Shown: positions 1 to 64,000 of the stretch, in pieces | How positions within the stretch are numbered: the stretch's first letter is position 1 | How the letters are laid out: the number at the start of each line of letters is the position of its first letter | Notes under the pieces: model-generated | The model's database searches: none | Told to the model about the DNA's origin: nothing | The model's input: only the letters and a program-made list of their open reading frames with translations | Made by a program: the position numbers and the translations under genes | Origin: a virus | Virus record (IMG/VR): IMGVR_UViG_3300037424_000898 | Coordinates: 1 to 64,000 of that record | Reading direction: 5' to 3' (one strand) | Length of the DNA stretch: 64,000 bases

Positions 1-75
1 AGGAGGGCCTGGATTACCGGCCCTCCCAGGACGGAAGGACCAGGACAATGTCTCTCACCTCTACGACCATTGCGG
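1..75. repeat. Wrap-around: bases 1-75 are identical to 63926-64000. The window is a circularly closed or terminally redundant 63,925-bp unit plus 75 bp.
   Basis: Direct base-by-base comparison of both window ends. The repeat includes the hairpin and the first 28 nt of the CDS starting at 48. Confidence 0.95.
2..26 (+). promoter_or_regulatory. GC-rich stem-loop just downstream of the major capsid gene (second copy at 63927-63951)
   Basis: GGAGGGCC-N9-GGCCCTCC forms a perfect 8-bp stem. There is no T-run, so it is more likely an attenuator or RNA-stability element than a classical terminator. Confidence 0.55.
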
Positions 76-602
76 CGGCACTCAACGCGACCGAGCGGAT
101 CTTCCACGTCACGTCGGCGACCGGGTTCGACGTCGGCGACTACGTCCGGATCAACGACGAGTTTGTGAAGATTCAGGAAATCCTGAGCACGAAGATCACG
201 GCCCAGCGCGGCCGATGGGGCACGAACGCCCGGGCGCACGGCATCCTGTCGATTGCCGTGGTCGGGGCGCCGGAGGATTGGGCACCGCGCCCAGCGAAGC
301 ACATCTACACGTACGGGGCGGCGGGGGCGGTGACGCCCGCTCCTGGCCTGCACCGCTTCATCGCGGCTTCGGCTGCGGCCATGACGCTGGCGGCCCCGAC
401 CGCGGACATGGAAGGCGAGGAGTTCACCTTCATCGCGGCGGCGGCGCAGGCGTACACCCTGACGCTGGACTCCGGCTACTTCAACGGGGCCACGAACAAC
501 ATCGGCACATGGGCAGGGGCGATCGGAGACGTCATCACCTGTGTCGTCGTGGGCGGATCCTACTGTGTGGTGACGAACAAGAACATCACCCTCAGCGCCT
601 AA
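48..602 (+). CDS. Post-capsid structural protein, paralog A (possible head accessory or decoration protein)
   Basis: 184-aa ORF. It is clearly paralogous to the next ORF (MSLTSTTIAAAL/MALTSTTLVAAI, RINDEFVKI/RVNDEFMAI, HGILSxAVVGxPEDW, AAMTLAAPTAD). The position right after the coat gene is the only functional hint. Confidence 0.75.
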   Translation: MSLTSTTIAAALNATERIFHVTSATGFDVGDYVRINDEFVKIQEILSTKITAQRGRWGTNARAHGILSIAVVGAPEDWAPRPAKHIYTYGAAGAVTPAPGLHRFIAASAAAMTLAAPTADMEGEEFTFIAAAAQAYTLTLDSGYFNGATNNIGTWAGAIGDVITCVVVGGSYCVVTNKNITLSA

Positions 603-614
603 GGGGAGGAAGAC

Positions 615-1385
615 ATGGCGCTGACATCAACCACTCTCGTCGCGGCCATCGACTCGGAACAGACCGAGTTCGCGGTCACGTCGGGTACTGGATTCGCCGT
701 TGGCTACGTCTTGCGAGTCAACGACGAGTTCATGGCCATCAAGGCCGTCTCGACCGCATGGATCCGGGTCGAGCGCGGTCAGGAAGGCACGCTGGCGCGG
801 GATCACGGGATTCTGTCGCTGGCGGTTGTCGGGTTGCCCGAGGATTGGGTGCCCGAAACCCCGAGTCACTTCTACACGTATGGCGCGGCCGGCGCCATCA
901 CGCCGGAGCGGGGGCTTCACACGCTCAAGGCGGCGAGCGCGGCCGCCATGACCTTGGCGGCGCCAACGGCCGACCAGGAAGGCGTCCGGCTACTCATCGT
1001 CGCAGGAGCGGCCTACGCCTACACCCTCGCGTTGGACAGCGGGGCGTTCAACGGTGGGACCGATACCGCCATGCTGCAGTTCGGCGGAGCCATCGGGGAT
1101 TGCATTGAACTGGTGGCCATCGGCGGGTCGTGGTGCATTGTCCAGAGCAAGAACCAGACGGCCGTCAGCCTGTCGGCGTCGGTGTCCCCGTCCAAGAGCC
1201 CGTCGGTAAGCCCGTCGGTCTCCGCGTCGGCTTCCGCGTCGGTGTCGCCGAGCACGAGCGGCTCGGCCACGCCGAGCGTCTCGCCGTCGAAGTCTGCGTC
1301 GGTGTCGCCGTCGGTGAGCCAGTCGGCTTCGCCGAGTGTGTCACCGTCCGTGTCGCCGTCGGTGTCCCCGTCGGCGTCGGCGTAG
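615..1385 (+). CDS. Post-capsid structural protein, paralog B, with a C-terminal (Ser-X)n tail
   Basis: GGGGAGGA lies upstream of the ATG. The first ~180 aa are paralogous to 48-602. The last ~72 aa are [16 protein letters not shown]... with Ser at every second residue. Confidence 0.8.
   Translation: MALTSTTLVAAIDSEQTEFAVTSGTGFAVGYVLRVNDEFMAIKAVSTAWIRVERGQEGTLARDHGILSLAVVGLPEDWVPETPSHFYTYGAAGAITPERGLHTLKAASAAAMTLAAPTADQEGVRLLIVAGAAYAYTLALDSGAFNGGTDTAMLQFGGAIGDCIELVAIGGSWCIVQSKNQTAVSLSASVSPSKSPSVSPSVSASASASVSPSTSGSATPSVSPSKSASVSPSVSQSASPSVSPSVSPSVSPSASA
1167..1382 (+). repeat. Coding low-complexity tract, strictly alternating (Ser-X)n
   Basis: [72 protein letters not shown]. Confidence 0.9.
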
Positions 1386-1422
1386 GTCGGGTCGGTTCGC
1401 TCAGCACGTCTGGAGGCGGTTC

Positions 1423-2298
1423 GTGCTTTCAGTGCTCATCCCGGCCCGTAACGAGCGGTATCTGCGGGCAACCGTCGAAGACGTGCTCCGTCAGGCCGTC
1501 GGGGATCTCGAAGTGATCGCGGTCCTCGACGGTCCCCCTTTCGATGTCTCACTGCCGGAGGACTCGCGTGTGCGGGTGATCCGGCATGACCAGCCTCACG
1601 GGATGCGCCCCTCGATCAACGAGGCGGCAGCGGTGTCGTCGGGGGATCTGCTGCTCAAATGTGACGCGCATTGCGCGTTCGCGCCTGGCTTCGACCGGGT
1701 CTTGACAGACTCCTACGAGGATGACTCGTGGGTCATGGTCCCCCGACGCTACTCGCTCGACCCGGTGACGTGGACGATTGACCATCGGGATCCGGCGCGC
1801 GACTACCACTTCATCGCATGGCCGTTTTCGGGTGAGTTCAAAGGGACGTTGGAGAGCGGGCCGGCGGTGCTGCGCGGGCGGGTCTGGCATCAACGGGCCA
1901 TCGACCGGAAGGATCTCCTTGTCGATGACGAGATGAGTTCGCAGGGCTCGTGTTGGGTGATGTCGCGGACGCAGTGGGAGCGGATTGGCCCGCTGGACAC
2001 GGCGCACTACGGACCGTTCATTCAGGAGTTCCAGGAGGTCGGTTTCAAGACGTGGCTGGGCGGCGGTCGAGTCGTCATCAATAAGCGGACCTGGTACGCC
2101 CACTGGTACAAGCGGAACGGGCAGGGCTACGCACTCTCGCCGCGGCAGTCGAAGGCGGGGATCGCGTATTCGTTCGACCACTGGTGGAACGACCGGTGGG
2201 AGCAGCGGAGACACGATTTCGCGTGGTTGGTCGAGAAGTTCTGGCCGTTGCCCGGTTGGCCGGAGAACTGGCGCGAATCGCGGAAGGCGGAATGTTAG
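1423..2298 (+). CDS. GT-A fold glycosyltransferase (GT2 / polypeptide-GalNAc-transferase-like), paralog 1
   Basis: GTG start 6 nt after GGAGG. Motifs: N-terminal SVLIPARNE...VIAVLDG, a DxH motif (LLKCDAHCAF) and WLGGGRVVINKRTWYAHWYK. Paralogous to 3219-4106 and 7332-8354. Confidence 0.75.
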   Translation: MLSVLIPARNERYLRATVEDVLRQAVGDLEVIAVLDGPPFDVSLPEDSRVRVIRHDQPHGMRPSINEAAAVSSGDLLLKCDAHCAFAPGFDRVLTDSYEDDSWVMVPRRYSLDPVTWTIDHRDPARDYHFIAWPFSGEFKGTLESGPAVLRGRVWHQRAIDRKDLLVDDEMSSQGSCWVMSRTQWERIGPLDTAHYGPFIQEFQEVGFKTWLGGGRVVINKRTWYAHWYKRNGQGYALSPRQSKAGIAYSFDHWWNDRWEQRRHDFAWLVEKFWPLPGWPENWRESRKAEC

Positions 2299-2517
2299 AT
2301 GGCCACGCTGCACACGAAATGTGACGAGTGTTGGGATCCGTTGCCTTGCAGTTGTCCTGCCCAACACGAGCGCGATAGGACAAAGCACATGACTGACTAT
2401 AGCGTCGCAATCAGCGATCTGAGTGACGCCGTAAAGGCGCTAGCGGACGCTGTGAAGGCGTTGAGCCAACGAGTGAAACGAATAGAGGCGGCATCAAAAC
2501 CAGGCCCTCGGCCCTGA
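2299..2517 (+). CDS. Small Cys-motif protein (HTKC-x2-CWDPLPC-x-C) with a helical tail, paralog 1
   Basis: The ATG directly follows the TAG of the GT gene. The N-terminal motif is shared with 6474-6662. Confidence 0.6.
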   Translation: MATLHTKCDECWDPLPCSCPAQHERDRTKHMTDYSVAISDLSDAVKALADAVKALSQRVKRIEAASKPGPRP

Positions 2518-2536
2518 CGCCGAGCAGTATCGCGTC

Positions 2537-2746
2537 ATGTCATCCGAGGAAACGGTTCTGATGGACTTCGCTGAGGCGATGCGCGCGGTCATGGACGGGA
2601 TGAGCGTGCGGCGACGGGCGTGGGACGACGCGCACTGCATCATTCGGCTGCGGTTGGGACTCATCGAGATCATGCTCAATCACACGTGGCGACCCTGGCT
2701 GATTTCGGACGTGGACGTAAAGGCGAAGGACTGGGAACTCGAATGA
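2537..2746 (+). CDS. DUF2829-like small protein (the family that contains the anti-Thoeris protein Tad2)
   Basis: 69 aa. DFAEAMRAVMDGMSVRRRAW near the N-terminus and WRPWLISDVDVKAKDWEL at the C-terminus match the remembered DUF2829 pattern (FGEAlxAlkxGkkvxRxxW ... DllaxDWxv). Confidence 0.5.
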   Translation: MSSEETVLMDFAEAMRAVMDGMSVRRRAWDDAHCIIRLRLGLIEIMLNHTWRPWLISDVDVKAKDWELE

Positions 2747-3222
2747 AGCGCCGAGGATGGTTGCCTCCAATTACGTTTGAACTTCGGCCGAGCAGTCGAG
2801 GACGCCTTTACTTTGCGGTCCATATCGCTGACACCGTTGGGTCAATGCGAGCAACGATGCGGCGGTGCGCCGGTTGGGTTCATCCCCAGCAAGTCGCCGC
2901 AGTCGATGGTGTAACGCAGTACGACAAACGCGCCCGCAAGACTGGGCTGTGCGGCATCATCTACATTCCCCGGACTCATCTTGGCGCGGGGCTTGTCGCG
3001 CATGAACTGTCTCATGCGGCGTTTCGGTATTGCGAACGACGGCGCCTGCGAATTGAGCACTGGAAGTGGGGTCCTCCGGCTTTTGGTCTATCCGTCAAGG
3101 CGAAGAAGGTCAGGGTGGACAGCTCCGAGGAAGTGTTCTGTGATGTCGTGGAGCACCTAAGCCGGCAGTTCTGGAGCGAGATTTTCGCAAGAGGCTTGGA
3201 CAAACCGAAAGGCAGAACGTGA
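2743..3222 (+). CDS. Putative zinc metallopeptidase-like protein (HExxH)
   Basis: ATGA overlap with the upstream gene. 159 aa containing HELSHAAF. No further family assignment is possible by eye. Confidence 0.45.
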   Translation: MKRRGWLPPITFELRPSSRGRLYFAVHIADTVGSMRATMRRCAGWVHPQQVAAVDGVTQYDKRARKTGLCGIIYIPRTHLGAGLVAHELSHAAFRYCERRRLRIEHWKWGPPAFGLSVKAKKVRVDSSEEVFCDVVEHLSRQFWSEIFARGLDKPKGRT

Positions 3223-4106
3223 GCAAGGTCAGCATCTTGATCCCGTCGCGCGAAGAGCCGTTCCTGCAGCGGACCATCGACGATCTGCTGTTGCAGCGGG
3301 ATGGCGACGTGGAGATCATCGCACTGCTCGATGGCTGGTGGCCGAATCCGCCGCTCAAAGACGATCCACACGTCAAGCAGATCCATTGGACGGTGCCGCA
3401 AGGACTTCGGTCTTGCCTGAATGCCGGCGCGCGGGTAGCCACGGGCGACTACCTGCTCAAGATCGACGCCCATTGCGCCGTGTCGGAAGGCTACGACGTG
3501 GAACTGGCGAAGGTCTGCGGGGACGATTCGATTGTCGTGCCGGCGAAGTACTCCCTGAACGCCGACACGTGGACGCGCTACCGGGAGCCCTGGCAGTACT
3601 TCTACCTCACCTTCCCGTGGGATCCGACGCTGAACCATCCCGGCTTGCACGACAAAGCCTGCGGGCCCGATGTGAACGCGGCGCGAGCGCACATCCAGCC
3701 GATTGACGACATCCTGAGCTATCAGGGCAGCGCGTGGTTCCTGACGAAGCAGCACTTCGAGCGCATCGGGCCGATGGACCCGGCGCGGTACTACGTCGCG
3801 CAGGAACCCCAGGAACTCGGGCTGGCGACGTGGCTGAATGGCGGGCGAGTCGTCATCCACAAGGGCGTGTGGTACGCGCATCTCTGGAAGGGGCGAGACC
3901 ACAAGCGGGGCTTCCGGCTGATCAAGCCGCGCTGGGTGCGAGCGCTAAGGGCGAGCGCTGAGCACTGGATGGCCCAGTCGGGGTTCCCGGCGCTGGTCGA
4001 GAAGTTCTGGGACGTGTTGCACGAGGCGCCGGTCGGGCCGTGGCCAGACGACTGGCAGGATCCGAAGTATCGGGTAGCGATTGACGCGAGGAAGGCAGCG
4101 GTATGA
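3219..4106 (+). CDS. GT-A fold glycosyltransferase (GT2 / ppGalNAc-T-like), paralog 2
   Basis: GTGA overlap start. Motifs: SILIPSREE...IIALLDGWWPNPPL, LLKIDAHCAV (DxH) and WLNGGRVVIHKGVWYAHLWK. Confidence 0.75.
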   Translation: MSKVSILIPSREEPFLQRTIDDLLLQRDGDVEIIALLDGWWPNPPLKDDPHVKQIHWTVPQGLRSCLNAGARVATGDYLLKIDAHCAVSEGYDVELAKVCGDDSIVVPAKYSLNADTWTRYREPWQYFYLTFPWDPTLNHPGLHDKACGPDVNAARAHIQPIDDILSYQGSAWFLTKQHFERIGPMDPARYYVAQEPQELGLATWLNGGRVVIHKGVWYAHLWKGRDHKRGFRLIKPRWVRALRASAEHWMAQSGFPALVEKFWDVLHEAPVGPWPDDWQDPKYRVAIDARKAAV

Positions 4107-4348
4107 AACATCAGCATCAGTGCGTGTGCGAGCACAACAACATCAAGTTGTGCAAGGTGTGCAAGGTTCCGTACTGCGTGGATTGTGGCAAGGAGTGGCA
4201 GGAGAAGGTGTTGTACAACACGTACTACTCTACCTGCCAGTATCCAAACATCTACCAGCACCAAACCACAGGGGGCCGTTCGGACGTAGTGGCTCTCATG
4301 ACAAATGCGGATGACTGTGGGCACAGGCATGAATCAGACCGCCCTTGA
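4103..4348 (+). CDS. Cys-rich small protein (zinc-finger-like)
   Basis: ATGA overlap start. Contains QCVCEHNNIKLCKVCKVPYCVDCGKEW. The segment is visibly less GC-rich than its neighbours. Confidence 0.5.
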   Translation: MKHQHQCVCEHNNIKLCKVCKVPYCVDCGKEWQEKVLYNTYYSTCQYPNIYQHQTTGGRSDVVALMTNADDCGHRHESDRP

Positions 4349-4979
4349 CGCCATCTGCGCTCGGTACAAGGTGGCCGACCTTGCGGGGTCGTTGCCACTC
4401 GAACTGGCCGGCGGGGTGCGGGCTGACCTGCCGCACCTGTTCCGTGACCTCGGCTACACCGTGGGCGCGGAGATTGGCGTCTGGCAGGGAGAGTTCTCCG
4501 AAGCACTCTGTCAGGGCATCCCCGACCTGCACCTGTTCGCGGTCGATCCGTGGGTGCGGTACAAGGACTATCACGACTACGAACTCCGGGCGAGCCTGGA
4601 GGCGGCCCGCGAGATGGCGATGGCCCGGCTCGCGGCCTTCCGCCACGTCACCATCATTCCAAAGTTCTCGCTGGAGGCCGCTGAGGACATCCCCGACAAC
4701 TCACTCGATTTCGTCTACATCGACGCGAATCACGGCTTCGAATACGTCGTGGCGGACCTCGCCGCGTGGACGAAGAAGGTCAAGCCGGGCGGCATCATCA
4801 GCGGGCATGACTACGTGAACATCCGGCGGTCGATTCCCGGCTTCCGGGTCGTCGAGGCGGTGCAGGGCTGGACCCGGGCGAACGACATCAATCCCTGGTT
4901 CATTCTGGGCCGCACGAAGGTGCATCCCGACCGGGAACCGCGCGACAAAGAGCGCAGCTATCTGTGGGTGAAGCCGTGA
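4329..4979 (+). CDS. Class I SAM-dependent methyltransferase (Methyltransf_24 / sugar O-methyltransferase-like), paralog 1
   Basis: Motifs: GAEIGVWQGEFSE (SAM-binding loop), DFVYIDANH, GGIISGHDY. Paralogous to 5836-6471. The start is uncertain; in-frame ATGs occur at 4305, 4311 and 4329. Confidence 0.7.
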   Translation: MNQTALDAICARYKVADLAGSLPLELAGGVRADLPHLFRDLGYTVGAEIGVWQGEFSEALCQGIPDLHLFAVDPWVRYKDYHDYELRASLEAAREMAMARLAAFRHVTIIPKFSLEAAEDIPDNSLDFVYIDANHGFEYVVADLAAWTKKVKPGGIISGHDYVNIRRSIPGFRVVEAVQGWTRANDINPWFILGRTKVHPDREPRDKERSYLWVKP

Positions 4980-5839
4980 CGGTCCTCGTCACGGGCGGCA
5001 CCGGGTATCTCGGACAAGTGTTCGTCCGGTACGCCCTCGACCACGGGGCTGAGCAGGTGGTCGTGTTCTCGCGCAGCGAAGAGACGCAGCGCCGGATGCG
5101 GATGGACATGTCGGATTCCCGGCTGCACTTCTGGCTGGGGGATGTGCGCGACAACGGGGCCTTGGCCCGGGCGATGACGGTGCATCCGGTCGAGGTCATT
5201 GTCCATCTGGCCGCGCTGAAGCACGTCACGAACTGCGAGCAGTTTCCCTTGGAAGCGGTTCAAACGAACGTCGTCGGGACGGCGAACGTGATTGACGTGG
5301 CGACCCGCTACGGCGCGCGTGTGCTGGCGATGTCCAGCGACAAGGCCGTGCAGAGTACGTGCGTCTACGGGGCCACCAAGGCCCTCTTGGAGCGGATTAT
5401 CGTGGCGGCCGGCTTCTCGGCTGTCCGGGCGGGCAATCTGATTGGGTCGACAGGCAGTGTGCTGCCGGTCTGGCGAGAACAGGTGGCCAAAGGCGAGCCG
5501 ATTACCGTCACGGACCCGACGATGACGCGGTTCTACATGACCGTGGACGAGGCGGCGGCGTTCCTCTGGCGGGCGGTCCATGTGATGCGGGGCGGCGAGG
5601 TGTTCGTGCCGAAGCTGGGCGCCTGCCGGCTGGGCGATCTGGCCGATGCCATCAGTCCGCATCAGCGGGTCATCGGGGCACGACCGGGCGAGCGAACGCA
5701 CGAACTGCTCATCCTGGAGGACGAACCGGTGCGCGACGACGGGTGGGCCTACGTGGTGACGGCTGGCGAACGGCCCTTCGGCCGCGTGCTCGTCTCGAAT
5801 GCGGTCTACGCACTTGAGGCAGCCGAGGTGACGGCATGA
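4976..5839 (+). CDS. Extended-SDR nucleotide-sugar 4,6-dehydratase (CapD / PseB / FlaA1-like, Polysacc_synt_2)
   Basis: Motifs: VLVTGGTGYLG, LGDVRD, VHLAALKHV, MSSDKAV, YGATKAL (YxxxK), GSTGSVLPVW, ITVTDPTMTRFYMTVDEAA, GGEVFVPKL. GTGA overlap start; an alternative GTG is at 4964. Confidence 0.85.
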   Translation: MTVLVTGGTGYLGQVFVRYALDHGAEQVVVFSRSEETQRRMRMDMSDSRLHFWLGDVRDNGALARAMTVHPVEVIVHLAALKHVTNCEQFPLEAVQTNVVGTANVIDVATRYGARVLAMSSDKAVQSTCVYGATKALLERIIVAAGFSAVRAGNLIGSTGSVLPVWREQVAKGEPITVTDPTMTRFYMTVDEAAAFLWRAVHVMRGGEVFVPKLGACRLGDLADAISPHQRVIGARPGERTHELLILEDEPVRDDGWAYVVTAGERPFGRVLVSNAVYALEAAEVTA

Positions 5840-6471
5840 CGGGGGCCTGTCGCGCCACCTTGGGCATCGTCAGCCAGCACTCGCCGTTGCCGGTGAGTTT
5901 CACGGCACCGATGCCGATGGTGCTCTCGGACTTCGGGCGCTACCAGTTAGCGATGCTCTTTGCGGAGTGCGGCTTCACGCGCGGCGCGGAGATCGGGGTC
6001 GCGGCGGGGAAGTACGCCGAACAGCTCTGTCACGCCAATCCGGGCCTGCACCTGGCGTGCGTGGACGCGTGGGAGACGTATCCGGGTTACGCCGACCACA
6101 CGGCCGTGCGGCTAGTCGAGGCGCGACAGGAGGCTCGAAGACGCCTGGCGTCCTACGACTGCCGGTTGGTCAAGGCCATGAGCGTGGAGGCGGCGAAGCA
6201 GTTCCGGGATGGGTCGCTGGACTTCGTCTACCTGGACGCCAATCACCGGTTTGAATGCGTTGTGGCGGATCTGGCGGCTTGGAGTCCGAAGGTGCGAACG
6301 GGCGGGATTGTGGCAGGGCATGACTACCACGTCTTTCCGCAGCATCCGCACTGGCGGGTCATCGAAGCCGTTCAGTCCTGGGTGCAGGCGTACGACGTGA
6401 GCCCGTGGTTCCTGCTGGACTACGGGCACCGGGGCACGCGGATTCATAGCTACTTCTGGGTGAAGGAGTAA
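5836..6471 (+). CDS. Class I SAM-dependent methyltransferase (Methyltransf_24-like), paralog 2
   Basis: ATGA overlap start. Motifs: GAEIGVAAGKYAE, DFVYLDANH, GGIVAGHDY. Confidence 0.7.
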   Translation: MTGACRATLGIVSQHSPLPVSFTAPMPMVLSDFGRYQLAMLFAECGFTRGAEIGVAAGKYAEQLCHANPGLHLACVDAWETYPGYADHTAVRLVEARQEARRRLASYDCRLVKAMSVEAAKQFRDGSLDFVYLDANHRFECVVADLAAWSPKVRTGGIVAGHDYHVFPQHPHWRVIEAVQSWVQAYDVSPWFLLDYGHRGTRIHSYFWVKE

Positions 6472-6473
6472 CG

Positions 6474-6662
6474 ATGGGGATGATTCACACGAAATGTCCG
6501 CAATGTTGGGATCCGCTTCCATGCGGATGTTCTGTTCAAACGGAACGCGACGAGACCGCGGCCGCTAACGCTAAATACCAGCGTGACCGAACGGCCAAAG
6601 AACTCTTGGAAGAACAGAAAGAAACGAACCGCCTTTTGCGCCAGATAGCAGAACGGAAATGA
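6474..6662 (+). CDS. Small Cys-motif protein (HTKC-x2-CWDPLPC-x-C), paralog 2
   Basis: MGMIHTKCPQCWDPLPCGCSVQTERDE... matches the N-terminus of 2299-2517. The tail is helical and charged. Confidence 0.6.
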   Translation: MGMIHTKCPQCWDPLPCGCSVQTERDETAAANAKYQRDRTAKELLEEQKETNRLLRQIAERK

Positions 6663-7339
6663 ACATCGCGGTCATGTCGGCCAACCTCGGGAACGCGGAA
6701 GCGCCGGTCCAGCACGTCGCCCAGGTCGTGCCGCCCTGGACGACCGTGTCGATGCACCTGTTCACGGACGAGACCTTCCCGCCGCGCCGGGCCGCAATGA
6801 CGCCCAGGCTGCAGAGCAAGCTCCCGAAGCTGTTCGGCTGGGAGATGGTGCCGGACTCTGACGTCTATGTGTGGATTGACGCGGCGTTCCGGCTGGCCCG
6901 CGAAGACTCCATCATCTGGCTGCTTCGACAACTGGCCGATCACGACATCGTCTTCTTCGAGCACCCGGAGCGACAAACTATCGAGGAAGAAGCCGCGTTT
7001 CTTCGGGACAACCTCGCCACGAGTCAGCGGCTTCAGGCGCGGTATCAGGGGGAACTGCTGGATGAGCAGATGGAGGCCATTCGGGCGACCTTCTCCTACG
7101 ACGAGCACCTGTACGCCAGCGGGATCTTCGCCTACCGGCCGATCCATCGTGTCAAGCAGGCGATGAAGGAATGGTGGTTCCACATCTCGCGCTACCACCT
7201 GAATGACCAGTTGTCGTTGCCCTACGCACTGGCGAGCGCGGACTGTGACGTGGCGACGATTGACGCACAGATCGGATACGGCTACCACGAGCCCCACTTT
7301 GAGTTCACGCGGACCAGCCGGAGGGTGAAGCGTGCCTGA
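6659..7339 (+). CDS. DUF616 / TOD1-MUCI70-like putative glycosyltransferase
   Basis: ATGA overlap start. Motifs LQSKLPKLFGWEMVPDSDVYVWIDAAFRL, FFEHPERQTIEEEA and NDQLSLPYAL match the remembered DUF616 pattern. Confidence 0.5.
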   Translation: MNIAVMSANLGNAEAPVQHVAQVVPPWTTVSMHLFTDETFPPRRAAMTPRLQSKLPKLFGWEMVPDSDVYVWIDAAFRLAREDSIIWLLRQLADHDIVFFEHPERQTIEEEAAFLRDNLATSQRLQARYQGELLDEQMEAIRATFSYDEHLYASGIFAYRPIHRVKQAMKEWWFHISRYHLNDQLSLPYALASADCDVATIDAQIGYGYHEPHFEFTRTSRRVKRA

Positions 7340-8354
7340 CCTCTCCGTGCTCATCGCATCGCGGAATGAGGTGTTCCTCAAGAACACCGTAGAGGACGTG
7401 TTGACGCACGCGGAGGCTGATACCGACGTCATCGCCGTCTGCGACGGGGCTTGGCCGACTCCGCCGCTCGTGGACCATCCGAAGGTCACGCTTGTGCATC
7501 ACGCGAGCATCGGGCAGCGGGCGGCGGTGAACGAGGCGGCCCGGCTCTCGACGGCGACCTACGTGATGAAGCTGGACGCGCACTGTGCGCTCGATCAGGG
7601 CTTCGACCGGAAGCTGATCGAGCCCTACGAACGGGGCGAATTGGCGCGCGAGGACACCACGATTCCCCGACTCTACAACCTGCACGCCTTCGACTGGCAG
7701 TGCCGGGCGTGTGGGGACCGGATCTACCAGGGAGCCAAGCCGTCAGCCTGCGGGAAGTGCAAGAGTCCGGAGGGCTTTGAGCGCGTCATGGTGTGGAAAC
7801 CGCGCTGGCATCGGAAAACGGACTTCAACCGGTTCGACGCCAACCTCCAATACCAGTACTGGCAGGGCGTGGACAAGCGGCCGGCGTCCCAGGGCGAGCT
7901 CGCCGACATGATGACGGCGCTCGGGGCGTGCTTCTTCATGCGTCGGGATCGGTTCTGGGAGTTGGGCGGGATGGACGAGGAACACGGTTCATGGGGCCAG
8001 TTCGGGGTCGAGGTGGCGCTGAAGTCGTGGCTGTCGGGCGGGCGGCATGTTGTGAACAAGCGGACGTGGTACAGCCACATGTTCCGCACGCACGGCGGGC
8101 CGGAGTGGGGCTTCCCCTACCCGATGTCCAATTCGCAGGTCGAGACGGCCCGAAAGCACTCGCGGGCCATGTGGTACCAGAACGCCTGGCCGCGACAGGT
8201 CCGGCCGCTCGACTGGCTAGTGGAGAGATTCGAGCCGGTCCCGGGCTGGCACCAGCCCGCATCGAAGGACGACCCACCGCAGCGCGAGGCGATTCTGGCG
8301 ATGGTGCAGCAGGCGGCGCTGATCTTCAGCCCGCGGCGCGAGGTGGCGGCATGA
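7332..8354 (+). CDS. GT-A fold glycosyltransferase (GT2 / ppGalNAc-T-like), paralog 3, with an inserted Cys4 zinc ribbon
   Basis: Motifs: SVLIASRNE...VIAVCDGAWPTPPL, VMKLDAHCAL (DxH), WGQFGVEVALKSWLSGGRHVVNKRTWYSHMFR. The insert is CRACGDRIYQGAKPSACGKC. Confidence 0.75.
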   Translation: MPDLSVLIASRNEVFLKNTVEDVLTHAEADTDVIAVCDGAWPTPPLVDHPKVTLVHHASIGQRAAVNEAARLSTATYVMKLDAHCALDQGFDRKLIEPYERGELAREDTTIPRLYNLHAFDWQCRACGDRIYQGAKPSACGKCKSPEGFERVMVWKPRWHRKTDFNRFDANLQYQYWQGVDKRPASQGELADMMTALGACFFMRRDRFWELGGMDEEHGSWGQFGVEVALKSWLSGGRHVVNKRTWYSHMFRTHGGPEWGFPYPMSNSQVETARKHSRAMWYQNAWPRQVRPLDWLVERFEPVPGWHQPASKDDPPQREAILAMVQQAALIFSPRREVAA

Positions 8355-9142
8355 CGAAGGGCATCGTCTACTACTCCGACTGCCGCGGCGACCCGGCCAT
8401 CCTCGAGACATGCTGGGCTCAACTACTCCGTGCCACGGCGGGCCTGTCGCTCGTGTCCGTGACGCTGCAGCCTGTCCCGGGCCTTGGGCTGAACATCGTG
8501 CCCTACCAGTCGGATGACACGGTGATCTGGGTCGATTCGAGTGAGCCGCCCGCCTCGCCGGAGCCATTCGCCCGGGAGTGGACACCGCTTGAGCGCGGCC
8601 GGCTGACGATGTTCCGCCAGATCCTCGCGGGTCTCGAAGCGCTGGACACCGACGTCGCGTTTCTGGCGGAGCATGACGTGCTGTACCCACCAGAGCACTT
8701 CGACTTCACGCCGCCGTCCGCCGACCGCTATTACTACGACGTTCACTGGTATCGGCTCGACGCGCACACCGGGCGGGCCGTGAGCTATCTGGCCAACCAG
8801 GTATCTGGCCTCTGCGCTGACCGGGAACTGCTGATTCAGCACTACCGGGCGCGCGTGGCGCGGACGGAACAGGCTGGCTACGACCACGGCACGGGCTACG
8901 AACCGGGGAACCATCCGCCGCCCCGTGGCATCGACCACGTGCCGCAGGAACGGTTCCGGGCGGCGCAGCCCTATATCGACATCCGCCACGGCTGCAACAT
9001 CACGGCCTCACGCTGGTCGCAGGACGGATTCCGCGACAAGCGGACGTGTACGGAGTGGCGCGAGGTGGACGAGATTCCCGGCTGGGGTCCGACGAAGGGC
9101 CGCTTTCCCGCGTTTCTGGCCGACGTGAGGGCACGCACATGA
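8351..9142 (+). CDS. Putative glycosyltransferase-like protein (unclassified)
   Basis: ATGA overlap start. Contains IVYYSDCRGDP...VSVTLQP...RGRLTMFRQILAGLEALDTDVAFLAEHDVLYPPEHF. The call rests on cluster context and an acidic EHD motif only. Confidence 0.4.
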   Translation: MTKGIVYYSDCRGDPAILETCWAQLLRATAGLSLVSVTLQPVPGLGLNIVPYQSDDTVIWVDSSEPPASPEPFAREWTPLERGRLTMFRQILAGLEALDTDVAFLAEHDVLYPPEHFDFTPPSADRYYYDVHWYRLDAHTGRAVSYLANQVSGLCADRELLIQHYRARVARTEQAGYDHGTGYEPGNHPPPRGIDHVPQERFRAAQPYIDIRHGCNITASRWSQDGFRDKRTCTEWREVDEIPGWGPTKGRFPAFLADVRART

Positions 9143-9843
9143 CCGCAAACAGTCTGATTCAACAGGCGCTCAAGTCCATCGGCGTGCTCGCGGCCGGGGA
9201 AACGCTGGGCGCGAGCGAGGCAACCGATTGTCTCACCGCGCTGAACGCGATGATCGACACGTGGGCGATCCACCACCTGACAATCGCCTACCGGACCCGT
9301 TCGACCTATGCGCTCGTCGCGGGGACGCAGACCTACTCCATTGGCGCAAGCGGCACGTTCGATCAAGTGCGGCCGGTCTATCTGGACGGCATCACCATCG
9401 CGCTTTCGGCGAGTCCGACCATCGAGACGCGGCTGGAGCCCTACACGGAAGACGAGTGGCGGATTCTCTCGACGCGGAGCCAGTCGGGCACGCCCAACCG
9501 GTACTACTACCGCAAGACGTTCCCGCTGGCCTACCTGTCGTTCTGGCCGGTGCCGGATGCGGCCGATACGGTGGCGATTTCGTGGGGCACGCCGCTCACC
9601 GAGTTCGCCACGCTTCTGACGGACTACGACCTGGCGCCGGGCTACCGGGAAGCGATTCGCTACAACCTTGCCGTGCGGCTCTGTCCGGAGTTTGGACGTC
9701 CACTCGATCCGACCGTCGCGCAGCTGGCCGTCGAGACGCTGGGCACCATCAAGCGGGCGAATATCACGCCAATGGACATGAGCGTGGACGCGGCGCTGTT
9801 GTTCAACACGAACAGCGCGTTCAACATCAACACCGGGGAGTGA
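9139..9843 (+). CDS. Head-to-tail adaptor, P22 gp4-like
   Basis: ATGA overlap start. The N-terminus QQALKSIGVLAAGETLGASEATDCLTALNAMIDTW resembles the P22 gp4 N-terminus (ALRKLGV...L..M...W). It lies immediately upstream of the gp10-like gene. Confidence 0.6.
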   Translation: MTANSLIQQALKSIGVLAAGETLGASEATDCLTALNAMIDTWAIHHLTIAYRTRSTYALVAGTQTYSIGASGTFDQVRPVYLDGITIALSASPTIETRLEPYTEDEWRILSTRSQSGTPNRYYYRKTFPLAYLSFWPVPDAADTVAISWGTPLTEFATLLTDYDLAPGYREAIRYNLAVRLCPEFGRPLDPTVAQLAVETLGTIKRANITPMDMSVDAALLFNTNSAFNINTGE

Positions 9844-9846
9844 GTC

Positions 9847-10095
9847 ATGCAGACCAACTCGTCCTACAACTACGCGAAGGCGGAAACCAAGAGCGACACG
9901 GTGGATTTCCAGAAGGGCACCTGTGACGCGATCTTCGTCGGGACCGAGGCGGGCAACGTGACCGTCGTGCTGGAGAACGGCGACACGGTGCTGTTCGTGG
10001 CCGTTCCGGTCGGGACGATTCTGCCGATTCGGGCGAAGCGCATCAACAGCACCGGAACCGGTAGTTCCACCTTCGTGGCGCTGTACCAGAAGTAA
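9847..10095 (+). CDS. Small virion-module protein, unknown function
   Basis: 82-aa ORF with GGGGAG upstream, located between the adaptor and the hub genes. Confidence 0.6.
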   Translation: MQTNSSYNYAKAETKSDTVDFQKGTCDAIFVGTEAGNVTVVLENGDTVLFVAVPVGTILPIRAKRINSTGTGSSTFVALYQK

Positions 10096-10100
10096 CGACG

Positions 10101-11279
10101 ATGCCTCGATATGCGGGCTTCATCGGCGGGACGCAGGTTCACCGTTCGTTGAACGTGAACGCGGAGCGGACGATCAACTTCTATCCGGAGTTGACCCAGC
10201 CGGGGAACGCCAAGAGTCCGATTGTGCTCCTCGGGACGCCGGGGCTGCGCGTGTTCGCGGATGCGGGCGGGTCGCCGATCTATGGCCTATGGGCGCAGGA
10301 CGGGCGCGTGTTCGCCGTGGCGGGCTCCTCCTTGGTCGAAGTCTTCGCCGACCGCACGACGACGGTGCGAGGCGTCGTGGCGGACAACGGCACGCCCGCC
10401 ACCATCGTGTCGAACGGCGTCGGTGGGTTTCAGTTGATGGTGATTGCCGGCGAACGGCTCTACTGCTACGACTTGCGAACCGACGAACTGACACAGATTT
10501 CGGGCACGCCGGCGCTCTCGGTGTCGGCCTCGCCATCGGGGAGTGACGATGGGGAGAGCGACTTCCCCGAGCGCGTGATGATGGGCGACTACATCGACGG
10601 GTACTTCGTGGTACTCGCCGGGGAGTGGCAACTCTACATCAGCGCGTTGAACGACGGGACAACCTGGGACGTCGCCGACACCGCGCAGGTGTCGAGCAGC
10701 AGCAACCGGATTCTGGCGCTCATCTGCGACCACAAGGAAGTGTGGCTGTTCGGATCGCGCAAAAGCGAGGTCTGGATCAACACCGGGAATGCTGATTTTC
10801 CGTTCGGCCCGATTCAGGGTGTCTTCATCGAGTTCGGCATCTGGGCGCCGTTCTCCGTGGCTCGCATCGACAACACCCTGTTCTGGATTGGCGCGGACGA
10901 ACGCGGGGCGGGCAAGGTCTACCGGATGCAGGGCTACAACCCGATCCGCATCTCGACCCATGCCGTCGAATACGCCTTCGGGCAGTCGTCCCGGCTGACG
11001 GAGGCGATCGCGTTCACGTACGACGAGGAGGGGCACAGCTTCTACTTCGTGTATGTGCCGGACCTCGAAACCTCGTGGGTCTACGACGTGGCGATAGGCC
11101 TTTGGCATGAACGGGCCATGTGGGACGCGACGTTCTCGCGCTGGTGGCCGCATCTCGCGCGGTGTCACTGCTTCACGACGTGGGGTCAGCACCTGGTTGG
11201 CGACCGGCAGAGCGGCACCATCTACCAGATGAGCCTGGACTACCTCGATGACGAACTGGTCATCGACGGAGGGTTATAG
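10101..11279 (+). CDS. P22 gp10-like tail hub ('phage stabilisation protein'), N-terminal propeller part only
   Basis: Motifs: INFYPE, LYISALNDGTTWDVADTAQ, EVWLFGSRKSEVWINTGNADFPFGP, FWIGADERGAGKVYRMQGYNPIRISTHAVEYA, GDRQSGTIYQMSLDYLDDE. It ends at TAG 11277-11279, just before the point where homologues continue into the C-terminal module. Confidence 0.7.
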   Translation: MPRYAGFIGGTQVHRSLNVNAERTINFYPELTQPGNAKSPIVLLGTPGLRVFADAGGSPIYGLWAQDGRVFAVAGSSLVEVFADRTTTVRGVVADNGTPATIVSNGVGGFQLMVIAGERLYCYDLRTDELTQISGTPALSVSASPSGSDDGESDFPERVMMGDYIDGYFVVLAGEWQLYISALNDGTTWDVADTAQVSSSSNRILALICDHKEVWLFGSRKSEVWINTGNADFPFGPIQGVFIEFGIWAPFSVARIDNTLFWIGADERGAGKVYRMQGYNPIRISTHAVEYAFGQSSRLTEAIAFTYDEEGHSFYFVYVPDLETSWVYDVAIGLWHERAMWDATFSRWWPHLARCHCFTTWGQHLVGDRQSGTIYQMSLDYLDDELVIDGGL

Positions 11280-13037
11280 GTGGGCCAGACAGCCGCAACA
11301 GCAACGGTCATTGCCAGCTTGCCCACGACGATTGTGGAGGACATCGCCGGTCTGGCCGGGGATCAACAGGTCTGGTACACCTACACGACCAATGGCACGG
11401 AATGCGCCTTCGGCGTCTACATCTGGTCTGAGCCGACGTGGGACTACCGCAAGGAAATTGTGATCTACTCCGGCACGCCGGAGGATCTGACGACCGTGTT
11501 TACGGTGTCTCCCACCGTAGGCACGTTGCAGGACAACTTCCCGATTTGCGTTCCCGTTGTCGGCGTGACGACCTACTACGTCCGAGTCCGCAACACGACG
11601 TTCGTGCAGCCGGATCCGGATGCGCCGCCGCTGACGGTGATGTTCACGCCTGCCCCGGTGGAGTCTGTCCCGCTGGGGTCGTTGCTCATTCCAGACGACA
11701 GTGAGGGGCATCCGCTCGTCGCGCTGGACGCCACCGATGGCCATGTGCGGCGCGTGGTGCATCCGTTTCCGCATGGGGAGACGGGCGCAACCTCGCCGGT
11801 CACGGGGCGTATTCTGGTCCGATCCGACGATCTGACGCGCATCGCCCTGTACGACTCTGACGTGTCATTGGTTACGGAGATTTCCGGTTTCCATGCCTCG
11901 GTCGAGAGCGACTGGTTTCCGCAGTTCTGCTGCTCAGAGGCGGGCACGTTCTATGTCGTGGACGAGGACGTGTCGGGCACGGGCGCATTGTGGCTGTGGG
12001 TCATTGCCGATGATGGTACTGTCATCAGCACAACCGACTTTCCGCTCACAGCCTATGTTGCGCTAGGCGGGATCGGCGTCTCTCCCGATGAGACGATCCT
12101 CTACTACGTCCAGAGCAACGGGGTCTTTCGGTACGATCTGGCGACCGGGACTAGTCTGGGTCTCTTCGTGGCGAACGCGGGCGGATACAACCCGCTGATG
12201 AATGGCGACTTCGCAGTCTATGCCGACGGATCCTTCCTGCTGTCGTGCAAGAAAACAATCGGTGGGGCCGCGTATGCGGTCAAACGATATGGCGCTGACG
12301 GGACGTTGCTGACGGCATATGTCATGACGGACGATCCGGCGGAGTGGTACATCCATCATATCGCCCGCGGCGTGACGGACAGCACGTTCTGGGTGTGGCA
12401 ACAGGCGATCGGGGTATTCGGGTATTACAACGGGTACGACAAATTTACTGAGTTCAACATCAGTGACGGATCGGTGGCGAGAGCGCTACCCACAGTGGTG
12501 GCGTTCAGCGAGGGAATTGCGATAATTGCGGGCGATGTGGACGCGCCCCGGTTCGCACACTCAAAGTCCTGTCCACTGCTCATTGCCCGCGTTGCAATAG
12601 CGTCGGCGTCCCCCTCCTCATCGCGTTCGGCCAGCGCGTCCGTGTCTCCGTCGGCGTCCTCGTCGCCCTCGCCATCCCCGAGCATGGCCGAGGAGCAGAC
12701 ATACCTGATTCGGCGGCTCCGGCAGGCGCCACACCTGTCCGACGAGCACCGCTGGCAGTTCCATCAACGCTTTCAGTTGGATCTGGAAACAGGCGTCGGG
12801 CTGTCGAGTGGACAGGGATCGGATCCCCAGATCATGTTGTGCTGGAGCGACGACCACGGGCACACCTGGAGTCACGAGCATTGGACGAGCGCGGGGAAGA
12901 TCGGCGAGTTCAAGAGGCGTGCGCTGTGGTACCGGCTGGGGCGAACGCGGGATCGGATCTATCGGGTGGTGGTGAGCGATCCGGTGAAGTGGGCGCTGGT
13001 TGATGCCTACTTGCAACTGGAATCGGGACGGCGGTAA
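11280..13037 (+). CDS. Tail protein: beta-propeller-like domain, Ser-X linker, then gp10-type C-terminal module
   Basis: GTG start after GGAGGG, in the same frame as the previous ORF. The C-terminus YLIRRLRQAPHL..LDLETGVGL..QIMLCWSDDHGHTWSHEHW..FKRRALWYRLGRTRDRIYRVVVSDPVKW matches the gp10-family C-terminus. Confidence 0.75.
   Translation: MGQTAATATVIASLPTTIVEDIAGLAGDQQVWYTYTTNGTECAFGVYIWSEPTWDYRKEIVIYSGTPEDLTTVFTVSPTVGTLQDNFPICVPVVGVTTYYVRVRNTTFVQPDPDAPPLTVMFTPAPVESVPLGSLLIPDDSEGHPLVALDATDGHVRRVVHPFPHGETGATSPVTGRILVRSDDLTRIALYDSDVSLVTEISGFHASVESDWFPQFCCSEAGTFYVVDEDVSGTGALWLWVIADDGTVISTTDFPLTAYVALGGIGVSPDETILYYVQSNGVFRYDLATGTSLGLFVANAGGYNPLMNGDFAVYADGSFLLSCKKTIGGAAYAVKRYGADGTLLTAYVMTDDPAEWYIHHIARGVTDSTFWVWQQAIGVFGYYNGYDKFTEFNISDGSVARALPTVVAFSEGIAIIAGDVDAPRFAHSKSCPLLIARVAIASASPSSSRSASASVSPSASSSPSPSPSMAEEQTYLIRRLRQAPHLSDEHRWQFHQRFQLDLETGVGLSSGQGSDPQIMLCWSDDHGHTWSHEHWTSAGKIGEFKRRALWYRLGRTRDRIYRVVVSDPVKWALVDAYLQLESGRR
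12603..12683 (+). repeat. Coding Ser-rich linker
   Basis: [27 protein letters not shown] lies immediately before the gp10-type C-module. Confidence 0.85.
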
Positions 13038-15029
13038 ATGGCAACAACGCAATTCTTCTGCACCCGCTCGACGAACAACGTCCTCGGCACGGCTGCCGCC
13101 ATGTACGGTGATGTATCGCAGGCGCAGACGTGGAGCGCAACCGAGACGCTTGGTCGTCAACGGTGGGAGGTTGCAGGGAACTTTCGTAATCTGATCTTCA
13201 CAATTCCAACCGCGCCAGGCGCCGGAACGAGTTGGACGGTCGCGCTGCGAATCAACGGGGCTGACTCTGGGCTCACCTGCACGATCGCGGACGCGAACAC
13301 AACGGCGCGGCTCACTGGGACGGACGGGGCGGTAGCGGCAGGCGACATCATCAGCTGGAAACTCACGCACAGCGGCACACCCGCGAACATCGCAAATACG
13401 TGGATCTCGGTGGAGTTCGAGGCCACGGCAGCGGGGGAGAGTGGGTACGGATATGCGGCCGGCTATGTCAACTCCTTCGCTGGCACCTATCGCAATGGGC
13501 TGTTTTTGGATCTCGGGTGGTACAACGGTGCCGGGTCGCTCCAGCAACAGGTCATCCCTGTCGCCGGCACGATTGACGGGCTGGGTCTGCTTGCGACAGG
13601 CACGCTGTCTGCCGGGCAATCCCAAGTAGTCTGCCTCTATCTGAACGGAGTGAAGCAGGACGGCACAGGCGGAACGGTCAACACGGTCACGACCGTTGGC
13701 GCTGGCCAATACCAGGCGTGGACGCCATTCACGTTAGCAGTGGTCCCGGGAGATTTCGTCTACGTCGAGACGGTGCAATCGCACAACTTCATAGCCGGTG
13801 CCAGCCCGACCTGCAAGTTCACGGCGACAACAGACGGCGAGGCAATGGTATTTGGGGGGTCATACGACGCCCTCAGTCCGGACTCTACCAGGTACCTCAA
13901 TCCAAATTGGGCCTCAGCATGGGTCTGGCAGCTAGCCGAAAGCGCGGCGATCGTCTACGGCGGCGTCAGCACCGTCACGCTCGATCGGTTACGGGTTGAG
14001 TTGCGCGGCACGCCTGGCGCGGGCAACAACTACGCGATTTCTCTGCGGCAAAACGGAGCGTCTCCCGCTGGTGGGCCGGGCGTCACAATCGCTGATGCCG
14101 AAACCTCCGCGTATGATGCAACGGGAACAGTCACGATCGCGGATGAAGACACCTGGGACTTTCGATCGATTCCGACCAGCTCGCCGACTGTGGCATCAAC
14201 CCATTGGGCGATGCGGCAGACTCTCGGAGGGGCTGCTGGAAGCGAGAGCCCCTCAATATCGGCCTCAGTTAGCGCTTCTGTATCGGCGTCCGAAAGTCCA
14301 TCGGTTTCGCCGTCGCAGTCCGTGTCGCAGTCGGAGAGTCCGTCCGCCACACCATCAGTGTCCGCGTCCGTCAGCGCGTCAGTGTCGCCGTCGGTGTCCG
14401 AGTCGATCAGCCCTTCGCTCTCGCCCTCGGCATCCGGGTCCGTGTCTGAGTCGGCATCGCCCTCGGCATCGCCGTCGATTTCTGAGTCGGTGTCGCCAAG
14501 CGTGTCTGGGTCCGAGTCACCATCGGCTTCCCCGTCACAATCCGAGAGTGCCAGCGCCAGCCTGTCGCCGTCCCGGTCGGCCTCACTGTCGCTCTCGCGG
14601 TCGCCGTCTGGCACGCCGTCTCGCTCCCCGTCGCCTTCACCGTCGCCGTCCATCAGTAGCTACAACGGCATCTGCTGGGGTGAGCAGTATCCGGACGCGG
14701 ACGAACAACCGGTCTCGTGGCAGGCATGGGAAGTCGCGCCGGCCATCAAGGGCGAGGTCGAAGGGGATCCCGACTGGGGCCGACTAGAAGTGGCCGGCGG
14801 CGATGTTTACGTGAGTTCCATCGTGGACATGGGTGACGACGCGCTCAAACGCATCTGGTCGATTCGGGACAAGTACGGCATCGGCACTGGAACGGTAACA
14901 GTCTCCGTGCGGGGCAGCGCGATGATCTTCGGGCAGCATGATGCCTCGCCCGCGTGGGCCACCTATACAGGCGCGGTGACGGAGTCCTGGCGCTATGTGC
15001 AGTGGCGCCTGATTTACGTGTCGGGATGA
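13038..15029 (+). CDS. Virion (tail/fibre-associated) protein with internally repeated beta-sandwich-like domains and a long (Ser-X)n tract
   Basis: 663 aa. An internal repeat is visible (APGAGTSWTVALRINGADSGLTCTIADANTTA versus TPGAGNNYAISLRQNGASPAGGPGVTIADAETSA). A 140-aa Ser-X tract precedes a ~120-aa C-terminal domain. Confidence 0.75.
   Translation: MATTQFFCTRSTNNVLGTAAAMYGDVSQAQTWSATETLGRQRWEVAGNFRNLIFTIPTAPGAGTSWTVALRINGADSGLTCTIADANTTARLTGTDGAVAAGDIISWKLTHSGTPANIANTWISVEFEATAAGESGYGYAAGYVNSFAGTYRNGLFLDLGWYNGAGSLQQQVIPVAGTIDGLGLLATGTLSAGQSQVVCLYLNGVKQDGTGGTVNTVTTVGAGQYQAWTPFTLAVVPGDFVYVETVQSHNFIAGASPTCKFTATTDGEAMVFGGSYDALSPDSTRYLNPNWASAWVWQLAESAAIVYGGVSTVTLDRLRVELRGTPGAGNNYAISLRQNGASPAGGPGVTIADAETSAYDATGTVTIADEDTWDFRSIPTSSPTVASTHWAMRQTLGGAAGSESPSISASVSASVSASESPSVSPSQSVSQSESPSATPSVSASVSASVSPSVSESISPSLSPSASGSVSESASPSASPSISESVSPSVSGSESPSASPSQSESASASLSPSRSASLSLSRSPSGTPSRSPSPSPSPSISSYNGICWGEQYPDADEQPVSWQAWEVAPAIKGEVEGDPDWGRLEVAGGDVYVSSIVDMGDDALKRIWSIRDKYGIGTGTVTVSVRGSAMIFGQHDASPAWATYTGAVTESWRYVQWRLIYVSG
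14241..14660 (+). repeat. Coding (Ser-X)n tract
   Basis: [59 protein letters not shown]...SPSPSPSPSISS. Confidence 0.9.
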
Positions 15030-15039
15030 GAGGCGACTG

Positions 15040-16848
15040 ATGGACTTCCCGCAGACGCCGCTACTCGACAACTTCGACCGGGTCGATCAAGGGCCACCGC
15101 CCTCGTCGAACTGGTCTGCCTGGGAGCGCGGCGGCACGCTCAAGAATACCTCCGGCAAGGCCGGGACATCGACCAACTGGAACAAGAAGAACTCGGCGTA
15201 CTGGAACGTCTCGACCTTCGGGCCGGATTGCGAAGCCTGGGTCACAATCGACACCCTTGATACCACGGTCAATGATGCATCGCTGTTCGTGCGGGGCACG
15301 CCGGGCGCCGCGCCGACCTACTACGAGGCTCGCTGGAGTAGCGCAGGGATCGACGTGGGGCGGGTCGTGGCGGGTGGGACGTGGACGGCCATCGGGACGA
15401 CCATCGCGGCCTCGTTCACGAACGGCCACAAGCTGGGCGTCCGGATCTCTGGTTCGGACACCGTCACGATTGACATCTATACCGATACCGGCGCGGGCTG
15501 GACGCTCGCGGGCACGGTCACGGACACGGGCGCGGAGCGCATCACATCGGCGGGCTATCTCGTGCTTCGGGCTGGTGAGACGACGGGCGTTCCGACCTAC
15601 TATGACGACTTCGGCGGCGGCGACATCGAATTGGGCATCTCGGCGAGTGTCAGCCCGAGCGCGAGCACGTCGGAATCGACGAGCCCGAGCGTATCAGAAT
15701 CCGTGTCGGCTTCAGTCAGTGAGAGCCTGTCGGCATCGGTGTCCGCATCTGTCAGCGAGAGCGTGTCGCCGTCGGTGTCGGAGTCAGCGAGCGCGTCTCT
15801 GAGCCCAAGCCTGTCGGAGTCGGTTTCGCCCTCGTCCTCGACTTCGCCGTCCGAAAGCCCGAGCGTGTCGCCGTCGGGTTCCGTCAGCCCGAGTGAATCG
15901 GCCTCCGTGTCGCCGTCGGTATCTGAGTCGCGGTCGCCATCGGTCTCTGAATCGGCGTCCGACTCTGTCTCACCGTCTCTGTCCGAGTCGGCTTCGTCGT
16001 CGATCAGCCCGAGCCAGTCTGAATCCGTGTCGTCGTCAGTCTCGACGTCACAATCCGCATCTCCGTCTGTCAGCCCGAGCCAGTCGCCATCAAGTTCCCC
16101 ATCGGTGAGCCCGAGTCAGTCGGAATCGGCCTCACCGTCTGTCTCGGAATCTGCCTCGTCATCCGTGTCCCCTTCATCATCCGAATCCCGCTCGCCGTCG
16201 GTCTCGTTCTCAGGGAGCCCGTCTCCTTCGGAGGAGATTCCGACTGCGTTCGTGGACGACTTCGTCTGCCGATGGGAAGGCGTCTCGGCGTCCGTTTCGC
16301 CGTCGGTCTCTGAGTCCGCCTCGGTCTCGGCGTCGGCCAGTCCAAGCCGGTCGGCCTCTCTATCGCCGTCCATCTCCCCCTCGGCGTCTCCGTCGGTCAG
16401 CCCGAGTGCATCGGTCAGTCCCTCGGCGTCGCCGAGTGTCAGCCCGTCCGTCTCGGAATCGGCCTCGCCCTCGCCAAGCATTGGGTTGGAGGATGTCTAT
16501 CCGATCCGTCGCTTGCGCCGGGCGCCGCACATCTCATACGAAGCCAGCGGCATCTTCTATCACGAGTTCGAGTTGGATCTGGAAACCGGCGTCGGGTTGT
16601 CCATCGGCCGGGAGAACAGCCAGATCGGCGTCGATCCACAGGTCATGCTCCAGTGGTCGGACGATGGCGGACACACGTTCGGGAACGAGCACTGGGTGTC
16701 AGCGGGGCGAATCGGGCAGTTCGGGCGCCGGGCGGTGTGGCATCGACTCGGGCGGTCGAGGGACCGGGTGTTTCAGGTGGTCGTGACGGACCCCGTGAAG
16801 TGGTGCCTCATCGAAGCCTACCTCTACAGCGAGCCGGGACGGAGTTAG
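15040..16848 (+). CDS. Tail protein: N-terminal globular domain, two (Ser-X)n tracts, and a second copy of the gp10-type C-terminal module
   Basis: The C-terminus YPIRRLRRAPHI..LDLETGVGL..QVMLQWSDDGGHTFGNEHW..FGRRAVWHRLGRSRDRVFQVVVTDPVKW is paralogous to the end of 11280-13037. Confidence 0.75.
   Translation: MDFPQTPLLDNFDRVDQGPPPSSNWSAWERGGTLKNTSGKAGTSTNWNKKNSAYWNVSTFGPDCEAWVTIDTLDTTVNDASLFVRGTPGAAPTYYEARWSSAGIDVGRVVAGGTWTAIGTTIAASFTNGHKLGVRISGSDTVTIDIYTDTGAGWTLAGTVTDTGAERITSAGYLVLRAGETTGVPTYYDDFGGGDIELGISASVSPSASTSESTSPSVSESVSASVSESLSASVSASVSESVSPSVSESASASLSPSLSESVSPSSSTSPSESPSVSPSGSVSPSESASVSPSVSESRSPSVSESASDSVSPSLSESASSSISPSQSESVSSSVSTSQSASPSVSPSQSPSSSPSVSPSQSESASPSVSESASSSVSPSSSESRSPSVSFSGSPSPSEEIPTAFVDDFVCRWEGVSASVSPSVSESASVSASASPSRSASLSPSISPSASPSVSPSASVSPSASPSVSPSVSESASPSPSIGLEDVYPIRRLRRAPHISYEASGIFYHEFELDLETGVGLSIGRENSQIGVDPQVMLQWSDDGGHTFGNEHWVSAGRIGQFGRRAVWHRLGRSRDRVFQVVVTDPVKWCLIEAYLYSEPGRS
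15640..16230 (+). repeat. Coding (Ser-X)n tract, about 197 aa
   Basis: [57 protein letters not shown]... Confidence 0.9.
16285..16479 (+). repeat. Coding (Ser-X)n tract, second block
   Basis: [65 protein letters not shown]. Confidence 0.9.
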
Positions 16849-16851
16849 AAG

Positions 16852-19041
16852 ATGGCCTTCACCATCGAGAGTTCACGCTACGTGACGGATGGTTCCTGGG
16901 GGGCGCCGTTTGTCTGGGCAGACGGCACCTTCGGCGTCATTCGGGTCGCGGCAAACTCGAAGACCATCTACTGCGAGGACGAAAGCGGCAGTGTCATCTG
17001 GCGGACGGATATCGAGGCGGGTGTCAGTTTCGTCCGGGCCGCGTGCTCGTCGTCGAACGCGGTCCTGGTGGTCGGCTCCTCGCTGCCGACTGGGACCGTC
17101 CAGATCCTCGTCGTGACCAATGGCGGGGCCGTGACGCGCATTCTGAACGGCATCGCCTACGGCCCGATGCTCTGCGCGTGGGACGACGACGGCTGGACTG
17201 TGGACATTCAGCGGACAGCCACGACGTATGACCATGTGCGCTACAGCGCGGCGGGTGCGCTGGTCTCGACTGACGCGCGAGGCACGGTGTCTGGGGCTGG
17301 TTTCGGAAGCTACAGCTACAACGGCACGCCCCTGATTGCCGCGACGAGCGATTCCGTGCCGATCAGTGACGGGCGCACGTTGACCAGCACGCGGCGGATC
17401 CCAGACATCGTGGTGGGCATCGTCTCGAGCACCGCCGGGACCATTGCAATCGAGGTAGACGGGGAGACGACCACACTCAATCTGGCGGCGACGCTGGCCG
17501 ATCCGCAGGTCGCCGGCACGGCCGACCGCCTCATCGTGACGGCGGCGACGGCTCAGGGCTTCTACGTCGGCATCGTGGCGCACGATCTGCCGGACGCCAC
17601 AGTCGAGATGTTCACAGAACGCACGGGGCTCTGGTGCGGGTATGTCGGGGCCATCACGGATCGCTACGGCGATGCCGATGATCTGGACCTGAGCGCGACC
17701 TGCACGGTCATCGTGGATGAAACCGGGGCCTCCCCAAACGACCCGGCGGCCAAGGCGGCGCGCACCTCGCTCCCGATCATCGCGGACCTGTTGACGCTGC
17801 CCGGTGTGCCGGCCGATCAACTCCTGGCGGTCTGGCTCGATGCGACGAGCGAGGCGGCGCTTCTGAGCGCGGCGGCTTCGGCGGCGGCGGGCGCGGCAAT
17901 CGGTCTCCCAATCGTCGGCAACTGCGATGGCTTCATGCCGTCCGGCGCCTTGGCGAACATCGACTATCTCGGGATCGAAGTCTACCCGTTGACGACGACC
18001 GAGACGCCGGCCGCAGTCCAGGTGCGAGTACAGGCGGCCTTGACGGCTCTCGGGCCGACGGTGCCGGTCGTGCTGATCGGCAACGCCTACGACCACTCCG
18101 GGGACGGCTTCTCCAGTTGGTATCAGGGCGACCTGATCGGCTTGACGACCATCGTGCCGGATTTGATGCGCGCGAACGTGGGTGTGCAGGGGGTCCTCTG
18201 GTTCAACGCCATGCGGCCCTCGGGGCTCATCAATCACCCGGCGCTGATTCCCTACTGCAACGCCGTCTACGACGCCATCCCGGACGCCGAACCGTCCGGA
18301 TCTTCGGATGGCGACGAGTCGGGCAGTGAGACGTTTCCCGGCATGGGGCCGCTCGACCCTTACAAGGTGAAGGTGCTCCCGCCGATTCGGGATCCCGTGA
18401 CGGATGTGAAGGGCGAGGACCGGGCCACGCGGCAGTATCAACGCTGGTTTCTCGACATCCAGCGCCGGCTCGATACGACGCCGACCATTGTGACGGGCTA
18501 CCACGGCGAGCGGCCGTTGATTGACAGTGTGCCGAAGGGGACGCTGTTCTTCGACCGGTCGCGGTGGGTGTTCTATATCGCCTTGGAGGACGGCTGGCAC
18601 TGGGCGACGGGGATCATGATGGCGCGATTCGGAGACGTACTGGTGGCCTCTGGTGGAGGCGGGACGACACCGCCGACGCCGCCGACACCGCCCACGCCGG
18701 GCGATGCCCAAGCGCCGGACATGCTCACGACGCTACAGGCGGTCTACGACGCGGGCACGTGGGATCTGTCAGAGGCGAACGAGGACGCGGCGGACGGACG
18801 GGGCGCGTTCGTGGAAGTGGCGGTCGAGGCGCTCCACGCGCTCGATCCGAACTGGGGGCACGTCCGGAAGGACGGCGCGCAGAACCAGTACAACGGTCAT
18901 GCCGTGGACGCGATCAACTGGAAGCGACCGGACGGCCTGACATCCGAAATCTACGATGTCGTCGGCGGGTCCGGCGATCTCGTCTGGAACTTCATCGACG
19001 CCTCGGCAGCGAACCTGGCGCTTTGGTACTTTCCGGCATAG
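16852..19041 (+). CDS. Tail fibre / spike-like structural protein
   Basis: 729 aa with GGAG upstream. It has a TPPTPPTPPTP linker and the motif GTLFFDRSRWVFYIALEDGWHWATG, which is common in fibre proteins. The central region may be a TIM-barrel-like glycosidase (weak evidence). Confidence 0.65.
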   Translation: MAFTIESSRYVTDGSWGAPFVWADGTFGVIRVAANSKTIYCEDESGSVIWRTDIEAGVSFVRAACSSSNAVLVVGSSLPTGTVQILVVTNGGAVTRILNGIAYGPMLCAWDDDGWTVDIQRTATTYDHVRYSAAGALVSTDARGTVSGAGFGSYSYNGTPLIAATSDSVPISDGRTLTSTRRIPDIVVGIVSSTAGTIAIEVDGETTTLNLAATLADPQVAGTADRLIVTAATAQGFYVGIVAHDLPDATVEMFTERTGLWCGYVGAITDRYGDADDLDLSATCTVIVDETGASPNDPAAKAARTSLPIIADLLTLPGVPADQLLAVWLDATSEAALLSAAASAAAGAAIGLPIVGNCDGFMPSGALANIDYLGIEVYPLTTTETPAAVQVRVQAALTALGPTVPVVLIGNAYDHSGDGFSSWYQGDLIGLTTIVPDLMRANVGVQGVLWFNAMRPSGLINHPALIPYCNAVYDAIPDAEPSGSSDGDESGSETFPGMGPLDPYKVKVLPPIRDPVTDVKGEDRATRQYQRWFLDIQRRLDTTPTIVTGYHGERPLIDSVPKGTLFFDRSRWVFYIALEDGWHWATGIMMARFGDVLVASGGGGTTPPTPPTPPTPGDAQAPDMLTTLQAVYDAGTWDLSEANEDAADGRGAFVEVAVEALHALDPNWGHVRKDGAQNQYNGHAVDAINWKRPDGLTSEIYDVVGGSGDLVWNFIDASAANLALWYFPA

Positions 19042-19054
19042 GGGCGAGGAGCAG

Positions 19055-20239
19055 ATGGCGACGTCTCCGCTCATTCGGAATCCGTGGAGCCCGACGACGA
19101 TCAACGGCTGGTGGCCGCAAGTGTCGCCCGACGGGTTGTATGTGGCCTACGGAAACGGAACCGTCTACATCGCGGACCTCGCCACGGGAACCGAACACTA
19201 CGTTGGCACGGGTCGTCCGATGGGCTGGTACGGGGCGACGACGCTGTACATCCTCGAAGAACTGGATCCGAACGACAGTGTCAACACGACGCAACTCTTC
19301 TCCGTGGAAGTCGGGACGTGGACGAAGGTGAATCTGGGCATCAGCTACGCGCACGCGGCGGCCAACAGCTACGCAGCGGTCTCTGGGCATTGGGGGACGT
19401 GGCTCACAACGGGACTCCGGATTGTCTATGACGATGTGGTGATTCGGGCGGGGGACGCGTACGGGCTGGCAATGGCGGGCGACTATCTGATCACGCATCG
19501 GATGAGCGATTGGACCATTCAGGTCTACAAGAACGGCGTGTTTCAGCGCAGCATCGCGCAACTCGACGAGGACTACTTCTTTGCGGTGTCGGAGTCGGGC
19601 TGGGTCGCGTATCAGGGCGTCAAGGGCATCTATGTCTCGCCGCCGACCGGCCCACAGCATCGCATCAGTGCGGCGGTCGAAGGGCAATGGCAGAACCTCG
19701 GCCCGCTCGTGGAGAAGAACGGCAAGACGTGGGTGTTCTCGGGCGGCGGACCGGGCAACAACGCGGCCGTCTCCTACGTCTGGGGCCGCAACGCCGCGAT
19801 GACGGACCCGGCCTCACAGATCACGGTGTCGAGTCTGGGGCCGCTCTGGCTGTCGATTGTCTCGATTGATTCGGGATGGGTCATTGGGGGGACATCGGAT
19901 ACGGGCACGCTGTATGTGCATTGGACGGTTGGCGGCGGTTCTTCGAGCATCCCGACGGACCTCGGGCTGAACGATGTCGGGTTCTTGCTGTTCGTGGCGG
20001 ACTACAACCATTTACTCAGGTGGAACGGCATGGCGTGGGAGTTTGCGCCCGGGGACAACGGGAATGGCTACGTTGTGCAGGCGGCCGCGCTACCGGCCCC
20101 GTATGGATGGGTATTATCGAGTGGGGCTCAGACGACCAAGCTCACGCTGGGGACGCGCGTGACGGCGACCCGAGTGACGACGCCGGCCTTGACCACGGTC
20201 ACGGCGACGACGGCGCTCAAGTGGTATTACCGGAGGTAG
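19055..20239 (+). CDS. Tail fibre / receptor-binding candidate (propeller-like N-terminus, tail-collar-like C-terminus)
   Basis: ATG after GGGGCGAGGAG. Contains a PD40-like SPDGLYVAY motif. The C-terminal LLRWNGMAWEFAPGDNGNGYVV...PAPYGWVLSSG resembles phage tail collar domains. Confidence 0.6.
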   Translation: MATSPLIRNPWSPTTINGWWPQVSPDGLYVAYGNGTVYIADLATGTEHYVGTGRPMGWYGATTLYILEELDPNDSVNTTQLFSVEVGTWTKVNLGISYAHAAANSYAAVSGHWGTWLTTGLRIVYDDVVIRAGDAYGLAMAGDYLITHRMSDWTIQVYKNGVFQRSIAQLDEDYFFAVSESGWVAYQGVKGIYVSPPTGPQHRISAAVEGQWQNLGPLVEKNGKTWVFSGGGPGNNAAVSYVWGRNAAMTDPASQITVSSLGPLWLSIVSIDSGWVIGGTSDTGTLYVHWTVGGGSSSIPTDLGLNDVGFLLFVADYNHLLRWNGMAWEFAPGDNGNGYVVQAAALPAPYGWVLSSGAQTTKLTLGTRVTATRVTTPALTTVTATTALKWYYRR

Positions 20240-20240
20240 C

Positions 20241-21170
20241 GTGATCCGAGAAGCGACGGCGAAAGATGCAGAACAGATCGTGGCGCTCGTCATGCGCTTC
20301 GGAGCCGAGCGTGGCCATCGAGACGAGATGACAAGTCGGCCTGAATTGCTAATGTCAGTGCTGCGAAGAACCCTTGGGTCGCCAGATGGAACGGTGTTTG
20401 TGTCGGATCGGGACGGTCAGGTAATCGGAGTTATTGCGCTGTGTCTCATTCGTCACCCTCTCTCCTACGAACTGTCGGCCACGGAACTCGTGTGGTTTGT
20501 TGCGCCAGAACATCGGGGGCATGGGCTGCGGTTGTTGCGTGCGGCCGAGGAATGGGCGATTCGGCAGGGCGCAACTCGGCTGTCGCTCGTCGCGCCAACT
20601 ACTCAGACCGAACGCATTTATGGTCGCTTGGGTTATCGGGCGATGGAGCCCATATTCATTCGCGAATTGCCATTGCCATCGGTACGCTTTAGGCCAATGA
20701 CCCTAGACGACAGTGCGCTTGTGTGGGCGTGGTTGTGGCAACAGCCTCAGTGGAACGTTGACGATGGTAGTCCTAAAACGCTAGAGGAGTTTCGGGTTGG
20801 ATTGGAGCAGCGATTCGCGGCAAACGAATCAGCGCGCATTGTCCTGTGGCCCGATAACGAACCATGCGGTGTGGTCGGATTTAGTGATATGGGGCACGGT
20901 GTCGGAATGTTTCGCGGTGTGTGTTTTGACGAAGCGGTGCATGGACGAGGGATTGCTCGCGCAGCGATAGCGCAGATGCTTTCCAGTTGGTTCGACGGGG
21001 GATACAGGAAGGTCGTTGCGGCGTTCTTTGCTCATAACCAACGAATTGCGCGCATCTTCCGCAGGCTCGGAGCGGTCGGCGAAGGATTGCTTGTAGCCCA
21101 AGTGAAACAGCAAGGGCATCCGATCGACATGCAGTTGGTGGCATTTTTCAAGCCAGAAAGCAAGGGGTAA
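20241..21170 (+). CDS. Tandem double-GNAT N-acetyltransferase
   Basis: Two GNAT-like halves are present (...VWFVAPEHRGHGLRLLRAAEEWAIRQGATRLSL... and ...VCFDEAVHGRGIARAAIAQMLSSWFDGGYRKVVAAFFAHNQRIARIFRRLG...). The gene is visibly less GC-rich than the flanking late genes. Confidence 0.7.
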   Translation: MIREATAKDAEQIVALVMRFGAERGHRDEMTSRPELLMSVLRRTLGSPDGTVFVSDRDGQVIGVIALCLIRHPLSYELSATELVWFVAPEHRGHGLRLLRAAEEWAIRQGATRLSLVAPTTQTERIYGRLGYRAMEPIFIRELPLPSVRFRPMTLDDSALVWAWLWQQPQWNVDDGSPKTLEEFRVGLEQRFAANESARIVLWPDNEPCGVVGFSDMGHGVGMFRGVCFDEAVHGRGIARAAIAQMLSSWFDGGYRKVVAAFFAHNQRIARIFRRLGAVGEGLLVAQVKQQGHPIDMQLVAFFKPESKG

Positions 21171-21174
21171 GTCA

Positions 21175-22455
21175 ATGCCAATGCTCGCGTTGGGTGTCGG
21201 TTCTATTGGGGTGGGACTGTATCGTAGCCACAAGCAGGCTGGAGCCGCCAAAGACGCTGCCGCAACGCAGGCTGCCAGCGCTGACAAGGCCATCAATCTG
21301 CAACGACAGATGTGGCAACAGCAGCAGGCAAATATGGCGCCGTGGTTGCGGACTGGCGGCGGGGCAATGGGCCAGATGGGCGCACTCATGGGTATCACGC
21401 CGTGGGGCGGCCCCGTGGGTGGACCGTCGGTGTCTGGGACGCAAGCTCCAATGTCGGCGGCGTTCGCCAGCGGGATGGTTTCGGCGATGCCGCGGTATCC
21501 CGGCGCTGGTACCGCCATTCCTCCAGGCGGCAGTGCGGCCTCGCCCGGAGTGCAATTAGGCAGCGTTGGCTTGGGAACGACCGCGCCAGAGCGGCCGGAT
21601 GTGGTTGCAAACGCATCAACATACCCGACAACCATCGCCGATGGCGGCGTACAACCGGCTGGCGTGGGACAGCCGACTGCAGGCATTGAGACCACCGGCC
21701 AGGGCATCAACGAGCGGGGTTCAGCAATCAGTGGTGCGCTTCAGGGACTGAATAAAGTGGGGGGGCGTGTGGCGCGGGGCCTCGGGGGGCTCGCGGCTGG
21801 CGTGACGTCCGGAAGTACATCGCCCACGGCTCCCCCACAAGAGGAGGCTGGCACTTCCGATCCGTATGCGGGCATGACCGTCACGGATCCTGGTTACGGC
21901 GTACCGCCCGCCTTTACCCCGCAGGGTTATCCGCTCGTGCCGACCGGGATGGAGGCTTGGGGCACTCCATTCCAGGCTCCGACGCTCAACGAGACGAACG
22001 ATCCCGGCTACCAGTTCCGGATGCAGCAAGGGCAAAAGGCCATCGAACGGTCGGCCTCGGCGCGCGGCACGCTGAACACGGGCGGCACGATGAAGGCCGT
22101 CGCCCGATACGGGCAGGACTACGCCTCGAACGAGTACGACAAGGTCTACGGTCGGGCACTTGGGGAGTACCAGCAGGCCTACAACATCTTCGGTAACAAC
22201 CAGTCGAATCGTTGGAATCGCCTGGCTTCATTGTCGGGCATGGGCCAAACCGCCGCCACCAACCTCGGCACATGGGGCGGCCAGTACGGCGCGAACGTGG
22301 GGAATCTCTATACACAACAAGGGAATGTACTGGCGGCTGGGCAAGTCGGAGCAGCAAACGCTTGGAACGCCGGGACCGGAAATGCCACCAACAGCGCCAT
22401 CGACCTGTACTCGCTCTGGCGTGCCAATCGGCCACAGAGCAGTTCGTATCTGTAG
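21175..22455 (+). CDS. Putative internal virion / ejection protein 1
   Basis: N-terminal hydrophobic segment and Gly/Ala/Gln-rich composition. Conserved-looking C-terminus NDPGYQFRMQQGQKAIERSASARGTLNTGG...YDKVY. The position matches that of the P22 ejection genes. Confidence 0.55.
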   Translation: MPMLALGVGSIGVGLYRSHKQAGAAKDAAATQAASADKAINLQRQMWQQQQANMAPWLRTGGGAMGQMGALMGITPWGGPVGGPSVSGTQAPMSAAFASGMVSAMPRYPGAGTAIPPGGSAASPGVQLGSVGLGTTAPERPDVVANASTYPTTIADGGVQPAGVGQPTAGIETTGQGINERGSAISGALQGLNKVGGRVARGLGGLAAGVTSGSTSPTAPPQEEAGTSDPYAGMTVTDPGYGVPPAFTPQGYPLVPTGMEAWGTPFQAPTLNETNDPGYQFRMQQGQKAIERSASARGTLNTGGTMKAVARYGQDYASNEYDKVYGRALGEYQQAYNIFGNNQSNRWNRLASLSGMGQTAATNLGTWGGQYGANVGNLYTQQGNVLAAGQVGAANAWNAGTGNATNSAIDLYSLWRANRPQSSSYL

Positions 22456-22464
22456 AGACATGCC

Positions 22465-24318
22465 ATGCTCAACCCACAGATTCCGCTCTCCGTCGATCCG
22501 CCGGCCAAGATTCAGTCGCCGCTCGACTCGATGGTCAAGGTCCAGACGCTCAAGGCGCTGACTTTGGAGCAGGAGCAGCGACAACTGGACCTGCAGGCCA
22601 AGGTGCAGGCCGCGCAGGATGATGCCGCGGTGCGCGCCGCGTTCCAGATGCACGGCGAAGACATGGACGCGATCCTCGACACGCTCAGCCGGACGTCCAA
22701 GGGCGGCTACATGTCCGTCCGCAAGTTCCTGACGGAGCAGCAGGCGGCGCAGGCCAAGACGGCGACGGAGCAGTACAAGCTCTTTCAGACGCGCCTTGAC
22801 ACGGCCGCGCGCATCCTGCAGGGCGTGAACGACGAAGGGAGCTTCCAGGCCGCACTGCCGGCCGTGACAAGCGTGATTGGCCCGGAACTCGCGTCCCAGC
22901 TGGGGACGAACTACGACCCTGGCCGGATCGAACAGGCGTTGAACTGGGGGCTGGAGGCGAACCAGTACGCGACGAAGATGCACCAGGGCGCCCAGTTGGC
23001 GCTCGATGCGATGAAGGCCGGGCCGGACAGCGAGTCGAAGTGGCGGGAATCCATCGCCACGACATTCTCGGCTACGAAGAGCGACGAGCAGTGGCAGCAG
23101 TTGCTTCAGATGTACCGGGCGGTTGCGCCGGGCAACCCGATGCTGAAGCAGTTGCTCTCGACGATTCCGGCGGGCTACTCGCCAGAGGCGGCGCAGCAGA
23201 TTGCGCTCATGGGTGTGTCGCCGGAGAAGCGGACAGAGGAGGCGCGGCTGGCGGTATCGCAGGCTGAGGCAATGCGCCACAACCGGGCGACTGAGGCAAT
23301 TTCGGCAGGGCAGTTGGGTGTGGCGAAGGCGCGACTCGGTCTCGACGCGCAGATGTACCAGGTGGGCGCCGTTGGTGCAGATGTTGGATTGGGCGAAGAG
23401 GCGCTCAAGGGCCTGAGTCCACAGGAAGCCAATCTCATCAAGAAGATCGCCAACTATCAGATTGCCTTGCCTGTTGGCATTGCGACCTCGCGCGAACCTT
23501 GGGTCACGCGCTTAACTCGGGCTGCCGCCTATGACCCGACGTTCGACCAGACGCAGTATCAGGCTCGCCAACGGCTGCGAATCAGCTTCCAGTCACAAGG
23601 GAAACCGGCCGACAACATCCGGTCGCTCAATACCGCCGTGGGGCATCTGGCGACTCTGAAGCAGAAGGCGGAGGCGCTTCAGAATGCGCCGGTAACGGTA
23701 TGGAACACCGTCAAGAACTACGGTCTCGGCCAGACTGGCGACAAACGGATTGTGGAGTTCAACAGTGCGGCAACCGCCGTGGCCGACGAGCTCGCCACGC
23801 TGTTCAAGGGCACGGCTGGAACTGACGAACAGATCAAGGCGTGGCGGGCCACGCTGAATAGCAGTATGTCGCCGGAGCAGTTGCGCGGGGCGATCGATAC
23901 GGCCATCGAACTGACGGGGTCGAGGCTTGAGGCACTGACCAATCAGTACGAAGTCGGCATGGGCAAGCCGAAGGATTTTCGGATTCTGTATCCGAAATCC
24001 CAGCAAATTCTGAAGTCACTGGGAATTGACGCCAACAAGCTCGATCCGGTCGCTTCGCCGAACAAACAGACATCTCCGCCGCCGGCTGGCGGAGCGCCAG
24101 GCACGCCAACCCTACGCTTCAATCCGCAGACTGGGAAGGTCGAGCCGGTCGGTGGGCAGACCGCGACGGCGCCGACGCAGGCTCCAACTCCGGCAGCGGG
24201 CGGCGTGCCGCCAGCCGTTGCGGCTGTGCTCCAAGGTGCGACGCCTGGGCGTCACACGCTCTCTGATGGGTCGGTCTGGCAGAAGGACCAGAACGGCCGG
24301 ATCACGCGGATCAAGTAG
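22465..24318 (+). CDS. Putative internal virion / ejection protein 2
   Basis: 617-aa ORF, helical and Ala/Gln-rich, in the same frame as its neighbours. Confidence 0.5.
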   Translation: MLNPQIPLSVDPPAKIQSPLDSMVKVQTLKALTLEQEQRQLDLQAKVQAAQDDAAVRAAFQMHGEDMDAILDTLSRTSKGGYMSVRKFLTEQQAAQAKTATEQYKLFQTRLDTAARILQGVNDEGSFQAALPAVTSVIGPELASQLGTNYDPGRIEQALNWGLEANQYATKMHQGAQLALDAMKAGPDSESKWRESIATTFSATKSDEQWQQLLQMYRAVAPGNPMLKQLLSTIPAGYSPEAAQQIALMGVSPEKRTEEARLAVSQAEAMRHNRATEAISAGQLGVAKARLGLDAQMYQVGAVGADVGLGEEALKGLSPQEANLIKKIANYQIALPVGIATSREPWVTRLTRAAAYDPTFDQTQYQARQRLRISFQSQGKPADNIRSLNTAVGHLATLKQKAEALQNAPVTVWNTVKNYGLGQTGDKRIVEFNSAATAVADELATLFKGTAGTDEQIKAWRATLNSSMSPEQLRGAIDTAIELTGSRLEALTNQYEVGMGKPKDFRILYPKSQQILKSLGIDANKLDPVASPNKQTSPPPAGGAPGTPTLRFNPQTGKVEPVGGQTATAPTQAPTPAAGGVPPAVAAVLQGATPGRHTLSDGSVWQKDQNGRITRIK

Positions 24319-25593
24319 ATGCCGACACCGCAAGGTCTGTCCATCGTCAAGAGCGAGCCGCTGGAGCAGGCGGGCCTGAGCATCATCAGCTCAGAGCCGT
24401 TGTCGCTGGCGACCGCGCAGGAGATGAGCGCACACGCGCCGACTGGCGGGCGTCCGCCGGTCATGCAGGCCCGTGGCGTGACGGACCCGGCGTCCGTGCG
24501 GGTAACGGAGCCTCCGCCGCCCGAACCGCCCGTCCAGACCGCCGACTCCTTCTTCAACGCGAAAACGGGCCGATGGACTCGGCGCGTCCCGTTTGGACAG
24601 GGCGCCTTGGACAAGGGACCGCAGCAGATCGGCCGTGGGCTCGAAACGCTGGCGTCCGTCCGGAGCGTGCCGAAGACACAGGCTGAGCGCGATGTCGTCT
24701 ACGGCGCGGTGTCGGATGTCATCCAGGGCACGTTCAAGACGGCCGCGCCAACCTTGCCGGCTGCCTTGCTTGCGAGCCCTGTTGGGACCGTGTTCGTGGT
24801 GGCGAGTGCCATGTTGGCCGGAAAGACGGCCGAGGAAGCGACAGAACTTGCCGGCGGGAGCCCGAAGGCGCAGGAGGCGTCAAGGGACGTGGCGGCGCTC
24901 ATGGCCGGAGGATGGGGCGCGAAGAAGGTGCTGACCTCGGCGCGCGGCGGGATCCGGAAGCTGGCGAACGACGCTCGTGCGGTCAAGGCGGTCAAGGAGC
25001 GGTGGGCGACGGAGGCGACGGGTGGAAAGCAGCCCGAAGGCCCGCGCGCCTTGCCAGAGGCGGAGCCGGTCGCCGCGGCACTTCAGACCGCGCTGGAACA
25101 GCCTGCGCCGACCGCGCCACGGCTCGTCAGGCCACAGGCTGGATCGAGGGCACCCATTGCCCTGCCGGGCGAAGTAGCAGCGCCACAGGCCCCGCCAGCC
25201 CTGTCCATCGTCAAGTCTGAGCCAGTGGCGGACGTGGTAACGAGTGAAGTTACTCAAGTTCCGGAGGCGCCTTCTGCGGTCGAGGCCGCTGTTCCTCCCA
25301 GTGCGCCCGCCAGCGAGACGCCTCCGGCCGTTACCGAAGCGCCCAATGCAGAACGACCCTACACCTCCGACGAGGAAGCCGGACTCCGGGCATGGGCCGA
25401 GGGCCGAGCCTACATTGACGGTGCCGGGAACTACCGAATGCACAGCAAGGAAATGGCGGCTGGCGTGCCAGTGTATCGCGGCAAAGGCCCAATTGCGCCG
25501 TGGAACAAGGCGGCAAAAGCGCGATTCCGAAACAGCGATGAATTACATCAGGCGGCGAAGGCTTACGCGCCCAACCCGACTCGACGCAAGTAG
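24319..25593 (+). CDS. Putative internal virion / ejection protein 3
   Basis: 424 aa, Ala/Pro-rich. The peptide LSI(V/I)(K/S)SEP occurs three times. Confidence 0.5.
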   Translation: MPTPQGLSIVKSEPLEQAGLSIISSEPLSLATAQEMSAHAPTGGRPPVMQARGVTDPASVRVTEPPPPEPPVQTADSFFNAKTGRWTRRVPFGQGALDKGPQQIGRGLETLASVRSVPKTQAERDVVYGAVSDVIQGTFKTAAPTLPAALLASPVGTVFVVASAMLAGKTAEEATELAGGSPKAQEASRDVAALMAGGWGAKKVLTSARGGIRKLANDARAVKAVKERWATEATGGKQPEGPRALPEAEPVAAALQTALEQPAPTAPRLVRPQAGSRAPIALPGEVAAPQAPPALSIVKSEPVADVVTSEVTQVPEAPSAVEAAVPPSAPASETPPAVTEAPNAERPYTSDEEAGLRAWAEGRAYIDGAGNYRMHSKEMAAGVPVYRGKGPIAPWNKAAKARFRNSDELHQAAKAYAPNPTRRK

Positions 25594-25602
25594 GAGCGAC
25601 TG

Positions 25603-27129
25603 ATGCCACAGCAGCAACCGCAGTCCGTCCGTCCGCCGGTCGTCATGGAGATCCCAAACGTCGGGATCGTGGAGTTCCCCGGCGACATGGACATGGCCGA
25701 GATCGAACGGCAGGCCGCTCGCCTCTACAAAGAGCAGCAGGAACAACAGCCGGCAGCCGCAGCGACGCCTTCTTTTGGTCAACGCTTCGCGCAAAACCTT
25801 CGCGACAGTCCGCCCGCCCAGCTGACGCTCGGGGCCGCGAAGGGCGTGGGTCAAATCGCGGTAGACCTCGCCCGCCTTGGCGCAAAGATCCCCGGCGTTG
25901 AAGCCTACAGCGATGCGTTGGCTGGCGAGCAAGGCGCTACCCAGCAACGTCTGACGCGGGCCGATGAAGTTCTTCAGCCGTCATCTGTAATGCAGAGTAT
26001 TGGCAAGGGCGGCGCCCAAATCGCGGCGATTGCGGCACCGGCCGGCGCGATCCGCGCAGCGGGCACAGCCGCAACTACGCGCCTCGCGCCATATGTGGGC
26101 CGCGTGGCGGCAAATGTGATTGGGCGGGGCGGGGCAGAGGCCATCGGTGGAGCGGCCTTGACGGCTGCGGCTGGCGGCGACCCGACGACTGGCGCTGTGT
26201 TCGGCGCGACAGTTCCGATCGCGGGCCGTGTTGGGCAGGCCGTATCGCAGCGCCTTACGAAGGCTGCCGAACTCTTGGTTCGCGCAGCCATCAAGCCGAC
26301 CGTCACGGCCATGCGCCGGGTTGCAGGCGCGAGCTTTACCGGCATCGACGCGAAAGCGCAGGAACTCGTCCGATTCATCATCGACAACCGCCTGACGACA
26401 CCCGAGAAGGCGCAGGCCATTCTAGCGGACGCCGAACGAAGACTTCAGCGGGCGCTCGCCATCCGCAACGCTCCCACGGATGCGGCGCTTCGAGCGCAGC
26501 ATTACCTTGACGCTCTTGAGGCGAGCGCCGCCAAGCAGGGAATGCCAGGCAAGGACGTAGCTCAGATTCGGGCGGCAGGGCGTCAACTGTTACAGGGGCC
26601 GATGGGCGAGACGGTCGGCATGACGCCAACCGGCCAGCCAATACGTGCGCTTCGCCAAAGCGTCCCGGCGAAGGAAGCCCTCGAGAGCGCCCGCGCATCC
26701 TCGAAATGGCGAACCGACAAGCAGTGGGGCGAGCTGAAGACCGTGGAAATCGAGGCCCGCAAGAAGGTCGAGCAAGCCCAGCGCGATGCCGTCAAGGATG
26801 CCGTGCCGGAGGCCAGATCGCACCTCGCAAGAGAATCGCAGGCGATCACGGCAAAGGAAGTCCTTGATCGGATGGCCTTCCGCCAAGCGAGTCGGGACGC
26901 CGTTAGCCTCCCGGCTCACGTCATCGCGGCGGCAGAAATCGCCACGGGGCGGGTGCCCGTTCTTTCGATGGCGGCAAACTGGCTCCGGAACAATCAGATG
27001 AAGGCGGGGATCTGGGCGGACGACCTGAGCAAGGCACTCGCCGCACAGAACAAGCAGAAGGTCATGGAGATCATGGAGCGGATCGTTGCGGTGGAGGCGG
27101 CGACGGCCCTCGGTGGGCAAACGCCCTAA
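25603..27129 (+). CDS. Putative internal virion / ejection protein 4
   Basis: AGGAG lies 7 nt upstream of the ATG. 508 aa, Ala-rich. Confidence 0.5.
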   Translation: MPQQQPQSVRPPVVMEIPNVGIVEFPGDMDMAEIERQAARLYKEQQEQQPAAAATPSFGQRFAQNLRDSPPAQLTLGAAKGVGQIAVDLARLGAKIPGVEAYSDALAGEQGATQQRLTRADEVLQPSSVMQSIGKGGAQIAAIAAPAGAIRAAGTAATTRLAPYVGRVAANVIGRGGAEAIGGAALTAAAGGDPTTGAVFGATVPIAGRVGQAVSQRLTKAAELLVRAAIKPTVTAMRRVAGASFTGIDAKAQELVRFIIDNRLTTPEKAQAILADAERRLQRALAIRNAPTDAALRAQHYLDALEASAAKQGMPGKDVAQIRAAGRQLLQGPMGETVGMTPTGQPIRALRQSVPAKEALESARASSKWRTDKQWGELKTVEIEARKKVEQAQRDAVKDAVPEARSHLARESQAITAKEVLDRMAFRQASRDAVSLPAHVIAAAEIATGRVPVLSMAANWLRNNQMKAGIWADDLSKALAAQNKQKVMEIMERIVAVEAATALGGQTP

Positions 27130-27400
27130 GGCCTTCATAAATGCCATACGCAAATGGGAAACCAAGCATCCAAGCGGTTGTCGCCCAGCCCCAAGTGAGG
27201 ATGTAGTGACCGACAAGAAAATAGGCGCCGAGAACCGCGAGTGGCCATTTCAGGCAGGGCCAGAGAATGCGGCCCACGGGATGAGCCGAAGGATTCGCGC
27301 TGATGCGCCGGCTCCACGAGATGACGAGCCAAGAAGTGAGGAGGCCGGATGCGAACACGCCAAACGCCCAGAGCAGGATGCCGGCCAGCTCATCGTCCAC
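27071..27400 (-). CDS. Integral membrane protein (about 3 TM segments), reverse-strand moron
   Basis: GTG start 3 nt after the stop of the upstream HNH-like gene. Hydrophobic segments: ILLWAFGVFASGLLTSWLVI, WPLAVLGAYFLVGHYIL, TTAWMLGFPFAYGI. Its 3' end overlaps the convergent gene by about 59 nt. Confidence 0.5.
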   Translation of the reverse strand: MDDELAGILLWAFGVFASGLLTSWLVISWSRRISANPSAHPVGRILWPCLKWPLAVLGAYFLVGHYILTWGWATTAWMLGFPFAYGIYEGLRAFAHRGPSPPPPQRSAP

Positions 27401-27403
27401 GGG

Positions 27404-28048
27404 TCACAGGATAGCACGTCTTGTGCGGGCGGGAGTAGTCAGGGCACGCTCGACGGCCCAGCCCGTCAGGATGCGACGCTTGAAGGCTTCCGGTGTCACG
27501 ACCGAACGGCGACCCCACTCCGCTATCGAGTGACGCTCTCCAGCGTACTCAATCAAGTGGTTGTTCCGCTTGTTGTTGGCTTGAACAACATAGTCGGCCC
27601 AACGGCAGTTCTCTGGCGAGTACGGGCCATTGTTGTCGATACGTTCGAGCGAGCGGCCTTCTGGACATGGCCCCATGTCGCGCAGGAACGCCACGAGATC
27701 ATGCCGCCACGAATCGCAGACGACGATCCCGCGGCCGCCATAACGGGGGTAGACCTTGCTATGCGAGTTGTAACACCGGGTTCTCATGGCGTGCCACGCA
27801 CGATGTTCGCGGGTGCCCGAGAGTCCGTGTGTCGTGTGGCGTTGGCGGGCGGATTCATGGTGAAGACAGCTACAACTACGGGTGTTGCCGTTCTTCAGGT
27901 TCTTGGCAATCACTATCGGCCTGCGCCCGCAATCGCACAAGCAATGCCATGCAGGGCGAGTGGCGCGAGTGCGCGGTTGTTGCAGGCGTCGTTCAGCGGT
28001 CAATCGTCCGAACCGCTGGCCGGTGAGGTCTTCTGAGAGTGGACGCAT
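27404..28048 (-). CDS. Free-standing HNH-like (degenerate) endonuclease family protein, copy 1
   Basis: Motifs: [82 protein letters not shown]. Paralogous to 30726-31364. Confidence 0.65.
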
Positions 28049-28113
28049 GAATCTATCATATCACGCGGGAAACGTGCAGTAAAGGCCGCCGAACGTAAAT
28101 GGAGTGACCGCCA

Positions 28114-30105
28114 ATGGCTTTGCCAACTTCCGCTTTGTCGCCATGCCCGAAGCTGCATTTTCTCGATGCAGACGGTGAATCGGCTGTCGGTTTTTTGCTC
28201 TGGACCTACACGACAGGGACCAGCACGCCCGAAGCCACGTACACCGACTATGGCCTGACCGCTGCCAACACGAATCCGATTGTGCTCGATTCTCGCGGAG
28301 AATGCGTAATTTACTGGGACGGGTCCGCGTTGAAGTTCGTGCTGGAGACCGCGCCAGAGGAAGGTCAGACACACGGCACAATCATCTGGACCCGTGATCC
28401 GATCCTCGACGCCGGGATGCTCATGGCCGGCGAGATGGACGCGGCCAGCGTCACGTTCACCCAAGACGGGACGAGTGCCGTCGCTACCACGGTGGCCGCG
28501 AAGCTCGAGACGGTGCTCTCCGCCCTGGACTTCGACGTGCCGAGCGATGGGCTGACCGCCTGCAACACGGCGCTCCAAGCCGCCGTGAACGAGGCGCACG
28601 CCCGGGGCGGGGGAACCGTGGTGCTGGAGCCAGGGACGTACCTCTTCAGTGGCACGCCCGTCACCCTGTATTCGGACACGACGATTCAGGGCACGAGAGG
28701 CGCGACCATCCTCGACGGTGCCGCCTCGACCGTGCTGGCCTGCTTCATCAACGCAGCCGTGGGGAGTCTTGACAGTACGTATATGCGGCCGGTTGGCGAT
28801 GGATGGAAGACGGCGAACGACCGCAACGAGCGGATTGCGCTGCGCGGGTTGAGCTTTACCGGCGTGGCCCGCCGCTGTTTCGTCTTCGCGGGCGTGGACC
28901 GCCTCACCATCGAAGACTGCACCTTCGAGTCCGACAGTGGGGCGGGAGATGGGACGGCGGGCCTGCAGATGATTGGGGATCTCTGTGGGGCCATGTCGGA
29001 TGTTCGGTTCCTGCACAACACGGCCATCGACTGCAAGGCGGGGCTGTACATCCGCCCGGGCGCCATCGGGACAGCCGGGGTCCATGCGTCGGCCGAGGCC
29101 GTGACAGACGTGCTCATTCAGGGCAACCTGTTCGACCATCCGACGGCGGGCGACTGCGACAGCCAGATCCTTGCCCAAACCTTCTGGGGCCTGCTCGCCC
29201 GGGTGACGATCCTCGACAACATCGTCCGAACGAACACGAATGTGGATCCGCACACGCTTCTGCTCGCGGGCATCGACGCGAGCGCGGACGAGGCGAACGC
29301 CACGTTCGAGGGGCTGGTGATTCGCGGGAACGTCGTCAAGTCGCTGAACACGACCGACGACGTGACGGGCATTCAGACGGTCAATGCGGGGGACGCCGGC
29401 GACCTGTCCGACGTCATCATTGCCGGCAACGTCGTGGATGGATGCCTCACGGCCGGTATCGACCCGTCCGTAGCAGGACAGACGTGGAACAACGTGGTGA
29501 ACGGCGTCATGTGCCAGCGGGACGTCGTGCAGATGACGTATGGGACCACGGCGCCGACGACGAGCACGTGGGCCGTCGGTGCCATCTGCTGGAACACGAC
29601 GCCGGCAGATAGCGGGTGGGTCGGGTGGGTCTGCAAGACGGCCGGCACGCCGGGGTCATGGCGGGGATTCGGCGTGCTCGAAGCCGCATCGGGCAGCGTC
29701 AGTCCATCAGCATCCACGAGTGCGAGCCCGAGTCTATCGGCCTCGTCCACGGCAAGCGTTTCGCCGAGCAAGTCGGCAAGCGTGTCGCCGAGCGTATCTG
29801 AGTCGGTCAGTGCCAGCGTCTCGCCGAGTAAGTCCGAGAGCGCGTCTCCGAGCGTGTCCGCGTCGATGAGTGCGAGTGTGTCGCCCAGCAAGTCCGAAAG
29901 CGCTTCGCCAAGTCTCAGCGAAAGCGCGAGCGCCAGTGTGTCGCCGAGCGTGAGCGCAAGTGTCTCACCAAGTAAGTCCGAAAGCGCGTCACCAAGCATC
30001 AGTGAAAGCGCGAGCGAGAGCGTGTCTCCGTCAGTCAGCGAGAGCGCCTCGCCTTCGGTCAGCGAGAGCATGAGTCCAAGCGTCTCCCCGAGCGCTTCAG
30101 CGTAA
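28114..30105 (+). CDS. Tailspike / depolymerase with a right-handed beta-helix (pectate-lyase-3-like) and a C-terminal (Ser-X)n tail
   Basis: The N-terminal fibre-anchor motif is [51 protein letters not shown]. The motif [28 protein letters not shown] is typical of Pectate_lyase_3 tailspikes. Confidence 0.8.
29689..30102 (+). repeat. Coding (Ser-X)n tract, about 138 aa, at the C-terminus of the tailspike
   Basis: [71 protein letters not shown]... Confidence 0.9.
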
Positions 30106-30118
30106 AGGAACCGAGCAC

Positions 30119-30457
30119 ATGGTCAATCATCTCCTGCATCGCATCATGCGAGCGCTCAGAGGACCGAGCGGCGTCGCAGCCTTATGCTTCTTCACCATGA
30201 ACGGGATGCAAGCGCCAATCGGAGGGCTGCCGAGCGGAACGTTTGGCGAAGCCGATTTTCTCAAGTGGGCGCTTACCCAAGGAGGGTTAGTGCTCGTGCT
30301 GATCGTGGTCTTCTGGTCGTATCGCCGCGACTTCGTCGGCATTCTGCGACAAGAGCAGGAGCGCACGAAGATCCTGACTGACCTCGTGAGTCAGAGCACG
30401 GTGGCTCTGACGAGGATGGCCGATGCTGTGGGCGACTGCCCGCTGAAGCTCCGATAA
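30119..30457 (+). CDS. Single-pass membrane protein (holin candidate, weak)
   Basis: 112 aa with one TM segment (GGLVLVLIVVFWSY) followed by a charged helix. Confidence 0.45.
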   Translation: MVNHLLHRIMRALRGPSGVAALCFFTMNGMQAPIGGLPSGTFGEADFLKWALTQGGLVLVLIVVFWSYRRDFVGILRQEQERTKILTDLVSQSTVALTRMADAVGDCPLKLR

Positions 30458-30678
30458 TGGCCGGCTATCCATCTGACCCACCGGACACGACGCGCAAGGT
30501 CTGGCCGAAGTACAAGCACGTCTCGTGCGGCACGCTCAACACGTATGTCCCCGCCGGCCAACCTGGCACGGACGTCTGGTGTCAGGGCTGCCGGCGTTAC
30601 GTCCCGCCCGAGGAGTGTGAGTGGCTGTCGAGCGGGCGGTCACTGGCGGCGAGATTCCTGCCGGAGAGGACACGATGA
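30457..30678 (+). CDS. Small Cys4 zinc-ribbon protein
   Basis: The ATG overlaps the upstream TAA. Contains HVSCGT...VWCQGCRRYVPPEECEW. Confidence 0.45.
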   Translation: MAGYPSDPPDTTRKVWPKYKHVSCGTLNTYVPAGQPGTDVWCQGCRRYVPPEECEWLSSGRSLAARFLPERTR

Positions 30679-30725
30679 CGACCGCGCTCGACTCAGACGA
30701 TCCGCCGATGAGGCGCGATGCAGGA

Positions 30726-31364
30726 TTACGAGGTTCGCGGGGCAAGCGCGAGTTCCAATGGCCAGCGTCTCAGTCTGCCGGTCAGAGCTGCGTGCGTCAG
30801 GCCAAGGCGACGGGCCCACTGGGCTACCGTAAGGCGCTCATCGCCGAACTCGATCCAGCGATTTGTCGATCGACTCTCGGGCTGACGGGAACCCAAAAAT
30901 CGGCGATTAGATACTTGGGTAGTTGGAGATGACCAGTGGCAGTTCTCCGGGGAGTACGGCCCGTCGTTGTCTATGCGGTTTAGCGTGTGTCGTGGTGACG
31001 GCTTCAGACCCATGTCGGCAAAGAACGATTCGAACGAGGCGATCCACTGAGAACAGACCTTGATACCACGTGCACCGTAGTACTTGAAGTTGGAGGCCCG
31101 AGTGTTGAGGCAGCGCGCTTTCATGGCCTGCCATGATCGATACTCGGCAGTAAGGGTCCGACCATGCGTCTTAGTGAGCGGCGGGCGCGACCTCCGGTAA
31201 CAGCCACAGGAAACAATGCGGCCGCGTCGGAGCGCCGTCGTATTGACCACGGCTTCGGCGCCACAATCGCATTGGCAGCGCCAAGCCTTGCGCACGTGGT
31301 CATAGTCGATGGCGCGGAGCCGCCCAAATCGTTCTCCGGCGATGGCGATAAGGGTTCTGGGCAT
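30726..31364 (-). CDS. Free-standing HNH-like (degenerate) endonuclease family protein, copy 2
   Basis: Motifs: [74 protein letters not shown]. Its start lies only 16 nt from the divergent endolysin start. Confidence 0.65.
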   Translation of the reverse strand: MPRTLIAIAGERFGRLRAIDYDHVRKAWRCQCDCGAEAVVNTTALRRGRIVSCGCYRRSRPPLTKTHGRTLTAEYRSWQAMKARCLNTRASNFKYYGARGIKVCSQWIASFESFFADMGLKPSPRHTLNRIDNDGPYSPENCHWSSPTTQVSNRRFLGSRQPESRSTNRWIEFGDERLTVAQWARRLGLTHAALTGRLRRWPLELALAPRTS

Positions 31365-31380
31365 TCTGCAACTATATCAC

Positions 31381-31827
31381 ATGGACATCACTGCCTTTGA
31401 TATTGCGATGCGGTTCGTGGGGGTCAAGGAGGCGCAGGGCGTCGCCTCTAACCCTCTCATCTTGGCGATGCTCCGCCTCGATGACTCGTGGCCCCAAGGA
31501 GATCATGTTCCGTGGTGTTCCGCGTTCGTGGCGTTCGTGGCGTGGCTGCTTGAACTGCCGCGGTCGCGCTCTCTCGCGGCAAGGTCCTGGCTGCAAGTCG
31601 GGGCGCCCGTGGCGATTGCCGACGCGAAGCCGGGGAACGACGTCGTGATCCTCTCGCGCGGGGTGGATGCGCCTGGCGCGGGCGTGCTCTCGGCGCCGGG
31701 GCATGTCGGGTGGTATGTGGGCCGAGAGGGGGACCAGGTGCTCGTGCTCGGCGGGAATCAGGGGGACGCGGTGTCGGTCGCGCCGTTTCCGGTGGCGCGG
31801 GTGCTTGGCGTGCGCCGGCTGGCGTGA
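31381..31827 (+). CDS. Endolysin, TIGR02594-type (NlpC/P60 or CHAP-like peptidoglycan peptidase)
   Basis: Motifs: GVKEAQGVASNPLI, VPWCSAFVAFV, RSRSLAARSWLQVG, PGHVGWYVG, VLGGNQGDAVSV. This is a close match to the remembered family consensus. Confidence 0.8.
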   Translation: MDITAFDIAMRFVGVKEAQGVASNPLILAMLRLDDSWPQGDHVPWCSAFVAFVAWLLELPRSRSLAARSWLQVGAPVAIADAKPGNDVVILSRGVDAPGAGVLSAPGHVGWYVGREGDQVLVLGGNQGDAVSVAPFPVARVLGVRRLA

Positions 31828-31842
31828 AGCGGGAGTCCTGAG

Positions 31843-32106
31843 ATGTATCTGCTGACGGCCATGCTGCTCTTCGTCGTCGGTCAGGGCTACGTCACCCTGC
31901 CGAATCCGCCGACGTTTCCGGGCGTGATGATCTCGGTCATTGTCGGATCCGAGGGGCCGTCGAACGCGATCGTCACGGAGCTGTACCCGTCTGGAGTGAC
32001 CGTGCACATGATCGCGGTGTCGGTTCCGCCGACCGTGGTAGTGGCGGCACGCGAGGGCTGTCCGATGCGGGACGGGTGTGCAGTCGTCGTGCGGGAGAGT
32101 TCATGA
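31843..32106 (+). CDS. Small protein with an N-terminal TM or signal segment
   Basis: 87 aa starting MYLLTAMLLFVVGQG, immediately downstream of the endolysin. Confidence 0.45.
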   Translation: MYLLTAMLLFVVGQGYVTLPNPPTFPGVMISVIVGSEGPSNAIVTELYPSGVTVHMIAVSVPPTVVVAAREGCPMRDGCAVVVRESS

Positions 32107-32423
32107 GCGTCGAACGATTGCCGGAGCCGCCGTTGCACCGGCAGGAGCACGCGCCGCAGTGGTTCCGGTCCAACCCGGCGTATGTGAATCGGATTCAGCG
32201 GCTTCTCTGGGCGCGTACGGCCATTCAGCGACTCTCGCAGATCGTCGAGCGGATGGTGTTGGAGTTTCCGGACGCACTCGGGTCGATGCATGACCCGCGG
32301 CCGGCCATGGCGTATCAGCGGGAGCGGGAGGTAGACGAGCGAATCCAGATCATCGTGCGGGATGTGCAGGAGTTGTTGGTGCTCGCGCATGAAGCGCGGC
32401 AGGAAAAGAAGAGGGCAGGATGA
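32103..32423 (+). CDS. Hypothetical helical protein
   Basis: ATGA overlap start. 106 aa. Confidence 0.45.
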   Translation: MSVERLPEPPLHRQEHAPQWFRSNPAYVNRIQRLLWARTAIQRLSQIVERMVLEFPDALGSMHDPRPAMAYQREREVDERIQIIVRDVQELLVLAHEARQEKKRAG

Positions 32424-32830
32424 TGAGAAAAGCACTGTTCGTCGTCGTCGCGTTGCTGATCGCGGGGCCGGCATTCTCTCAGACGGTCGGGATACGGAGT
32501 GGGCAGCAGGCGTCCGCGCTCCCGGCAAATCAGGTGTACGTGGGACAGGCGTTCTCGGTTGTGGGCAACCACGACGGATGGGTGACGAACGAATACACGG
32601 TACAGATCACCGGCCCGACCGGCTACACCGCCACGCTCCCGGTGACGGCGCTGGCCGGCGGGGAGATCGTGTTTCCGGTGCCGAGTGGGCTCAGTCAGGT
32701 GGGCAACTACAGCGTGATCATCACGGCGACGGGCGATGGAGGGTCCACGCCCAGCGACCCTTTCGTATTCGATGTCGTCGCGGTCCCCGCCGCTCCAGCG
32801 AAGGTGACGAACACCTCGATCCGGAAGTGA
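32420..32830 (+). CDS. Secreted protein (Sec signal peptide, Ig-like beta-rich body)
   Basis: Starts MMRKALFVVVALLIAGPAFS-QTV. ATGA overlap start. Confidence 0.6.
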   Translation: MMRKALFVVVALLIAGPAFSQTVGIRSGQQASALPANQVYVGQAFSVVGNHDGWVTNEYTVQITGPTGYTATLPVTALAGGEIVFPVPSGLSQVGNYSVIITATGDGGSTPSDPFVFDVVAVPAAPAKVTNTSIRK

Positions 32831-32834
32831 CGAG

Positions 32835-33248
32835 ATGAGCGACAGGTTGCGAATCGCGATCGTGCTCCTGATGGCGCTGGCGTTCCTGCTCGCCGCTGCG
32901 GCCGTGCTGTTCGCTCAGGAGCCGCCGTGCCGTGGCCCGCGCTCCTGGGCGATGGACACGCTCATGGTCGTGGGCATCGGCGAGGCGGGGGCGGACGTGG
33001 GCCTGAGCATCTACGCCTTTCAGGCGGCGGGCGCGAGGGAACTCAATCCGGCGCTCGCTCCGCTGTCGAAGACGCCGGCCGCGTTCGGCTTCGTGTCGGC
33101 GGCGGGAACCGGTGTCGGGCTCGTGCTCACCGACCGGCTGCACGACCGGCATCCCCGCTGGGCGCTTCTCGCGCGAGTCGGGATCGTGGTGGCGAAGGGC
33201 GCGGTGATCGCGTGGAACATCCGCGAACTGAAAAGGGCAGGACGATGA
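32835..33248 (+). CDS. Integral membrane protein (about 4 TM segments)
   Basis: Hydrophobic segments: IAIVLLMALAFLLAAAAVLF, LMVVGIGEAGADVGLSIYAF, AAFGFVSAAGTGVGLVL, LARVGIVVAKGAVIAW. Confidence 0.55.
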   Translation: MSDRLRIAIVLLMALAFLLAAAAVLFAQEPPCRGPRSWAMDTLMVVGIGEAGADVGLSIYAFQAAGARELNPALAPLSKTPAAFGFVSAAGTGVGLVLTDRLHDRHPRWALLARVGIVVAKGAVIAWNIRELKRAGR

Positions 33249-33460
33249 CGCGTGATCGGGCGTGGCGCCGCGCGCAGCGGAAGCGATTCATCATACGGTG
33301 GCTGTTCCGAATCCGGAATATTTGGTCGCCGTACTTTCAGGATGACCGGTGGACCGAACGAACCGCGCGGCTGCGCGCCCGGACGCGAACGCCCTGTTCG
33401 TGCTACCTCCATCACCCCGAGTCGTCGCTGAGTATTCGTGATCTGCGGAGGATGGAATGA
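33245..33460 (+). CDS. Small basic protein
   Basis: ATGA overlaps at both ends. 71 aa. Confidence 0.4.
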   Translation: MTRDRAWRRAQRKRFIIRWLFRIRNIWSPYFQDDRWTERTARLRARTRTPCSCYLHHPESSLSIRDLRRME

Positions 33461-34731
33461 TTGAACGAACCGAAGCCGAGATCGAGACGTTCTGCGAGGC
33501 CCTGAGCGCGCGGTACGTCACCAGTGGCGAGAAGCAGACGGTTCACATGCTCGGGCAGTCGCTCGCGTTCTGGCTGCGGGCCTATCTGACGGGCGCGGAG
33601 CCCGAGTCCATCATGGCGTATCTGGGCCAGGTGCTTCCGCCGATTCCGGCGCCGCCCGCTCCGACTCCGCGGCCTGAGATGCTGCGCGCGGAAGGGCGCT
33701 CCTTCTACCGGCCCGATGGCTCGCTCGCGCGCATCGTCGGCGCGTCCGCCTTCGCATGGGCCTTGCGTCTGATCGACGGGGAGGACGTCTCGCCGACGCT
33801 TGCCTGGTGGCGGAAGCGCGGCGTCACCCATCCGCGCATCTTCATGATGCTGTCGTGGACGCCGGGCGCGCAGAAGGTCCTCTCGCCGGCGGATCTGGAC
33901 AACGTGCTGGCGTACCTGCACCGAGAGAACTTCGCGGCCGATGTCGTGCTGCTGGCCGACTGCCAGCGGATCCCCGGCTGCGAGAAGCTGGATTGGCAGA
34001 AGCGCCACGTCCAGGCACACCGGAGCGTCCTCGTCGATCATCCGCAGGCCATCGCCGAACTCGGCAACGAGTGGCGGTACAACGGCTGGTGTCCCGCAGA
34101 CTTCGCCCTACTCGATCTGCCGCAGCCGTGGTCGATGGGCAGTGCCGGCGGTGAGGAAGCTCCGCCTGTCGGCGGGACATTTCTCAGCTACGAGCCGGGC
34201 CGCAGTGACGACTACATGCGGAAGTGCGGGAAGCAGGGCGCCGAACACTCATACCTCGGCGCGGATGATGTTGCCCCGGCCGGCGTGCCTGCGTGGGACG
34301 TCGAGCCGATGGGCTACGACGAGACCTACCAGCCGGGCCGGCGGGACAACTCCCCGCTCAGAGCTTACGACGCGGCCTGCTGTTCGTTCCTGTTCCTGCC
34401 GGCCTACACGTTCCACTCGGAAGCGGGCTTACTCGGCAACGTCCCCGGCCCGGTGACGGATGCCTGCATGGCGGCGGTTGCGCAAGCCGCTCGGGACGTC
34501 CCGCTCGACGCGCATCTAGGCCACTACACGCGCGGCGGTCTCGACGACTGCCCGCTCGAACACTCCGACGACACCGCGCTCCGGACCTACGCCATGATCG
34601 CGCCGGACGGTCGGACGGCGACGGCACTCGTCGTGGACAAGTGGTACGTGGGCACACCGAAGGCGCGCGGGGACTGGGCCGTTCGTTCTACGCTCGGCGA
34701 CCGGCAGCAACTCGTCTTTCTGGAGAGGTGA
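33457..34731 (+). CDS. Putative TIM-barrel glycoside hydrolase (GH5-like NE motif)
   Basis: 424 aa. AIAELGNEWRYNGW resembles the GH5 acid/base NE signature. The assignment is weak. Confidence 0.35.
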   Translation: MIERTEAEIETFCEALSARYVTSGEKQTVHMLGQSLAFWLRAYLTGAEPESIMAYLGQVLPPIPAPPAPTPRPEMLRAEGRSFYRPDGSLARIVGASAFAWALRLIDGEDVSPTLAWWRKRGVTHPRIFMMLSWTPGAQKVLSPADLDNVLAYLHRENFAADVVLLADCQRIPGCEKLDWQKRHVQAHRSVLVDHPQAIAELGNEWRYNGWCPADFALLDLPQPWSMGSAGGEEAPPVGGTFLSYEPGRSDDYMRKCGKQGAEHSYLGADDVAPAGVPAWDVEPMGYDETYQPGRRDNSPLRAYDAACCSFLFLPAYTFHSEAGLLGNVPGPVTDACMAAVAQAARDVPLDAHLGHYTRGGLDDCPLEHSDDTALRTYAMIAPDGRTATALVVDKWYVGTPKARGDWAVRSTLGDRQQLVFLER

Positions 34732-34736
34732 GAGAC

Positions 34737-34883
34737 ATGGACTACTTGAAGTGGATTCCGTTCATTTCGGCGAATTACAACGACGTGCAGACCCTTCTCA
34801 AGGGCATGATGGATCTTGCGCCCGTCGTGAGTCGGCTCTTGGCGAAGGCGAAGGAAGCCGGCCTCTTGGAATCGAAGTCCTGA
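34737..34883 (+). CDS. Small hypothetical protein
   Basis: GGAGAGGTGAGAGAC precedes the ATG. 48 aa. Confidence 0.35.
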   Translation: MDYLKWIPFISANYNDVQTLLKGMMDLAPVVSRLLAKAKEAGLLESKS

Positions 34884-34884
34884 C

Positions 34885-42565: not shown

Positions 42566-43025
42566 AGGACTCCACCAGTCCGTGTGTGTGGACGTGATCG
42601 ACCGGGGCCTGCAGCAGACGCCGTGGGGCGAGAAGCACAAGGTGGAGGTGCGCTGGCAGATCGATCAGGTCAACCCAGAGACGGGCAAGCGGTACGACGT
42701 GCGCGCCTACTACACGCTCAGCCTGAGCGAGAAGGCGAATCTCCGCAAGCACCTCGAGACGTGGCGGGGCCGGAAGTTCACGGGCGAGGAACTTAAGGGC
42801 TTCGACTTGGAGAAGCTGATCGGCGCGAACTGCCAGCTACAGGTTATCCACAACCTGACGGACGATGGGAAGACGTACGCGAACGTGCAGGCCATCGTCC
42901 CCGCGCCAGGCCGGATGCCCAAGATCGCATCGCTCGACTACGTGCGCGAGCGGGACCGGGCGCACGAACAGGGCAACGGCGGCGGTCCAGACTTTATTGA
43001 CGACGACGATTCGGTTCCGTTCTAG
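42516..43025 (+). CDS. Phage SSB-like protein (DUF669-like) with an SSB-type acidic C-terminal tip
   Basis: AGGAG RBS. The C-terminus ...GGGPDFIDDDDSVPF mimics the bacterial SSB tail (DDDIPF). Confidence 0.55.
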   Translation: MAIIAKEPESKFTPAPEGLHQSVCVDVIDRGLQQTPWGEKHKVEVRWQIDQVNPETGKRYDVRAYYTLSLSEKANLRKHLETWRGRKFTGEELKGFDLEKLIGANCQLQVIHNLTDDGKTYANVQAIVPAPGRMPKIASLDYVRERDRAHEQGNGGGPDFIDDDDSVPF

Positions 43026-43487
43026 GTGTCGCGCTATATGAAAACCTGCACGGGATGCGGTCTCACTAAGTCGCTGTCGGAGTTCTCGCCCGAACGTCAC
43101 GGCCGCTATGGTGGGTACTATCCGCGGTGCAAGCAGTGCCAGCGAACCGCCTTGCGCCAGTGGCGTGCAGGAAGAATAGAGGTGGAGCGAGCGCGGGCGC
43201 GAGAGTACGCACGTAAGCTCTATGCAAATCATCGTAGAGAGTTCGGCGCTCGGGTGCGCGCGTGGAAAGAACGAAACACGGAAAAGCGGAACGCACAGAA
43301 TCGTGTGAAGAAAGCGATTGAACATGGACAATTGGTCCGTTCTCAAATCTGCGTGCGATGTGGCCGATCGGATTCACGAATCGAAGCACATCATTCGGAC
43401 TATTCGCGTCCGTTCGTGGTCGAGTGGCTTTGTAAGCCATGTCACATCGTCGCAGACCGAGAACGCCGGATAGGGGAAGTAGCATGA
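43026..43487 (+). CDS. HNH endonuclease
   Basis: Has CTGC..C..C near the N-terminus and CVRCGRSDSRIEAHHSDYSRPFVVEWLCKPCH near the C-terminus. Less GC-rich than its neighbours. Confidence 0.7.
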   Translation: MSRYMKTCTGCGLTKSLSEFSPERHGRYGGYYPRCKQCQRTALRQWRAGRIEVERARAREYARKLYANHRREFGARVRAWKERNTEKRNAQNRVKKAIEHGQLVRSQICVRCGRSDSRIEAHHSDYSRPFVVEWLCKPCHIVADRERRIGEVA

Positions 43488-44341
43488 AGCCAACGACAGC
43501 GGGCGAATTCAGCGCCGCCGTGGCGGATGTCCTGACCGGGGCACCGCGCAAACCAGTACGTCGAGATGGGCCGGGGGGGAGATTTTATACTATCGAACCG
43601 GGCGTCTCGTATCCGAGCGTGACGCACATACTCCAGGTAATCGGCAAACCCGCGTTGATCAACTGGGCGGCGAACACGGAGCGGGCGCTCGTGATGGACG
43701 CCGCGGCCGATCTGTATCTCGACCTGGCGAAGACGCCGCCGATGTCCCGTCCGGCCTACGTCGTCACCTTGCAAGGACGGCTCGGCAAGGTCAAGGCGCA
43801 CAAGCGGGAGATGGACAAGGCGGCCGAGATCGGCACGCAGGCACATGAGCTGATCGAATGGAACATCCGCCGCGCGCTCGACCAGAAGGTTGGACCGGAA
43901 CCGCGTGTCGTGGATGCCGCGCAGTGGGCGTTCATGGCGTTTTCGGACTGGGCCGGTAAGGTCAACCTGAAGCCGACCTTCATCGAGCAGACGGTGTTCT
44001 CGCGCGAGTACGGATACGCCGGCACAATGGACTTACTTGCCGAAGTCAACGGCCAAAAGACGCTTGTGGACTTCAAGACATCGAAGGCTGTGTACAACGA
44101 GGCCCATCTCCAGACCGCCGCGTATCGCTACGCGCTCAAGGAAATGGGCCACATCGAGAGCGACGTGCCCGGCCTGATCTTGCGGCTGCCGAAGCTCGAA
44201 ACGGACCCGGAATTTGAGGTGGTCGAGTCCCCCGCGACGGCGGACTTGATGCCCACCTTCGCCGCCGTAATTCAGTTGTGGAAGTGGTGGTATGCGGGTG
44301 AGCAAGCGTACCGAGCGAGACGGGCGGAGGCGGTCGCCTAA
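43484..44341 (+). CDS. PD-(D/E)XK exonuclease (Cas4/RecB-like phage exonuclease)
   Basis: YPSVTHIL, GTQAHELIE, YAGTMDLLAEVNGQKTLVDFKTSK, LQTAAY. Confidence 0.7.
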   Translation: MKPTTAGEFSAAVADVLTGAPRKPVRRDGPGGRFYTIEPGVSYPSVTHILQVIGKPALINWAANTERALVMDAAADLYLDLAKTPPMSRPAYVVTLQGRLGKVKAHKREMDKAAEIGTQAHELIEWNIRRALDQKVGPEPRVVDAAQWAFMAFSDWAGKVNLKPTFIEQTVFSREYGYAGTMDLLAEVNGQKTLVDFKTSKAVYNEAHLQTAAYRYALKEMGHIESDVPGLILRLPKLETDPEFEVVESPATADLMPTFAAVIQLWKWWYAGEQAYRARRAEAVA

Positions 44342-44643
44342 TGCCCACCTTCCCCAAGGCTCGCCCTCACATTTTGCAGAAGCGCGACAGCAAGCGCATC
44401 CGTGACATTGAGGAGCGCGCGATGCGGGCCTACGTGCGGAGCCGGGAGAAAGGGCTGTGTCGAGTGTGCGGGAAGCCGGGACAGGACGTGCATGAGATCG
44501 TCGCCAGGTCACGAGGGGGGCGGGTGAGCAAGACGAACAGCGTACTTTTGTGTAGATCATGCCATGCCCTGTGCCAGGGCCATGCTATCCGGGTGTATGG
44601 CGAGGACGCAGAAGGCGTGCTCACGTTCGAGAAAGTGGAGTAA
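44341..44643 (+). CDS. Small HNH endonuclease
   Basis: CRVCGKPGQDVHEIVARSRGG...NSVLLCRSCH. Confidence 0.65.
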   Translation: MPTFPKARPHILQKRDSKRIRDIEERAMRAYVRSREKGLCRVCGKPGQDVHEIVARSRGGRVSKTNSVLLCRSCHALCQGHAIRVYGEDAEGVLTFEKVE

Positions 44644-44649
44644 GCAACC

Positions 44650-44844
44650 ATGTCACAGTCACACCTGCACTATCACCGGTGCGCGGGCCAGCCTGGATGC
44701 AAAGCGCGTCTCAAGTGTCGTGCGGCGCCCGAGCAGAATGAGGACGGCACCAAGTATTGCTCAGAGGAACTCGATCGTGGGAAGTGGATGTGCGAGGAGT
44801 GCGAGGCAATACGGCGGGCCGAAGATGAGTATGAGGAGCAGTGA
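44650..44844 (+). CDS. Small Cys-rich acidic protein
   Basis: 64 aa. Contains HRCAGQPGCKARLKC..YCSEE..WMCEECE. Confidence 0.4.
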   Translation: MSQSHLHYHRCAGQPGCKARLKCRAAPEQNEDGTKYCSEELDRGKWMCEECEAIRRAEDEYEEQ

Positions 44845-44845
44845 G

Positions 44846-44950
44846 ATGCCGATCTACCTGGGCTCCGACGATCCGCCGCCGCCCGATCCTCAGCAAGAGC
44901 CGGAGCGGATCGCGCGGATCGTGTGGGCCGCGCTGAAGGAGTTGCCATGA
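44846..44950 (+). CDS. Very small ORF (34 aa)
   Basis: It fills the gap with tight coupling at both ends. There is no other support. Confidence 0.3.
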   Translation: MPIYLGSDDPPPPDPQQEPERIARIVWAALKELP

Positions 44951-45504
44951 GTGATATCGATCCACAAGACGCCATTGGATTGCTTCGGAGCTTTGCCGCG
45001 CACCGTGCCCATCTAGCCGAGGGCATCGGCCTGATCGTCGCGGTGCTTGAACGCCGGGCGGCCGTCCACGACCTGAGCAAGCTCGGGGACGACGAGTTCG
45101 CCGGCTTCGCTCGGATCAACGCGACCGCGCGAATCAACAAGTTCGGCTCGCCGGAATACAAAGCGGGCATGGACCGCGAGCGGCCGACGATCGACTTGCA
45201 CTTCTCCCGCAATCGGCATCACCCCGAGCGTCCGACGCTGCTCGGCGAGGCGGCAGAGAAAGAGCGCGGCCTGCCAGACGACTGCACGTACTGGACTGCC
45301 CGCGAGGACGCGACGATGACCGCCCTCGACGTGATTGAGATGGTGTGCGACTGGTGGGCGGCGCGCAAAGGCTACGCAAACGACAGCCGGACGTGGCGTG
45401 AATCAGCGGCGCAGAACATGGAACAGAAAGGCCAATATCTGAACGAGGGGCAAACGTGGCTTGTTTGGGAGATCGTCGCGCTGCTGGAGTCCCTAGAGAG
45501 CTGA
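44947..45504 (+). CDS. DUF5662-like (HD-like) protein
   Basis: ATGA overlap start. Motifs: HDLSKL, LHFSRNRHHPE, EMVCDWWAA. Confidence 0.45.
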   Translation: MSDIDPQDAIGLLRSFAAHRAHLAEGIGLIVAVLERRAAVHDLSKLGDDEFAGFARINATARINKFGSPEYKAGMDRERPTIDLHFSRNRHHPERPTLLGEAAEKERGLPDDCTYWTAREDATMTALDVIEMVCDWWAARKGYANDSRTWRESAAQNMEQKGQYLNEGQTWLVWEIVALLESLES

Positions 45505-45507
45505 GCC

Positions 45508-46545
45508 ATGAGCGACAAGACGGGAATCGACTACCTCGACGCGACCTGTGAAGCGAAGGGTGGGAAGCCACTTATCACGGTAGTGGCCGAAGACCTCGCC
45601 ACCAACGAGTACATCCTCAACACAGGCGAGCGTGTGTCGAAGGTGGAAGTGCGAAATGCCGGGGGCCTCCCGGCGCCCGGTTGGATCGATCGGCAGATGA
45701 AGCGCGTGTGCGAGGACTACGCCGCGATGCCGCGGTGGATGCAGACGGCCAAACTGGAAGGGGCTGGCATGCACAAGAAGACGACCGAGGAACTGGCGGC
45801 GGGGCTGGGTCGAATGGCCAAATCTGAGCACTCAGTCTGCGGACGTGCCGCGGCCCGCCTGCGGGAGATGGAACCTGCCCGGGCCGCTCTGAATGAGTTG
45901 TTCGATGTCCTGCGGTGCCAGTCCACGCCGCAAGCCGCCGTCACGTCGGCGCGGGAACTCGTAGCACGCATGGAGCAGGCCGAGCGCGACCTGGCCGCCC
46001 TGGTCGAGAAGCTCTGCAAACTGTTCGGTTGGGCAACCTATCTCGAAGCCTACATGCACATTGACAACGCCGTGAACAACTTGCGGGCCGATGTGGCCAC
46101 CGAACGCACCCTACGGGAGCGGGCCAAGGCCAAGGTGCGGGAACTGGACGTGGCAGTCGCGGCAGCGAGCCTGTTCGTACGGAAGATTTATGACGCGCTT
46201 GGACTGCCCGAACCCACGCCCTACGCAGTGGTGGATCTTTTTGAACTACATCTCCAAGTGATGGGCCAGATCGAGCGGTTCAAGGTGGAAGCTGAGCAGG
46301 CCGAGCGTGACTTGTCCGAGGCCGAAGCGCAGATCGAGGGCCTGACGGCCGAGCGCGATCACTACCGATTTGGCGTCAACCAGCAGGGCGAGCGCATCAA
46401 GGCGCTGGAGGCGGCTGGCTACGCGGTGGCAATGCTCGCCCTTCAGCGAGCGACCTACGAAGGCGACGCAGAGTTCAGAGACCAAGTAGACGACCTACTG
46501 GCGTTGACACAACGCGCCGCTCGTGAGCCTGGGGGTGAGCAGTGA
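45508..46545 (+). CDS. Coiled-coil hypothetical protein
   Basis: 345 aa. Ends in ..EPGGEQ, followed by a GTGA-coupled start. Confidence 0.55.
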   Translation: MSDKTGIDYLDATCEAKGGKPLITVVAEDLATNEYILNTGERVSKVEVRNAGGLPAPGWIDRQMKRVCEDYAAMPRWMQTAKLEGAGMHKKTTEELAAGLGRMAKSEHSVCGRAAARLREMEPARAALNELFDVLRCQSTPQAAVTSARELVARMEQAERDLAALVEKLCKLFGWATYLEAYMHIDNAVNNLRADVATERTLRERAKAKVRELDVAVAAASLFVRKIYDALGLPEPTPYAVVDLFELHLQVMGQIERFKVEAEQAERDLSEAEAQIEGLTAERDHYRFGVNQQGERIKALEAAGYAVAMLALQRATYEGDAEFRDQVDDLLALTQRAAREPGGEQ

Positions 46546-46772
46546 GCCGTAAGAAACACCCGACAGACTTAGCTGTAGCGCTGGCGCGCATCAAGGCGCT
46601 TGAGGCGGCGCTCCGGTCCTACGCGACACATCACTACTGGATGGCGCTGACAGACGATGCCGATGCACCCAGGGCGCTGCTGGTCGCACATGGGCGTCAC
46701 ATGGTTGCCGGTCATGGATGGGAAGAGGCTGAAGCCGGCTTCGTCGCCCATGAGCCTGGAGGTGAGCAGTGA
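46542..46772 (+). CDS. Small hypothetical protein
   Basis: It ends with the same EPGGEQ and GTGA junction as the previous gene. Confidence 0.45.
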   Translation: MSRKKHPTDLAVALARIKALEAALRSYATHHYWMALTDDADAPRALLVAHGRHMVAGHGWEEAEAGFVAHEPGGEQ

Positions 46773-46939
46773 GCCGAACGCCCGTGTGCCGGCATCCGCT
46801 GGCGTACCCGTGCGGGGACCGAGCCGCGTACTGGCATTGCCCGGACTGCGGGGCTGTCCGAGTCGGGCTGCTAGGCGACTGGCACATCTGCGAGCTCTGT
46901 CGATTGCCTCGGTCGGCACAGTCGGAAGGTGACGCGTGA
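46769..46939 (+). CDS. Small zinc-ribbon protein (56 aa, below the ORF-track cutoff)
   Basis: Hand translation: VSRTPVCRHPLAYPCGDRAAYWHCPDCGAVRVGLLGDWHICELCRLPRSAQSEGDA. GTGA coupling at both ends. Confidence 0.4.
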   Translation: MSRTPVCRHPLAYPCGDRAAYWHCPDCGAVRVGLLGDWHICELCRLPRSAQSEGDA

Positions 46940-47100
46940 CGGCTCTTGCCCGCCTGTGTCTACTACTCGATGCCTTGGAGGCCCGTCTGCCTCATGGTGA
47001 GTGGGGCACGACGGTGAGCCGGGCATGGATTAGAGAGGCTCGCAAGCTGATAGAGCAGGCTCGACGTGAGGCCGAGCAGCCGGGACTGAGGGAGGAGTGA
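46936..47100 (+). CDS. Small helical protein (54 aa, below the ORF-track cutoff)
   Basis: Hand translation: VTALARLCLLLDALEARLPHGEWGTTVSRAWIREARKLIEQARREAEQPGLREE. Confidence 0.35.
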   Translation: MTALARLCLLLDALEARLPHGEWGTTVSRAWIREARKLIEQARREAEQPGLREE

Positions 47101-47348
47101 TGGACGTGACGCTAATGCAAAATCTGCTTGACGCGGCCAGCGAGAACTATCCGGCCATCGAACTAGGGAAGGGGCATCGCCTGCACGTGTGTGAGGTGGA
47201 GGAACAGGACTGGGAAGTGTGGCTCAACACCGAAGTGCAAGACTTTGACGGCCTCTGCATCGCGGCGGGTAAGACGCGACAGGAAGCGGTGACGGCGGCA
47301 GTCGAAGTGCTGGAGCTTGCGCTTGACGCCTTGCAGCAGCCGGCATGA
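47100..47348 (+). CDS. Hypothetical acidic protein
   Basis: GGGAGGAG lies upstream. 82 aa. Confidence 0.5.
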   Translation: MDVTLMQNLLDAASENYPAIELGKGHRLHVCEVEEQDWEVWLNTEVQDFDGLCIAAGKTRQEAVTAAVEVLELALDALQQPA

Positions 47349-47399
47349 GCAGCGGTCCCGCGCAGAGCGGGCGTAAGTGGCCGTCGCGGGTGAGAAGAA

Positions 47400-47834
47400 A
47401 TGAATATAACCAGACCGACTGAAGAGCAACGGGAAGCGGCAGCGGCGTGGTGGTCAGAACGATTGCGGGCCTGTAAGAACAGTGGGCTTTCTGACAGCGA
47501 ACGAGCGAATCCAGCTAACAGTGTGTACGAGCTCGGGGAGATGCTCATGGACCTCGCTCGGCCCAGTGTTAGCGAGGAACAGGTCGAACGGTTCAGGACG
47601 GCGTTGCTGCGGCGGCTGTCGGAAGCAGCGCCGTTTGAATCTCGCACGCTGGGCGTCGATTACGGCGCCGATCGCCTTTTGGCCGATTCGCTGGCTGAAG
47701 CTGAGATACCGGACCGGATAGGAACCTTGCCGATTAAGACCGTGATGTGGTTGAGAGATGACAACACGGTGGCAGTTCGGTATGGATATGGCGCTCCAAT
47801 CGAGCAAATCTATCCAAACGACTCGATCGAATAG
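47400..47834 (+). CDS. Hypothetical protein
   Basis: 144-aa ORF followed by a hairpin element. Confidence 0.5.
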   Translation: MNITRPTEEQREAAAAWWSERLRACKNSGLSDSERANPANSVYELGEMLMDLARPSVSEEQVERFRTALLRRLSEAAPFESRTLGVDYGADRLLADSLAEAEIPDRIGTLPIKTVMWLRDDNTVAVRYGYGAPIEQIYPNDSIE

Positions 47835-48370
47835 GCCCGCGCGTCCTTGACCACGCCGGGAGGGTAGAGCCCGGCACCGTCCATTCTATCAATCACGGAA
47901 GGAGCATTTGTTACATGACGACCAGTGAAGCGACTGCCATCGTTGTATGTCCGGTGATCTGGCTGCCGATCCAGGAGCCCGTGATGGACGGGCTACGTAT
48001 GGCGCTGTTGGCCAAGGCCGTTGCCGTGCTGACAGACACCAAGTAGGGCTCGACCGCAGTAAGCGCGAATGGGCGGTGACGGCCCCGAACGGTCTGTTTG
48101 TCGCCGGAAAACAGGGCAGTGCGGCGGCGGGCGATCCTGTCCAGTTGGCATGCGCGGCGGTGGCCGTTAGCTACTCCAACCAGCCGGGCTGAGAGGTCCG
48201 GCACCGTCCATCATTTTCCATGTCGTGAACTGAGACAGCCCGATCCGCCCGCGTGCGGACCAGGCGACGCATAGGCAGATAGGGATGAGATTGGCCCGCT
48301 CGCTCAATGTTGGAAGAAGGACACCAGAAGCCGTCATCCACCGGGCGGGCGGGCCAAGCGTGAGGAGCAT

Positions 48371-48583
48371 ATGCCGAAATTCCTAGTGTATGAAATCTGG
48401 ACCACACATCGCGTCGTGGAAGCGGACGACGAGGATGCCGCATTGACCGAGTTACCAGAGCCACGAGACGGCCTAGTGCTCTCCAATTGGCACGCGGTCC
48501 CCATCATGGATCAAGCGTCTGGTACGACCCGGCGAGGATGGGACCGTTCGATGATTGGTATGTCATCGAGGGTGAAGCGTTAG
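48371..48583 (+). CDS. Hypothetical small protein
   Basis: GTGAGGAG precedes the ATG. 70 aa, AT-richer codons. Confidence 0.45.
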   Translation: MPKFLVYEIWTTHRVVEADDEDAALTELPEPRDGLVLSNWHAVPIMDQASGTTRRGWDRSMIGMSSRVKR

Positions 48584-48655
48584 AGGCCCGCTGATGTCCT
48601 GGCCGGGCTGGGAGTCCTACCTACCCGAGACCGAGCGGCCCATGGGAATGGCCCG

Positions 48656-49855
48656 ATGAATACTACTGTTTCTGCCGCCGAGGTGGGGTATAATGATCGT
48701 GGCCCGAACGTGCTGGAACACGCGCGGGCCACTGACCACAACCCTACTGCTGGAGGCAGCACGGCCATGGCTGAACACCAGTCTAGCACTATCTGTCTAT
48801 TTTGCGGTACCCCGTTTCCGTCTCACGGTCATGTTCGTTGTTGTTCGCGGAGATGCGCTGCTAGGTGGCGCGTAAGCCAGTTGGTTCCAAAACGACATCC
48901 GTGTGTTGTCTGCGGAAAGTTGTATTGGCAAAAACCCTCACGGGCTCGCCAGGGACACTGTTTATGTTGCTCGCACGCCTGCGCCGGCACATTGCGTTCA
49001 CGGCGCGCCAGCCACCAGCGTACTGAAGTGACATGCGCGGGTTGCGGCAGAATATTTCTTGCCTATCCGTCTCATGCCAAACGGGGGCGGCGTTTTTGCT
49101 CCAATGCGTGCAAGCACAGTGCGCCGACGGTAGAGGGCCGGGTTTGCTTGAATGCGTGCAAGCGTAGTGCGCCGACGCTAAAGGGCCGGGAGCAGCGGTG
49201 CGCTCACTGCAGTAAGGTATTTCACCGAAACTATCTCGCTAAGTACTGCTCCTTAGCTTGTCGCGGGCACGCCACGCGGGGTGAGCGTAATTGTCACTGG
49301 ACTGGTGGGCTAGGTACGGCCATTTGTGAACAATGCAGGATCATTTTCATGTACCAAAGAAAAGGTAGTCGAGGGCGGTTCTGTTCGCTGCGTTGTTATG
49401 GCGCATATATGGCATCGCACTGCGCTGGCGAGAAGATGACATATAAGCGGTGTAAGGGCGGAAGGCGCGCCGACTTGGGCGGACTATATGTGCGTTCATC
49501 GTGGGAGGCGAATTGGGCTAGATATTTGAATTGGCTGCAATCCCTGGGCGAGATTAGAAGCTGGAAGTACGAGGCGCGCACGTTTGAGTTTACTCGAATT
49601 AGACGCGGGGGTCGGTTCTATCTACCCGACTTTGAAGTCGTCAATAGGGACGGGTCAATAGAGTATCACGAAGTCAAGGGATATATGAGCCCGGAGAGTG
49701 CGACCAAGATTAAGCGTATGGCAAAAGATTTCCCTGAAGTTACATTAGTCGTAGTTGACCGGAAGGTGTACTCCGATGTCGCGCGTAAAGTATCCGCGCT
49801 TATTCCAAACTGGGAGTCTGAGCGGATCGTGGACGCATTGCGGCGGAAGCAATGA
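48656..49855 (+). CDS. Multi-FCS-type zinc-finger protein fused to a C-terminal PD-(D/E)XK (DUF1064 / TnsA-N-like) nuclease domain
   Basis: Five to six repeats of C-x2-C-x(10-16)-(R)FCS-x2-C. The C-terminus is SSWEANWARYLNWLQSLGEIRSWKYEARTFEF..YLPDFEVVNRDGSIEYHEVKGYM. Clearly less GC-rich. Start uncertain. Confidence 0.6.
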   Translation: MNTTVSAAEVGYNDRGPNVLEHARATDHNPTAGGSTAMAEHQSSTICLFCGTPFPSHGHVRCCSRRCAARWRVSQLVPKRHPCVVCGKLYWQKPSRARQGHCLCCSHACAGTLRSRRASHQRTEVTCAGCGRIFLAYPSHAKRGRRFCSNACKHSAPTVEGRVCLNACKRSAPTLKGREQRCAHCSKVFHRNYLAKYCSLACRGHATRGERNCHWTGGLGTAICEQCRIIFMYQRKGSRGRFCSLRCYGAYMASHCAGEKMTYKRCKGGRRADLGGLYVRSSWEANWARYLNWLQSLGEIRSWKYEARTFEFTRIRRGGRFYLPDFEVVNRDGSIEYHEVKGYMSPESATKIKRMAKDFPEVTLVVVDRKVYSDVARKVSALIPNWESERIVDALRRKQ

Positions 49856-49975
49856 ACTCGCCGGCTGGCGCTGCCTGAGCGTCACGGCGGATCAGATACG
49901 GAGTGGCGAGGCTATCGGGTGGATTATCGAGGCGCTACGCGGGCCGGCGCGGGTGAGTGACGAGGCAGTGTGACG

Positions 49976-50203
49976 ATGGACGACTACGATCCCGACGCGA
50001 ACGCATGGCTGACGATCTCGACGTGGCTGAAAGATCAGCGCGTCACGTACGTGCGACAACTCGAGAGATGGCAGCAGGCTGAGCTGCCGCGTGGACTGAA
50101 AGCTCGCACTCTGCGCGAGCAGGATGAGGCATACAACGCGGCGATGATTCGAGCTATCGATGTGGTGCTAGAGATGGTCGAGCGGCAGAGTGAGGAGGCG
50201 TGA
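49976..50203 (+). CDS. Small hypothetical protein
   Basis: Preceded by the conserved junction GAGGC.GTGACGATG. Confidence 0.45.
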   Translation: MDDYDPDANAWLTISTWLKDQRVTYVRQLERWQQAELPRGLKARTLREQDEAYNAAMIRAIDVVLEMVERQSEEA

Positions 50204-50206
50204 CGA

Positions 50207-50437
50207 ATGGACAGCTTCATGTGGTGCATCGTGGTGACGCTTTCCGACGACACGGAAGTAGTCGTGCCGGCGGGCGAAGACGCGCGGCTTGTGGTCAGTC
50301 ACGCGGGCGGGCTGTCGTGTCAGGACACACAGGGCAATCTCGCGCACTTCCAAGCGGAGACATGGAAGCGTGCGATGCGACGACAGATGCCGATTAGGGG
50401 CGAGGTTGTCGGATGTGCAGCCAAGAGGGAGGCGTGA
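50207..50437 (+). CDS. Small hypothetical protein
   Basis: Preceded by GAGGAGGCGTGACGAATG. Confidence 0.45.
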   Translation: MDSFMWCIVVTLSDDTEVVVPAGEDARLVVSHAGGLSCQDTQGNLAHFQAETWKRAMRRQMPIRGEVVGCAAKREA

Positions 50438-50439
50438 CG

Positions 50440-50649
50440 ATGCAGAAGACGATGAAGGTGTGGCTCGGTTTCAGCGAAGGTAAACCGCATTTCTACCGAG
50501 ACGTGGACTACTACGGGGGCGTGCGTCAGGCGGACGTATTTCCGACACTAGCGGATGCCCTGTGCTGCTATGAGGACGTGCGACGCTGCACCCTGACCTA
50601 CGACGTGCCAGCCAAGGCCAAGGCGAAGGCGAAGAAGGGGACGCGATGA
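50440..50649 (+). CDS. Small hypothetical protein
   Basis: Preceded by GAGGGAGGCGTGACGATG. Confidence 0.45.
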   Translation: MQKTMKVWLGFSEGKPHFYRDVDYYGGVRQADVFPTLADALCCYEDVRRCTLTYDVPAKAKAKAKKGTR

Positions 50650-50987
50650 ACGGGCAGAGCTACACCGCTTGTCCGCTCTGCGGTATCGCCATTCCCGAGG
50701 GACACGGGCACGTGTGCTCAGTTCGTGCCCAGTGCGTGCGGGTTCATGGACAGTCGTGGTTGGCCTGCCCACATTGCGGCGCCTACTTCCCGCTGGGCGG
50801 CACGCACGATTGCGCGTCGTCTCTGACGGCGAAGGCGCCTATTCAACTGATGATGCCGCGTGATTTTTGGGAAGACTACCGCGCACGCCTGCGCCGCGCC
50901 GTCAACGCGAGCTGCACCTGTGGCGGGGGCGATCTCGAGACTGGCTGTCCCGCGTGCCAAGTGTGGCACCGGATGGAGGGGCGATGA
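50646..50987 (+). CDS. Cys/His-rich protein (multiple zinc-ribbon-like CxxC pairs)
   Basis: ACPLCG..HVC, ACPHCG..HDC, CTCGG..GCPACQ. Confidence 0.5.
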   Translation: MNGQSYTACPLCGIAIPEGHGHVCSVRAQCVRVHGQSWLACPHCGAYFPLGGTHDCASSLTAKAPIQLMMPRDFWEDYRARLRRAVNASCTCGGGDLETGCPACQVWHRMEGR

Positions 50988-51241
50988 GCGAACTGACGAT
51001 TGAGGAGCTTGCGGCGGCGTGCGAAGAGACGGCGCGACGCATCGACACCCTTGGGCGCGTGGACGAAGAGGACTTAGGTTGCCGCATCCAGGGCGTGCTA
51101 GAGAACGCCGAGGAACACTTGCGCGAGGCCGCTGCCCGCCTAGGGGAGCAAGCCCTCGTCATCGCAGCGCTGCGAGATGAGATGCAGGAGCAGGAGGACC
51201 GCGCCGAGCAGGCCGAGGCCGCGATGAGGAGGAAGCTATGA
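50984..51241 (+). CDS. Small acidic coiled-coil protein
   Basis: ATGA overlap start. Confidence 0.45.
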   Translation: MSELTIEELAAACEETARRIDTLGRVDEEDLGCRIQGVLENAEEHLREAAARLGEQALVIAALRDEMQEQEDRAEQAEAAMRRKL

Positions 51242-51810
51242 GTGACAAGACGACCGAGGACCTGGCGACGTATGTCGAGGTCCACTGCTGCGAGTACGAC
51301 GAACCGGGGGCCGCCCGCTACATCCCGCCCTGCCACGAGGCGCACCGCGGCGAGCAGACGTGCCGACCGTGCGAGGCTGCTGCCCGCCTGCGGGAGCAGG
51401 AGGCGGCGCTTGATCTGCACATTAAACTGCTCGACGACAAGACCGGCATTGCAGTGTCGAGCGATGCGCTGTGGGTCTTCATCGACGGCTTTGGCGAATT
51501 GGCAGTGAAGTACGGCAACCCCCATGAAGTCGTAAGGCGACTGGAGCGGGCTGAGGCTAAGGTGCGGGAACTGGAAGCTGCATACATCACGCTCTCGACC
51601 GGTACCGAGTCGGCGCTGAAGCAACGGCTGGTCCAGGCCGAGCGCGAGAGGGACGAGGCACAGGCCGGGGCAGACGCTGTTCTACTCATTCAGCGGGAGC
51701 GGCAAAAAGACCTAGCGGAAGCGTGGCGGAAACGGGACGAAGCGCTGGCGCGCATTAAGGCACTGGAGGCGGAGATCGCCGAGATGCGAGAACGTGATCT
51801 GTGGCGGTAG
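51238..51810 (+). CDS. Coiled-coil hypothetical protein
   Basis: ATGA overlap start. 190 aa. Confidence 0.5.
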   Translation: MSDKTTEDLATYVEVHCCEYDEPGAARYIPPCHEAHRGEQTCRPCEAAARLREQEAALDLHIKLLDDKTGIAVSSDALWVFIDGFGELAVKYGNPHEVVRRLERAEAKVRELEAAYITLSTGTESALKQRLVQAERERDEAQAGADAVLLIQRERQKDLAEAWRKRDEALARIKALEAEIAEMRERDLWR

Positions 51811-51826
51811 GGGAGGGGGTGAGGGA

Positions 51827-52441
51827 GTGAGGAATGGGAAAGGCGGGGACCATCAGGGCGTGACCGGCCTCGAACCTTACCGACCGCGGCCGGCCGCGAT
51901 TCGCGTGCTTCCGACGCACTATCGAAACCACCATTTTCGCAGCCGCCTCGAGGCCCGTTGGTGCGTGTGCTTTGATCGCCTCGAGCTGGAATGGGACTAC
52001 GAACCCGAGGGCTTCAGGCTGAAAGACGGGCTCCGTTACCTACCCGACTTCTGGCTGCCGCAAGTGCAGATGTGGGCCGAAGTCAAGCCGAACGACTATC
52101 GCGACCGAGTGAATCTGTCGGTTGACGCCATCAGAAAAGCCGCTGCCCTGGCTGAAGGTTCGAGGTTTCCAGTTCTCATTCTTGACGGTCCGCCGCGCGA
52201 CACGAACTACTGGGCCATCTGGCCCGACGACACCGATCCGATTGGGTGGGACTGGCATGACGTGGATCTGTTCGACGCGGACGCCTATCATCTGACCGAA
52301 CACCGGTTCTTCAGCGACACGGCCACGACCCTCTATCCTGACCATTGCGCCGAGGGCGAATTGGCACCGGGACGTCCGACGCATCCAGCCATTGTGGCGG
52401 CCTGTTCAGCTCGGTTCGACCGCCGTGGAACACCCCAATGA
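51827..52441 (+). CDS. PD-(D/E)XK-like nuclease domain protein
   Basis: FRSRLEARWCVCFDRLELEWDYEPEGFRLKDGLRYLPDFWLPQVQMWAEVKP. Start uncertain (51794, 51827 or 51860). Confidence 0.5.
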   Translation: MRNGKGGDHQGVTGLEPYRPRPAAIRVLPTHYRNHHFRSRLEARWCVCFDRLELEWDYEPEGFRLKDGLRYLPDFWLPQVQMWAEVKPNDYRDRVNLSVDAIRKAAALAEGSRFPVLILDGPPRDTNYWAIWPDDTDPIGWDWHDVDLFDADAYHLTEHRFFSDTATTLYPDHCAEGELAPGRPTHPAIVAACSARFDRRGTPQ

Positions 52442-54525
52442 GCCTTGAGACGGTTCTCGCCCGGTGCGCCCGTAAGCGGCAGATTTCGACAGGCTGGATG
52501 GTTTGCTGCCCGTGTCATGAGGATACTAAGGCCTCGTTGTCCATCTCGGTTGGTGAGGACGGGCGGGTGCTCTTGCACTGCCACGCCGGCTGTGCGCCCG
52601 AAGGCATTGTCGCAGCGCTCGGCTTGGAGATGCGCGATCTGTTTCCTTTGGACTCGGCTCGATCCGCGGCGCACATCGCGTACGACTATCGGGACGAACA
52701 TGGGAATCTGCTGTACCAGTCGATCAGATTTTGCAGCAATGGCGCCAAGGACTTTCGGCAACGGCGGCCAGACGGTGCGGGCGGGTGGATCTGGAAGATG
52801 CAAGGCGTGCGTCGGCTGTGCTATCGACTGAACAAGCTGCAGGGAAAGGAGGCGATCGTCATCGTAGAAGGCGAAAAGGACGCCGACCGGCTCTGGAGTA
52901 TCGGCTTGCCGGCCACAACGAACAGCGGCGGCGCGGGGAAGTGGCAGGAGGATCTGACAAAACAGATTGTGGCGGCGGGCGCCAAGCGAATCGTGGTGCT
53001 GCCCGACAACGATCCCCCGGGAGAGGCTCACGGCCGACAGGTGGCCCGGTCCTGTCACGATGCTGGACTGTTCGTGAAGCTACTTCCCCTACCCGACCTC
53101 CCCTCCAGGGGGGGAGATGTCAGCGATTGGCTGGATGCGGGGAAGACGAAGGCGGAACTGCTGAGCCTGATCCGTAATGCCCCTCCGTTCAATCCCGACG
53201 CACATCTGGTGGCGAAGTCAGTCAGCCTTGAGCTGACATCCCTCTCAGAACTGCTCTCAGAGCCCGACGACGCGATTCAATGGCTGGTCGAGGATCGCAT
53301 CCCCTGGGGCTCCGTGGTGCTGCTGGCGGGCAAGCCAAAGGCCGGCAAGAGCGTACTGGCGCGGAACCTGGCTTACGCCGTGGCGACCGGACACCGGTGG
53401 CTTGGCCATCCGACGGAATCGGGCACCGTCTGGTACCTGGCGCTCGAGGACAAGCGCTCGGAACTCCGGCGACACTTTCGGATGATGGGAGCCCGGGCCG
53501 AACAGGATGTGCCGATCAAGATCCTGACGGGACAGGCGCCAGAGGACATCCTGCGGAAGCTGCACGAGCTGGCCGCGAAGGACAAGCCGGCCTTGATCAT
53601 CGTGGACACCCTGCAACGGTTGATTCAAGCGAAGGACATGAGCGACTACGCGGAGGTGACAACTCGGTTCGCGCCGATCTTGAAACTGGCGCGGGACACG
53701 AATGCCTCCGTCATGGTCGTCCATCACGCGAAGAAGGCGGGTGAGGGCATGGATGCCATCCTTGGTTCCACGGCTCTCGCCGGCAGCGTGGACAACGTGT
53801 TCATGCTGAGTCGAGGGGAACAGTACCGGAGCCTGAGCAGTATTCAGCGCATCGGGGACGACCTTGAGCCAGCCGTCGTGATGATGGACAAGGATACCGG
53901 CCATTGCTCCCTGGCTGGGTCCGAAAAGGACATGAAGACGAACGATGCGGCCGCCAAGCTGCTTGAGGTGCTGAACGGCCAAGCGGAACCGGTGACAGAG
54001 CGGTGGCTCCGCGACCAGGTCGAAGCGCACCCGACCGACCAGGCGCGGGCGCTCCGGACGCTCTTCCGCCGAGGCCACGTCCAGCGCTCAGGCGCCGGAA
54101 AACGAGGCGATCCGTTCGTCTATCAGGCTGTGGTAAATCAGCCACACCCTGATACGGAGCGTATCAAGATTTCTGGTTCACGCGATCTTGAAAAATCGCC
54201 TTTAGACCTGAACCAGAAAAAGCTGTTGGAAACAAACGACTTAAGCCCTAAATCCATTTCTGGTTCAAGTGGTTCTATAAGGTACCTAGATCCAGAGAAC
54301 CACCTTTTTCCCGATCCGGCCAGCGCCGACCTCGCGCCGGTACGTACAGCTGCTGAGGGGCATCTACGGTTGGTTGCTACGTCAGAGGTAAAAACTGGTA
54401 CGACTGGGCACCAGCGAACCAGAATAGAACCAATCGCGACAAGTGTCTATTCTGGTTCCGAGGACTACGAACGGGCCGGTTTCACGCCGGAGCCGACCGA
54501 AGGGGAGGACGATGATGGTGTCTGA
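52438..54525 (+). CDS. Bifunctional DNA primase (Zn-finger plus Toprim) / RepA-like (AAA_25) helicase
   Basis: CCPCHEDTKASLSI..LHCHAGC; Toprim motifs VIVEGEKDA and VLPDNDPPGEAH; Walker A LLAGKPKAGKS; Walker B LIIVDTL; VMVVHHAKK. Confidence 0.85.
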   Translation: MSLETVLARCARKRQISTGWMVCCPCHEDTKASLSISVGEDGRVLLHCHAGCAPEGIVAALGLEMRDLFPLDSARSAAHIAYDYRDEHGNLLYQSIRFCSNGAKDFRQRRPDGAGGWIWKMQGVRRLCYRLNKLQGKEAIVIVEGEKDADRLWSIGLPATTNSGGAGKWQEDLTKQIVAAGAKRIVVLPDNDPPGEAHGRQVARSCHDAGLFVKLLPLPDLPSRGGDVSDWLDAGKTKAELLSLIRNAPPFNPDAHLVAKSVSLELTSLSELLSEPDDAIQWLVEDRIPWGSVVLLAGKPKAGKSVLARNLAYAVATGHRWLGHPTESGTVWYLALEDKRSELRRHFRMMGARAEQDVPIKILTGQAPEDILRKLHELAAKDKPALIIVDTLQRLIQAKDMSDYAEVTTRFAPILKLARDTNASVMVVHHAKKAGEGMDAILGSTALAGSVDNVFMLSRGEQYRSLSSIQRIGDDLEPAVVMMDKDTGHCSLAGSEKDMKTNDAAAKLLEVLNGQAEPVTERWLRDQVEAHPTDQARALRTLFRRGHVQRSGAGKRGDPFVYQAVVNQPHPDTERIKISGSRDLEKSPLDLNQKKLLETNDLSPKSISGSSGSIRYLDPENHLFPDPASADLAPVRTAAEGHLRLVATSEVKTGTTGHQRTRIEPIATSVYSGSEDYERAGFTPEPTEGEDDDGV
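54171..54458. repeat. Candidate replication origin: five copies of the 9-mer TTCTGGTTC/GAACCAGAA in an AT-rich patch inside the 3' end of the primase-helicase gene
   Basis: Direct copies at 54171, 54258 and 54450. Inverted copies at 54210 and 54416. Partial copies lie nearby. The local base composition is visibly AT-richer. Confidence 0.5.
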
Positions 54526-54724
54526 GCCTTGCCGACGATGCGGACAGGCCGTGACGGTGGATGGAGGCTACGCGCCGATCTACTGTGGCGACTGTCTTGA
54601 GGATGTACGCATGGCTGCGCGGAAGGGCGGGCAGCGGTCGGGTGAAGTCCGCCGCGAGATTAGTGCGCGTCGCCGGGCCAAGCGAGGCGACAAGTCCCGG
54701 CCTCGTCCGGGCGAGGAGGCGTGA
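54515..54724 (+). CDS. Small zinc-ribbon basic protein
   Basis: AGGGGAGGA RBS. Contains CRRCGQ...YCGDC. Confidence 0.5.
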   Translation: MVSEPCRRCGQAVTVDGGYAPIYCGDCLEDVRMAARKGGQRSGEVRREISARRRAKRGDKSRPRPGEEA

Positions 54725-55074
54725 TGGCTGAGACCGAGGATCGACTGGCGGCAATCGAGGCGCGGCTGAAGGCGACTGGTCCCGCGCGCTGGTTTTACGA
54801 GAATCAACTGATCAAGCGCGACGACCAGAGGGTTACGTGGGTGTGCGAGGTTGTGGGGTCGGCCGCCAATCCTGAACACCAAGCGGACGCCAACCTCATT
54901 GCCCATGCACCCGACGATCTGGCGTGGTGCATCAAGGAGATTCGACGATTACGAGTGTTCGAGGCTCGCGTGCGGGCTGGATGGCGACTGACCGGGTTTC
55001 ACGAAGGGAGTGCCGATGGACCCGAGCTATGGACTGTCGCGCAGATAGACATCCCATCAGGAGACGGCCAGTGA
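54721..55074 (+). CDS. Hypothetical protein
   Basis: GTGATG overlap start. 117 aa. Confidence 0.5.
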   Translation: MMAETEDRLAAIEARLKATGPARWFYENQLIKRDDQRVTWVCEVVGSAANPEHQADANLIAHAPDDLAWCIKEIRRLRVFEARVRAGWRLTGFHEGSADGPELWTVAQIDIPSGDGQ

Positions 55075-55405
55075 TCAGCCTGACCGTGGTGTGGGACGGC
55101 ACGCCTCGCTATGCGCTGCCGGGGCTCAAGCCGGGCAGCCTGTTGTGCGACAGGGCCGAGCGGCGCGACAGCCGGTTCGACCAGGAAGCCACGTCGGATG
55201 CCCGGAGCCATGAGCCGAAACGCGCTGGGCGACGGCGGGGACCGCAACCGCGGCGCTACCGTCGCCTCGCTGGACCCTGGGCATGAGGACGCCAAGCAGC
55301 GGCGCGAATCGGGAGCGCATTTTCCCCCTCGACAACTCCCCACCTCATGCGGTATACCGTATGGTAGTGCTCGACCCGTAAACCAAAGGAATCAATCGCA
55401 ATCAA

Positions 55406-55690
55406 ATGCCGAGAGGGGGCTCGCGGCCTGGTTCGGGACGGAAGCCCGGGTCGAAAACACGGGCCGGCGCGGATGCGCGCGTTGATGTCCGCATTCTCGC
55501 GGCGGCTTACACTAAGGACGCGCTCGCGGCGCTGGTCGATATCGTGAGGGATCCCAAGAGCCCGGCTGCGGCCAAGGTTATGGCGGCCCGAGAACTCCTC
55601 GACCGCGGTTGGGGCAGGGCGATGCAAACCCATGAGTTGACAGGCGCCGAGGGCGGCCCGCTGATCATCCAATGGCAGAGCGAGTCGTAA
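55406..55690 (+). CDS. terS: Terminase small subunit
   Basis: MPRGGSRPGSGRKPGSKT... followed by a helical domain. It lies directly upstream of terL and overlaps it. Confidence 0.65.
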   Translation: MPRGGSRPGSGRKPGSKTRAGADARVDVRILAAAYTKDALAALVDIVRDPKSPAAAKVMAARELLDRGWGRAMQTHELTGAEGGPLIIQWQSES

Positions 55691-56967
55691 CCATCCCGTA
55701 CGCCCCGCGTCCTCAGCAGCGCGAGATTCACGCCGCGCTGGCCTCGTATCGGTGGGCCGTCGCGGTCTGTCATAGGCGAATGGGCAAGACCGTTGCGGCG
55801 GTGAACCATCTACAGCGGATGGCGCTGACTCTCCACCGTCCCCGGCCTCGCTTCGCGTACCTCGCTCCGACCTACCGCCAGGGCAAAGCTATCGCGTGGG
55901 ATTACATGATTCACTACGCGATGCCGATCCCGGGTGTCGAGGTCAACAACACGGAGCTGCGGATCGACTACCCGAACGGTGGGCAGGTTCGCATCTATGG
56001 CGCTGACAACCCGGACAGCCTGCGCGGAATCTACCTCGATGGCGTCGTGCTGGACGAGTACGGTCTCCACCCGCCGGCGGTGTTCACAGAAGTGCTCAGG
56101 GCGACACTCGCCGACCGCGAGGGCTGGGCCTGCTTCCTTGGCACGCCGAACGGCAAGAACCAGTTCTACGACATCGTGCAAGTGGCGAAGACTGAGCCGG
56201 GCTGGTGGTTCGGCGAGTTCAAGGCGTCTGACACGGGCATCTTGAGTCCGGAGGAGCTTGCCGCAGCACGCCAGGTGATGACGGCGGACGAGTACGCGCA
56301 GGAGTTCGAGTGTTCCTTCGAAGCGGCGGTCAAGGGCGCCATCTACGCGGCGGAACTTCAGACGGCCCGCGAGCAGGGGCGCGTGACGGCTGTGCCGCAC
56401 GAGCCCATCCTGCCGGTCGACACGTACTGGGATCTAGGCATCGGGGACAGCACGGCCATCTGGTTCGTGCAGAGTCTACGGTCGGGCGAAGTGCGGCTGA
56501 TCGACTACTACGAACAGAGCGGGGAAGGGTTGCCGCACTACGCCGCTGTCTTGCAGGCGCGTGGCTACGTCTACGGGACGCACTATGCGCCGCATGACAT
56601 CCAGGTGCGCGAGCTCGCCTCGGGACGGTCGAGGCTGGAGGCGGCGGCGAGTCTGGGGATCCGGTTTCAGATTGTGCCGACCGTGCCGGTGGAGGACGGG
56701 ATCCATGCGGGGCGGATGCTGTTCCCGCAGTGCTGGTTCGATGCGGCCAAGTGCAAGGCTGGCCTCGAAGCGCTGCAGCACTACAAGCGGGATTACAACA
56801 GCCGCCTGAACGAGTTCAAACCGCAGCCGCTTCACGATTGGGCGAGTCACGGGTCGGACGCGTACCGCATGCTGGCGGTGCAGCACCGGGTTCCTATTGA
56901 GCGTAAGCAGCGCGAGGAGCGCCGCTACATGGACCCGATGGCTGCGGGACAAGGGTGGATGCAGTGA
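55672..56967 (+). CDS. terL: Terminase large subunit
   Basis: Walker A-like CHRRMGKT; LDGVVLDEYG (Walker B); C-terminal nuclease motifs (DLGIGDSTAIWF, HDWASHGSDAYR). 431 aa. Confidence 0.85.
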   Translation: MAERVVTIPYAPRPQQREIHAALASYRWAVAVCHRRMGKTVAAVNHLQRMALTLHRPRPRFAYLAPTYRQGKAIAWDYMIHYAMPIPGVEVNNTELRIDYPNGGQVRIYGADNPDSLRGIYLDGVVLDEYGLHPPAVFTEVLRATLADREGWACFLGTPNGKNQFYDIVQVAKTEPGWWFGEFKASDTGILSPEELAAARQVMTADEYAQEFECSFEAAVKGAIYAAELQTAREQGRVTAVPHEPILPVDTYWDLGIGDSTAIWFVQSLRSGEVRLIDYYEQSGEGLPHYAAVLQARGYVYGTHYAPHDIQVRELASGRSRLEAAASLGIRFQIVPTVPVEDGIHAGRMLFPQCWFDAAKCKAGLEALQHYKRDYNSRLNEFKPQPLHDWASHGSDAYRMLAVQHRVPIERKQREERRYMDPMAAGQGWMQ

Positions 56968-56984
56968 GTCCGCAGGAGGAAGGG

Positions 56985-57194
56985 ATGAACGGAACTGTGG
57001 CGACGGATGACGTGGACGTTGCGGTTTGCGGCCGGTGTAAGACGCGGTACGTGCGACCTATTCAGCGGGCGCGGTTCACGAGGTTGTGCGGGCTCTGCAA
57101 GGCGAGGCTAGGCGTTGGGACCACCGTCAGGGCCCTACGAGAGGCATTCCCGGGCAAGTTGGTCTATGACATTGAAGGTCGGCCTTCAAGTTAG
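56985..57194 (+). CDS. Small Cys4 protein
   Basis: GCAGGAGGAAGGG RBS. Contains CGRCKT...CGLCKA. Confidence 0.45.
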   Translation: MNGTVATDDVDVAVCGRCKTRYVRPIQRARFTRLCGLCKARLGVGTTVRALREAFPGKLVYDIEGRPSS

Positions 57195-57220
57195 AACATC
57201 GTGCGGCTTGAGAGGACATC

Positions 57221-57454
57221 ATGAACCAAACACCGACGCCCGTTCCAACTCGCACCATAGTGACGCTACGTCTCGGTGGGCAGGTTGTTGGAACGTGCGA
57301 AGTGCTGACAGACGACAAGCTGAGACGGCCCGCCGATGACATCCTGCGCGCCTGCTGGTATCGCGGGTATATGGCTGGCCGGAGAGACGCGCGGAAGCTG
57401 TGGACGCCGCCTTTGCCGAGCGCGGGGCTTGAAGAGGACACAGAGGACTCATAG
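57221..57454 (+). CDS. Small hypothetical protein
   Basis: 77-aa ORF. Confidence 0.4.
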   Translation: MNQTPTPVPTRTIVTLRLGGQVVGTCEVLTDDKLRRPADDILRACWYRGYMAGRRDARKLWTPPLPSAGLEEDTEDS

Positions 57455-57456
57455 CG

Positions 57457-57684
57457 ATGAGCGCGACCGTGATGAAGGAAGGCCGGCGTCAGGTGCGGCG
57501 CGTGCTGGGCGAGGACGCTTGGCGCGTGCTGCAGCAGCAGCAGACCCAGCAGCAGGCGGTGGGCGTGGCGCTGCAGGCGTTTGCGGAGCGGATTGACGGG
57601 CTGAGCAAGCGGGTCGAGGCGGGCGAGGCGTTCCAGAAACGCGGACTGTGGGCGCGGTTGACGTGGCTGGTGAGGGGACGATGA
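57457..57684 (+). CDS. Small hypothetical protein
   Basis: 75-aa ORF. Confidence 0.4.
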   Translation: MSATVMKEGRRQVRRVLGEDAWRVLQQQQTQQQAVGVALQAFAERIDGLSKRVEAGEAFQKRGLWARLTWLVRGR

Positions 57685-57989
57685 GCGATGCAGCCGACAA
57701 GCCGAGTCAATCTGGCACTCCAATCCTCTGCCCGAAATGTGGGGCCAACCTTTGGAGGACCTGCGAACTTCAGAATGTGGGTTCGAATGTCGTCCGGTAT
57801 ATGGCCTACTGCATTCGTTGCGGACATGGGCGTTGTTACGCAACGGTCATAATCGGAGACGGAGACGAAGAGCAGAGGAGTAGCGATGCCTCTGAAGCAC
57901 GGTTCCTCGAAGGCGACGGTCAGCGCGAACATCAAGGAGATGGTCAAGGCGGGCCATCCCCACAAGCAGGCGGTAGCGGCGGCTCTTGA
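57681..57989 (+). CDS. Zinc-ribbon protein; 3' extent uncertain
   Basis: ATGA overlap start. Contains CPKCG...CIRCGH. The last ~100 nt overlap a better-supported small gene in another frame. Confidence 0.4.
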
Positions 57990-58032
57990 CACGGCGCGGC
58001 GGACAGGCCACGGCAAGGGCCGGAAGGGCTGA
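57886..58032 (+). CDS. Small conserved basic protein (DUF6496-like; 48 aa, below the ORF-track cutoff)
   Basis: AGAGGAG RBS. Hand translation: [48 protein letters not shown]. It matches a remembered small phage/bacterial family (KxGSSxxxxSxNIxxxxxxGxPxKQAVAIAL). Confidence 0.55.
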
Positions 58033-58035
58033 ATC

Positions 58036-58206
58036 ATGGCAAAATCTCAACCTGTGAAGCAGAGTCACCCGCGCCGGTCGAAGGACCGCGACCTGCCGCT
58101 GCCGCCGGGCGCCCAGCCGGACCCGCGGCTGAAGCAGAGCAACTACGGGAAGATCAAGCGCGGGCTTGCTGGTCTGGCAGCGTTCGACAAGATCGGGAAG
58201 AAGTAG
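58036..58206 (+). CDS. Small basic protein (56 aa, below the ORF-track cutoff)
   Basis: Hand translation: MAKSQPVKQSHPRRSKDRDLPLPPGAQPDPRLKQSNYGKIKRGLAGLAAFDKIGKK. Confidence 0.35.
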   Translation: MAKSQPVKQSHPRRSKDRDLPLPPGAQPDPRLKQSNYGKIKRGLAGLAAFDKIGKK

Positions 58207-58207
58207 C

Positions 58208-60460
58208 ATGGCCGAAGCCTTTCCTGCTGGCGCGCTGACGCTCTATACCGAGGGTGAGCCGGTCGAGGACCGCGAGGGCGACGCCGTCCGGCAGCAGGCT
58301 CGCCACGAGTTCCTCGAGACGGCGAAGAAGCGCTGGCGCCTGGTCTCGGATGTCGAGGCCACGCTCCGCGAGGCGATGCTGGACGACTTGCGCTTCCTCC
58401 AGCCGGGTGGGCAGTGGCCCGATGCGATCAAGAAGCAGCGGTCCATCCCCGGGCAGGAGCGACCGTGTCTTGAAGTGGACAAGCTCTCACAGCCGATCAA
58501 GCAGGTCATCAACCAGGCGCGGCAGACGCGCCCGGGCATCCGGGTGTCGCCACAGGACGACTTCGCGGACCCCGAGGTCGCTGAAGTGCTCCAGGGCATG
58601 TGCCGGGTCATCGAGGTCAACTCGGACGCGGACGTGGCGTATGACACGAGCGTGGGCCACGAGGCGAAGATGGGCCGGGGCTGGCTGCGGGTGGTGACGG
58701 AGTACGAGAGCGAAGAGAGCTTCAATCAGGTCGCCAAGATCAAGCGCGTGCGGAATCCTTTCAGCATCTACATGGACCCGAGCGCGGTGGAGTTCGACGG
58801 CTCCGATGCGCGGTACGCGTTTGTCATCGAGGATCTGACGCAGGAAGAGTTCGACGCGCGGTATGGCGAGGGGAGCGCGGCGAAGTCCCTGACCGAGTTC
58901 GAGACGGTCGGCAACCGCTTGGATGCAGCGTGGTATCCAAAGCCGCGAGTGCGTGTCGCCGAGTACTTCTACCGGGAGGACGAGGACGCCACGCTGGTCG
59001 AGACCGAGATGGGGCCGCGTCTGATCCGGAAGGGCGAACCTGTGCCGCTGGGGATGCGGAGTCGCAAGCTGCGGGTGCCGCGCATCAAGTGGGCGCTCAT
59101 CTGTGCGAACGACGTGTTGGACGGGAACGAGGATCGGACGGCTGGCCGGGACTGGCCGGGTCGTTGGATTCCCATCGTGCCGGTCATCGGCGATGAAGTG
59201 GACATCGACGGCGTCGTGGACTACCAGGGCATCACGCGGAAGGCGAAGGACGCCCAGCGGATGGCGAATTTTTGGAAGAGCTCGGCGACGGAGATGATCG
59301 CGCTTGCGCCGCGGGCGCCGTTCATTGCGGCGGAAGGGCAGTTCGAGGGGCACGAGGTCGAGTGGAAGCAGGCAAACGTCCGGAACTTCCCGTACCTCGA
59401 ATACAAACCGGTTTCGCTGGCTGGCACACTCGCACCGCCGCCGCAGCGGCAAGTGCTCGAACCGCCGATTCAGGCCATCATGATTGCCAGCCAGCAGAAC
59501 GAGAACGACATCCGGGCCGTGACGGGCTACGTCGACGTGCAGGCGGCGGAGAACCGGAGCGAGGTCTCGGGTCGCGCCATCCTGGCCCGGCAGAAGCAGA
59601 GCGAGCTCGGCAACTCTGACTACATCGACAACTTGGGGCGGGCGATTCGTCACCTTGGGCGCATTCTGATCGACCTGATCCCGCGGCTGTACGACGTGCC
59701 GCGGATCGTGCGGATTCTCGGGCTGGACGACAAGTCGCGGGCGGTGATGGTGCACGCGGGACAGCAGGGCGGTGCGCCACCGCAGCAGCAGCTTCCGCCG
59801 GGCGTCGAGGGGATCTTCGACTTGTCGGTGGGCAAGTACGACGTAACAGTGAATGTGGGGCCGAGTCACCAGTCGAAGCGCGAGGAAGCGGTCGAGGGCT
59901 ACTTGGCTCTGGCGCAGGCGGCGCCGCCCATCGTGCCTCTGACGCTGGACATCGCGGTCAAGAACATGGACTGGCCGGGCGCGGATGAACTGAGCGAGCG
60001 TCTGAAGAAGGCGCTCCCGCCGCAGCTACAGGACGAGCCAGAGGATGGTCCGCCGCCCATTCCGCCGCAGGTTCAGCAGCAGTTGATGCAGATGGACCAG
60101 ATGATTCAGGCGCTCACGGGCGCCTTGAATGAGGCGAAGGATGCGCTTGCGTCGAAGGAAATGGAGCTGACGAGCCGGGAGAAGATCGCGCAGATCAACG
60201 CGCAGACACAGATCGCCATCGCGGAGAGTAAGACGGAGAGTGCGGAGGCGATTGCGCTGCTCGGGGCGCGCATGAGCCAGATTGAGACGGAACTGGAGAT
60301 CGCGCAGAAGGACCGCGAGATGCGGTATGAGGCGGCGCAGGCGGAGGAGCAGGCCGACCGGGAAGACGAGCGGGCGGAGGTGAACGCGGACCGCGAGGAC
60401 AAGCGAGCGAAGGAAGCGGCCAAGGTGGCGAAGAAGCAGCCGGCGAAGGTGGGGGCATGA
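58208..60460 (+). CDS. Portal protein (P22-like)
   Basis: 750 aa. REAMLDDLRFLQPGGQWPDAIKKQR..RPCLEVDKLSQPIKQVINQ is typical of P22-type portals. Long charged helical C-terminal barrel. Confidence 0.85.
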   Translation: MAEAFPAGALTLYTEGEPVEDREGDAVRQQARHEFLETAKKRWRLVSDVEATLREAMLDDLRFLQPGGQWPDAIKKQRSIPGQERPCLEVDKLSQPIKQVINQARQTRPGIRVSPQDDFADPEVAEVLQGMCRVIEVNSDADVAYDTSVGHEAKMGRGWLRVVTEYESEESFNQVAKIKRVRNPFSIYMDPSAVEFDGSDARYAFVIEDLTQEEFDARYGEGSAAKSLTEFETVGNRLDAAWYPKPRVRVAEYFYREDEDATLVETEMGPRLIRKGEPVPLGMRSRKLRVPRIKWALICANDVLDGNEDRTAGRDWPGRWIPIVPVIGDEVDIDGVVDYQGITRKAKDAQRMANFWKSSATEMIALAPRAPFIAAEGQFEGHEVEWKQANVRNFPYLEYKPVSLAGTLAPPPQRQVLEPPIQAIMIASQQNENDIRAVTGYVDVQAAENRSEVSGRAILARQKQSELGNSDYIDNLGRAIRHLGRILIDLIPRLYDVPRIVRILGLDDKSRAVMVHAGQQGGAPPQQQLPPGVEGIFDLSVGKYDVTVNVGPSHQSKREEAVEGYLALAQAAPPIVPLTLDIAVKNMDWPGADELSERLKKALPPQLQDEPEDGPPPIPPQVQQQLMQMDQMIQALTGALNEAKDALASKEMELTSREKIAQINAQTQIAIAESKTESAEAIALLGARMSQIETELEIAQKDREMRYEAAQAEEQADREDERAEVNADREDKRAKEAAKVAKKQPAKVGA

Positions 60461-60693
60461 CGGCGTATCGCTACGTCATCGGCGTTCAACAGTGTCGCGC
60501 CTGCGGGTATTCGCAGCTTTCGGCGTGGCCGACCGACATCATTGGCGAGGAGTTACAGTGCGGCAACTGCGGCGAGCGCTTTGCCGTTCAAGCGGGGCCG
60601 GGCTACGTGCTTCCGGCGAGTGACGGATTGTCCGTGACGTGTGCGTATCAGCGGTTGGTAGACGAGAAAACGCGGGCAACGCTTCGGAACTGA
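60457..60693 (+). CDS. Small zinc-ribbon protein
   Basis: ATGA overlap start. Contains CRACG...CGNCG. Confidence 0.45.
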
Positions 60694-60698
60694 GAGCC

Positions 60699-60896
60699 AT
60701 GAAACCCTCGGCAACTTGCATGACGTGCCGATACTGGCAGTCCGAACAGGGCGAGAAGGTTCGCAAAGGGAACTGCCGGCGGTTCGCGCCGAGACCGGAT
60801 GTGTCGTTGAACGAGGCGTCAACGGCTCGCTGGCCCGTGACGCACATGCAGGACTGGTGTGGGGAGTACGTGGAGGCGAAGGTGGGAAAGGCATGA
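60699..60896 (+). CDS. Small Cys-motif protein, tandem paralog 1
   Basis: C-x2-[23 protein letters not shown]. Paralogous to the next gene. Confidence 0.5.
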
Positions 60897-61108
60897 GCGA
60901 CGAGACCTGCGCGACCTGCCGCTTCTTCGTTGCTGAGCTGAGTACCATGGAAGGAGACGGCTCGTGCCGACGTCATGCGCCCATAGCACCTAGCGTCTTA
61001 AGCGAGGTCGGCTACATGCAGTCCGCCCGACGTTGGCCTGCGGTGTTTTCCAACGATTGGTGCGGCGACTATGAGCCGGTTCCAGAGGCCACTGAGGCTG
61101 GCGCATGA
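60893..61108 (+). CDS. Small Cys-motif protein, tandem paralog 2
   Basis: C-x2-[27 protein letters not shown] overlap start. Confidence 0.5.
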
Positions 61109-61305
61109 AGGTCTGGGTTGTCTTCGACGGCGAATATGAGGCGCGATGCGACCTTGGCGTCTACTCATCGCTGGAAAAGGCGATGGCTGTGTTTCCAAAC
61201 GCCGCATGGGAGGAAGTGCCTCTTGGTCCTGAAGGAGAGCGACGCTGGTATGACGAAGCACACAGGGCCGAAATCGTCCAATGGGAGCTAGACGGGAAAA
61301 CATGA
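61105..61305 (+). CDS. Small hypothetical protein
   Basis: ATGA overlap start. 66 aa. Confidence 0.45.
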
Positions 61306-61404
61306 AGTAGAACGTCCCTCTTCGGCCTGAGCGGGCCTAGCTAGCCTGCTGACAAGTCGCTGGCCCAGCGACGGCCGAAGGTTCACAAGGGCCGCAGACA
61401 CAGG

Positions 61405-61451
61405 GCCATCTGCCGTGCCGGACGACATCCGGTGCAGTAGGTGGCTTTTTT
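61405..61451 (+). terminator. Strong intrinsic terminator between the portal-proximal genes and the scaffold gene
   Basis: Bases 61405-61422 pair with 61428-61445: an 18-bp stem with one C/A mismatch and a few G-U pairs, and a 5-nt loop. It is followed by TTTTTT (61446-61451). Confidence 0.7.
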
Positions 61452-61530
61452 GTTGTACGGCCCAGATTCGCGGCCTGACGCCGCGCCGTGTAGTGACTTC
61501 GCGGGCACGCCCCGCGCCGGAGACCGAGAG

Positions 61531-62505
61531 ATGGTAGACGAGACCACGCCCGTCACGCTCGACATCGACCCGCAGGCGACTGCGGCTGCAGGCGCACCTG
61601 CCGCGCCGGAGTCCGTCACGGCCACGCCCGCCGAACCGGCTGGCGAGCCGAAGACTGAGGAGGACGTCGAGGCCACGGCACAAGAGCCGCCCTCGCCGGC
61701 TGGCGACACGCGGACGCCGACGCAGAAGCGCATTGACCGGGCGGTTCGCGGGCAGCGAGAGGCCGAGCGGTTTGCGGCGGCAGCCAGAGAGGAGGCTGCG
61801 CGCCTCAAGGGACGCCTCGAAGTGCTGGAGCAGCAGCGAGCCGCACCGGCCGACGATCGTGCCACCACGGGCACGCTGGCGACTGCCAACGCACTGCCTG
61901 ACGACCCGAAGGATCCCCGCCCGAAGGTGGAGACCTTCGAGAGCTACGAAGACTATGTCCTGGCCACGGGCGCCTGGGCAGGTCGGCAGACCTACAAGAC
62001 GCTGCGAGCACAGGAACGAGCCGAGGAGGAAACTCGGAGGGTCCAACAGGAGACCGAGCGCAAGGCAAAGGAGGAGGAAGCGGGCCGCGCCAAAGTCGTT
62101 TCGCGGGCCAAAGCCTTTGCCGCTGACCATCCGGACTACGACGACGTCGTGACGAATCCCGACTTTCTGGTCTCGAACACGATCGCCGAAGTGCTACTCG
62201 ACCCGGACAACGAGTCTGGGCCGGCGCTCGCGTATGCCCTCGGCCGGAATCTGGCCGAGACGGCGCGGCTCTCCCAGCTTCCGCCCCGGCAGGCGTTGAT
62301 GGAGCTGGGCAGATTCCAGGATCGACACGTCTCGCGGCCCGCAGTGGCCGCAGTGACGCGGGCGGCGACGACACAGGCCCCGCCGCCCATCAACCCGGTG
62401 CGGGGCGCGGCGATGCCGGCCGCCCCGGCGCAGTCCGACATGATGAGCTACTACGCGAGGCGCCGCGCGGAAGGTGCCCCGTTCAAGGATCTGAGCAAAA
62501 TTTGA
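61531..62505 (+). CDS. Scaffolding protein
   Basis: ATG after GGAGACCGAGAG. Acidic Pro/Ala-rich N-terminus, long charged helices, located between the portal and coat genes. Confidence 0.65.
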   Translation: MVDETTPVTLDIDPQATAAAGAPAAPESVTATPAEPAGEPKTEEDVEATAQEPPSPAGDTRTPTQKRIDRAVRGQREAERFAAAAREEAARLKGRLEVLEQQRAAPADDRATTGTLATANALPDDPKDPRPKVETFESYEDYVLATGAWAGRQTYKTLRAQERAEEETRRVQQETERKAKEEEAGRAKVVSRAKAFAADHPDYDDVVTNPDFLVSNTIAEVLLDPDNESGPALAYALGRNLAETARLSQLPPRQALMELGRFQDRHVSRPAVAAVTRAATTQAPPPINPVRGAAMPAAPAQSDMMSYYARRRAEGAPFKDLSKI

Positions 62506-62641
62506 GTAAGTAGGGTCAGCGTCAGCACACTCGTGGACTTCGTGCCACGTCGCTCGTAACTCGATGGCCGAGCGTGCAGAAGCCATCGCCGGAGTGAACA
62601 ACCCATGACGACAACTCGGATCACTCCAAGAGGTTACGGCA

Positions 62642-63886
62642 GTGGCCAACACGAATTTGACCATCGAAATGATCACCCAGGAATCCCTCGCGGTCCTGGT
62701 GAATCAGCTGGGATTCACAGGCAAGGTGAATCGCCAGTACGACAGCCGCTTTGCGGTGTCGGGCGCGAAGATCGGGGACGTGCTGAACGTGCGGAAGCCC
62801 GTTCGGTACACGGTGTCCACTGGGCAGGCGCTTGACATCCAGGACGCGAAGGAAACCTCGGTCCCGGTGAAGCTCGACACCCAGAACCACGTCGATTTCC
62901 AGTTCTCCTCACAGGATCTCGCTCTCACCATCGACTTGTTCCGAGAGCGCTACATCTCGCCAGCCGTGGCGGCGCTCGCCAACAAGATCGACCAGAACGG
63001 TCTGCTGCTCTACAAGCAGATTTACAACCACGTTGGGACGCCGGCCACGGTGCCGAGTGCGCTCCTGACCTACCTGCAGGCAGGCGCCAAGCTCGATAGC
63101 AACGCGGCGCCGAAGGACAACCTGCGCTACGCGGCGCTCGATCCGACCATGCAGGTCACGCTCATGAACTCGATGTTGGCCTACTTCAACCCGACCGGGA
63201 CGATGAGCCAGCAGTTCCGCACCGGGGAGATGGGCGAGGCGGGCGGCTTCCGGTTCTTCATGGACCAGAACATCGCCACGCACACGGTCGGCAACGCGGT
63301 CGGGACGCCCGTGACGAACGGGACCACGGCGCACGGTGCAACGACCGTCGTGACGGATGGCTGGACGAACTCGTCCAGCACCACGAACCTGAAGCAGGGC
63401 GACGTCATCAGCATCACGGACGTCTACGCGGTCAACCCGCAGTCGCGGCAGAGCACCGGGTCCCTGATGCAGTTCGTTGTGACCCAGGACATCAGCGACA
63501 CGGCCGGCGGGATCACCATCCCGATCAGCCCGACCATCTACCTGTCGGGTGCGGAGCAGAACTGCTACTGCGCGACCGTGCCGATTCCGTCCGAGAAGGC
63601 GATCAAGGTCTTCGACACGGCGCAGGCCGGACTGGCCGCACTCGCGCAGGACTCCACGCCGCAGGGTCTCTGCTTCCATCGGGACGCCTTCTGTCTGGCG
63701 ACGGCGGATCTGCCGAAGCCGGGTGGAACGGACATGAGCGGACGGGCCTCGGACGAGCAGTTGGGGCTGAGCATCCGCATCATCCGGCAGTACGACATCA
63801 ACACGGATCTCTGGCCGTGCCGGCTGGACATCCTCTACGGCTGGGCGGTGCTGCGTCCCGAACTCGCGTGCCGGGTTAGCTCGTAA
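62642..63886 (+). CDS. Major capsid protein (P22 coat-like)
   Basis: 414 aa, located after the scaffold gene. The C-terminus LGLSIRIIRQYDINTDLWPCRLDILYGWAVLRPE resembles the P22 gp5 C-terminus (..CRIALWYGVNATRPE). Confidence 0.8.
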   Translation: MANTNLTIEMITQESLAVLVNQLGFTGKVNRQYDSRFAVSGAKIGDVLNVRKPVRYTVSTGQALDIQDAKETSVPVKLDTQNHVDFQFSSQDLALTIDLFRERYISPAVAALANKIDQNGLLLYKQIYNHVGTPATVPSALLTYLQAGAKLDSNAAPKDNLRYAALDPTMQVTLMNSMLAYFNPTGTMSQQFRTGEMGEAGGFRFFMDQNIATHTVGNAVGTPVTNGTTAHGATTVVTDGWTNSSSTTNLKQGDVISITDVYAVNPQSRQSTGSLMQFVVTQDISDTAGGITIPISPTIYLSGAEQNCYCATVPIPSEKAIKVFDTAQAGLAALAQDSTPQGLCFHRDAFCLATADLPKPGGTDMSGRASDEQLGLSIRIIRQYDINTDLWPCRLDILYGWAVLRPELACRVSS

Positions 63887-64000
63887 CGCTGGCCTCTATC
63901 GTCAACGCTCTTTCCACTGTCTGAAAGGAGGGCCTGGATTACCGGCCCTCCCAGGACGGAAGGACCAGGACAATGTCTCTCACCTCTACGACCATTGCGG

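Follow-up and report, generated by a model that had tools for sequence, protein, structure and literature searches.

What are long tracts with serine at every second residue doing in the virion proteins of a phage? The question arises from a 64-kb stretch of DNA (positions 1 to 64,000 of IMG/VR record IMGVR_UViG_3300037424_000898; the window), which represents the genome of a P22-like podovirus that has not been cultivated. A first-pass annotation of the window had put forward six such tracts as candidate acceptors of neighboring glycosyltransferases. Sequence, predicted structure and co-occurrence across phages indicate that the tracts are most likely arrays of acceptor sites dedicated to cytoplasmic, ppGalNAc-T-like polypeptide O-glycosyltransferases that the phage encodes. 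The six tracts lie in five + strand virion genes, listed here with a tail-less paralog of the first.

48..602, + strand: coat-proximal paralog A, 184 aa, the all-beta domain common with paralog B, no Ser-X tail
615..1385, + strand: coat-proximal paralog B, a 184-aa all-beta domain, then a 72-residue C-terminal (S-X)36 tail (1167-1382)
11280..13037, + strand: tail protein, 440-aa N-domain, 27-28-residue (S-X) linker (12603-12683), Hc3/gp10 C-terminal anchor domain
13038..15029, + strand: tail/fibre protein, 400-aa N-domain, 140-residue (S/T-X)70 linker (14241-14660), 123-aa C-domain
15040..16848, + strand: tail/fibre protein, 200-aa N-domain, two tracts (197-residue (S-X)99 at 15640-16230, an 18-aa spacer and 65 residues at 16285-16479), Hc3-type C-terminal anchor
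28114..30105, + strand: tailspike, pectate-lyase-like beta helix, 138-residue C-terminal (S/T-X)69 tail (29689-30102)

Translation of these coordinates and a six-frame regular-expression scan recovered the tracts at 1167-1382, 12603-12683(6), 14241-14660, 15640-16230(3), 16285-16479(82) and 29689-30102. The alternation reported by the first-pass annotation is exact, with Ser or Thr at 321/321 periodic positions (317 Ser, 4 Thr). Four seeming breaks are Thr substitutions that keep the register, and the longest unbroken tract has 99 successive S-X units. Ser accounts for only 5.6% of residues in the remaining genes, which together with the perfect periodicity excludes a chance origin. The X residues (P 85, A 66, V 66, E 34, then L, S, Q, G, R, I, K and T) agree with those listed earlier. 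The scan of the whole 64 kb found no further (S-X) run of at least six units in any of the six frames, and the claim that the non-structural genes have no tracts therefore holds. The tract-bearing ORFs have a high GC3 (0.72-0.85). Long spurious ORFs cross the tracts, as the annotation had said, at 14030-14653 (-, 207 aa), 13996-14787 (+, 263 aa), 29373-30071 (-, 232 aa) and 16116-16481 (-, 121 aa). The stored gene calls of a related public contig, L005, are on the wrong strand over such tracts.

Translation, domain searches and relatives also bore out the described placement, with tails on the coat-proximal protein and the tailspike and linkers in the tail proteins. Paralog A is 58% identical to the N-domain of paralog B (P0006), and the pair of tail-less A and tailed B recurs in relatives L004 and L005 and in short contigs. 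The AF2 model of paralog B (pLDDT 93) has weak fold matches both to tailspike N-domains and to capsid spikes. The anchor of 11280..13037 matches phrog_578 positions 363-473. The tailspike matches Pfam PF12708, PF13229 and PHROG tailspike families.

The cassette that adjoins the tracts holds three paralogous GT-A glycosyltransferases. It is listed below together with a downstream acetyltransferase.

1423..2298, + strand: ppGalNAc-T-like GT-A, short form, copy 1 (Pfam GT2, 3.7e-15; best PDB match GALNT4)
3219..4106, + strand: ppGalNAc-T-like GT-A, short form, copy 2 (best PDB match GALNT4, 6.7e-8)
4305..4979, + strand: Methyltransf_24 SAM methyltransferase, copy 1 (Pfam 1.3e-16)
4964..5839, + strand: PseB/FnlA-like UDP-GlcNAc 4,6-dehydratase (Pfam Polysacc_synt_2, 3.7e-73)
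5836..6471, + strand: Methyltransf_24 SAM methyltransferase, copy 2 (Pfam)
6659..7339, + strand: TOD1/MUCI70-like or nucleotide-diphospho-sugar transferase-like protein (weak Pfam matches, 2.2e-4 and 0.014)
7332..8354, + strand: ppGalNAc-T-like glycosyltransferase, long-form catalytic domain with a Cys4 insertion (best PDB matches PGANT9 and GALNT10)
8351..9142, + strand: separate ORF matching the long-form C-terminal domain
20241..21170, + strand: tandem GNAT acetyltransferase (Pfam 9.4e-22)

Profile and fold searches confirmed the ppGalNAc-T-like label that the annotation had given the nearby glycosyltransferases. The top 15 matches of the family profile among PDB sequences are only ppGalNAc-Ts (best E 2.7e-15, covering positions 3-273 of 309). 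The AF2 model of copy 2 has a pLDDT of 95, and its top 50 Foldseek matches in the PDB are all ppGalNAc-Ts (TMq 0.60-0.70). The DxH motif and third His of copy 2 align with those of GALNT4, and D83-x-H85, H221 and an E...WLxGG motif are invariant in the family. Copy 1 belongs to profile A1; its start was adopted from the public gene call on L138. The long-form catalytic domain can be aligned with its L004 and L005 counterparts, and its identity to the long forms of many loci is 55-63%. The ORF that follows it (GC3 of at least 0.8) begins at an ATG (8351) overlapping the upstream stop and is 46% identical to residues 330-599 of the L004 long form (E 7e-77); it has no match in Pfam or the PDB.

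Homologues of Methyltransf_24 are found in 70/80 viral loci selected for the glycosyltransferase and 1/66 controls, and by these sequence comparisons the methyltransferase is a core partner of the glycosyltransferase module. The 6659..7339 protein, with homologues in 16/80 and 0/66, is a candidate elongating glycosyltransferase. The dehydratase matches NCBIfam PseB at 7.4e-70, under the equivalog cut-off, and is probably the source of a 6-deoxy-HexNAc-type donor. Its homologues are absent from the 80 other glycosyltransferase loci, and among the loci examined this accessory gene occurs in this phage only. The tandem GNAT might N-acetylate sugars or proteins; in other loci it shows no co-occurrence with the glycosyltransferase family, and its membership in the system is uncertain.

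The decisive evidence that the tracts are acceptor arrays is comparative. IMG/VR contains 419 relatives of the glycosyltransferase, and the best 80 loci (GC 33-69%) were taken with this family as the sole criterion. Tracts lie within 10 kb of the glycosyltransferase in 68/80, and in 27/28 of those with full 10-kb flanks. The control set of 66 loci (820 kb) from related P22-like phages, found through the paralog A/B family, has no glycosyltransferase, and its sole tract-like match is a run of 16 residues on the opposite (minus) strand (Fisher p = 1.3e-27). The earlier proposal of the tracts as candidate acceptors of these enzymes is thus supported. The 68 tract-bearing loci contain 181 tracts (28,710 aa in total), 178/181 on the glycosyltransferase strand, and 14,355/14,355 periodic positions are Ser or Thr. 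The composition of X is constant over this GC range (P 34%, A 20%, V 12%, E 10%; D, N, G, K and R rare). Next to these tracts lie domains typical of fibres or receptor binding (Laminin_G_3, beta helix, CBM96, tail fibre J and Hc3). The reverse search with a tract-only query returned eight loci, and the glycosyltransferase is present (E 1e-99 to 1e-123) in all three whose tracts are strictly S-[PAVIE] (L006, L009 and L012; GC 36-45%). Close relatives L004 and L005 have the gene order coat, A, B with tail, glycosyltransferase/methyltransferase cassette. There is no tract within the available DNA of 12/80 glycosyltransferase loci and 24/44 MAG loci; most of these are short, but shortness does not explain L041 and four full-length MAG loci. 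Glycosyltransferase, methyltransferase and tracts co-occur near-obligately across unrelated phages. A mobile cassette bringing the two elements together for unrelated reasons could account for part of this co-occurrence, a reading disfavored by the presence of tracts in different, non-homologous host proteins.

The tracts could instead be unmodified flexible or extended spacers, much like the polyserine or Pro/Thr linkers found in secreted glycoside hydrolases, with the cassette acting on the host envelope (serotype conversion) or on phage DNA. They do sit at linker and tail positions, and phage glycosyltransferases that modify DNA or O-antigen are known (PMC12619734). Relative L001, which is without this glycosyltransferase family, carries at the corresponding positions short Pro/Glu linkers and a homologue lacking the tail; its homologue of the 13038..15029 N-domain joins the anchor through a short PTPEPEPIPSG linker. 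L001 also has a different glycosyltransferase-like gene and a methyltransferase yet no tracts, which indicates that a glycosyltransferase-like gene located here in the genome does not necessarily have tracts as its target. A spacer role nevertheless leaves unexplained both the Ser or Thr at every second residue, here and elsewhere, and the near-confinement of tracts to phages with one glycosyltransferase family (68/80 versus 1/66). The closest relatives of these enzymes act on peptides, neither on lipids nor on DNA, and O-antigen modification would need membrane segments, of which none were found in the glycosyltransferases. We consider this explanation unlikely.

It is very improbable that the tract serines are modified by host enzymes or by other chemistry (phosphorylation, O-acetylation or methylation) and not by the ppGalNAc-T-like enzymes. 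Methyltransf_24 co-occurs as tightly as the glycosyltransferase, and the genome has the tandem GNAT. Against this, no kinase was seen among the ORFs scanned, and a methyltransferase is found without tracts in relatives L001 and L146. The same glycosyltransferase family is always phage-borne despite hosts that must differ widely, given the GC range of 33% to 69%.

The periodic Ser pattern is selected at the protein level. The tracts use all six Ser codons, TCN and AGY intermixed, at frequencies like those of the genome, and the longest exact DNA repeats (17-18 bp) are no longer than shuffled synonymous codons yield; the pattern is therefore not a slippage product, and the predicted proneness to slippage was not upheld. 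Compared with a 92%-identical homologue, the paralog B tail has changes at 0/36 Ser and 8/36 X positions, and the folded domain at 15/184 positions. Tract length does vary between related genomes, as the check proposed earlier asked: tails occur in only the 6 nearest of 103 paralog B homologues and span 28-72 residues. That the tracts are neutral, functionless by-products of simple-repeat expansion in a GC-rich genome draws on this variation and on the degenerate 12-84-bp periodicities that TRF gives within them, but the short repeats, the mixed codons, the fixed Ser beside drifting X and an identical protein pattern across GC 33-69% make it extremely improbable and refute it as far as sequence analysis can.

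In the proposed mechanism, the structural operon co-expresses three groups of proteins late in infection. These are the tract-bearing virion proteins (coat-proximal protein B, three tail/fibre proteins and the tailspike), the glycosyltransferases (two short forms and the long form, split here into catalytic and C-terminal ORFs) and the accessory enzymes (two Methyltransf_24, the TOD1-like transferase and the PseB/FnlA-like UDP-HexNAc dehydratase). One glycosyltransferase would move a HexNAc-type sugar from a UDP-sugar to the Ser hydroxyls. The i, i+2 spacing would line up every Ser side chain along a single face of the extended chain, and Pro, Ala, Val and Glu at X would keep it unfolded and soluble. 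Paralogous glycosyltransferases may fill in or elongate the glycan, and the methyltransferases may cap the sugars. The putative outcome is a stiff, hydrophilic, protease-resistant bottle-brush stalk. Linker tracts would hold receptor-binding domains off the Hc3-type anchor on the tail hub, and C-terminal tails would give the head-proximal protein and the tailspike a fringe of glycans. Ser glycosylation and the mucin-like brush, like the donor sugar, the division of labor among the enzymes and the benefit to the virion, are inferred. Dozens of unrelated uncultivated phages share the tract/glycosyltransferase pairing, and the searched literature contained no description of it; it is apparently an undescribed mode of virion sugar-coating.

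Mycobacteriophage virion glycosylation (Freeman et al. 2023, Cell Host Microbe), as presented in PMC12619734 and PMC12582341, likewise involves phage-encoded glycosyltransferases near structural genes and glycans on C-terminal parts of virion proteins. The acceptors in those accounts are the C-termini of major capsid and tail tube subunits, whereas the tracts here are strict Ser-X tails and linkers on accessory, fibre and tailspike proteins. The glycosyltransferase family also differs, and tblastn of three of the present enzymes gave no match in 50,697 GenBank phage genomes.

By profile and fold, the closest PDB relatives are the animal and apicomplexan polypeptide GalNAc-transferases (CAZy GT27), which act on mucin tandem repeats and in animals initiate mucin glycosylation. 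Shared with them are the GT-A domain and, within it, the DxH motif, the third His ligand and a motif resembling that of Gal/GalNAc-T. Common to both settings are several paralogous transferases encoded together and long, Pro-rich, unfolded Ser/Thr arrays, here putative acceptors. The phage enzymes are only 15-21% identical to GT27 and are without its ricin-type lectin domain, type II membrane anchor and secretory pathway. They would work in the bacterial cytoplasm, and they are associated with Methyltransf_24 and with the C-terminal domain described above. Their acceptors would be strictly alternating Ser-X with hardly any Thr, whereas mucin repeats are irregular Ser/Thr/Pro.

Long dipeptide Ser repeats are also a feature of the Gram-positive serine-rich repeat glycoproteins (Fap1, GspB, PsrP and SraP, with GtfA/GtfB) and of the staphylococcal Ser-Asp repeat proteins glycosylated by SdgA/SdgB. 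In their very long repeats Ser alternates with an X that is A, V, E or T. Dedicated co-encoded enzymes O-glycosylate them in the cytoplasm, and the repeats serve as extended stalks on which a binding domain is displayed. These systems rely on GT-B (GT4) initiation, an accessory Sec system and LPXTG anchoring, none of which was found in the Pfam scan of the phage ORFs. In the phage, X is mostly Pro and the carriers are virion proteins. Secreted carbohydrate-active enzymes have polyserine and Pro/Thr linkers, Ser-rich spacers of low complexity between domains that are often O-glycosylated, but these linkers are homopolymeric or irregular, with no strict period-2 and no dedicated co-encoded glycosyltransferase family. 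The phage tracts are Ser-rich spacers as well, but strictly period-2 and tied to a co-encoded glycosyltransferase family.

Translation and a six-frame scan of the window reproduced the six (Ser-X)n tracts at the coordinates reported in the first-pass annotation. No further tract is present in the 64 kb, which bears out its claim that the tracts are confined to virion-type genes. Five proteins carry them:

615-1385, coat-proximal protein (paralog B); tract 1167-1382 forms the tail
11280-13037, tail/fiber protein; tract 12603-12683 is a linker
13038-15029, tail/fiber protein; tract 14241-14660 is a linker
15040-16848, tail/fiber protein; tracts 15640-16230 and 16285-16479 are linkers
28114-30105, beta-helix tailspike; tract 29689-30102 forms the tail

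The 321 periodic positions of the six tracts are occupied by 317 Ser and 4 Thr residues. The four seeming interruptions are Thr substitutions that keep the register, and the longest tract has 99 S-X units in succession. The X residues are P (85), A (66), V (66) and E (34), then L, S, Q, G, R, I, K and T, with a single occurrence of Asp. Pro at two successive X positions is rare (7 observed versus 22 expected), and for 82% of the periodic Ser/Thr residues a Pro lies one or three residues away, on either side. The tract proteins terminate in ...SPSASA or in phage anchor domains. A fold search with the paralog B domain returned only weak matches (TM ≤0.42) to tailspike N-domains and capsid spikes. 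Long ORFs in alternative frames, and others on the minus strand, overlap the tracts, as the sequence had first suggested, and ORFs of this type misled the stored gene calls of a related public contig, L005. Its calls at 10402-12636 lie on the minus strand over + strand (S-X)n tracts (10460-11224) and are most likely spurious mirror ORFs.

TCG, AGC, TCC, TCT, AGT and TCA are all in use at the periodic Ser positions, in proportions that resemble the rest of the genome. TRF detected only degenerate periodicities in the tracts (59-93% matches). The longest exact repeat is 17 bp inside a tract and 18 bp between tracts, values no different from those that the same peptides give when random synonymous codons are substituted. 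Comparison of paralog B with its 92%-identical homologue P0001 identified changes at 0/36 Ser and 8/36 X positions of the 72-residue tail, and at 15/184 positions of the folded domain. The codon usage, the short exact repeats and the Ser-invariant substitution pattern therefore indicate that Ser is strongly constrained, that X is loosely constrained and that the DNA is a poor substrate for slippage. As read from these sequences, selection on the tract pattern acts at the protein level and not at the level of the DNA repeat. The earlier proposal that the tracts are prone to slippage is not sustained by exact repeats no longer than random synonymous coding yields; tail lengths still vary among paralog B relatives (28, 32, 38, 42, 64 and 72 residues). 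A slippage origin of the tracts was rejected on the same TRF and exact-repeat data.

Repeats of other kinds occur elsewhere in the window. An array at 41345-42060 (+) has no convincing ORF and contains 20 copies of GCGAGCCA with a strict 36-38-nt period, the sole + strand occurrences of this motif in the 64 kb. Between them, offset by 18 nt, lie approximately 20 copies of GAG[AT]GC[AG]CCA, and the spacers that separate the motifs vary. The array has no Rfam match; it may be a set of binding sites for a protein, iteron- or centromere-like, or an RNA element in repeated copies. A 48-bp unit is present as two tandem copies (87% identity) at 49095-49190 in a lower-GC region.

The window has a GC content of ~64%, its + strand carries nearly all genes, and searches of it found no tRNA genes and no Rfam families. 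Four predicted proteins identify the carrier as a P22-like podovirus:

58166-60460, P22-type portal (PF16510, E = 1.6e-163)
62642-63886, P22-type coat (PF11651, E = 6.5e-37)
~9140-9843, gp4-like adaptor (phrog_637/PF24175)
10101-11279, N-terminal 390 residues of a gp10/Hc3-like hub (phrog_578, E = 2e-80)

The nearest GenBank phage portal is only ~40% identical, and megablast of 25 kb of the window against GenBank phages gave zero matches. These comparisons place the genome far from all deposited ones. The gp10-like protein had zero matches as a query against genome contigs. The hub gene encodes the N-terminal part only (phrog_578 positions 8-364). Its C-terminal ~110-residue domain (phrog_578 363-473) is displaced to the C-termini of two fiber proteins (12684-13037 and 16480-16848), an arrangement of split hub and relocated anchor that is also found in the relatives L001 and L017. 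The phrog_578 C-terminal domain looks like a modular anchor for the attachment of various fibers.

A 7.7 kb cassette (1423-9142) separates the coat-proximal genes from the adaptor gene. With the coat gene (62642-63886) on one side and the adaptor (from ~9140) on the other, the phage glycosyltransferases (GTs) lie beside structural genes. The cassette encodes:

1423-2298, short GT-A glycosyltransferase
3219-4106, short GT-A glycosyltransferase
4305-4979, Methyltransf_24 methyltransferase
4964-5839, PseB/FnlA-like UDP-HexNAc 4,6-dehydratase
5836-6471, Methyltransf_24 methyltransferase
6659-7339, TOD1/MUCI70-like transferase
7332-8354, third GT, with a Cys4 insertion
8351-9142, ORF equivalent to the C-terminal domain of the relatives' long-form GT (46% identity, E = 7e-77)

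Most other loci encode the long-form GT as one protein of 550-640 aa; in the window it is divided into two ORFs that overlap in ATGA. ORF 8351-9142 has no match in Pfam and none in the PDB. The TOD1-like protein was considered as the missing C-domain of the long-form GT and rejected; that domain is ORF 8351-9142.

A ppGalNAc-T-like GT set adjoining the tracts had been proposed in the first-pass annotation, and both profile and fold comparisons point to the ppGalNAc-Ts. The best PDB match of each of the three GTs singly is a polypeptide GalNAc-transferase. A profile of the family built from six sequences (A1) was compared with the PDB, and the first 15 matches were all GALNTs (E = 2.7e-15 to 5.5e-9), the best covering positions 3-273 of 309. 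The top 50 Foldseek matches in the PDB to an AF2 model (pLDDT 95) were all ppGalNAc-Ts (TMq 0.60-0.70). The GT-A catalytic domain is thus nearer to the ppGalNAc-Ts than to other GT-A families in both searches. The DxH Mn2+ motif and third His ligand of mouse GALNT1 are Asp209/His211/His344 (PMC4202792). In the phage family, K81-x-D83-A84-H85-C86 and H221 are invariant in the 6 and in 35 sequences, and the DxH motif and H221 align with DCHC and VGHVF of GALNT4. The region of the Gal/GalNAc-T motif (WGGENxE...WxCGG) aligns QEPQELGLATWLNGG with WGGENLELSFRVWQCGG; the motif is degenerate, E196/E199, W205 and G208-G209 are conserved within it, and the E...WLxGG region is invariant across the aligned GTs. 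The ricin-type lectin domain is absent from the short forms, which end at ~295 aa and match only Glycos_transf_2 in Pfam. In the GTs the GT-A fold sets in at the very N-terminus with its first beta strand, (M)SKVSILIPSR, and no hydrophobic N-terminal segment that could be a type II membrane anchor is apparent. The enzymes are labeled ppGalNAc-T-like and not GT27 members because the lectin domain and the membrane anchor are missing. The evidence from sequence and model agrees at every level and is consistent with three ppGalNAc-T-like GTs. Six homologous proteins of 900-1350 residues (P0187, P0189, P0199, P0200, P0207 and P0212) have two to four stretches matching this GT, which suggests tandem GT fusions.

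A 198-residue tract alone was used as a query against IMG/VR by peptide back-translation. It matched 358 stretches, and tblastn confirmed 8/358, a low rate for which low-complexity filtering is the suspected cause. Strict S-[PAVIE] tracts of up to 582 residues were present in three of the eight confirmed loci (L006, L009 and L012; GC 36-45%), and each of the three also encodes this GT family a few kb upstream (E = 1e-99 to 1e-123 versus the profile). In the other five (L007, L008, L010, L011 and L013) the S/T-X repeats are looser, with much Q, L, K and R, and the GT is missing; these repeats were set aside as different in kind.

The GT profile search of IMG/VR returned 419 relatives. Tracts, defined as (S/T-X) runs of at least 8 units located ≤10 kb from the GT, were detected in 68 of the 80 best-scoring loci (GC 33-69%) and in 27 of the 28 loci with complete 10-kb flanks. 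The 68 tract-positive loci contain 181 tracts, 178 of them on the GT strand, with a median length of 130 aa and a maximum of 764 aa. The periodic positions are 14,310 S and 45 T and nothing else, and X is P (34%), A (20%), V (12%), E (10%), I (7.5%) and L (5%). The control was 66 loci (820 kb) of related phages found through the family of paralog B and its tail-less neighbor, paralog A (48-602). The GT was found in 0/66 control loci, and their sole tract-like match was one 16-residue run on the minus strand (Fisher p = 1.3e-27 for tract frequency in GT loci versus control). The GT and the (S-X)n tracts therefore show near-obligate co-occurrence, which lends support of an indirect kind only to the ppGalNAc-T reaction, the transfer of GalNAc from UDP-GalNAc to Ser/Thr of a polypeptide, as a candidate activity of these GTs. 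Most GT loci have one short and one long GT, and a Methyltransf_24 homologue was present in 70/80 GT loci versus 1/66 controls. Domains flanking the tracts in other loci are Laminin_G_3, beta helix, CBM96, NHL, tail fiber J, minor tail protein and Hc3, predicted domains that are typical of fibers and receptor-binding proteins.

The close relatives L004 and L005 share the gene order coat, paralog A, paralog B with tail, and GT/methyltransferase cassette. The more distant L001 does not have this GT family, its paralog B homologue is tail-less, and short Pro/Glu linkers occupy the positions of the window's tracts. L004 also has an 18-residue run, SLSPSPSMSPSPSCSPSP (2206-2259); the gene that holds it encodes 180 aa, precedes the portal gene and is not one of the late structural genes. 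The tract-less L001 has a different GT-like gene (7006-7701) with a WLDDD motif, judged by eye, and a Methyltransf_24 homologue (7698-8294), both between coat and adaptor. Modification genes may generally tend to gather in the coat-adaptor interval.

Tblastn of the three window GTs against 50,697 GenBank phage genomes gave zero matches; there is therefore no cultured phage model. A search of 185,579 species, one genome each, gave 44 GT matches, all in MAGs. These are mostly Patescibacteria/CPR lineages, and the others include Anaerolineae, Planctomycetota and gammaproteobacterial bins. Tracts of up to 1040 residues are downstream on the same strand in 20/44 of the MAG loci. Some of the contigs come from phages and were placed in MAGs by binning (L099 and L084 are one contig), and others, of 135-568 kb, could be prophages or cellular systems. 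Tracts of 750-1040 residues lie downstream of the same GT family in L133 (12308-15427), L097 (16199-19018) and L119 (13355-15604), which binning assigned to MAGs of Saccharibacteria, Thermoplasmatales and Niyogibacteria, respectively; their carriers may be phages or prophages, or the tracts may belong to cellular surface proteins. An exhaustive HMMER search of 1.84 billion proteins (E ≤1e-10) yielded 527 clusters at 50% identity, and some of the matched proteins bear 2-4 GT domains.

The best explanation of these sequence and model data is that the (S-X)n tracts are putative acceptors of a dedicated cytoplasmic O-glycosylation system. Plain linkers with GTs that act elsewhere, or tracts that receive another modification, account far less well for the periodicity, the codon data and the co-occurrence. 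Neutral repeat expansion is likewise a much poorer fit to all three. The mechanism proposed for O-glycosylated tracts draws on the analogy with mucins and with adhesins that bear serine-rich repeats. With Ser at i and i+2, every hydroxyl would point to the same side of an extended chain, folding would be prevented by Pro, Ala, Val and Glu in the X positions, and dense glycosylation would turn the chain into a stiff rod or fringe that resists proteases. Where the tracts are linkers, these rods would hold binding domains away from the Hc3-type anchor; where they are tails, they would form a coat on the head-proximal protein and on the tailspike. On balance, we lean toward a widespread, undescribed "prokaryotic mucin-type" O-glycosylation module composed of soluble short and long ppGalNAc-T-like GTs, Methyltransf_24 and, as acceptors, strict (Ser-X)n arrays that reach ~1000 residues. 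In a diversity of uncultivated phages it would serve to build glycan-coated stalks and fringes on fibers, tailspikes and head-proximal proteins, and it would also occur in Patescibacteria/CPR and other MAG-binned contigs.

If this is true, the enzymes would be the first prokaryotic-virus counterparts of the GT27 family and would bear on the origin of mucin-type glycosylation; their evolutionary relation to the eukaryotic ppGalNAc-Ts may be raised as a question. The reach is at least 419 IMG/VR loci and the 527 protein clusters, and the sequence signature is simple, (S-X)n plus KxDAHC/WLxGG. The acceptor grammar is clear and open to testing in E. coli. The module may account for a class of giant low-complexity ORFs for which gene callers pick the wrong strand, and may offer glyco-engineers a soluble enzyme set from the bacterial cytoplasm for making mucin-like polymers. 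It is relevant to phage stability, host range and immune/defense evasion where hosts resist culture.

Gram-positive bacteria have glycosylated Ser-X repeat adhesins, and eukaryotes have mucin-type glycosylation. To our knowledge, glycosylation of phage particles is essentially one known case, the mycobacteriophages, where it affects antibody recognition. The phage GTs share the GT-A domain with DxH and third His with the ppGalNAc-Ts (CAZy GT27), but lack the C-terminal ricin-type lectin domain and, judging from their N-termini, the type II anchor of these enzymes of the Golgi lumen. The long Ser-X dipeptide repeat region of the serine-rich repeat protein/GtfA-GtfB system is also a feature of the window proteins, whereas its GT-B (GT4) initiator, SecA2/SecY2 and LPXTG anchor were not found in the scanned ORFs; a Pfam scan of 29 ORFs (the major + strand ORFs of 48-30457, portal and coat) detected transferases of GT-A/GT2 type exclusively. 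Mycobacteriophages encode virion glycosylation (Freeman 2023, as cited in PMC12619734 and PMC12582341), with phage GTs beside structural genes as in the window. The acceptors there are C-terminal ends, those of the major capsid protein and of the tail tube protein, whereas the six-frame scan found no tract in the window coat protein, and a tail tube is not expected because the carrier is a podovirus. Homologous GTs of the mycobacteriophage type were not encountered, the three window GTs being unmatched by tblastn in the GenBank phage records. A second phage-glycosylation system is suggested, mechanistically different from and far more widespread than that of the mycobacteriophages. A literature search on phage or prokaryotic GT27-like enzymes, serine-repeat virion proteins and other phage virion glycosylation found no relevant description; its coverage was incomplete, and an earlier description is possible. 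The general ideas of phage virion glycosylation, Ser-X adhesins and mucin-type glycosylation are already known, and what appears to be new is their combination, a ppGalNAc-T-like family in phages and CPR-type MAGs that is coupled to a strict period-2 Ser grammar.

Follow-up and report, generated by a model that had tools for sequence, protein, structure and literature searches.

A glycosyltransferase cassette and (Ser-x)n tracts in the structural operon of an uncultured P22-like phage: a candidate virion O-glycosylation system

We analysed a 64,000-nt stretch of a P22-like phage (IMG/VR record IMGVR_UViG_3300037424_000898, positions 1 to 64,000; hereafter the window), in which a thirteen-gene island lies at 1423-9142. 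The island is an enlarged version of a conserved cassette consisting of a GT-A glycosyltransferase (GT) of type A, a methyltransferase, a GT-A of type B and a novel GT-A; this cassette is widespread among phages and previously unstudied. We consider it probable (about 0.62) that the island is a late-expressed phage protein O-glycosylation system, with (Ser-x)n tracts on at least five virion-module proteins as its substrates. The arrangement is far beyond chance; the same cassette and tracts recur in dozens of unrelated phage contigs. An earlier note on this DNA had read the island as a candidate virion glycosylation system, and our results support that interpretation and extend it, with five tract proteins rather than one and a cassette that is widespread in IMG/VR.

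Gene layout of the island

Neither the phage nor its host has been cultured. The thirteen plus-strand ORFs are, as described earlier, co-oriented and mostly overlapping, with intergenic gaps of -44 to +19 nt and ATGA overlaps at several junctions. The first gene has a GTG start at 1423 with a GGAGG Shine-Dalgarno sequence directly 5′ of it. The flanks were also placed correctly by the earlier note: coat-proximal proteins on the left (48-602 and 615-1385) and, on the right, a gp4-like adaptor identified by PHROG matches, which joins the last island gene by an ATGA overlap.

1423-2298, +, GT-A glycosyltransferase 1, type A, ppGalNAc-T-like, CDAHC motif (PF00535, E 3e-15)
2299-2517, +, small Cys-containing protein, 72 aa, paralog of 6474-6662
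2537-2746, +, Tad2-like/DUF2829 small protein (PF11195, E 1e-8)
2743-3222, +, 159-aa protein with HExxH motif (AHELSH)
3219-4106, +, GT-A glycosyltransferase 2, type A, IDAHC motif (PF00535)
4103-4348, +, Cys-rich protein, 81 aa, no family match in Pfam
4305-4979, +, Methyltransf_24 SAM-dependent methyltransferase 1, candidate sugar O-methyltransferase (PF13578, E 1e-16)
4964-5839, +, PseB/FlaA1-like UDP-GlcNAc 4,6-dehydratase, short SDR (Polysacc_synt_2, E 4e-73)
5836-6471, +, Methyltransf_24 methyltransferase 2 (Pfam, E 8e-16)
6474-6662, +, small Cys-containing protein, 62 aa, paralog of 2299-2517
6659-7339, +, TOD1/MUCI70 (DUF616)-like putative glycosyltransferase, borderline (PF04765, E 2e-4)
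7332-8354, +, GT-A glycosyltransferase 3, type B, LDAHC motif, CxxC...CxxC insert (PF00535)
8351-9142, +, GTx, divergent Pfam-less GT-A-fold protein with E-H-D motif, core cassette member (AF2/Foldseek)
9139-9843, +, gp4-like head-tail adaptor, right boundary (phrog_12985 and phrog_637 (Ad3) matches)

The description 'sugar-modification island' holds for the three DxH GT-A paralogs, the two Methyltransf_24 enzymes, the dehydratase, the TOD1-like protein and GTx, but five of the thirteen genes are not sugar enzymes (the Tad2-like/DUF2829 protein, the HExxH protein and three small Cys-rich proteins). Gene order and junctions indicate that the head-to-tail operon around the island is uninterrupted and translationally coupled, and no promoter-like site was found within window positions 1-12000. 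The backbone relatives PBR31 and MW202520 have neither the island nor the tracts. These results agree with the earlier claim that the island sits within the head-to-tail late operon.

Enzymes of the island

The three GT-A paralogs (29-39% pairwise identity) match Glycos_transf_2 in Pfam (E 3e-15, 3e-11 and 7e-8) and, as previously noted, combine the CDAHC, IDAHC or LDAHC motif with a W..GGR.V.....WY.H block. Both their sequences and their predicted folds resemble those of polypeptide GalNAc-transferases (ppGalNAc-Ts), a likeness first proposed from the motifs. The GT family profile aligned with the entire catalytic domain of TgGalNAc-T3 (6s22; E 7.7e-14), including the DxH motif and the C-terminal His; other GT2 structures aligned mainly over the N-terminal third. 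The best PDB sequence matches were GalNAc-T4 for GT 1 (E 2e-3) and PGANT9 for GT 3 (E 3.5e-5), and when the AF2 model of GT 2 (pLDDT 94.6) was compared with the PDB by Foldseek the top 50 matches were ppGalNAc-Ts throughout (E about 1e-16, TM 0.60-0.69). The DxH motif is conserved in 156 of 162 family copies, and the CxxC...CxxC insert of GT 3 matches the eL37 zinc ribbon. In the automatic annotation by JGI the GT is called 'glycosyltransferase involved in cell wall biosynthesis'.

GTx, which the earlier note had listed as a further GT-like protein, had no match in Pfam or NCBIfam, and a Pfam domain was found in none of its 249 homologs. Across the homologs E107 and D109 never change and H108 almost never does, and the AF2 model (pLDDT 94.2) gave weak GT-A fold matches (TM about 0.4, Foldseek). 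For the DUF616-like protein the TOD1_MUCI70 assignment is borderline, since its PF04765 score of 21.1 bits lies below the cut-off of 21.4. The methyltransferases are paralogs with 43% identity. The dehydratase has FlaA1 as its best PDB match (2gn4, E 2e-59), keeps the DK...Y..K residues and scores 235 bits against the NCBIfam PseB model, under the equivalog cut-off of 408. Pfam thus bore out the families foreseen by the earlier note (Glycos_transf_2, Methyltransf_24 and, for the PseB/CapD-type enzyme, Polysacc_synt_2), with DUF616 at the borderline. The HExxH protein had no match in Pfam or NCBIfam, and the Tad2-like/DUF2829 family was also found in locus L001, between its two GTs. Among 50,697 GenBank phages GT 1, GT 2 and GTx had no significant tblastn match, and distant mycobacteriophage matches were found for the Methyltransf_24 enzyme only.

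Serine tracts in virion-module proteins

Five virion-module proteins of the window carry long period-2 (Ser-x)n tracts, namely one coat-proximal protein, three proteins associated with the tail hub, and the tailspike. They are given below together with a tract-free paralog.

48-602, +, coat-proximal protein without a Ser tract, paralog of 615-1385, internal 'no tail' comparison
615-1385, +, coat-proximal protein, 79-aa C-terminal (Ser-x)n tail (nt 1146-1382), candidate substrate
11280-13037, +, tail-hub-associated protein, (Ser-x)n linker (nt 12582-12704), candidate substrate
13038-15029, +, virion-module protein, 151-aa internal (Ser-x)n tract (nt 14226-14678), candidate substrate
15040-16848, +, tail-hub-associated protein, about 280 aa of (Ser-x)n (nt 15625-16494), candidate substrate
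28114-30105, +, beta-helix tailspike, 143-aa C-terminal (Ser-x)n tail (nt 29674-30102), candidate substrate

The tract protein at 615-1385 sits directly 5′ of the first GT gene; that a Ser-rich protein precedes the island had been observed before, but it is one of five such proteins and not the sole one. Over 182 aa it is 58% identical to 48-602, the N-terminus of which has only weak PHROG matches to tail-fibre and virion proteins. Two of the five, 11280-13037 and 15040-16848, consist of an N-terminal domain, the (Ser-x)n segment and a gp10/Hc3 C-terminal domain, and in PBR31, which has a single Hc3 gene, the C-terminal end of that gene aligns with the C-domain of the former. The tailspike matches Pect-lyase_RHGA_epim and Beta_helix in Pfam and tail spike families in PHROGs. 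Tract composition is constant, with at least 99% Ser in register and P, A, V/I or E as x. The tracts draw on all six Ser codons, and at the DNA level they repeat only loosely, which argues for selection at the protein level.

Association of the cassette with the tracts

In IMG/VR, 440 stretches encode a GT relative. Among the best 80 of these, 68 loci have a tract no shorter than 24 aa that lies within 10 kb of the GT homolog, nearly always on the same strand, and the loci span 34-69% GC; after dereplication the count is 59 of 71. Control loci chosen by TerL or coat have tracts in only 2 of 92 cases, one of which carries a GT too (GT loci versus controls, Fisher p = 1.4e-32). In the reverse test a GT was found in the same short locus for 18 of 59 tract-bearing stretches versus none of 61 tract-free ones.

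The conserved gene order is tract protein, type-A GT, methyltransferase, type-B GT, GTx. In the best 80 loci the tract protein directly precedes the type-A GT in 40, and homologs were found of methyltransferase 1 in 70, of GTx in 67 (adjoining the type-B GT in 61), of the TOD1-like protein in 16 and of the dehydratase in none; in most loci the type-B copy comes after the type-A copy. Unrelated phages carry the cassette in their head modules: in L010 it is flanked by portal and prohead protease, in L005 it follows a Mu-type portal, and in L041 it comes after TerL. Since the cassette almost always travels with them, the (Ser-x)n tracts are likely its O-glycosylation targets. The Ser-rich neighbour of the island, already suspected of being a substrate, belongs to a tract class that is statistically tied to the GT family.

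Alternative explanations

Part of the co-occurrence could stem from a mobile module or host clades common to both, and not from an enzyme-substrate relation. It is conceivable, although rather unlikely, that the tracts are unmodified flexible linkers and that the cassette glycosylates another target, the two travelling together through such a module or host lineage. Ser-/Pro-rich linkers are common in some phyla, the N-terminal domains of the tract proteins are highly diverse, and of 78 MAG loci whose GT homologs are more distant only 27 have a tract in the vicinity; about half of the long-tract loci are without a GT inside the short stretch at hand. However, unmodified linkers would not account for the direct adjacency of tract gene and type-A GT in half of the best 80 loci, for an association that spans the whole GC range and P22-, HK97- and Mu-type head modules, for the lack of a GT in every tract-free stretch, or for an enzyme type that profile and fold matches indicate to be peptide-directed.

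We regard it as improbable that the island acts on the host envelope, remodelling LPS, EPS, the S-layer or cell-wall glycans for superinfection exclusion or lysogenic conversion. The JGI automatic name would fit it, surface-glycan pathways use PseB-/CapD-type dehydratases, and phage GTs are classically serotype converters (a review cited in PMC12619734). Against this, no membrane-like segment was found in any island protein, and Pfam and NCBIfam revealed no flippase, polymerase, GtrA/B/C-type or polyprenyl-phosphate/lipid-carrier-type GT family among them, in line with the earlier argument against lysogenic conversion. Moreover, the island lies within the late head-to-tail operon without promoter-like sites, an integrase is absent from the proteins scanned, and the link to the tracts is left unexplained.

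Diverse phage GTs do glycosylate DNA (Pyle 2024, cited in PMC12619734), but sugar hypermodification of phage DNA (T-even glucosyl-hmC or other glycosylated bases), or modification of a small molecule, is very improbable here, as the large early-region proteins scanned include no hydroxymethylase/thymidylate-synthase-like gene product, the nearest structures are peptide GalNAc-transferases, the cassette occurs in head/tail rather than replication modules, and the tract link is again left unexplained.

Proposed mechanism

Under virion O-glycosylation, the coat, tail and island genes, the order and coupling of which are observed, would be transcribed as a single operon late in infection. The soluble cytoplasmic type-A and type-B GTs would then attach hexose or HexNAc, taken from a host UDP-sugar, to tract Ser hydroxyls, a step suggested by their fold, their DxH motif and the absence of membrane segments. 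The glycan may be lengthened by GTx and the TOD1-like enzyme, the PseB-like dehydratase may provide a 6-deoxy-4-keto-HexNAc donor specific to this phage, and both Methyltransf_24 enzymes may O-methylate the sugars. Enzymes that would partner the dehydratase, such as an aminotransferase or reductase, are missing from the phage, which counts against glycosylation. The linkers and tails of the tailspike, tail-hub appendages and coat-proximal protein would come to carry a dense glycan brush, mucin-like or SRRP-like, which is predicted to stiffen and protect these spacers and to alter the virion surface.

Comparison with known systems

With the ppGalNAc-Ts (CAZy GT27), which initiate mucin-type O-glycosylation and are the best profile and fold matches, the island GTs share the GT-A catalytic domain, the DxH metal motif, the Gal/GalNAc-T-like region and the conserved C-terminal His, and the proposed tract acceptor is likewise Ser-/Pro-rich and densely modifiable. 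Unlike ppGalNAc-Ts, to which they are only 16-22% identical, the island enzymes are about 290-340 aa long, predicted to be cytoplasmic, and lack the ricin-type lectin domain, membrane anchor and secretory pathway. ppGalNAc-Ts usually prefer Thr and their acceptors are Thr-rich, whereas the tracts are almost purely Ser, a point against glycosylation.

Chlorella virus PBCV-1 also encodes cytoplasmic GT-A enzymes for a virion protein (A64R and other GTs), as predicted here, and A64R is among the weak Foldseek matches of GTx. PBCV-1 is, however, a eukaryotic giant virus without Ser-repeat modules, and its glycans are atypical, N-linked and carried on the major capsid protein.

Phage-encoded virion glycosylation has been described in actinophages, Che8 among them (Freeman 2023, cited in PMC11256854 and PMC12619734). 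As in the mycobacteriophages, the phage encodes GTs and a methyltransferase, and the target proposed here is the same, virion proteins, on which the mycobacteriophage glycans form a shield (PMC11256854). A glycosylation island within a structural operon is not unprecedented, since Corndog gp35-38, an O-methyltransferase and GTs, lie between the portal and prohead protease genes, a site matching that of the cassette in L010 (PMC4351075). The enzymes, however, are not orthologous: Corndog gp36-38 gave no match to the GT family profiles by hhalign, and by sequence the island GTs appear unrelated to them. The reported mycobacteriophage substrates are the C-termini of capsid and tail-tube subunits, whereas the candidates here are dedicated (Ser-x)n modules. 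Nor is the present phage known to infect an actinobacterium.

The serine-rich repeat glycoproteins (SRRPs; Fap1, GspB, SraP, PsrP) provide a precedent for the substrate. Unlike these Gram-positive proteins, the carriers here are phage virion proteins, without accessory Sec system or cell-wall anchor, and the enzymes are of ppGalNAc-T type plus a new GT-A family rather than SRRP Gtfs with their GtfA/GtfB (GT-B) initiating pair. In both systems, however, the substrate or candidate substrate is a long Ser-x dipeptide-type repeat, the gene for which clusters with several GTs, and just as SRRP repeats are hyper-O-glycosylated in the cytoplasm by Gtfs that build variable glycans (PMC8498110), so the phage tracts may be modified in the cytoplasm by the cassette.

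Organisation of the phage genome

The window derives from a JGI metagenome. Every gene of it lies on the plus strand, the GC content is 64%, and the first 75 nt (1-75) are identical to the last 75 nt (63926-64000); the assembly is therefore circular, with a length of about 63,925 bp. As read from PHROG and Pfam matches, the gene order is P22-like.

Genes of the virion module and the (Ser-x)n tracts that they encode
55672-56967, +, large terminase (PHROG/Pfam)
58166-60460, +, portal (PHROG/Pfam)
61441-62505, +, scaffold (PHROG/Pfam)
62642-63886, +, P22-type coat protein (PHROG/Pfam)
48-602, +, coat-proximal protein, past the wrap-around
615-1385, +, paralogous coat-proximal protein, past the wrap-around; tract, 79-aa C-terminal tail
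1423-9142, +, sugar-modification island
9139-9843, +, gp4-like adaptor, after the island (PHROG/Pfam)
10101-11279, +, gp10/Hc3-like hub protein, N part (PHROG/Pfam); more tail and ejection proteins follow
11280-13037, +, hub C part; tract, 41 aa, internal
13038-15029, +, protein with tract of 151 aa
15040-16848, +, protein with second hub C-domain; tract of about 280 aa
28114-30105, +, beta-helix tailspike (PHROG/Pfam); tract, 143-aa C-terminal tail

A GC-rich hairpin (GGAGGGCC...GGCCCTCC) lies directly 3′ of the coat gene and is a possible attenuator ahead of the downstream late genes. The tail/ejection module contains a double-GNAT acetyltransferase (20241-21170); an acetyltransferase occupies the equivalent position in Xanthomonas phage PBR31, and this is therefore a backbone gene rather than an island gene. 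The early region 40346-41311 gave a weak match to an IS110-family transposase domain (PF02371, E 1e-4). No tRNA genes were found in the window.

Gene content of the island

The earlier note had placed a 13-gene sugar island at 1423-9142, and this stands with small corrections. The 13 ORFs are separated by junctions of -44 to +19 nt, several of them ATGA overlaps, and the first glycosyltransferase (GT) gene starts with the GTG at 1423, preceded by GGAGG and 37 nt past the stop codon of 615-1385. No sigma-70-like promoter sites were found in window positions 1-12000. The Pfam profile search that had been proposed returned Glycos_transf_2 three times, Methyltransf_24 twice and Polysacc_synt_2 once. 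The DUF616-like GT of the earlier note was borderline only: the match of 6659-7339 to TOD1/MUCI70 (DUF616) scores 21.1 bits against a Pfam cut-off of 21.4 and extends over only part of the profile (positions 142-228 of 314). The dehydratase has H. pylori FlaA1/PseB as its nearest match (PDB 2gn4, E 2e-59) and conserves the SxDK...YGATK residues; its best NCBIfam match is PseB at 235 bits, under the equivalog cut-off of 408, and the PseC-PseI partner genes are not present. The last gene of the island, GTx (8351-9142), has a family in neither Pfam nor NCBIfam; the AF2 model of it (pLDDT 94) gives only weak matches to diverse GT-A enzymes, and the protein has a conserved E-H-D motif. Overall, the island is nearly certainly a glycan-transfer cassette. 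One of its methyltransferases has a Lokiarchaeota virus protein as its best phage match.

Of the five remaining genes, one encodes a Tad2-like/DUF2829 protein, one an HExxH protein, and the other three encode small Cys-rich proteins. The Tad2-like (Thoeris anti-defence 2-like) protein is encoded at 2537-2746, and a member of the same family lies between two GTs of an unrelated 43-kb phage contig, L001 (9804-10001); by tblastn, it was detected in only 6 of 80 loci carrying the cassette. The 159-aa product of 2743-3222 contains an HExxH motif (AHELSH) and is possibly a zinc peptidase; it matched no Pfam or NCBIfam family and gave a weak match to one PHROG of unknown function. The small paralogs 2299-2517 and 6474-6662 share the motif HTKCxxCWDPLPCxC, 4103-4348 encodes an 81-aa Cys-rich protein, and residues ~119-163 of the third GT-A paralog (7332-8354) form a CxxC...CxxC insert that matches the eL37 zinc ribbon. 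The Cys-rich proteins and this insert are putative zinc-binding elements.

The GT-A paralogs resemble polypeptide GalNAc-transferases

The likeness of the three DxH-containing GTs to polypeptide GalNAc-transferases (ppGalNAc-Ts, family GT27), which had been noticed from the sequence, was borne out by profile, fold and motif comparisons. The best PDB matches of single GT sequences are ppGalNAc-Ts. A profile of the 27-member family matched TgGalNAc-T3 (positions 4-254 of 290, E 7.7e-14); nearly all other full-length profile matches are likewise ppGalNAc-Ts, while other GT2-family structures align mainly over the N-terminal third. The AF2 model of the enzyme encoded at 3219-4106 (pLDDT 94.6, pTM 0.92) retrieved only ppGalNAc-Ts among its best 50 Foldseek PDB matches, at E values of about 1e-16 to 1e-14 and TM (query) scores of 0.60-0.69. 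None of the 27 members departs from D83 and H85, which belong to the DxH motif, or from H221, and these residues align with the DaHC and vgHvf of TgGalNAc-T3, and DxH is kept in 156/162 GT copies; we infer that the motif binds metal.

Animal ppGalNAc-Ts carry a C-terminal ricin-type lectin domain and a type II membrane anchor, whereas the island GTs have neither. The GT-A paralogs are 291-340 aa long, PF00535 is their only Pfam domain, and no hydrophobic or membrane segment was found in them. Without lectin domain and membrane segment, these enzymes are expected to work in the cytoplasm, the site of virion assembly. It is their genomic coupling to (Ser-x)n tracts, described below, that supports a peptide as the putative acceptor.

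Long (Ser-x)n tracts in virion-module proteins

A Ser-rich tail had been noted on the protein directly before the island. That tail is real, and it is one of five, not the only one: five virion-module proteins contain long (Ser-x)n tracts with a period of 2, the shortest 41 aa and the longest about 280 aa. The register position is at least 99% Ser, and x is most often P (26%), followed by A and V (21% each) and E (11%). The tract DNA uses all six Ser codons and its repetition is loose; selection for the pattern therefore acts on the protein. The protein encoded at 48-602 has no tail, though it is 58% identical to its tailed paralog 615-1385. Three of the tract proteins carry recognised virion-protein domains (tailspike, gp10/Hc3 C-domain).

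In loci from IMG/VR, a typical tract protein starts with an N-terminal domain of 150-450 aa, continues into a tract of 100-800 aa and closes with a short C-terminal tail. Diversity among the N-terminal domains is very high, and PHROG annotation of seven from other loci and three from the window returned no functional names. On L001 (7453-8860), minus-strand genes called by the JGI gene caller overlie about 470 aa of plus-strand tract, and mis-annotation of (Ser-x)n tracts is probably frequent in public databases. Short tracts also occur on giant-virus MAG contigs (L274, L293, L295, L335), with no detectable GT homolog in the available stretches of these four loci.

A conserved cassette is coupled to the tracts

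Among the databases searched, GT homologs were found in metagenomic data only, with 82 clusters in the protein search, 440 IMG/VR stretches encoding a GT relative and 117 stretches with a GT homolog in GTDB species representatives. All 78 loci listed of these 117 come from uncultured genomes, nearly all of them MAGs, binned mostly as Patescibacteria, Planctomycetota, Anaerolineae and 'Gammaproteobacteria', with a few archaea. Many of these GTDB loci (L179-L256) are in Patescibacteria/CPR bins, and some are on contigs >150 kb. A tblastn search with both type-A GTs of the window (1423-2298 and 3219-4106) and GTx against 50,697 GenBank phage records gave no significant match.

In the best 80 of the 440 IMG/VR loci, the core of the cassette comprises a type-A GT, a Methyltransf_24 protein (70/80), a type-B GT (the type of the 7332-8354 paralog) and GTx (67/80), and in 40 of these loci the gene immediately before the type-A GT encodes a tract protein. 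The island of the window is an expanded version, with two type-A GTs, two methyltransferases, the dehydratase (homologs in 0/80), the TOD1-like protein (16/80) and small genes. The cassette occupies head modules of unrelated phages: it follows a Mu-type portal on contig L005 and TerL plus a probable portal on L041, and lies between portal and prohead protease on the HK97-type L010. On L001 it is located past the tail and lysis genes, adjoining about 470 aa of tract.

Tracts of the form (Ser/Thr-x)n, at least 24 aa long, lie within 10 kb of the GT in 68 of the same best 80 loci, nearly all on the GT strand, at locus GC contents of 34-69%. After dereplication at 90% GT identity, 59/71 clusters retained tracts, and all 12 negatives were short loci. 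Of 92 control loci, fetched with the terminase or coat protein of the window, only 2 had a tract, one of these also having a GT and a methyltransferase (Fisher p = 1.4e-32 for GT versus control loci). In the reverse test, a DNA pattern for SPS[AV]SPS[AV]S retrieved 120 IMG/VR stretches, 59 with true tracts and 61 with chance matches; a GT was encoded in the same short stretch in 18/59 of the former versus 0/61 of the latter. The link is weaker for more distant GT homologs in MAG loci (tracts in 27/78).

Island and tracts on a P22-like backbone

The closest annotated relatives, PBR31 and Manatee Spring phage (MW202520), have coat proteins 43-46% identical to that of the window. In PBR31 the coat gene is directly followed by two small genes and the adaptor, and in Manatee Spring phage the interval from the coat gene to the hub gene also holds two tail genes and more small genes. 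Neither phage has island genes or tracts, which were therefore gained together on one backbone.

The hub gene is single and intact in both relatives and is split in the window at the junction of its N part and C part (10101-11279 and 11280-13037). TAG read-through was considered, the two parts being in frame, and rejected: after the stop that ends the N part come a GGAGGG Shine-Dalgarno sequence and a GTG start codon. The C-domain occurs twice (11280-13037 and 15040-16848, 62% identical), each copy forming the C-end of a protein that contains a Ser tract; the two proteins differ in their N-terminal domains. Through this arrangement, display domains may be anchored in trans to the hub.

A proposed virion glycosylation system and its alternatives

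That the tracts are glycosylation targets of the island is the reading we favour, with somewhat better than even confidence. Slightly less firmly, at a probability of roughly 0.55, we propose that a large, hitherto unrecognised group of uncultured tailed phages uses a two-part 'glyco-tag' that yields a mucin- or SRRP-like brush. The observations beneath this proposal are the enzyme folds and motifs, the lack of membrane segments, the operon position, the virion-module location of the tract proteins and the coupling, statistical as well as syntenic, of cassette and tracts. The group would span P22-, HK97- and Mu-type head modules at 34-69% GC, and related contigs are binned as Patescibacteria, Planctomycetota, Chloroflexota and others. 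One part would be a portable (Ser-x)n module, joined to virion proteins of many kinds, and the other a conserved cassette of four genes: a ppGalNAc-T-like type-A GT, a Methyltransf_24 protein, a ppGalNAc-T-like type-B GT and a new GT-A family. Acting in the host cytoplasm, these enzymes together would O-glycosylate the module and methylate it. In the window, the island would be co-expressed late with the virion genes, and the type-A and type-B GTs would move Hex/HexNAc from host UDP-sugars to tract serines. GTx and the TOD1-like enzyme might then lengthen the glycan, the PseB-like enzyme could supply a 6-deoxy-4-keto-HexNAc donor, and the two methyltransferases would O-methylate the sugars. 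The predicted outcome is that appendages of tail and head carry a glycan brush that is stiff and resists proteases.

Alternatively, the tracts could be unmodified linkers hitch-hiking with a cassette that acts on another target, a reading we consider unlikely. Less probable still is that the sugar enzymes serve host-envelope remodelling or lysogenic conversion: the island encodes no membrane proteins, lipid-carrier GT or flippase, it sits in the late operon, and no integrase was found among the window proteins scanned. Glycosylation of DNA or small molecules is hardly to be expected, no hydroxymethylase-type genes having been found among the large early proteins scanned.

Significance and comparison with known systems

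To our knowledge, some actinophages are the only phages for which virion glycosylation by phage-encoded enzymes has been shown. If the glyco-tag proposal is correct, such modification would reach a wide range of environmental phages, through an enzyme family that resembles the animal mucin-type initiators. Substrates would be predictable from sequence, with the (Ser-x)n tag as a marker of sugar-coated virion parts, and a class of low-complexity regions mis-annotated by gene callers would be explained. The compact cytoplasmic tag-plus-enzyme system could serve to glyco-engineer proteins or therapeutic phages in bacterial cells, and a glycan coat would have to enter models of phage adsorption, stability and immune visibility, and of particle behaviour in polysaccharide-rich environments. 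The literature searched contained no description of the cassette-tract link, which is not proof of novelty.

In the actinophage system (Freeman 2023/Corndog type), phage GT(s) and a methyltransferase lie beside virion genes, as they do in the window and on L005, L010 and L041. In mycobacteriophage Corndog, the O-methyltransferase and GTs lie between portal and prohead protease, exactly the position of the cassette on L010 (PMC4351075). The enzymes, however, are different: the GTs are not orthologous to Corndog gp36-38 (hhalign probabilities <=4%), and the methyltransferase encoded at 4305-4979 matches gp35 with a BLASTP E of 0.23. We therefore rejected the possibility that the island is the mycobacteriophage system in another phage. 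In Gram-positive serine-rich repeat glycoproteins (SRRPs), Ser-x repeat regions are hyper-O-glycosylated in the cytoplasm (PMC8498110), and these long substrate repeats are like the tracts of the window. Unlike the SRRP system, the island lacks the GtfA/GtfB initiating pair (GT-B, GT4) and the accessory SecA2/SecY2 export, and no GT-B or Sec families were found among its proteins. The glyco-tag would be a bacterial-virus counterpart of mucin-type O-glycosylation that is independent of the mycobacteriophage systems; it would work like actinophage virion and SRRP glycosylation, with GT27-looking enzymes, and is a strict member of none of these systems.

Follow-up and report, generated by a model that had tools for sequence, protein, structure and literature searches.

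How is a tail hub assembled when its gene stops short of the end of its family profile, and where is the remainder encoded? The question is raised by a window of 64,000 nucleotides (positions 1 to 64,000 of IMG/VR record IMGVR_UViG_3300037424_000898), a near-complete contig of a short-tailed phage that carries, alongside the hub, a P22-type portal (58166–60460) and a P22-type coat, the major head protein (62642–63886). Its gene order is P22-like, with the adaptor and an 82-aa gene ahead of a hub gene that starts at 10101:

9136..9843, + strand: head-to-tail adaptor gene of P22 gp4 / Sf6 gp7 type (phrog_12985, E = 1.4e-45; phrog_637 'head-tail adaptor Ad3', E = 7.8e-10)
9847..10095, + strand: small tail protein gene, 82 aa, between the adaptor and hub genes (phrog_12296, E = 6.9e-14)
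10101..11279, + strand: ORF1, hub N-module, 392 aa (phrog_578 match; TAG stop at 11277–11279)

The adaptor is the docking ring for the hub; adaptor homologues in two related loci (L011 and L012) match PF24175 SU10_adaptor weakly. A gene similar in size to the 82-aa gene lies directly upstream of the hub gene in a third locus, L010.

A preliminary description of this locus assigned ORF1 to the propeller part of the P22 gp10 family, and profile comparison agrees. ORF1 residues 7–384 correspond to positions 8–364 of phrog_578, the 486-position profile of P22 gp10-type 'head closure Hc3' proteins (PHROG profile search, E = 2e-80), and PDB sequence matches include the hubs of Pan3 (9vyg_M, E = 3.8e-23) and Pam1 (7eeq_1, E = 1.7e-20). 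The copy of Pfam used gave no match for ORF1, with precomputed PF11134 matches on record for its homologues. ORF1 is the N-terminal extension and six-bladed propeller of a P22-gp10-type hub, without the C-terminal domain. Known hubs are single chains of ~440–490 aa with an N-extension, a propeller and a C-extension, whereas ORF1 ends at position ~364 and so is not by itself a complete family member. The N-terminal extension is kept, with F7, G9, E22 and N26 conserved across both intact hubs and those that, like ORF1, comprise the N-module only. The stop had been placed immediately after ...LDYLDDE; seven further codons (LVIDGGL) precede the TAG.

The missing domain is found at the ends of two genes downstream, which flank a third:

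11280..13037, + strand: ORF2, 585 aa, GTG start at 11280, in the same frame as ORF1
12690..13037, + strand: C-module copy 1, the missing hub C-terminal domain (ORF2 aa 471–585 and stop codon)
13038..15029, + strand: ORF3, tail-operon protein, 663 aa, between the two C-module genes
15040..16848, + strand: ORF4, 602 aa
16489..16848, + strand: C-module copy 2 (ORF4 aa 484–602 and stop codon; phrog_578 and C-module HMM)

Residues 471–584 of ORF2 match phrog_578 positions 363–473 (E = 6e-20), and residues 488–599 of ORF4 match positions 368–471 (E = 2e-18; C-module HMM, E = 1e-59), in line with the earlier suggestion that the absent module ends ORF2 and that a diverged second copy ends ORF4; neither similarity is marginal. 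Copy 1 is 45–55% identical to the C-terminal ends of intact phage hubs and about 64–65% identical to copy 2, and both retain all family motifs. The profile coverage of ORF1, ORF2 and ORF4 is complementary, which fixes the break point exactly, near profile position 364, and far above chance level. One in-frame stop might in principle reflect a sequencing error, with ORF1 truncated by nonsense mutation or misassembly and the C-terminal similarities left as remnants, but this reading is effectively refuted by the recurrence of the same end point in >100 independent clusters from different samples, by the 470 codons of well-folded, conserved protein between the modules and by the intact motifs of both C-modules.

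The split extends well beyond this genome. Among the closest hub clusters, 102/120 end at the same point as ORF1 (lengths 360–399 aa), 12–18 residues past a GDRxSGxIY motif; intact relatives, some of 470–492 aa, run on past this motif into DDxGxxIRRxRRAPH. In each of the 13 N-only loci whose sequence extends at least 1.7 kb downstream (the window, L003, L005, L006, L008, L010, L011, L038, L039, L040, L045, L049 and L050), the tail operon includes one C-module gene or two, directly next to the hub gene in 12 (L006 is the exception), and 8/11 loci with at least 5 kb downstream have a single such gene. No extra C-module was found in 117 intact-hub records (34 phage, 22 genome loci and 61 metagenome loci); the 34 phage records have one C-module place each, and deposited phages, Rhodoferax phage P26218 for one, encode both modules contiguously in one gene, so that relatives with an uninterrupted hub do exist. 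On sequence comparison, the split arrangement is common in uncultivated relatives. The hub family is well known; of a split hub of this kind we found no description in the literature covered, which lies outside subscription journals.

Are the two parts nonetheless joined during translation? The junction reads as follows:

11268..11282, + strand: Shine-Dalgarno GGAGGG (11268–11273), TAG (11277–11279) and GTG (11280–11282), read from the sequence

ORF2 begins at the nucleotide after the TAG and in the same frame, as first noticed, and the preliminary description accordingly offered amber read-through into a full-length hub with a giant insertion. The product would be a 978-aa single chain bearing a ~470-residue insertion, and this fusion would be the functional form. 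L010 has the same abutting arrangement (TAG|ATG). An abutting stop and start are always in frame, however, so the shared frame of ORF1 and ORF2 follows automatically, and two further junctions between unrelated genes, 13037|13038 and 24318|24319, abut in this way too. TAG is an ordinary stop in this genome, ending 13/59 crude gene calls in the window, and no tRNA gene was found there, leaving neither a suppressor tRNA nor a genome-wide stop reassignment in evidence, though a suppressor could still come from the host. The GGAGGG lies 6 nt ahead of the GTG, from which the ORF2 N terminus aligns with those of two homologues (P0002 and P0003), marking an independent cistron. Across 12 related adjacent pairs of hub and C-module genes the stops vary (TAA 5, TGA 4, TAG 3) and the frame is shared in only 3/12; the nine out-of-frame junctions are mostly TAATG or TGATG overlaps, one pair has a 181-nt spacer, and the C-module genes of L006 are not adjacent to the hub gene at all. 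Together these observations make read-through very improbable. Programmed frameshifting at the overlaps was also considered and rejected, the offsets (0, +1 and +2) being inconsistent and the short overlaps showing no obvious slippery sequence by eye.

ORF2 is modular, and its parts were resolved with an AlphaFold2 model built from a 33-sequence alignment (mean pLDDT 84.6, compared with 55 from an earlier 3-sequence alignment):

11280..11654, + strand: N-terminal β-sandwich, aa 1–125 (all-β, pLDDT ~75–96 in 10-residue blocks)
11682..12485, + strand: six-bladed β-propeller, aa 135–402, 24 strands (pLDDT mostly >90)
12615..12713, + strand: Ser/Pro-rich disordered linker, aa 446–478 (pLDDT <50; Ser-rich tract)

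The description of the first ~470 codons as an NHL/YVTN-like propeller with a Ser linker holds in the model; the 125-aa β-sandwich ahead of the propeller is a further feature, marked by two conserved motifs (TAATATxI and VWYTYT) and by invariant residues among homologues. Residues 135–402 adopt a six-bladed, four-stranded propeller fold (AlphaFold2 and Foldseek), with YVTN, NHL and YncE propellers (including 1q7f, 7nyq, 3vgz and 1l0q) as Foldseek matches at target-normalized TM-scores of 0.44–0.60, and Pfam, the NHL and YVTN repeat models included, yielded no family at E ≤ 10 beyond chance-level matches. The C-module is predicted to form seven β-strands, with pLDDT 62–88, below the rest of the model. 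ORF2 represents a conserved partner family, not a variable add-on. Degenerate patterns did not recover its insert from IMG/VR viral contigs or JGI metagenome contigs, the ORF2 alignment, used in a further word-indexed protein search, brought in almost no new members, and neither the insert nor the ORF4 domain occurs in any deposited phage of a 50,697-record collection.

The top PDB matches of the whole ORF2 model in Foldseek are the hubs of Pan3, Pam1, P22 and Sf6, to which it is colinear over ~500–600 columns, and it also matches 'P22 Gp10' entries in BFVD; both propellers have six four-stranded blades (for the hub, PMC9728967). Such similarity, in a conserved partner family, could mean that ORF2 arose by duplication of the whole hub and then diverged strongly, forming its own or a mixed ring, and that ORF1 is the duplicate that lost its C-domain. 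We consider this improbable. Compared by hhalign, the ORF2 family and the N-only hubs gave a probability of 0.13% (E = 0.44), at which a diverged hub propeller is rejected at sequence level; TM-scores to hubs are only 0.24–0.32 with RMSD >19 Å, and generic NHL/YncE propellers fit the propeller better. ORF2 also begins with an additional 125-aa domain and has a disordered stretch ahead of its C-module, and C-modules occur on dozens of non-propeller proteins as well as alone.

ORF4 attaches the same module to quite different material:

15040..15618, + strand: N-terminal globular domain, about 193 aa
15619..16500, + strand: tether of two Ser-X tracts (aa 194–404 and 409–487) with a 4-residue gap (aa 405–408)

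The two Ser-X tracts between N-domain and C-module are as first described, and the tether DNA contains tandem 36- and 24-nt repeats. The N-domain has no match in Pfam, PHROG, PDB or phages, its sole relative being P0193 (over aa 1–73). ORF3, between the two carriers, has a Ser-rich tract (aa 395–549) and no C-module, and gave no matches in Pfam or PDB sequence searches.

Searching 1.84 billion representative proteins with the C-module profile returned 5537 matches. In the best 149 of these the module invariably occupies the extreme C terminus (149/149), which is not the order of a fibre with an N-terminal anchor. Of these 149 clusters, 121 lack the hub propeller; their lengths lie between 99 and 1380 aa, and by their N-terminal portions the carriers form 32 unrelated clusters. 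Complete proteins of about 116–124 aa consist of the bare C-module and start exactly at the module boundary.

What might such a module do in trans? The Sf6 hub is a hexameric ring on an adaptor dodecamer, and the N- and C-terminal extensions of its propeller jointly build an apical domain of Ig-like ('lamin B1-like') fold, which is wedged between a pair of adaptor subunits (PMC9728967). Going by its profile positions and by that verbal description, the C-module would correspond to the apical domain's C-terminal half. We therefore propose, as the likely reading, a two-chain hub in which the C-module provides this adaptor-binding domain in trans and anchors both the ORF2 propeller protein and the tethered ORF4 domain. 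The ORF1 propeller, with its N-terminal extension, would form the hexameric ring; the hub C-terminal domain, translated apart from ORF1 as the final ~115 residues of ORF2 and again at the end of ORF4, would pair with the ORF1 N-terminal extension and rebuild the apical domain at the adaptor–hub junction. A carrier protein would thus be locked into the tail by fold completion and not by surface docking, with its remainder hanging outward on a flexible Ser-rich linker, where any role in receptor binding would fall to the distal domains. ORF2 (β-sandwich and six-bladed propeller), as the conserved and usually adjacent partner, would in effect be a second hub subunit, and ORF4 would bring a ~190-aa domain on a ~290-aa tether as extra variable cargo. 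Since both use the same anchor, the two carriers would occur together in a virion. A split hub with its C-module as a shared anchor was the second reading offered by the preliminary description, and the comparison, with >100 clusters and 13/13 loci, strongly supports it.

Two C-module proteins competing for six sites is a point against the two-chain hub, as are the lone C-module gene of most related loci, the uneven relatedness of C-module pairs within genomes and the lower confidence of the C-module in the ORF2 model. Competition would vanish if the N-only hub were self-sufficient and the C-module docked elsewhere. In Sf6 each apical domain is lodged between a pair of adaptors, giving a hub-to-adaptor ratio of 1:2 with 12 adaptors (PMC9728967) and leaving six equivalent adaptor–adaptor interfaces geometrically free, so that up to 12 proteins (six ORF2 and six ORF4) could be bound; the prediction of the C-module as a compact seven-strand unit on its own would also suit this. 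We nevertheless find it unlikely, given that extra C-modules occur in 0/117 intact-hub records against 13/13 split loci, that split genomes mostly have only one gene for a C-module, that bare C-module proteins (about 116–124 aa) exist, and that N-only hubs retain the N-terminal extension which in Sf6 pairs with the C-terminal one.

Taken further, the two-chain hub suggests that the hub C-terminal domain has become a portable 'fold-completion' anchor throughout a large, uncultivated podophage clade, a generalization we hold tentatively and with slightly more doubt than belief. Tail appendages would supply the missing domain of the hub protomer, and the hub would be unable to assemble on the adaptor ring without these carriers. 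Genomes with two carriers would make mixed hubs, with two kinds of monomeric distal domain presented on tethers that are mucin-like and possibly glycosylated, or else both carriers together would fill all 12 adaptor interfaces.

The resulting machine would be close to P22 gp10, Sf6 gp8, Pam1 and Pan3 hubs (PF11134, phrog_578) in that ORF1 plus a C-module restores the whole family profile, in its gene lying directly after the adaptor in a P22-like module (with only the 82-aa gene between) beside a P22-type portal and coat, and in its PDB sequence and fold matches (9vyg, 7eeq, 8eap, 8u10 and 7sg7). It differs in placing the C-terminal domain on ORF2 (585 aa) and ORF4 (602 aa). The use of a conserved anchor with interchangeable distal domains recalls the tailspike head-binding domain of P22 and Sf6. 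In T7, the N terminus of gp17 attaches at the gp11/gp12 interface. Attachment of the P22 and Sf6 tailspikes is likewise at the adaptor–hub junction (PMC9728967). Unlike these podophage fibres and tailspikes, the polarity here is reversed, with the anchor C-terminal and the cargo N-terminal; the anchor itself belongs to the hub fold and is not a separate docking domain; and we propose one anchor per hub subunit in place of a trimer that resolves a 3:6 mismatch.

In donor-strand complementation, the Ig-like pilin folds of chaperone–usher pili are completed in trans by another chain. An Ig-like β-sandwich drawn from two chains (N-terminal strands of ORF1 and seven strands of ORF2 or ORF4) would be analogous, but families and context are unrelated and the analogy is limited to a possible mode of working. 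PhiGT1-like podoviruses have two copies of the adaptor gene ('dual tubeA'), predicted to affect the number and symmetry of the fibres (PMC10386132), and so also build the tail-hub region from two paralogous or partner gene products; there it is the adaptor (tubeA) that is duplicated, whereas the hub (tubeB) is unsplit and no hub domain has moved.

If correct, the two-chain hub would represent a new form of appendage attachment, in which the C-terminal anchor is part of the hub fold, fibre incorporation is tied to hub assembly, and the usual order of N-terminal anchor and C-terminal receptor-binding end is reversed. As a structure it predicts a two-chain hub protomer and an extra ring of six propellers. 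For annotation, the thousands of metagenomic gp10-family matches confined to the last ~110 residues would be hub-anchored tail proteins, not hubs, and ~375-aa 'hubs' would be incomplete on their own. Searching for the C-module would also be an easy way to pick out candidate host-recognition proteins within the clade, and the module suggests a defined handle for exchanging distal domains in engineering.

P0221 and P0229, two relatives considered as possible single chains interrupted precisely between the N- and C-modules, were set aside, as their insertions lie within a loop of the C-module. Where one genome has two C-modules, whose similarity might have pointed to co-adaptation, their identity ranges from 59% in L006, through the value given above for the window, to 86% in L008, and the members of a pair are not consistently each other's closest relatives.

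The tail hub of this short-tailed phage is encoded in pieces. A P22-gp10-type hub is formed by an N-module (an N-terminal extension plus a six-bladed propeller) and a C-module (the C-terminal domain, here the last ~115 residues of two carrier proteins), which in the window fall on separate genes:

10101-11279, ORF1 (392 aa), hub N-module gene, with stop codon TAG at 11277-11279
11268-11273, Shine-Dalgarno sequence GGAGGG, upstream of the ORF2 GTG
11280-13037, ORF2 (585 aa), opening with GTG at 11280, C-module carrier
13038-15029, ORF3, between ORF2 and ORF4
15040-16848, ORF4 (602 aa), C-module carrier

Matches to phrog_578, the PHROG profile of such hubs ('head closure Hc3', 486 positions), are complementary: ORF1 residues 7-384 cover positions 8-364 (E 2e-80), ORF2 residues 471-584 cover positions 363-473 (E 6e-20) and ORF4 residues 488-599 cover positions 368-471 (E 2e-18). 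The C-modules of ORF2 and ORF4 share 64% identity (about 65% in a separate paired comparison). In deposited phages the N and C parts are contiguous within a single gene, for example in Rhodoferax phage P26218 (N part 23396-24463, C part 23081-23383). These complementary matches and contiguous modules confirm the preliminary description of a split hub gene whose C-module lies on the next ORF and on ORF4; its end point for ORF1 requires correction, with seven extra codons preceding the TAG (last residues ...GDRQSGTIYQMSLDYLDDELVIDGGL).

Amber read-through into a full-length fusion had also been proposed from the shared frame of ORF1 and ORF2, and this was not borne out. The start codon abuts the stop, placing the two genes in frame by construction; abutting junctions recur elsewhere in the window (13037/13038 and 24318/24319). 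TAG terminates 13 of 59 crude gene calls, and no tRNA gene was found in the window. Read from its GTG, the ORF2 N-terminus, (M)GQTAATATVIASLP, aligns to homologue N-termini such as MPPTNTTAATATVISSLP. Surveying 12 related loci (window included) with a C-module gene directly 3' of the hub gene, we observed variable hub stops (TAA in 5, TGA in 4, TAG in 3) and a shared frame at only three junctions: the window, locus L010 (also abutting) and locus L038 (181-nt spacer). The other 9/12 pairs lie in another frame, chiefly through TAATG or TGATG overlaps, and at locus L006 neither of two C-module genes adjoins the hub gene. Judged from these sequences, read-through is not the conserved mechanism.

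The split is widespread among relatives. The 120 best N-module homologues (out of 3,829) include 102 with lengths of 360-399 aa, which terminate 12-18 residues past a GDRxSGxIY motif; five are intact hubs (480-492 aa) that continue directly into ..DDxGxxIRRxRRAPH..., and in about a dozen a Ser-rich linker with other domains takes the place of the C-module. Scans of the fetched loci with HMMs of both modules showed that, wherever an N-only locus extends 1.7 kb or more downstream, its operon includes a C-module gene or a pair of them (13/13: the window, L003, L005, L006, L008, L010, L011, L038, L039, L040, L045, L049 and L050). Such pairs occur in three of these loci, the window, L006 and L008. 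In L008 the paired genes sit side by side (4639-5910 and 5907-7283), and this, together with 86% identity between their C-modules, points to recent tandem duplication; the paired C-modules of the window share 65% identity and those of L006 59%, and the anchor has therefore been duplicated onto a second protein more than once. No extra C-module was found in 34 intact-hub phage records (one place each) or in 61 intact metagenome loci, and each of the 22 genome or MAG loci (isolates of Bradyrhizobium, Sphingobium, Trinickia and Denitrobaculum among them) has an intact hub and just one C-module. Neither the ORF2 insert nor the ORF4 N-domain has a match among deposited phages, and Pfam and PDB sequence searches gave none for the ORF4 N-domain or ORF3. 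To date the split clade is represented by metagenomic sequences only. At locus L012 the hub N-module (8189-10084; P0053, 631 aa) bears its own ~260-aa C-terminal extension, and the sole C-module is a 36-residue remnant (11844-11951; RPIKRRRQSPHLSDEQMWLYVSSFQLDLETGIR, then stop) closing a ~516-aa open frame missed by the gene caller.

The C-module behaves as a portable C-terminal unit. A profile built from the two window copies retrieves 5,537 proteins at E <= 1e-3 among 1.84 billion representatives, and the match extends to the extreme C-terminus in each of the best 149. Most of these (121/149) have no N-module, span 99 to 1380 aa and include 105 that start with M; clustering of their N-terminal parts gives 32 groups, of which the largest (74/115) is the ORF2 type, the adjacent partner in most split loci. 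Long C-module proteins match phrog_578 from position ~368 on and not before, and complete proteins of 116-124 aa (P0132, P0134, P0191, P0195 and P0210) begin right at the module boundary (MP..IRRVRQCPH.. is one example). For such a cargo-free C-module, completing a hub without one is the only obvious role. Some relatives carry Ig-like He_PIG/PKD and SpaA-like domains. The unannotated phrog_19101 (595 positions) ends in a C-module (positions ~520-595) that matches ORF2 aa 514-583 and ORF4 aa 531-600, leaving both N-terminal parts unmatched; unrecognised carriers may therefore already exist in some deposited genomes of phages or prophages.

Our ORF2 model (33-sequence alignment, mean pLDDT 84.6) predicts the following:

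aa 1-125, beta-sandwich
aa 135-402, propeller of six four-stranded blades
aa 446-478, disordered Ser/Pro linker
C-module, seven strands (pLDDT 62-88)

The best Foldseek PDB matches are the Pan3, Pam1, P22 and Sf6 hubs, colinear and with TM-scores that are low because the domains differ in relative orientation, followed by generic YVTN, NHL and YncE propellers; BFVD matches are 'P22 Gp10' entries from uncultured phages. Profile comparison finds no homology between the ORF2 propeller and the hub propeller (hhalign probability 0.13%). In Sf6 the hub is a six-bladed propeller whose N-terminal and C-terminal extensions jointly build an apical 'lamin B1-like' domain, wedged between two adaptor subunits, and tailspikes attach laterally to the hub (PMC9728967).

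By analogy, ORF1 would form the propeller ring and its retained N-terminal extension (F7, G9, E22 and N26 kept) would pair with the C-module of ORF2 or ORF4, rebuilding the apical domain where adaptor and hub meet. The rebuilt domain would anchor the carrier in the tail, its N-terminal domains pointing outward on a flexible linker. ORF2 would then resemble a conserved second hub subunit contributing a six-propeller ring, and ORF4 would add an accessory cargo, tethered by a Ser-rich stretch of about 290 aa. With two carriers, the hexamer could be mixed; that carriers also fill the six adaptor interfaces left free by a hexameric hub is less likely. A receptor-binding role for the carriers is our guess from their position, tethering and variety of N-terminal parts. 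The P22 gp10 family supplies the parts, but in the window they are not joined in its single chain. Functionally, the nearest counterparts are the N-terminal anchors by which podophage fibres and spikes attach; compared with these, the C-module has the reverse polarity and is itself part of the hub fold. We found no description of a split hub in the literature outside subscription journals.

From the alignments, the hub family has two further insertion-tolerant sites. In P0222, P0214 and P0271 the propeller loop near profile position ~135 is lengthened by 73 to ~400 aa; ORF1 has a short Ser-rich stretch there (10515-10570, aa ~139-157). The GVGL..G..DPQ loop within the C-module is extended by about 25 to 90 aa in P0229 and P0221, holds insertions in 8 metagenome hubs and is 5 aa longer in ORF4 (~16608-16622).

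The window, nearly all of a 64,052-bp contig, derives from a podophage whose portal (58166-60460) and major head protein (62642-63886) are of P22 type. The tail operon runs from the adaptor (9136-9843) through an 82-aa protein, ORF1 to ORF4 and more large proteins to an acetyltransferase, a DNA-ejection protein and a tailspike-like protein. Several of the large proteins have no family match (ORF3, 16852-19041, 18956-20239 and 22465-27129); ORF3, lying between both C-module genes, comprises a 155-aa Ser-rich tract flanked by two unmatched domains. Within the structural module, between head and adaptor genes, is a sugar-modification cluster (1336-8354):

1336-2298, 3219-4106 and 7332-8354, GT2 glycosyltransferases
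4305-4979 and 5836-6471, Methyltransf_24 genes
4964-5839, Polysacc_synt_2/epimerase gene
6659-7339, TOD1/MUCI70-like gene

Long Ser-X-Ser-X tracts occur in ORF2, ORF3 and ORF4 (12576-12710, 14220-14684 and 15619-16500, respectively), and their co-occurrence with this cluster suggests O-glycosylated, mucin-like tethers on the virion. A 'polysaccharide biosynthesis' gene likewise lies between the coat and adaptor genes of locus L001 (MW202691).
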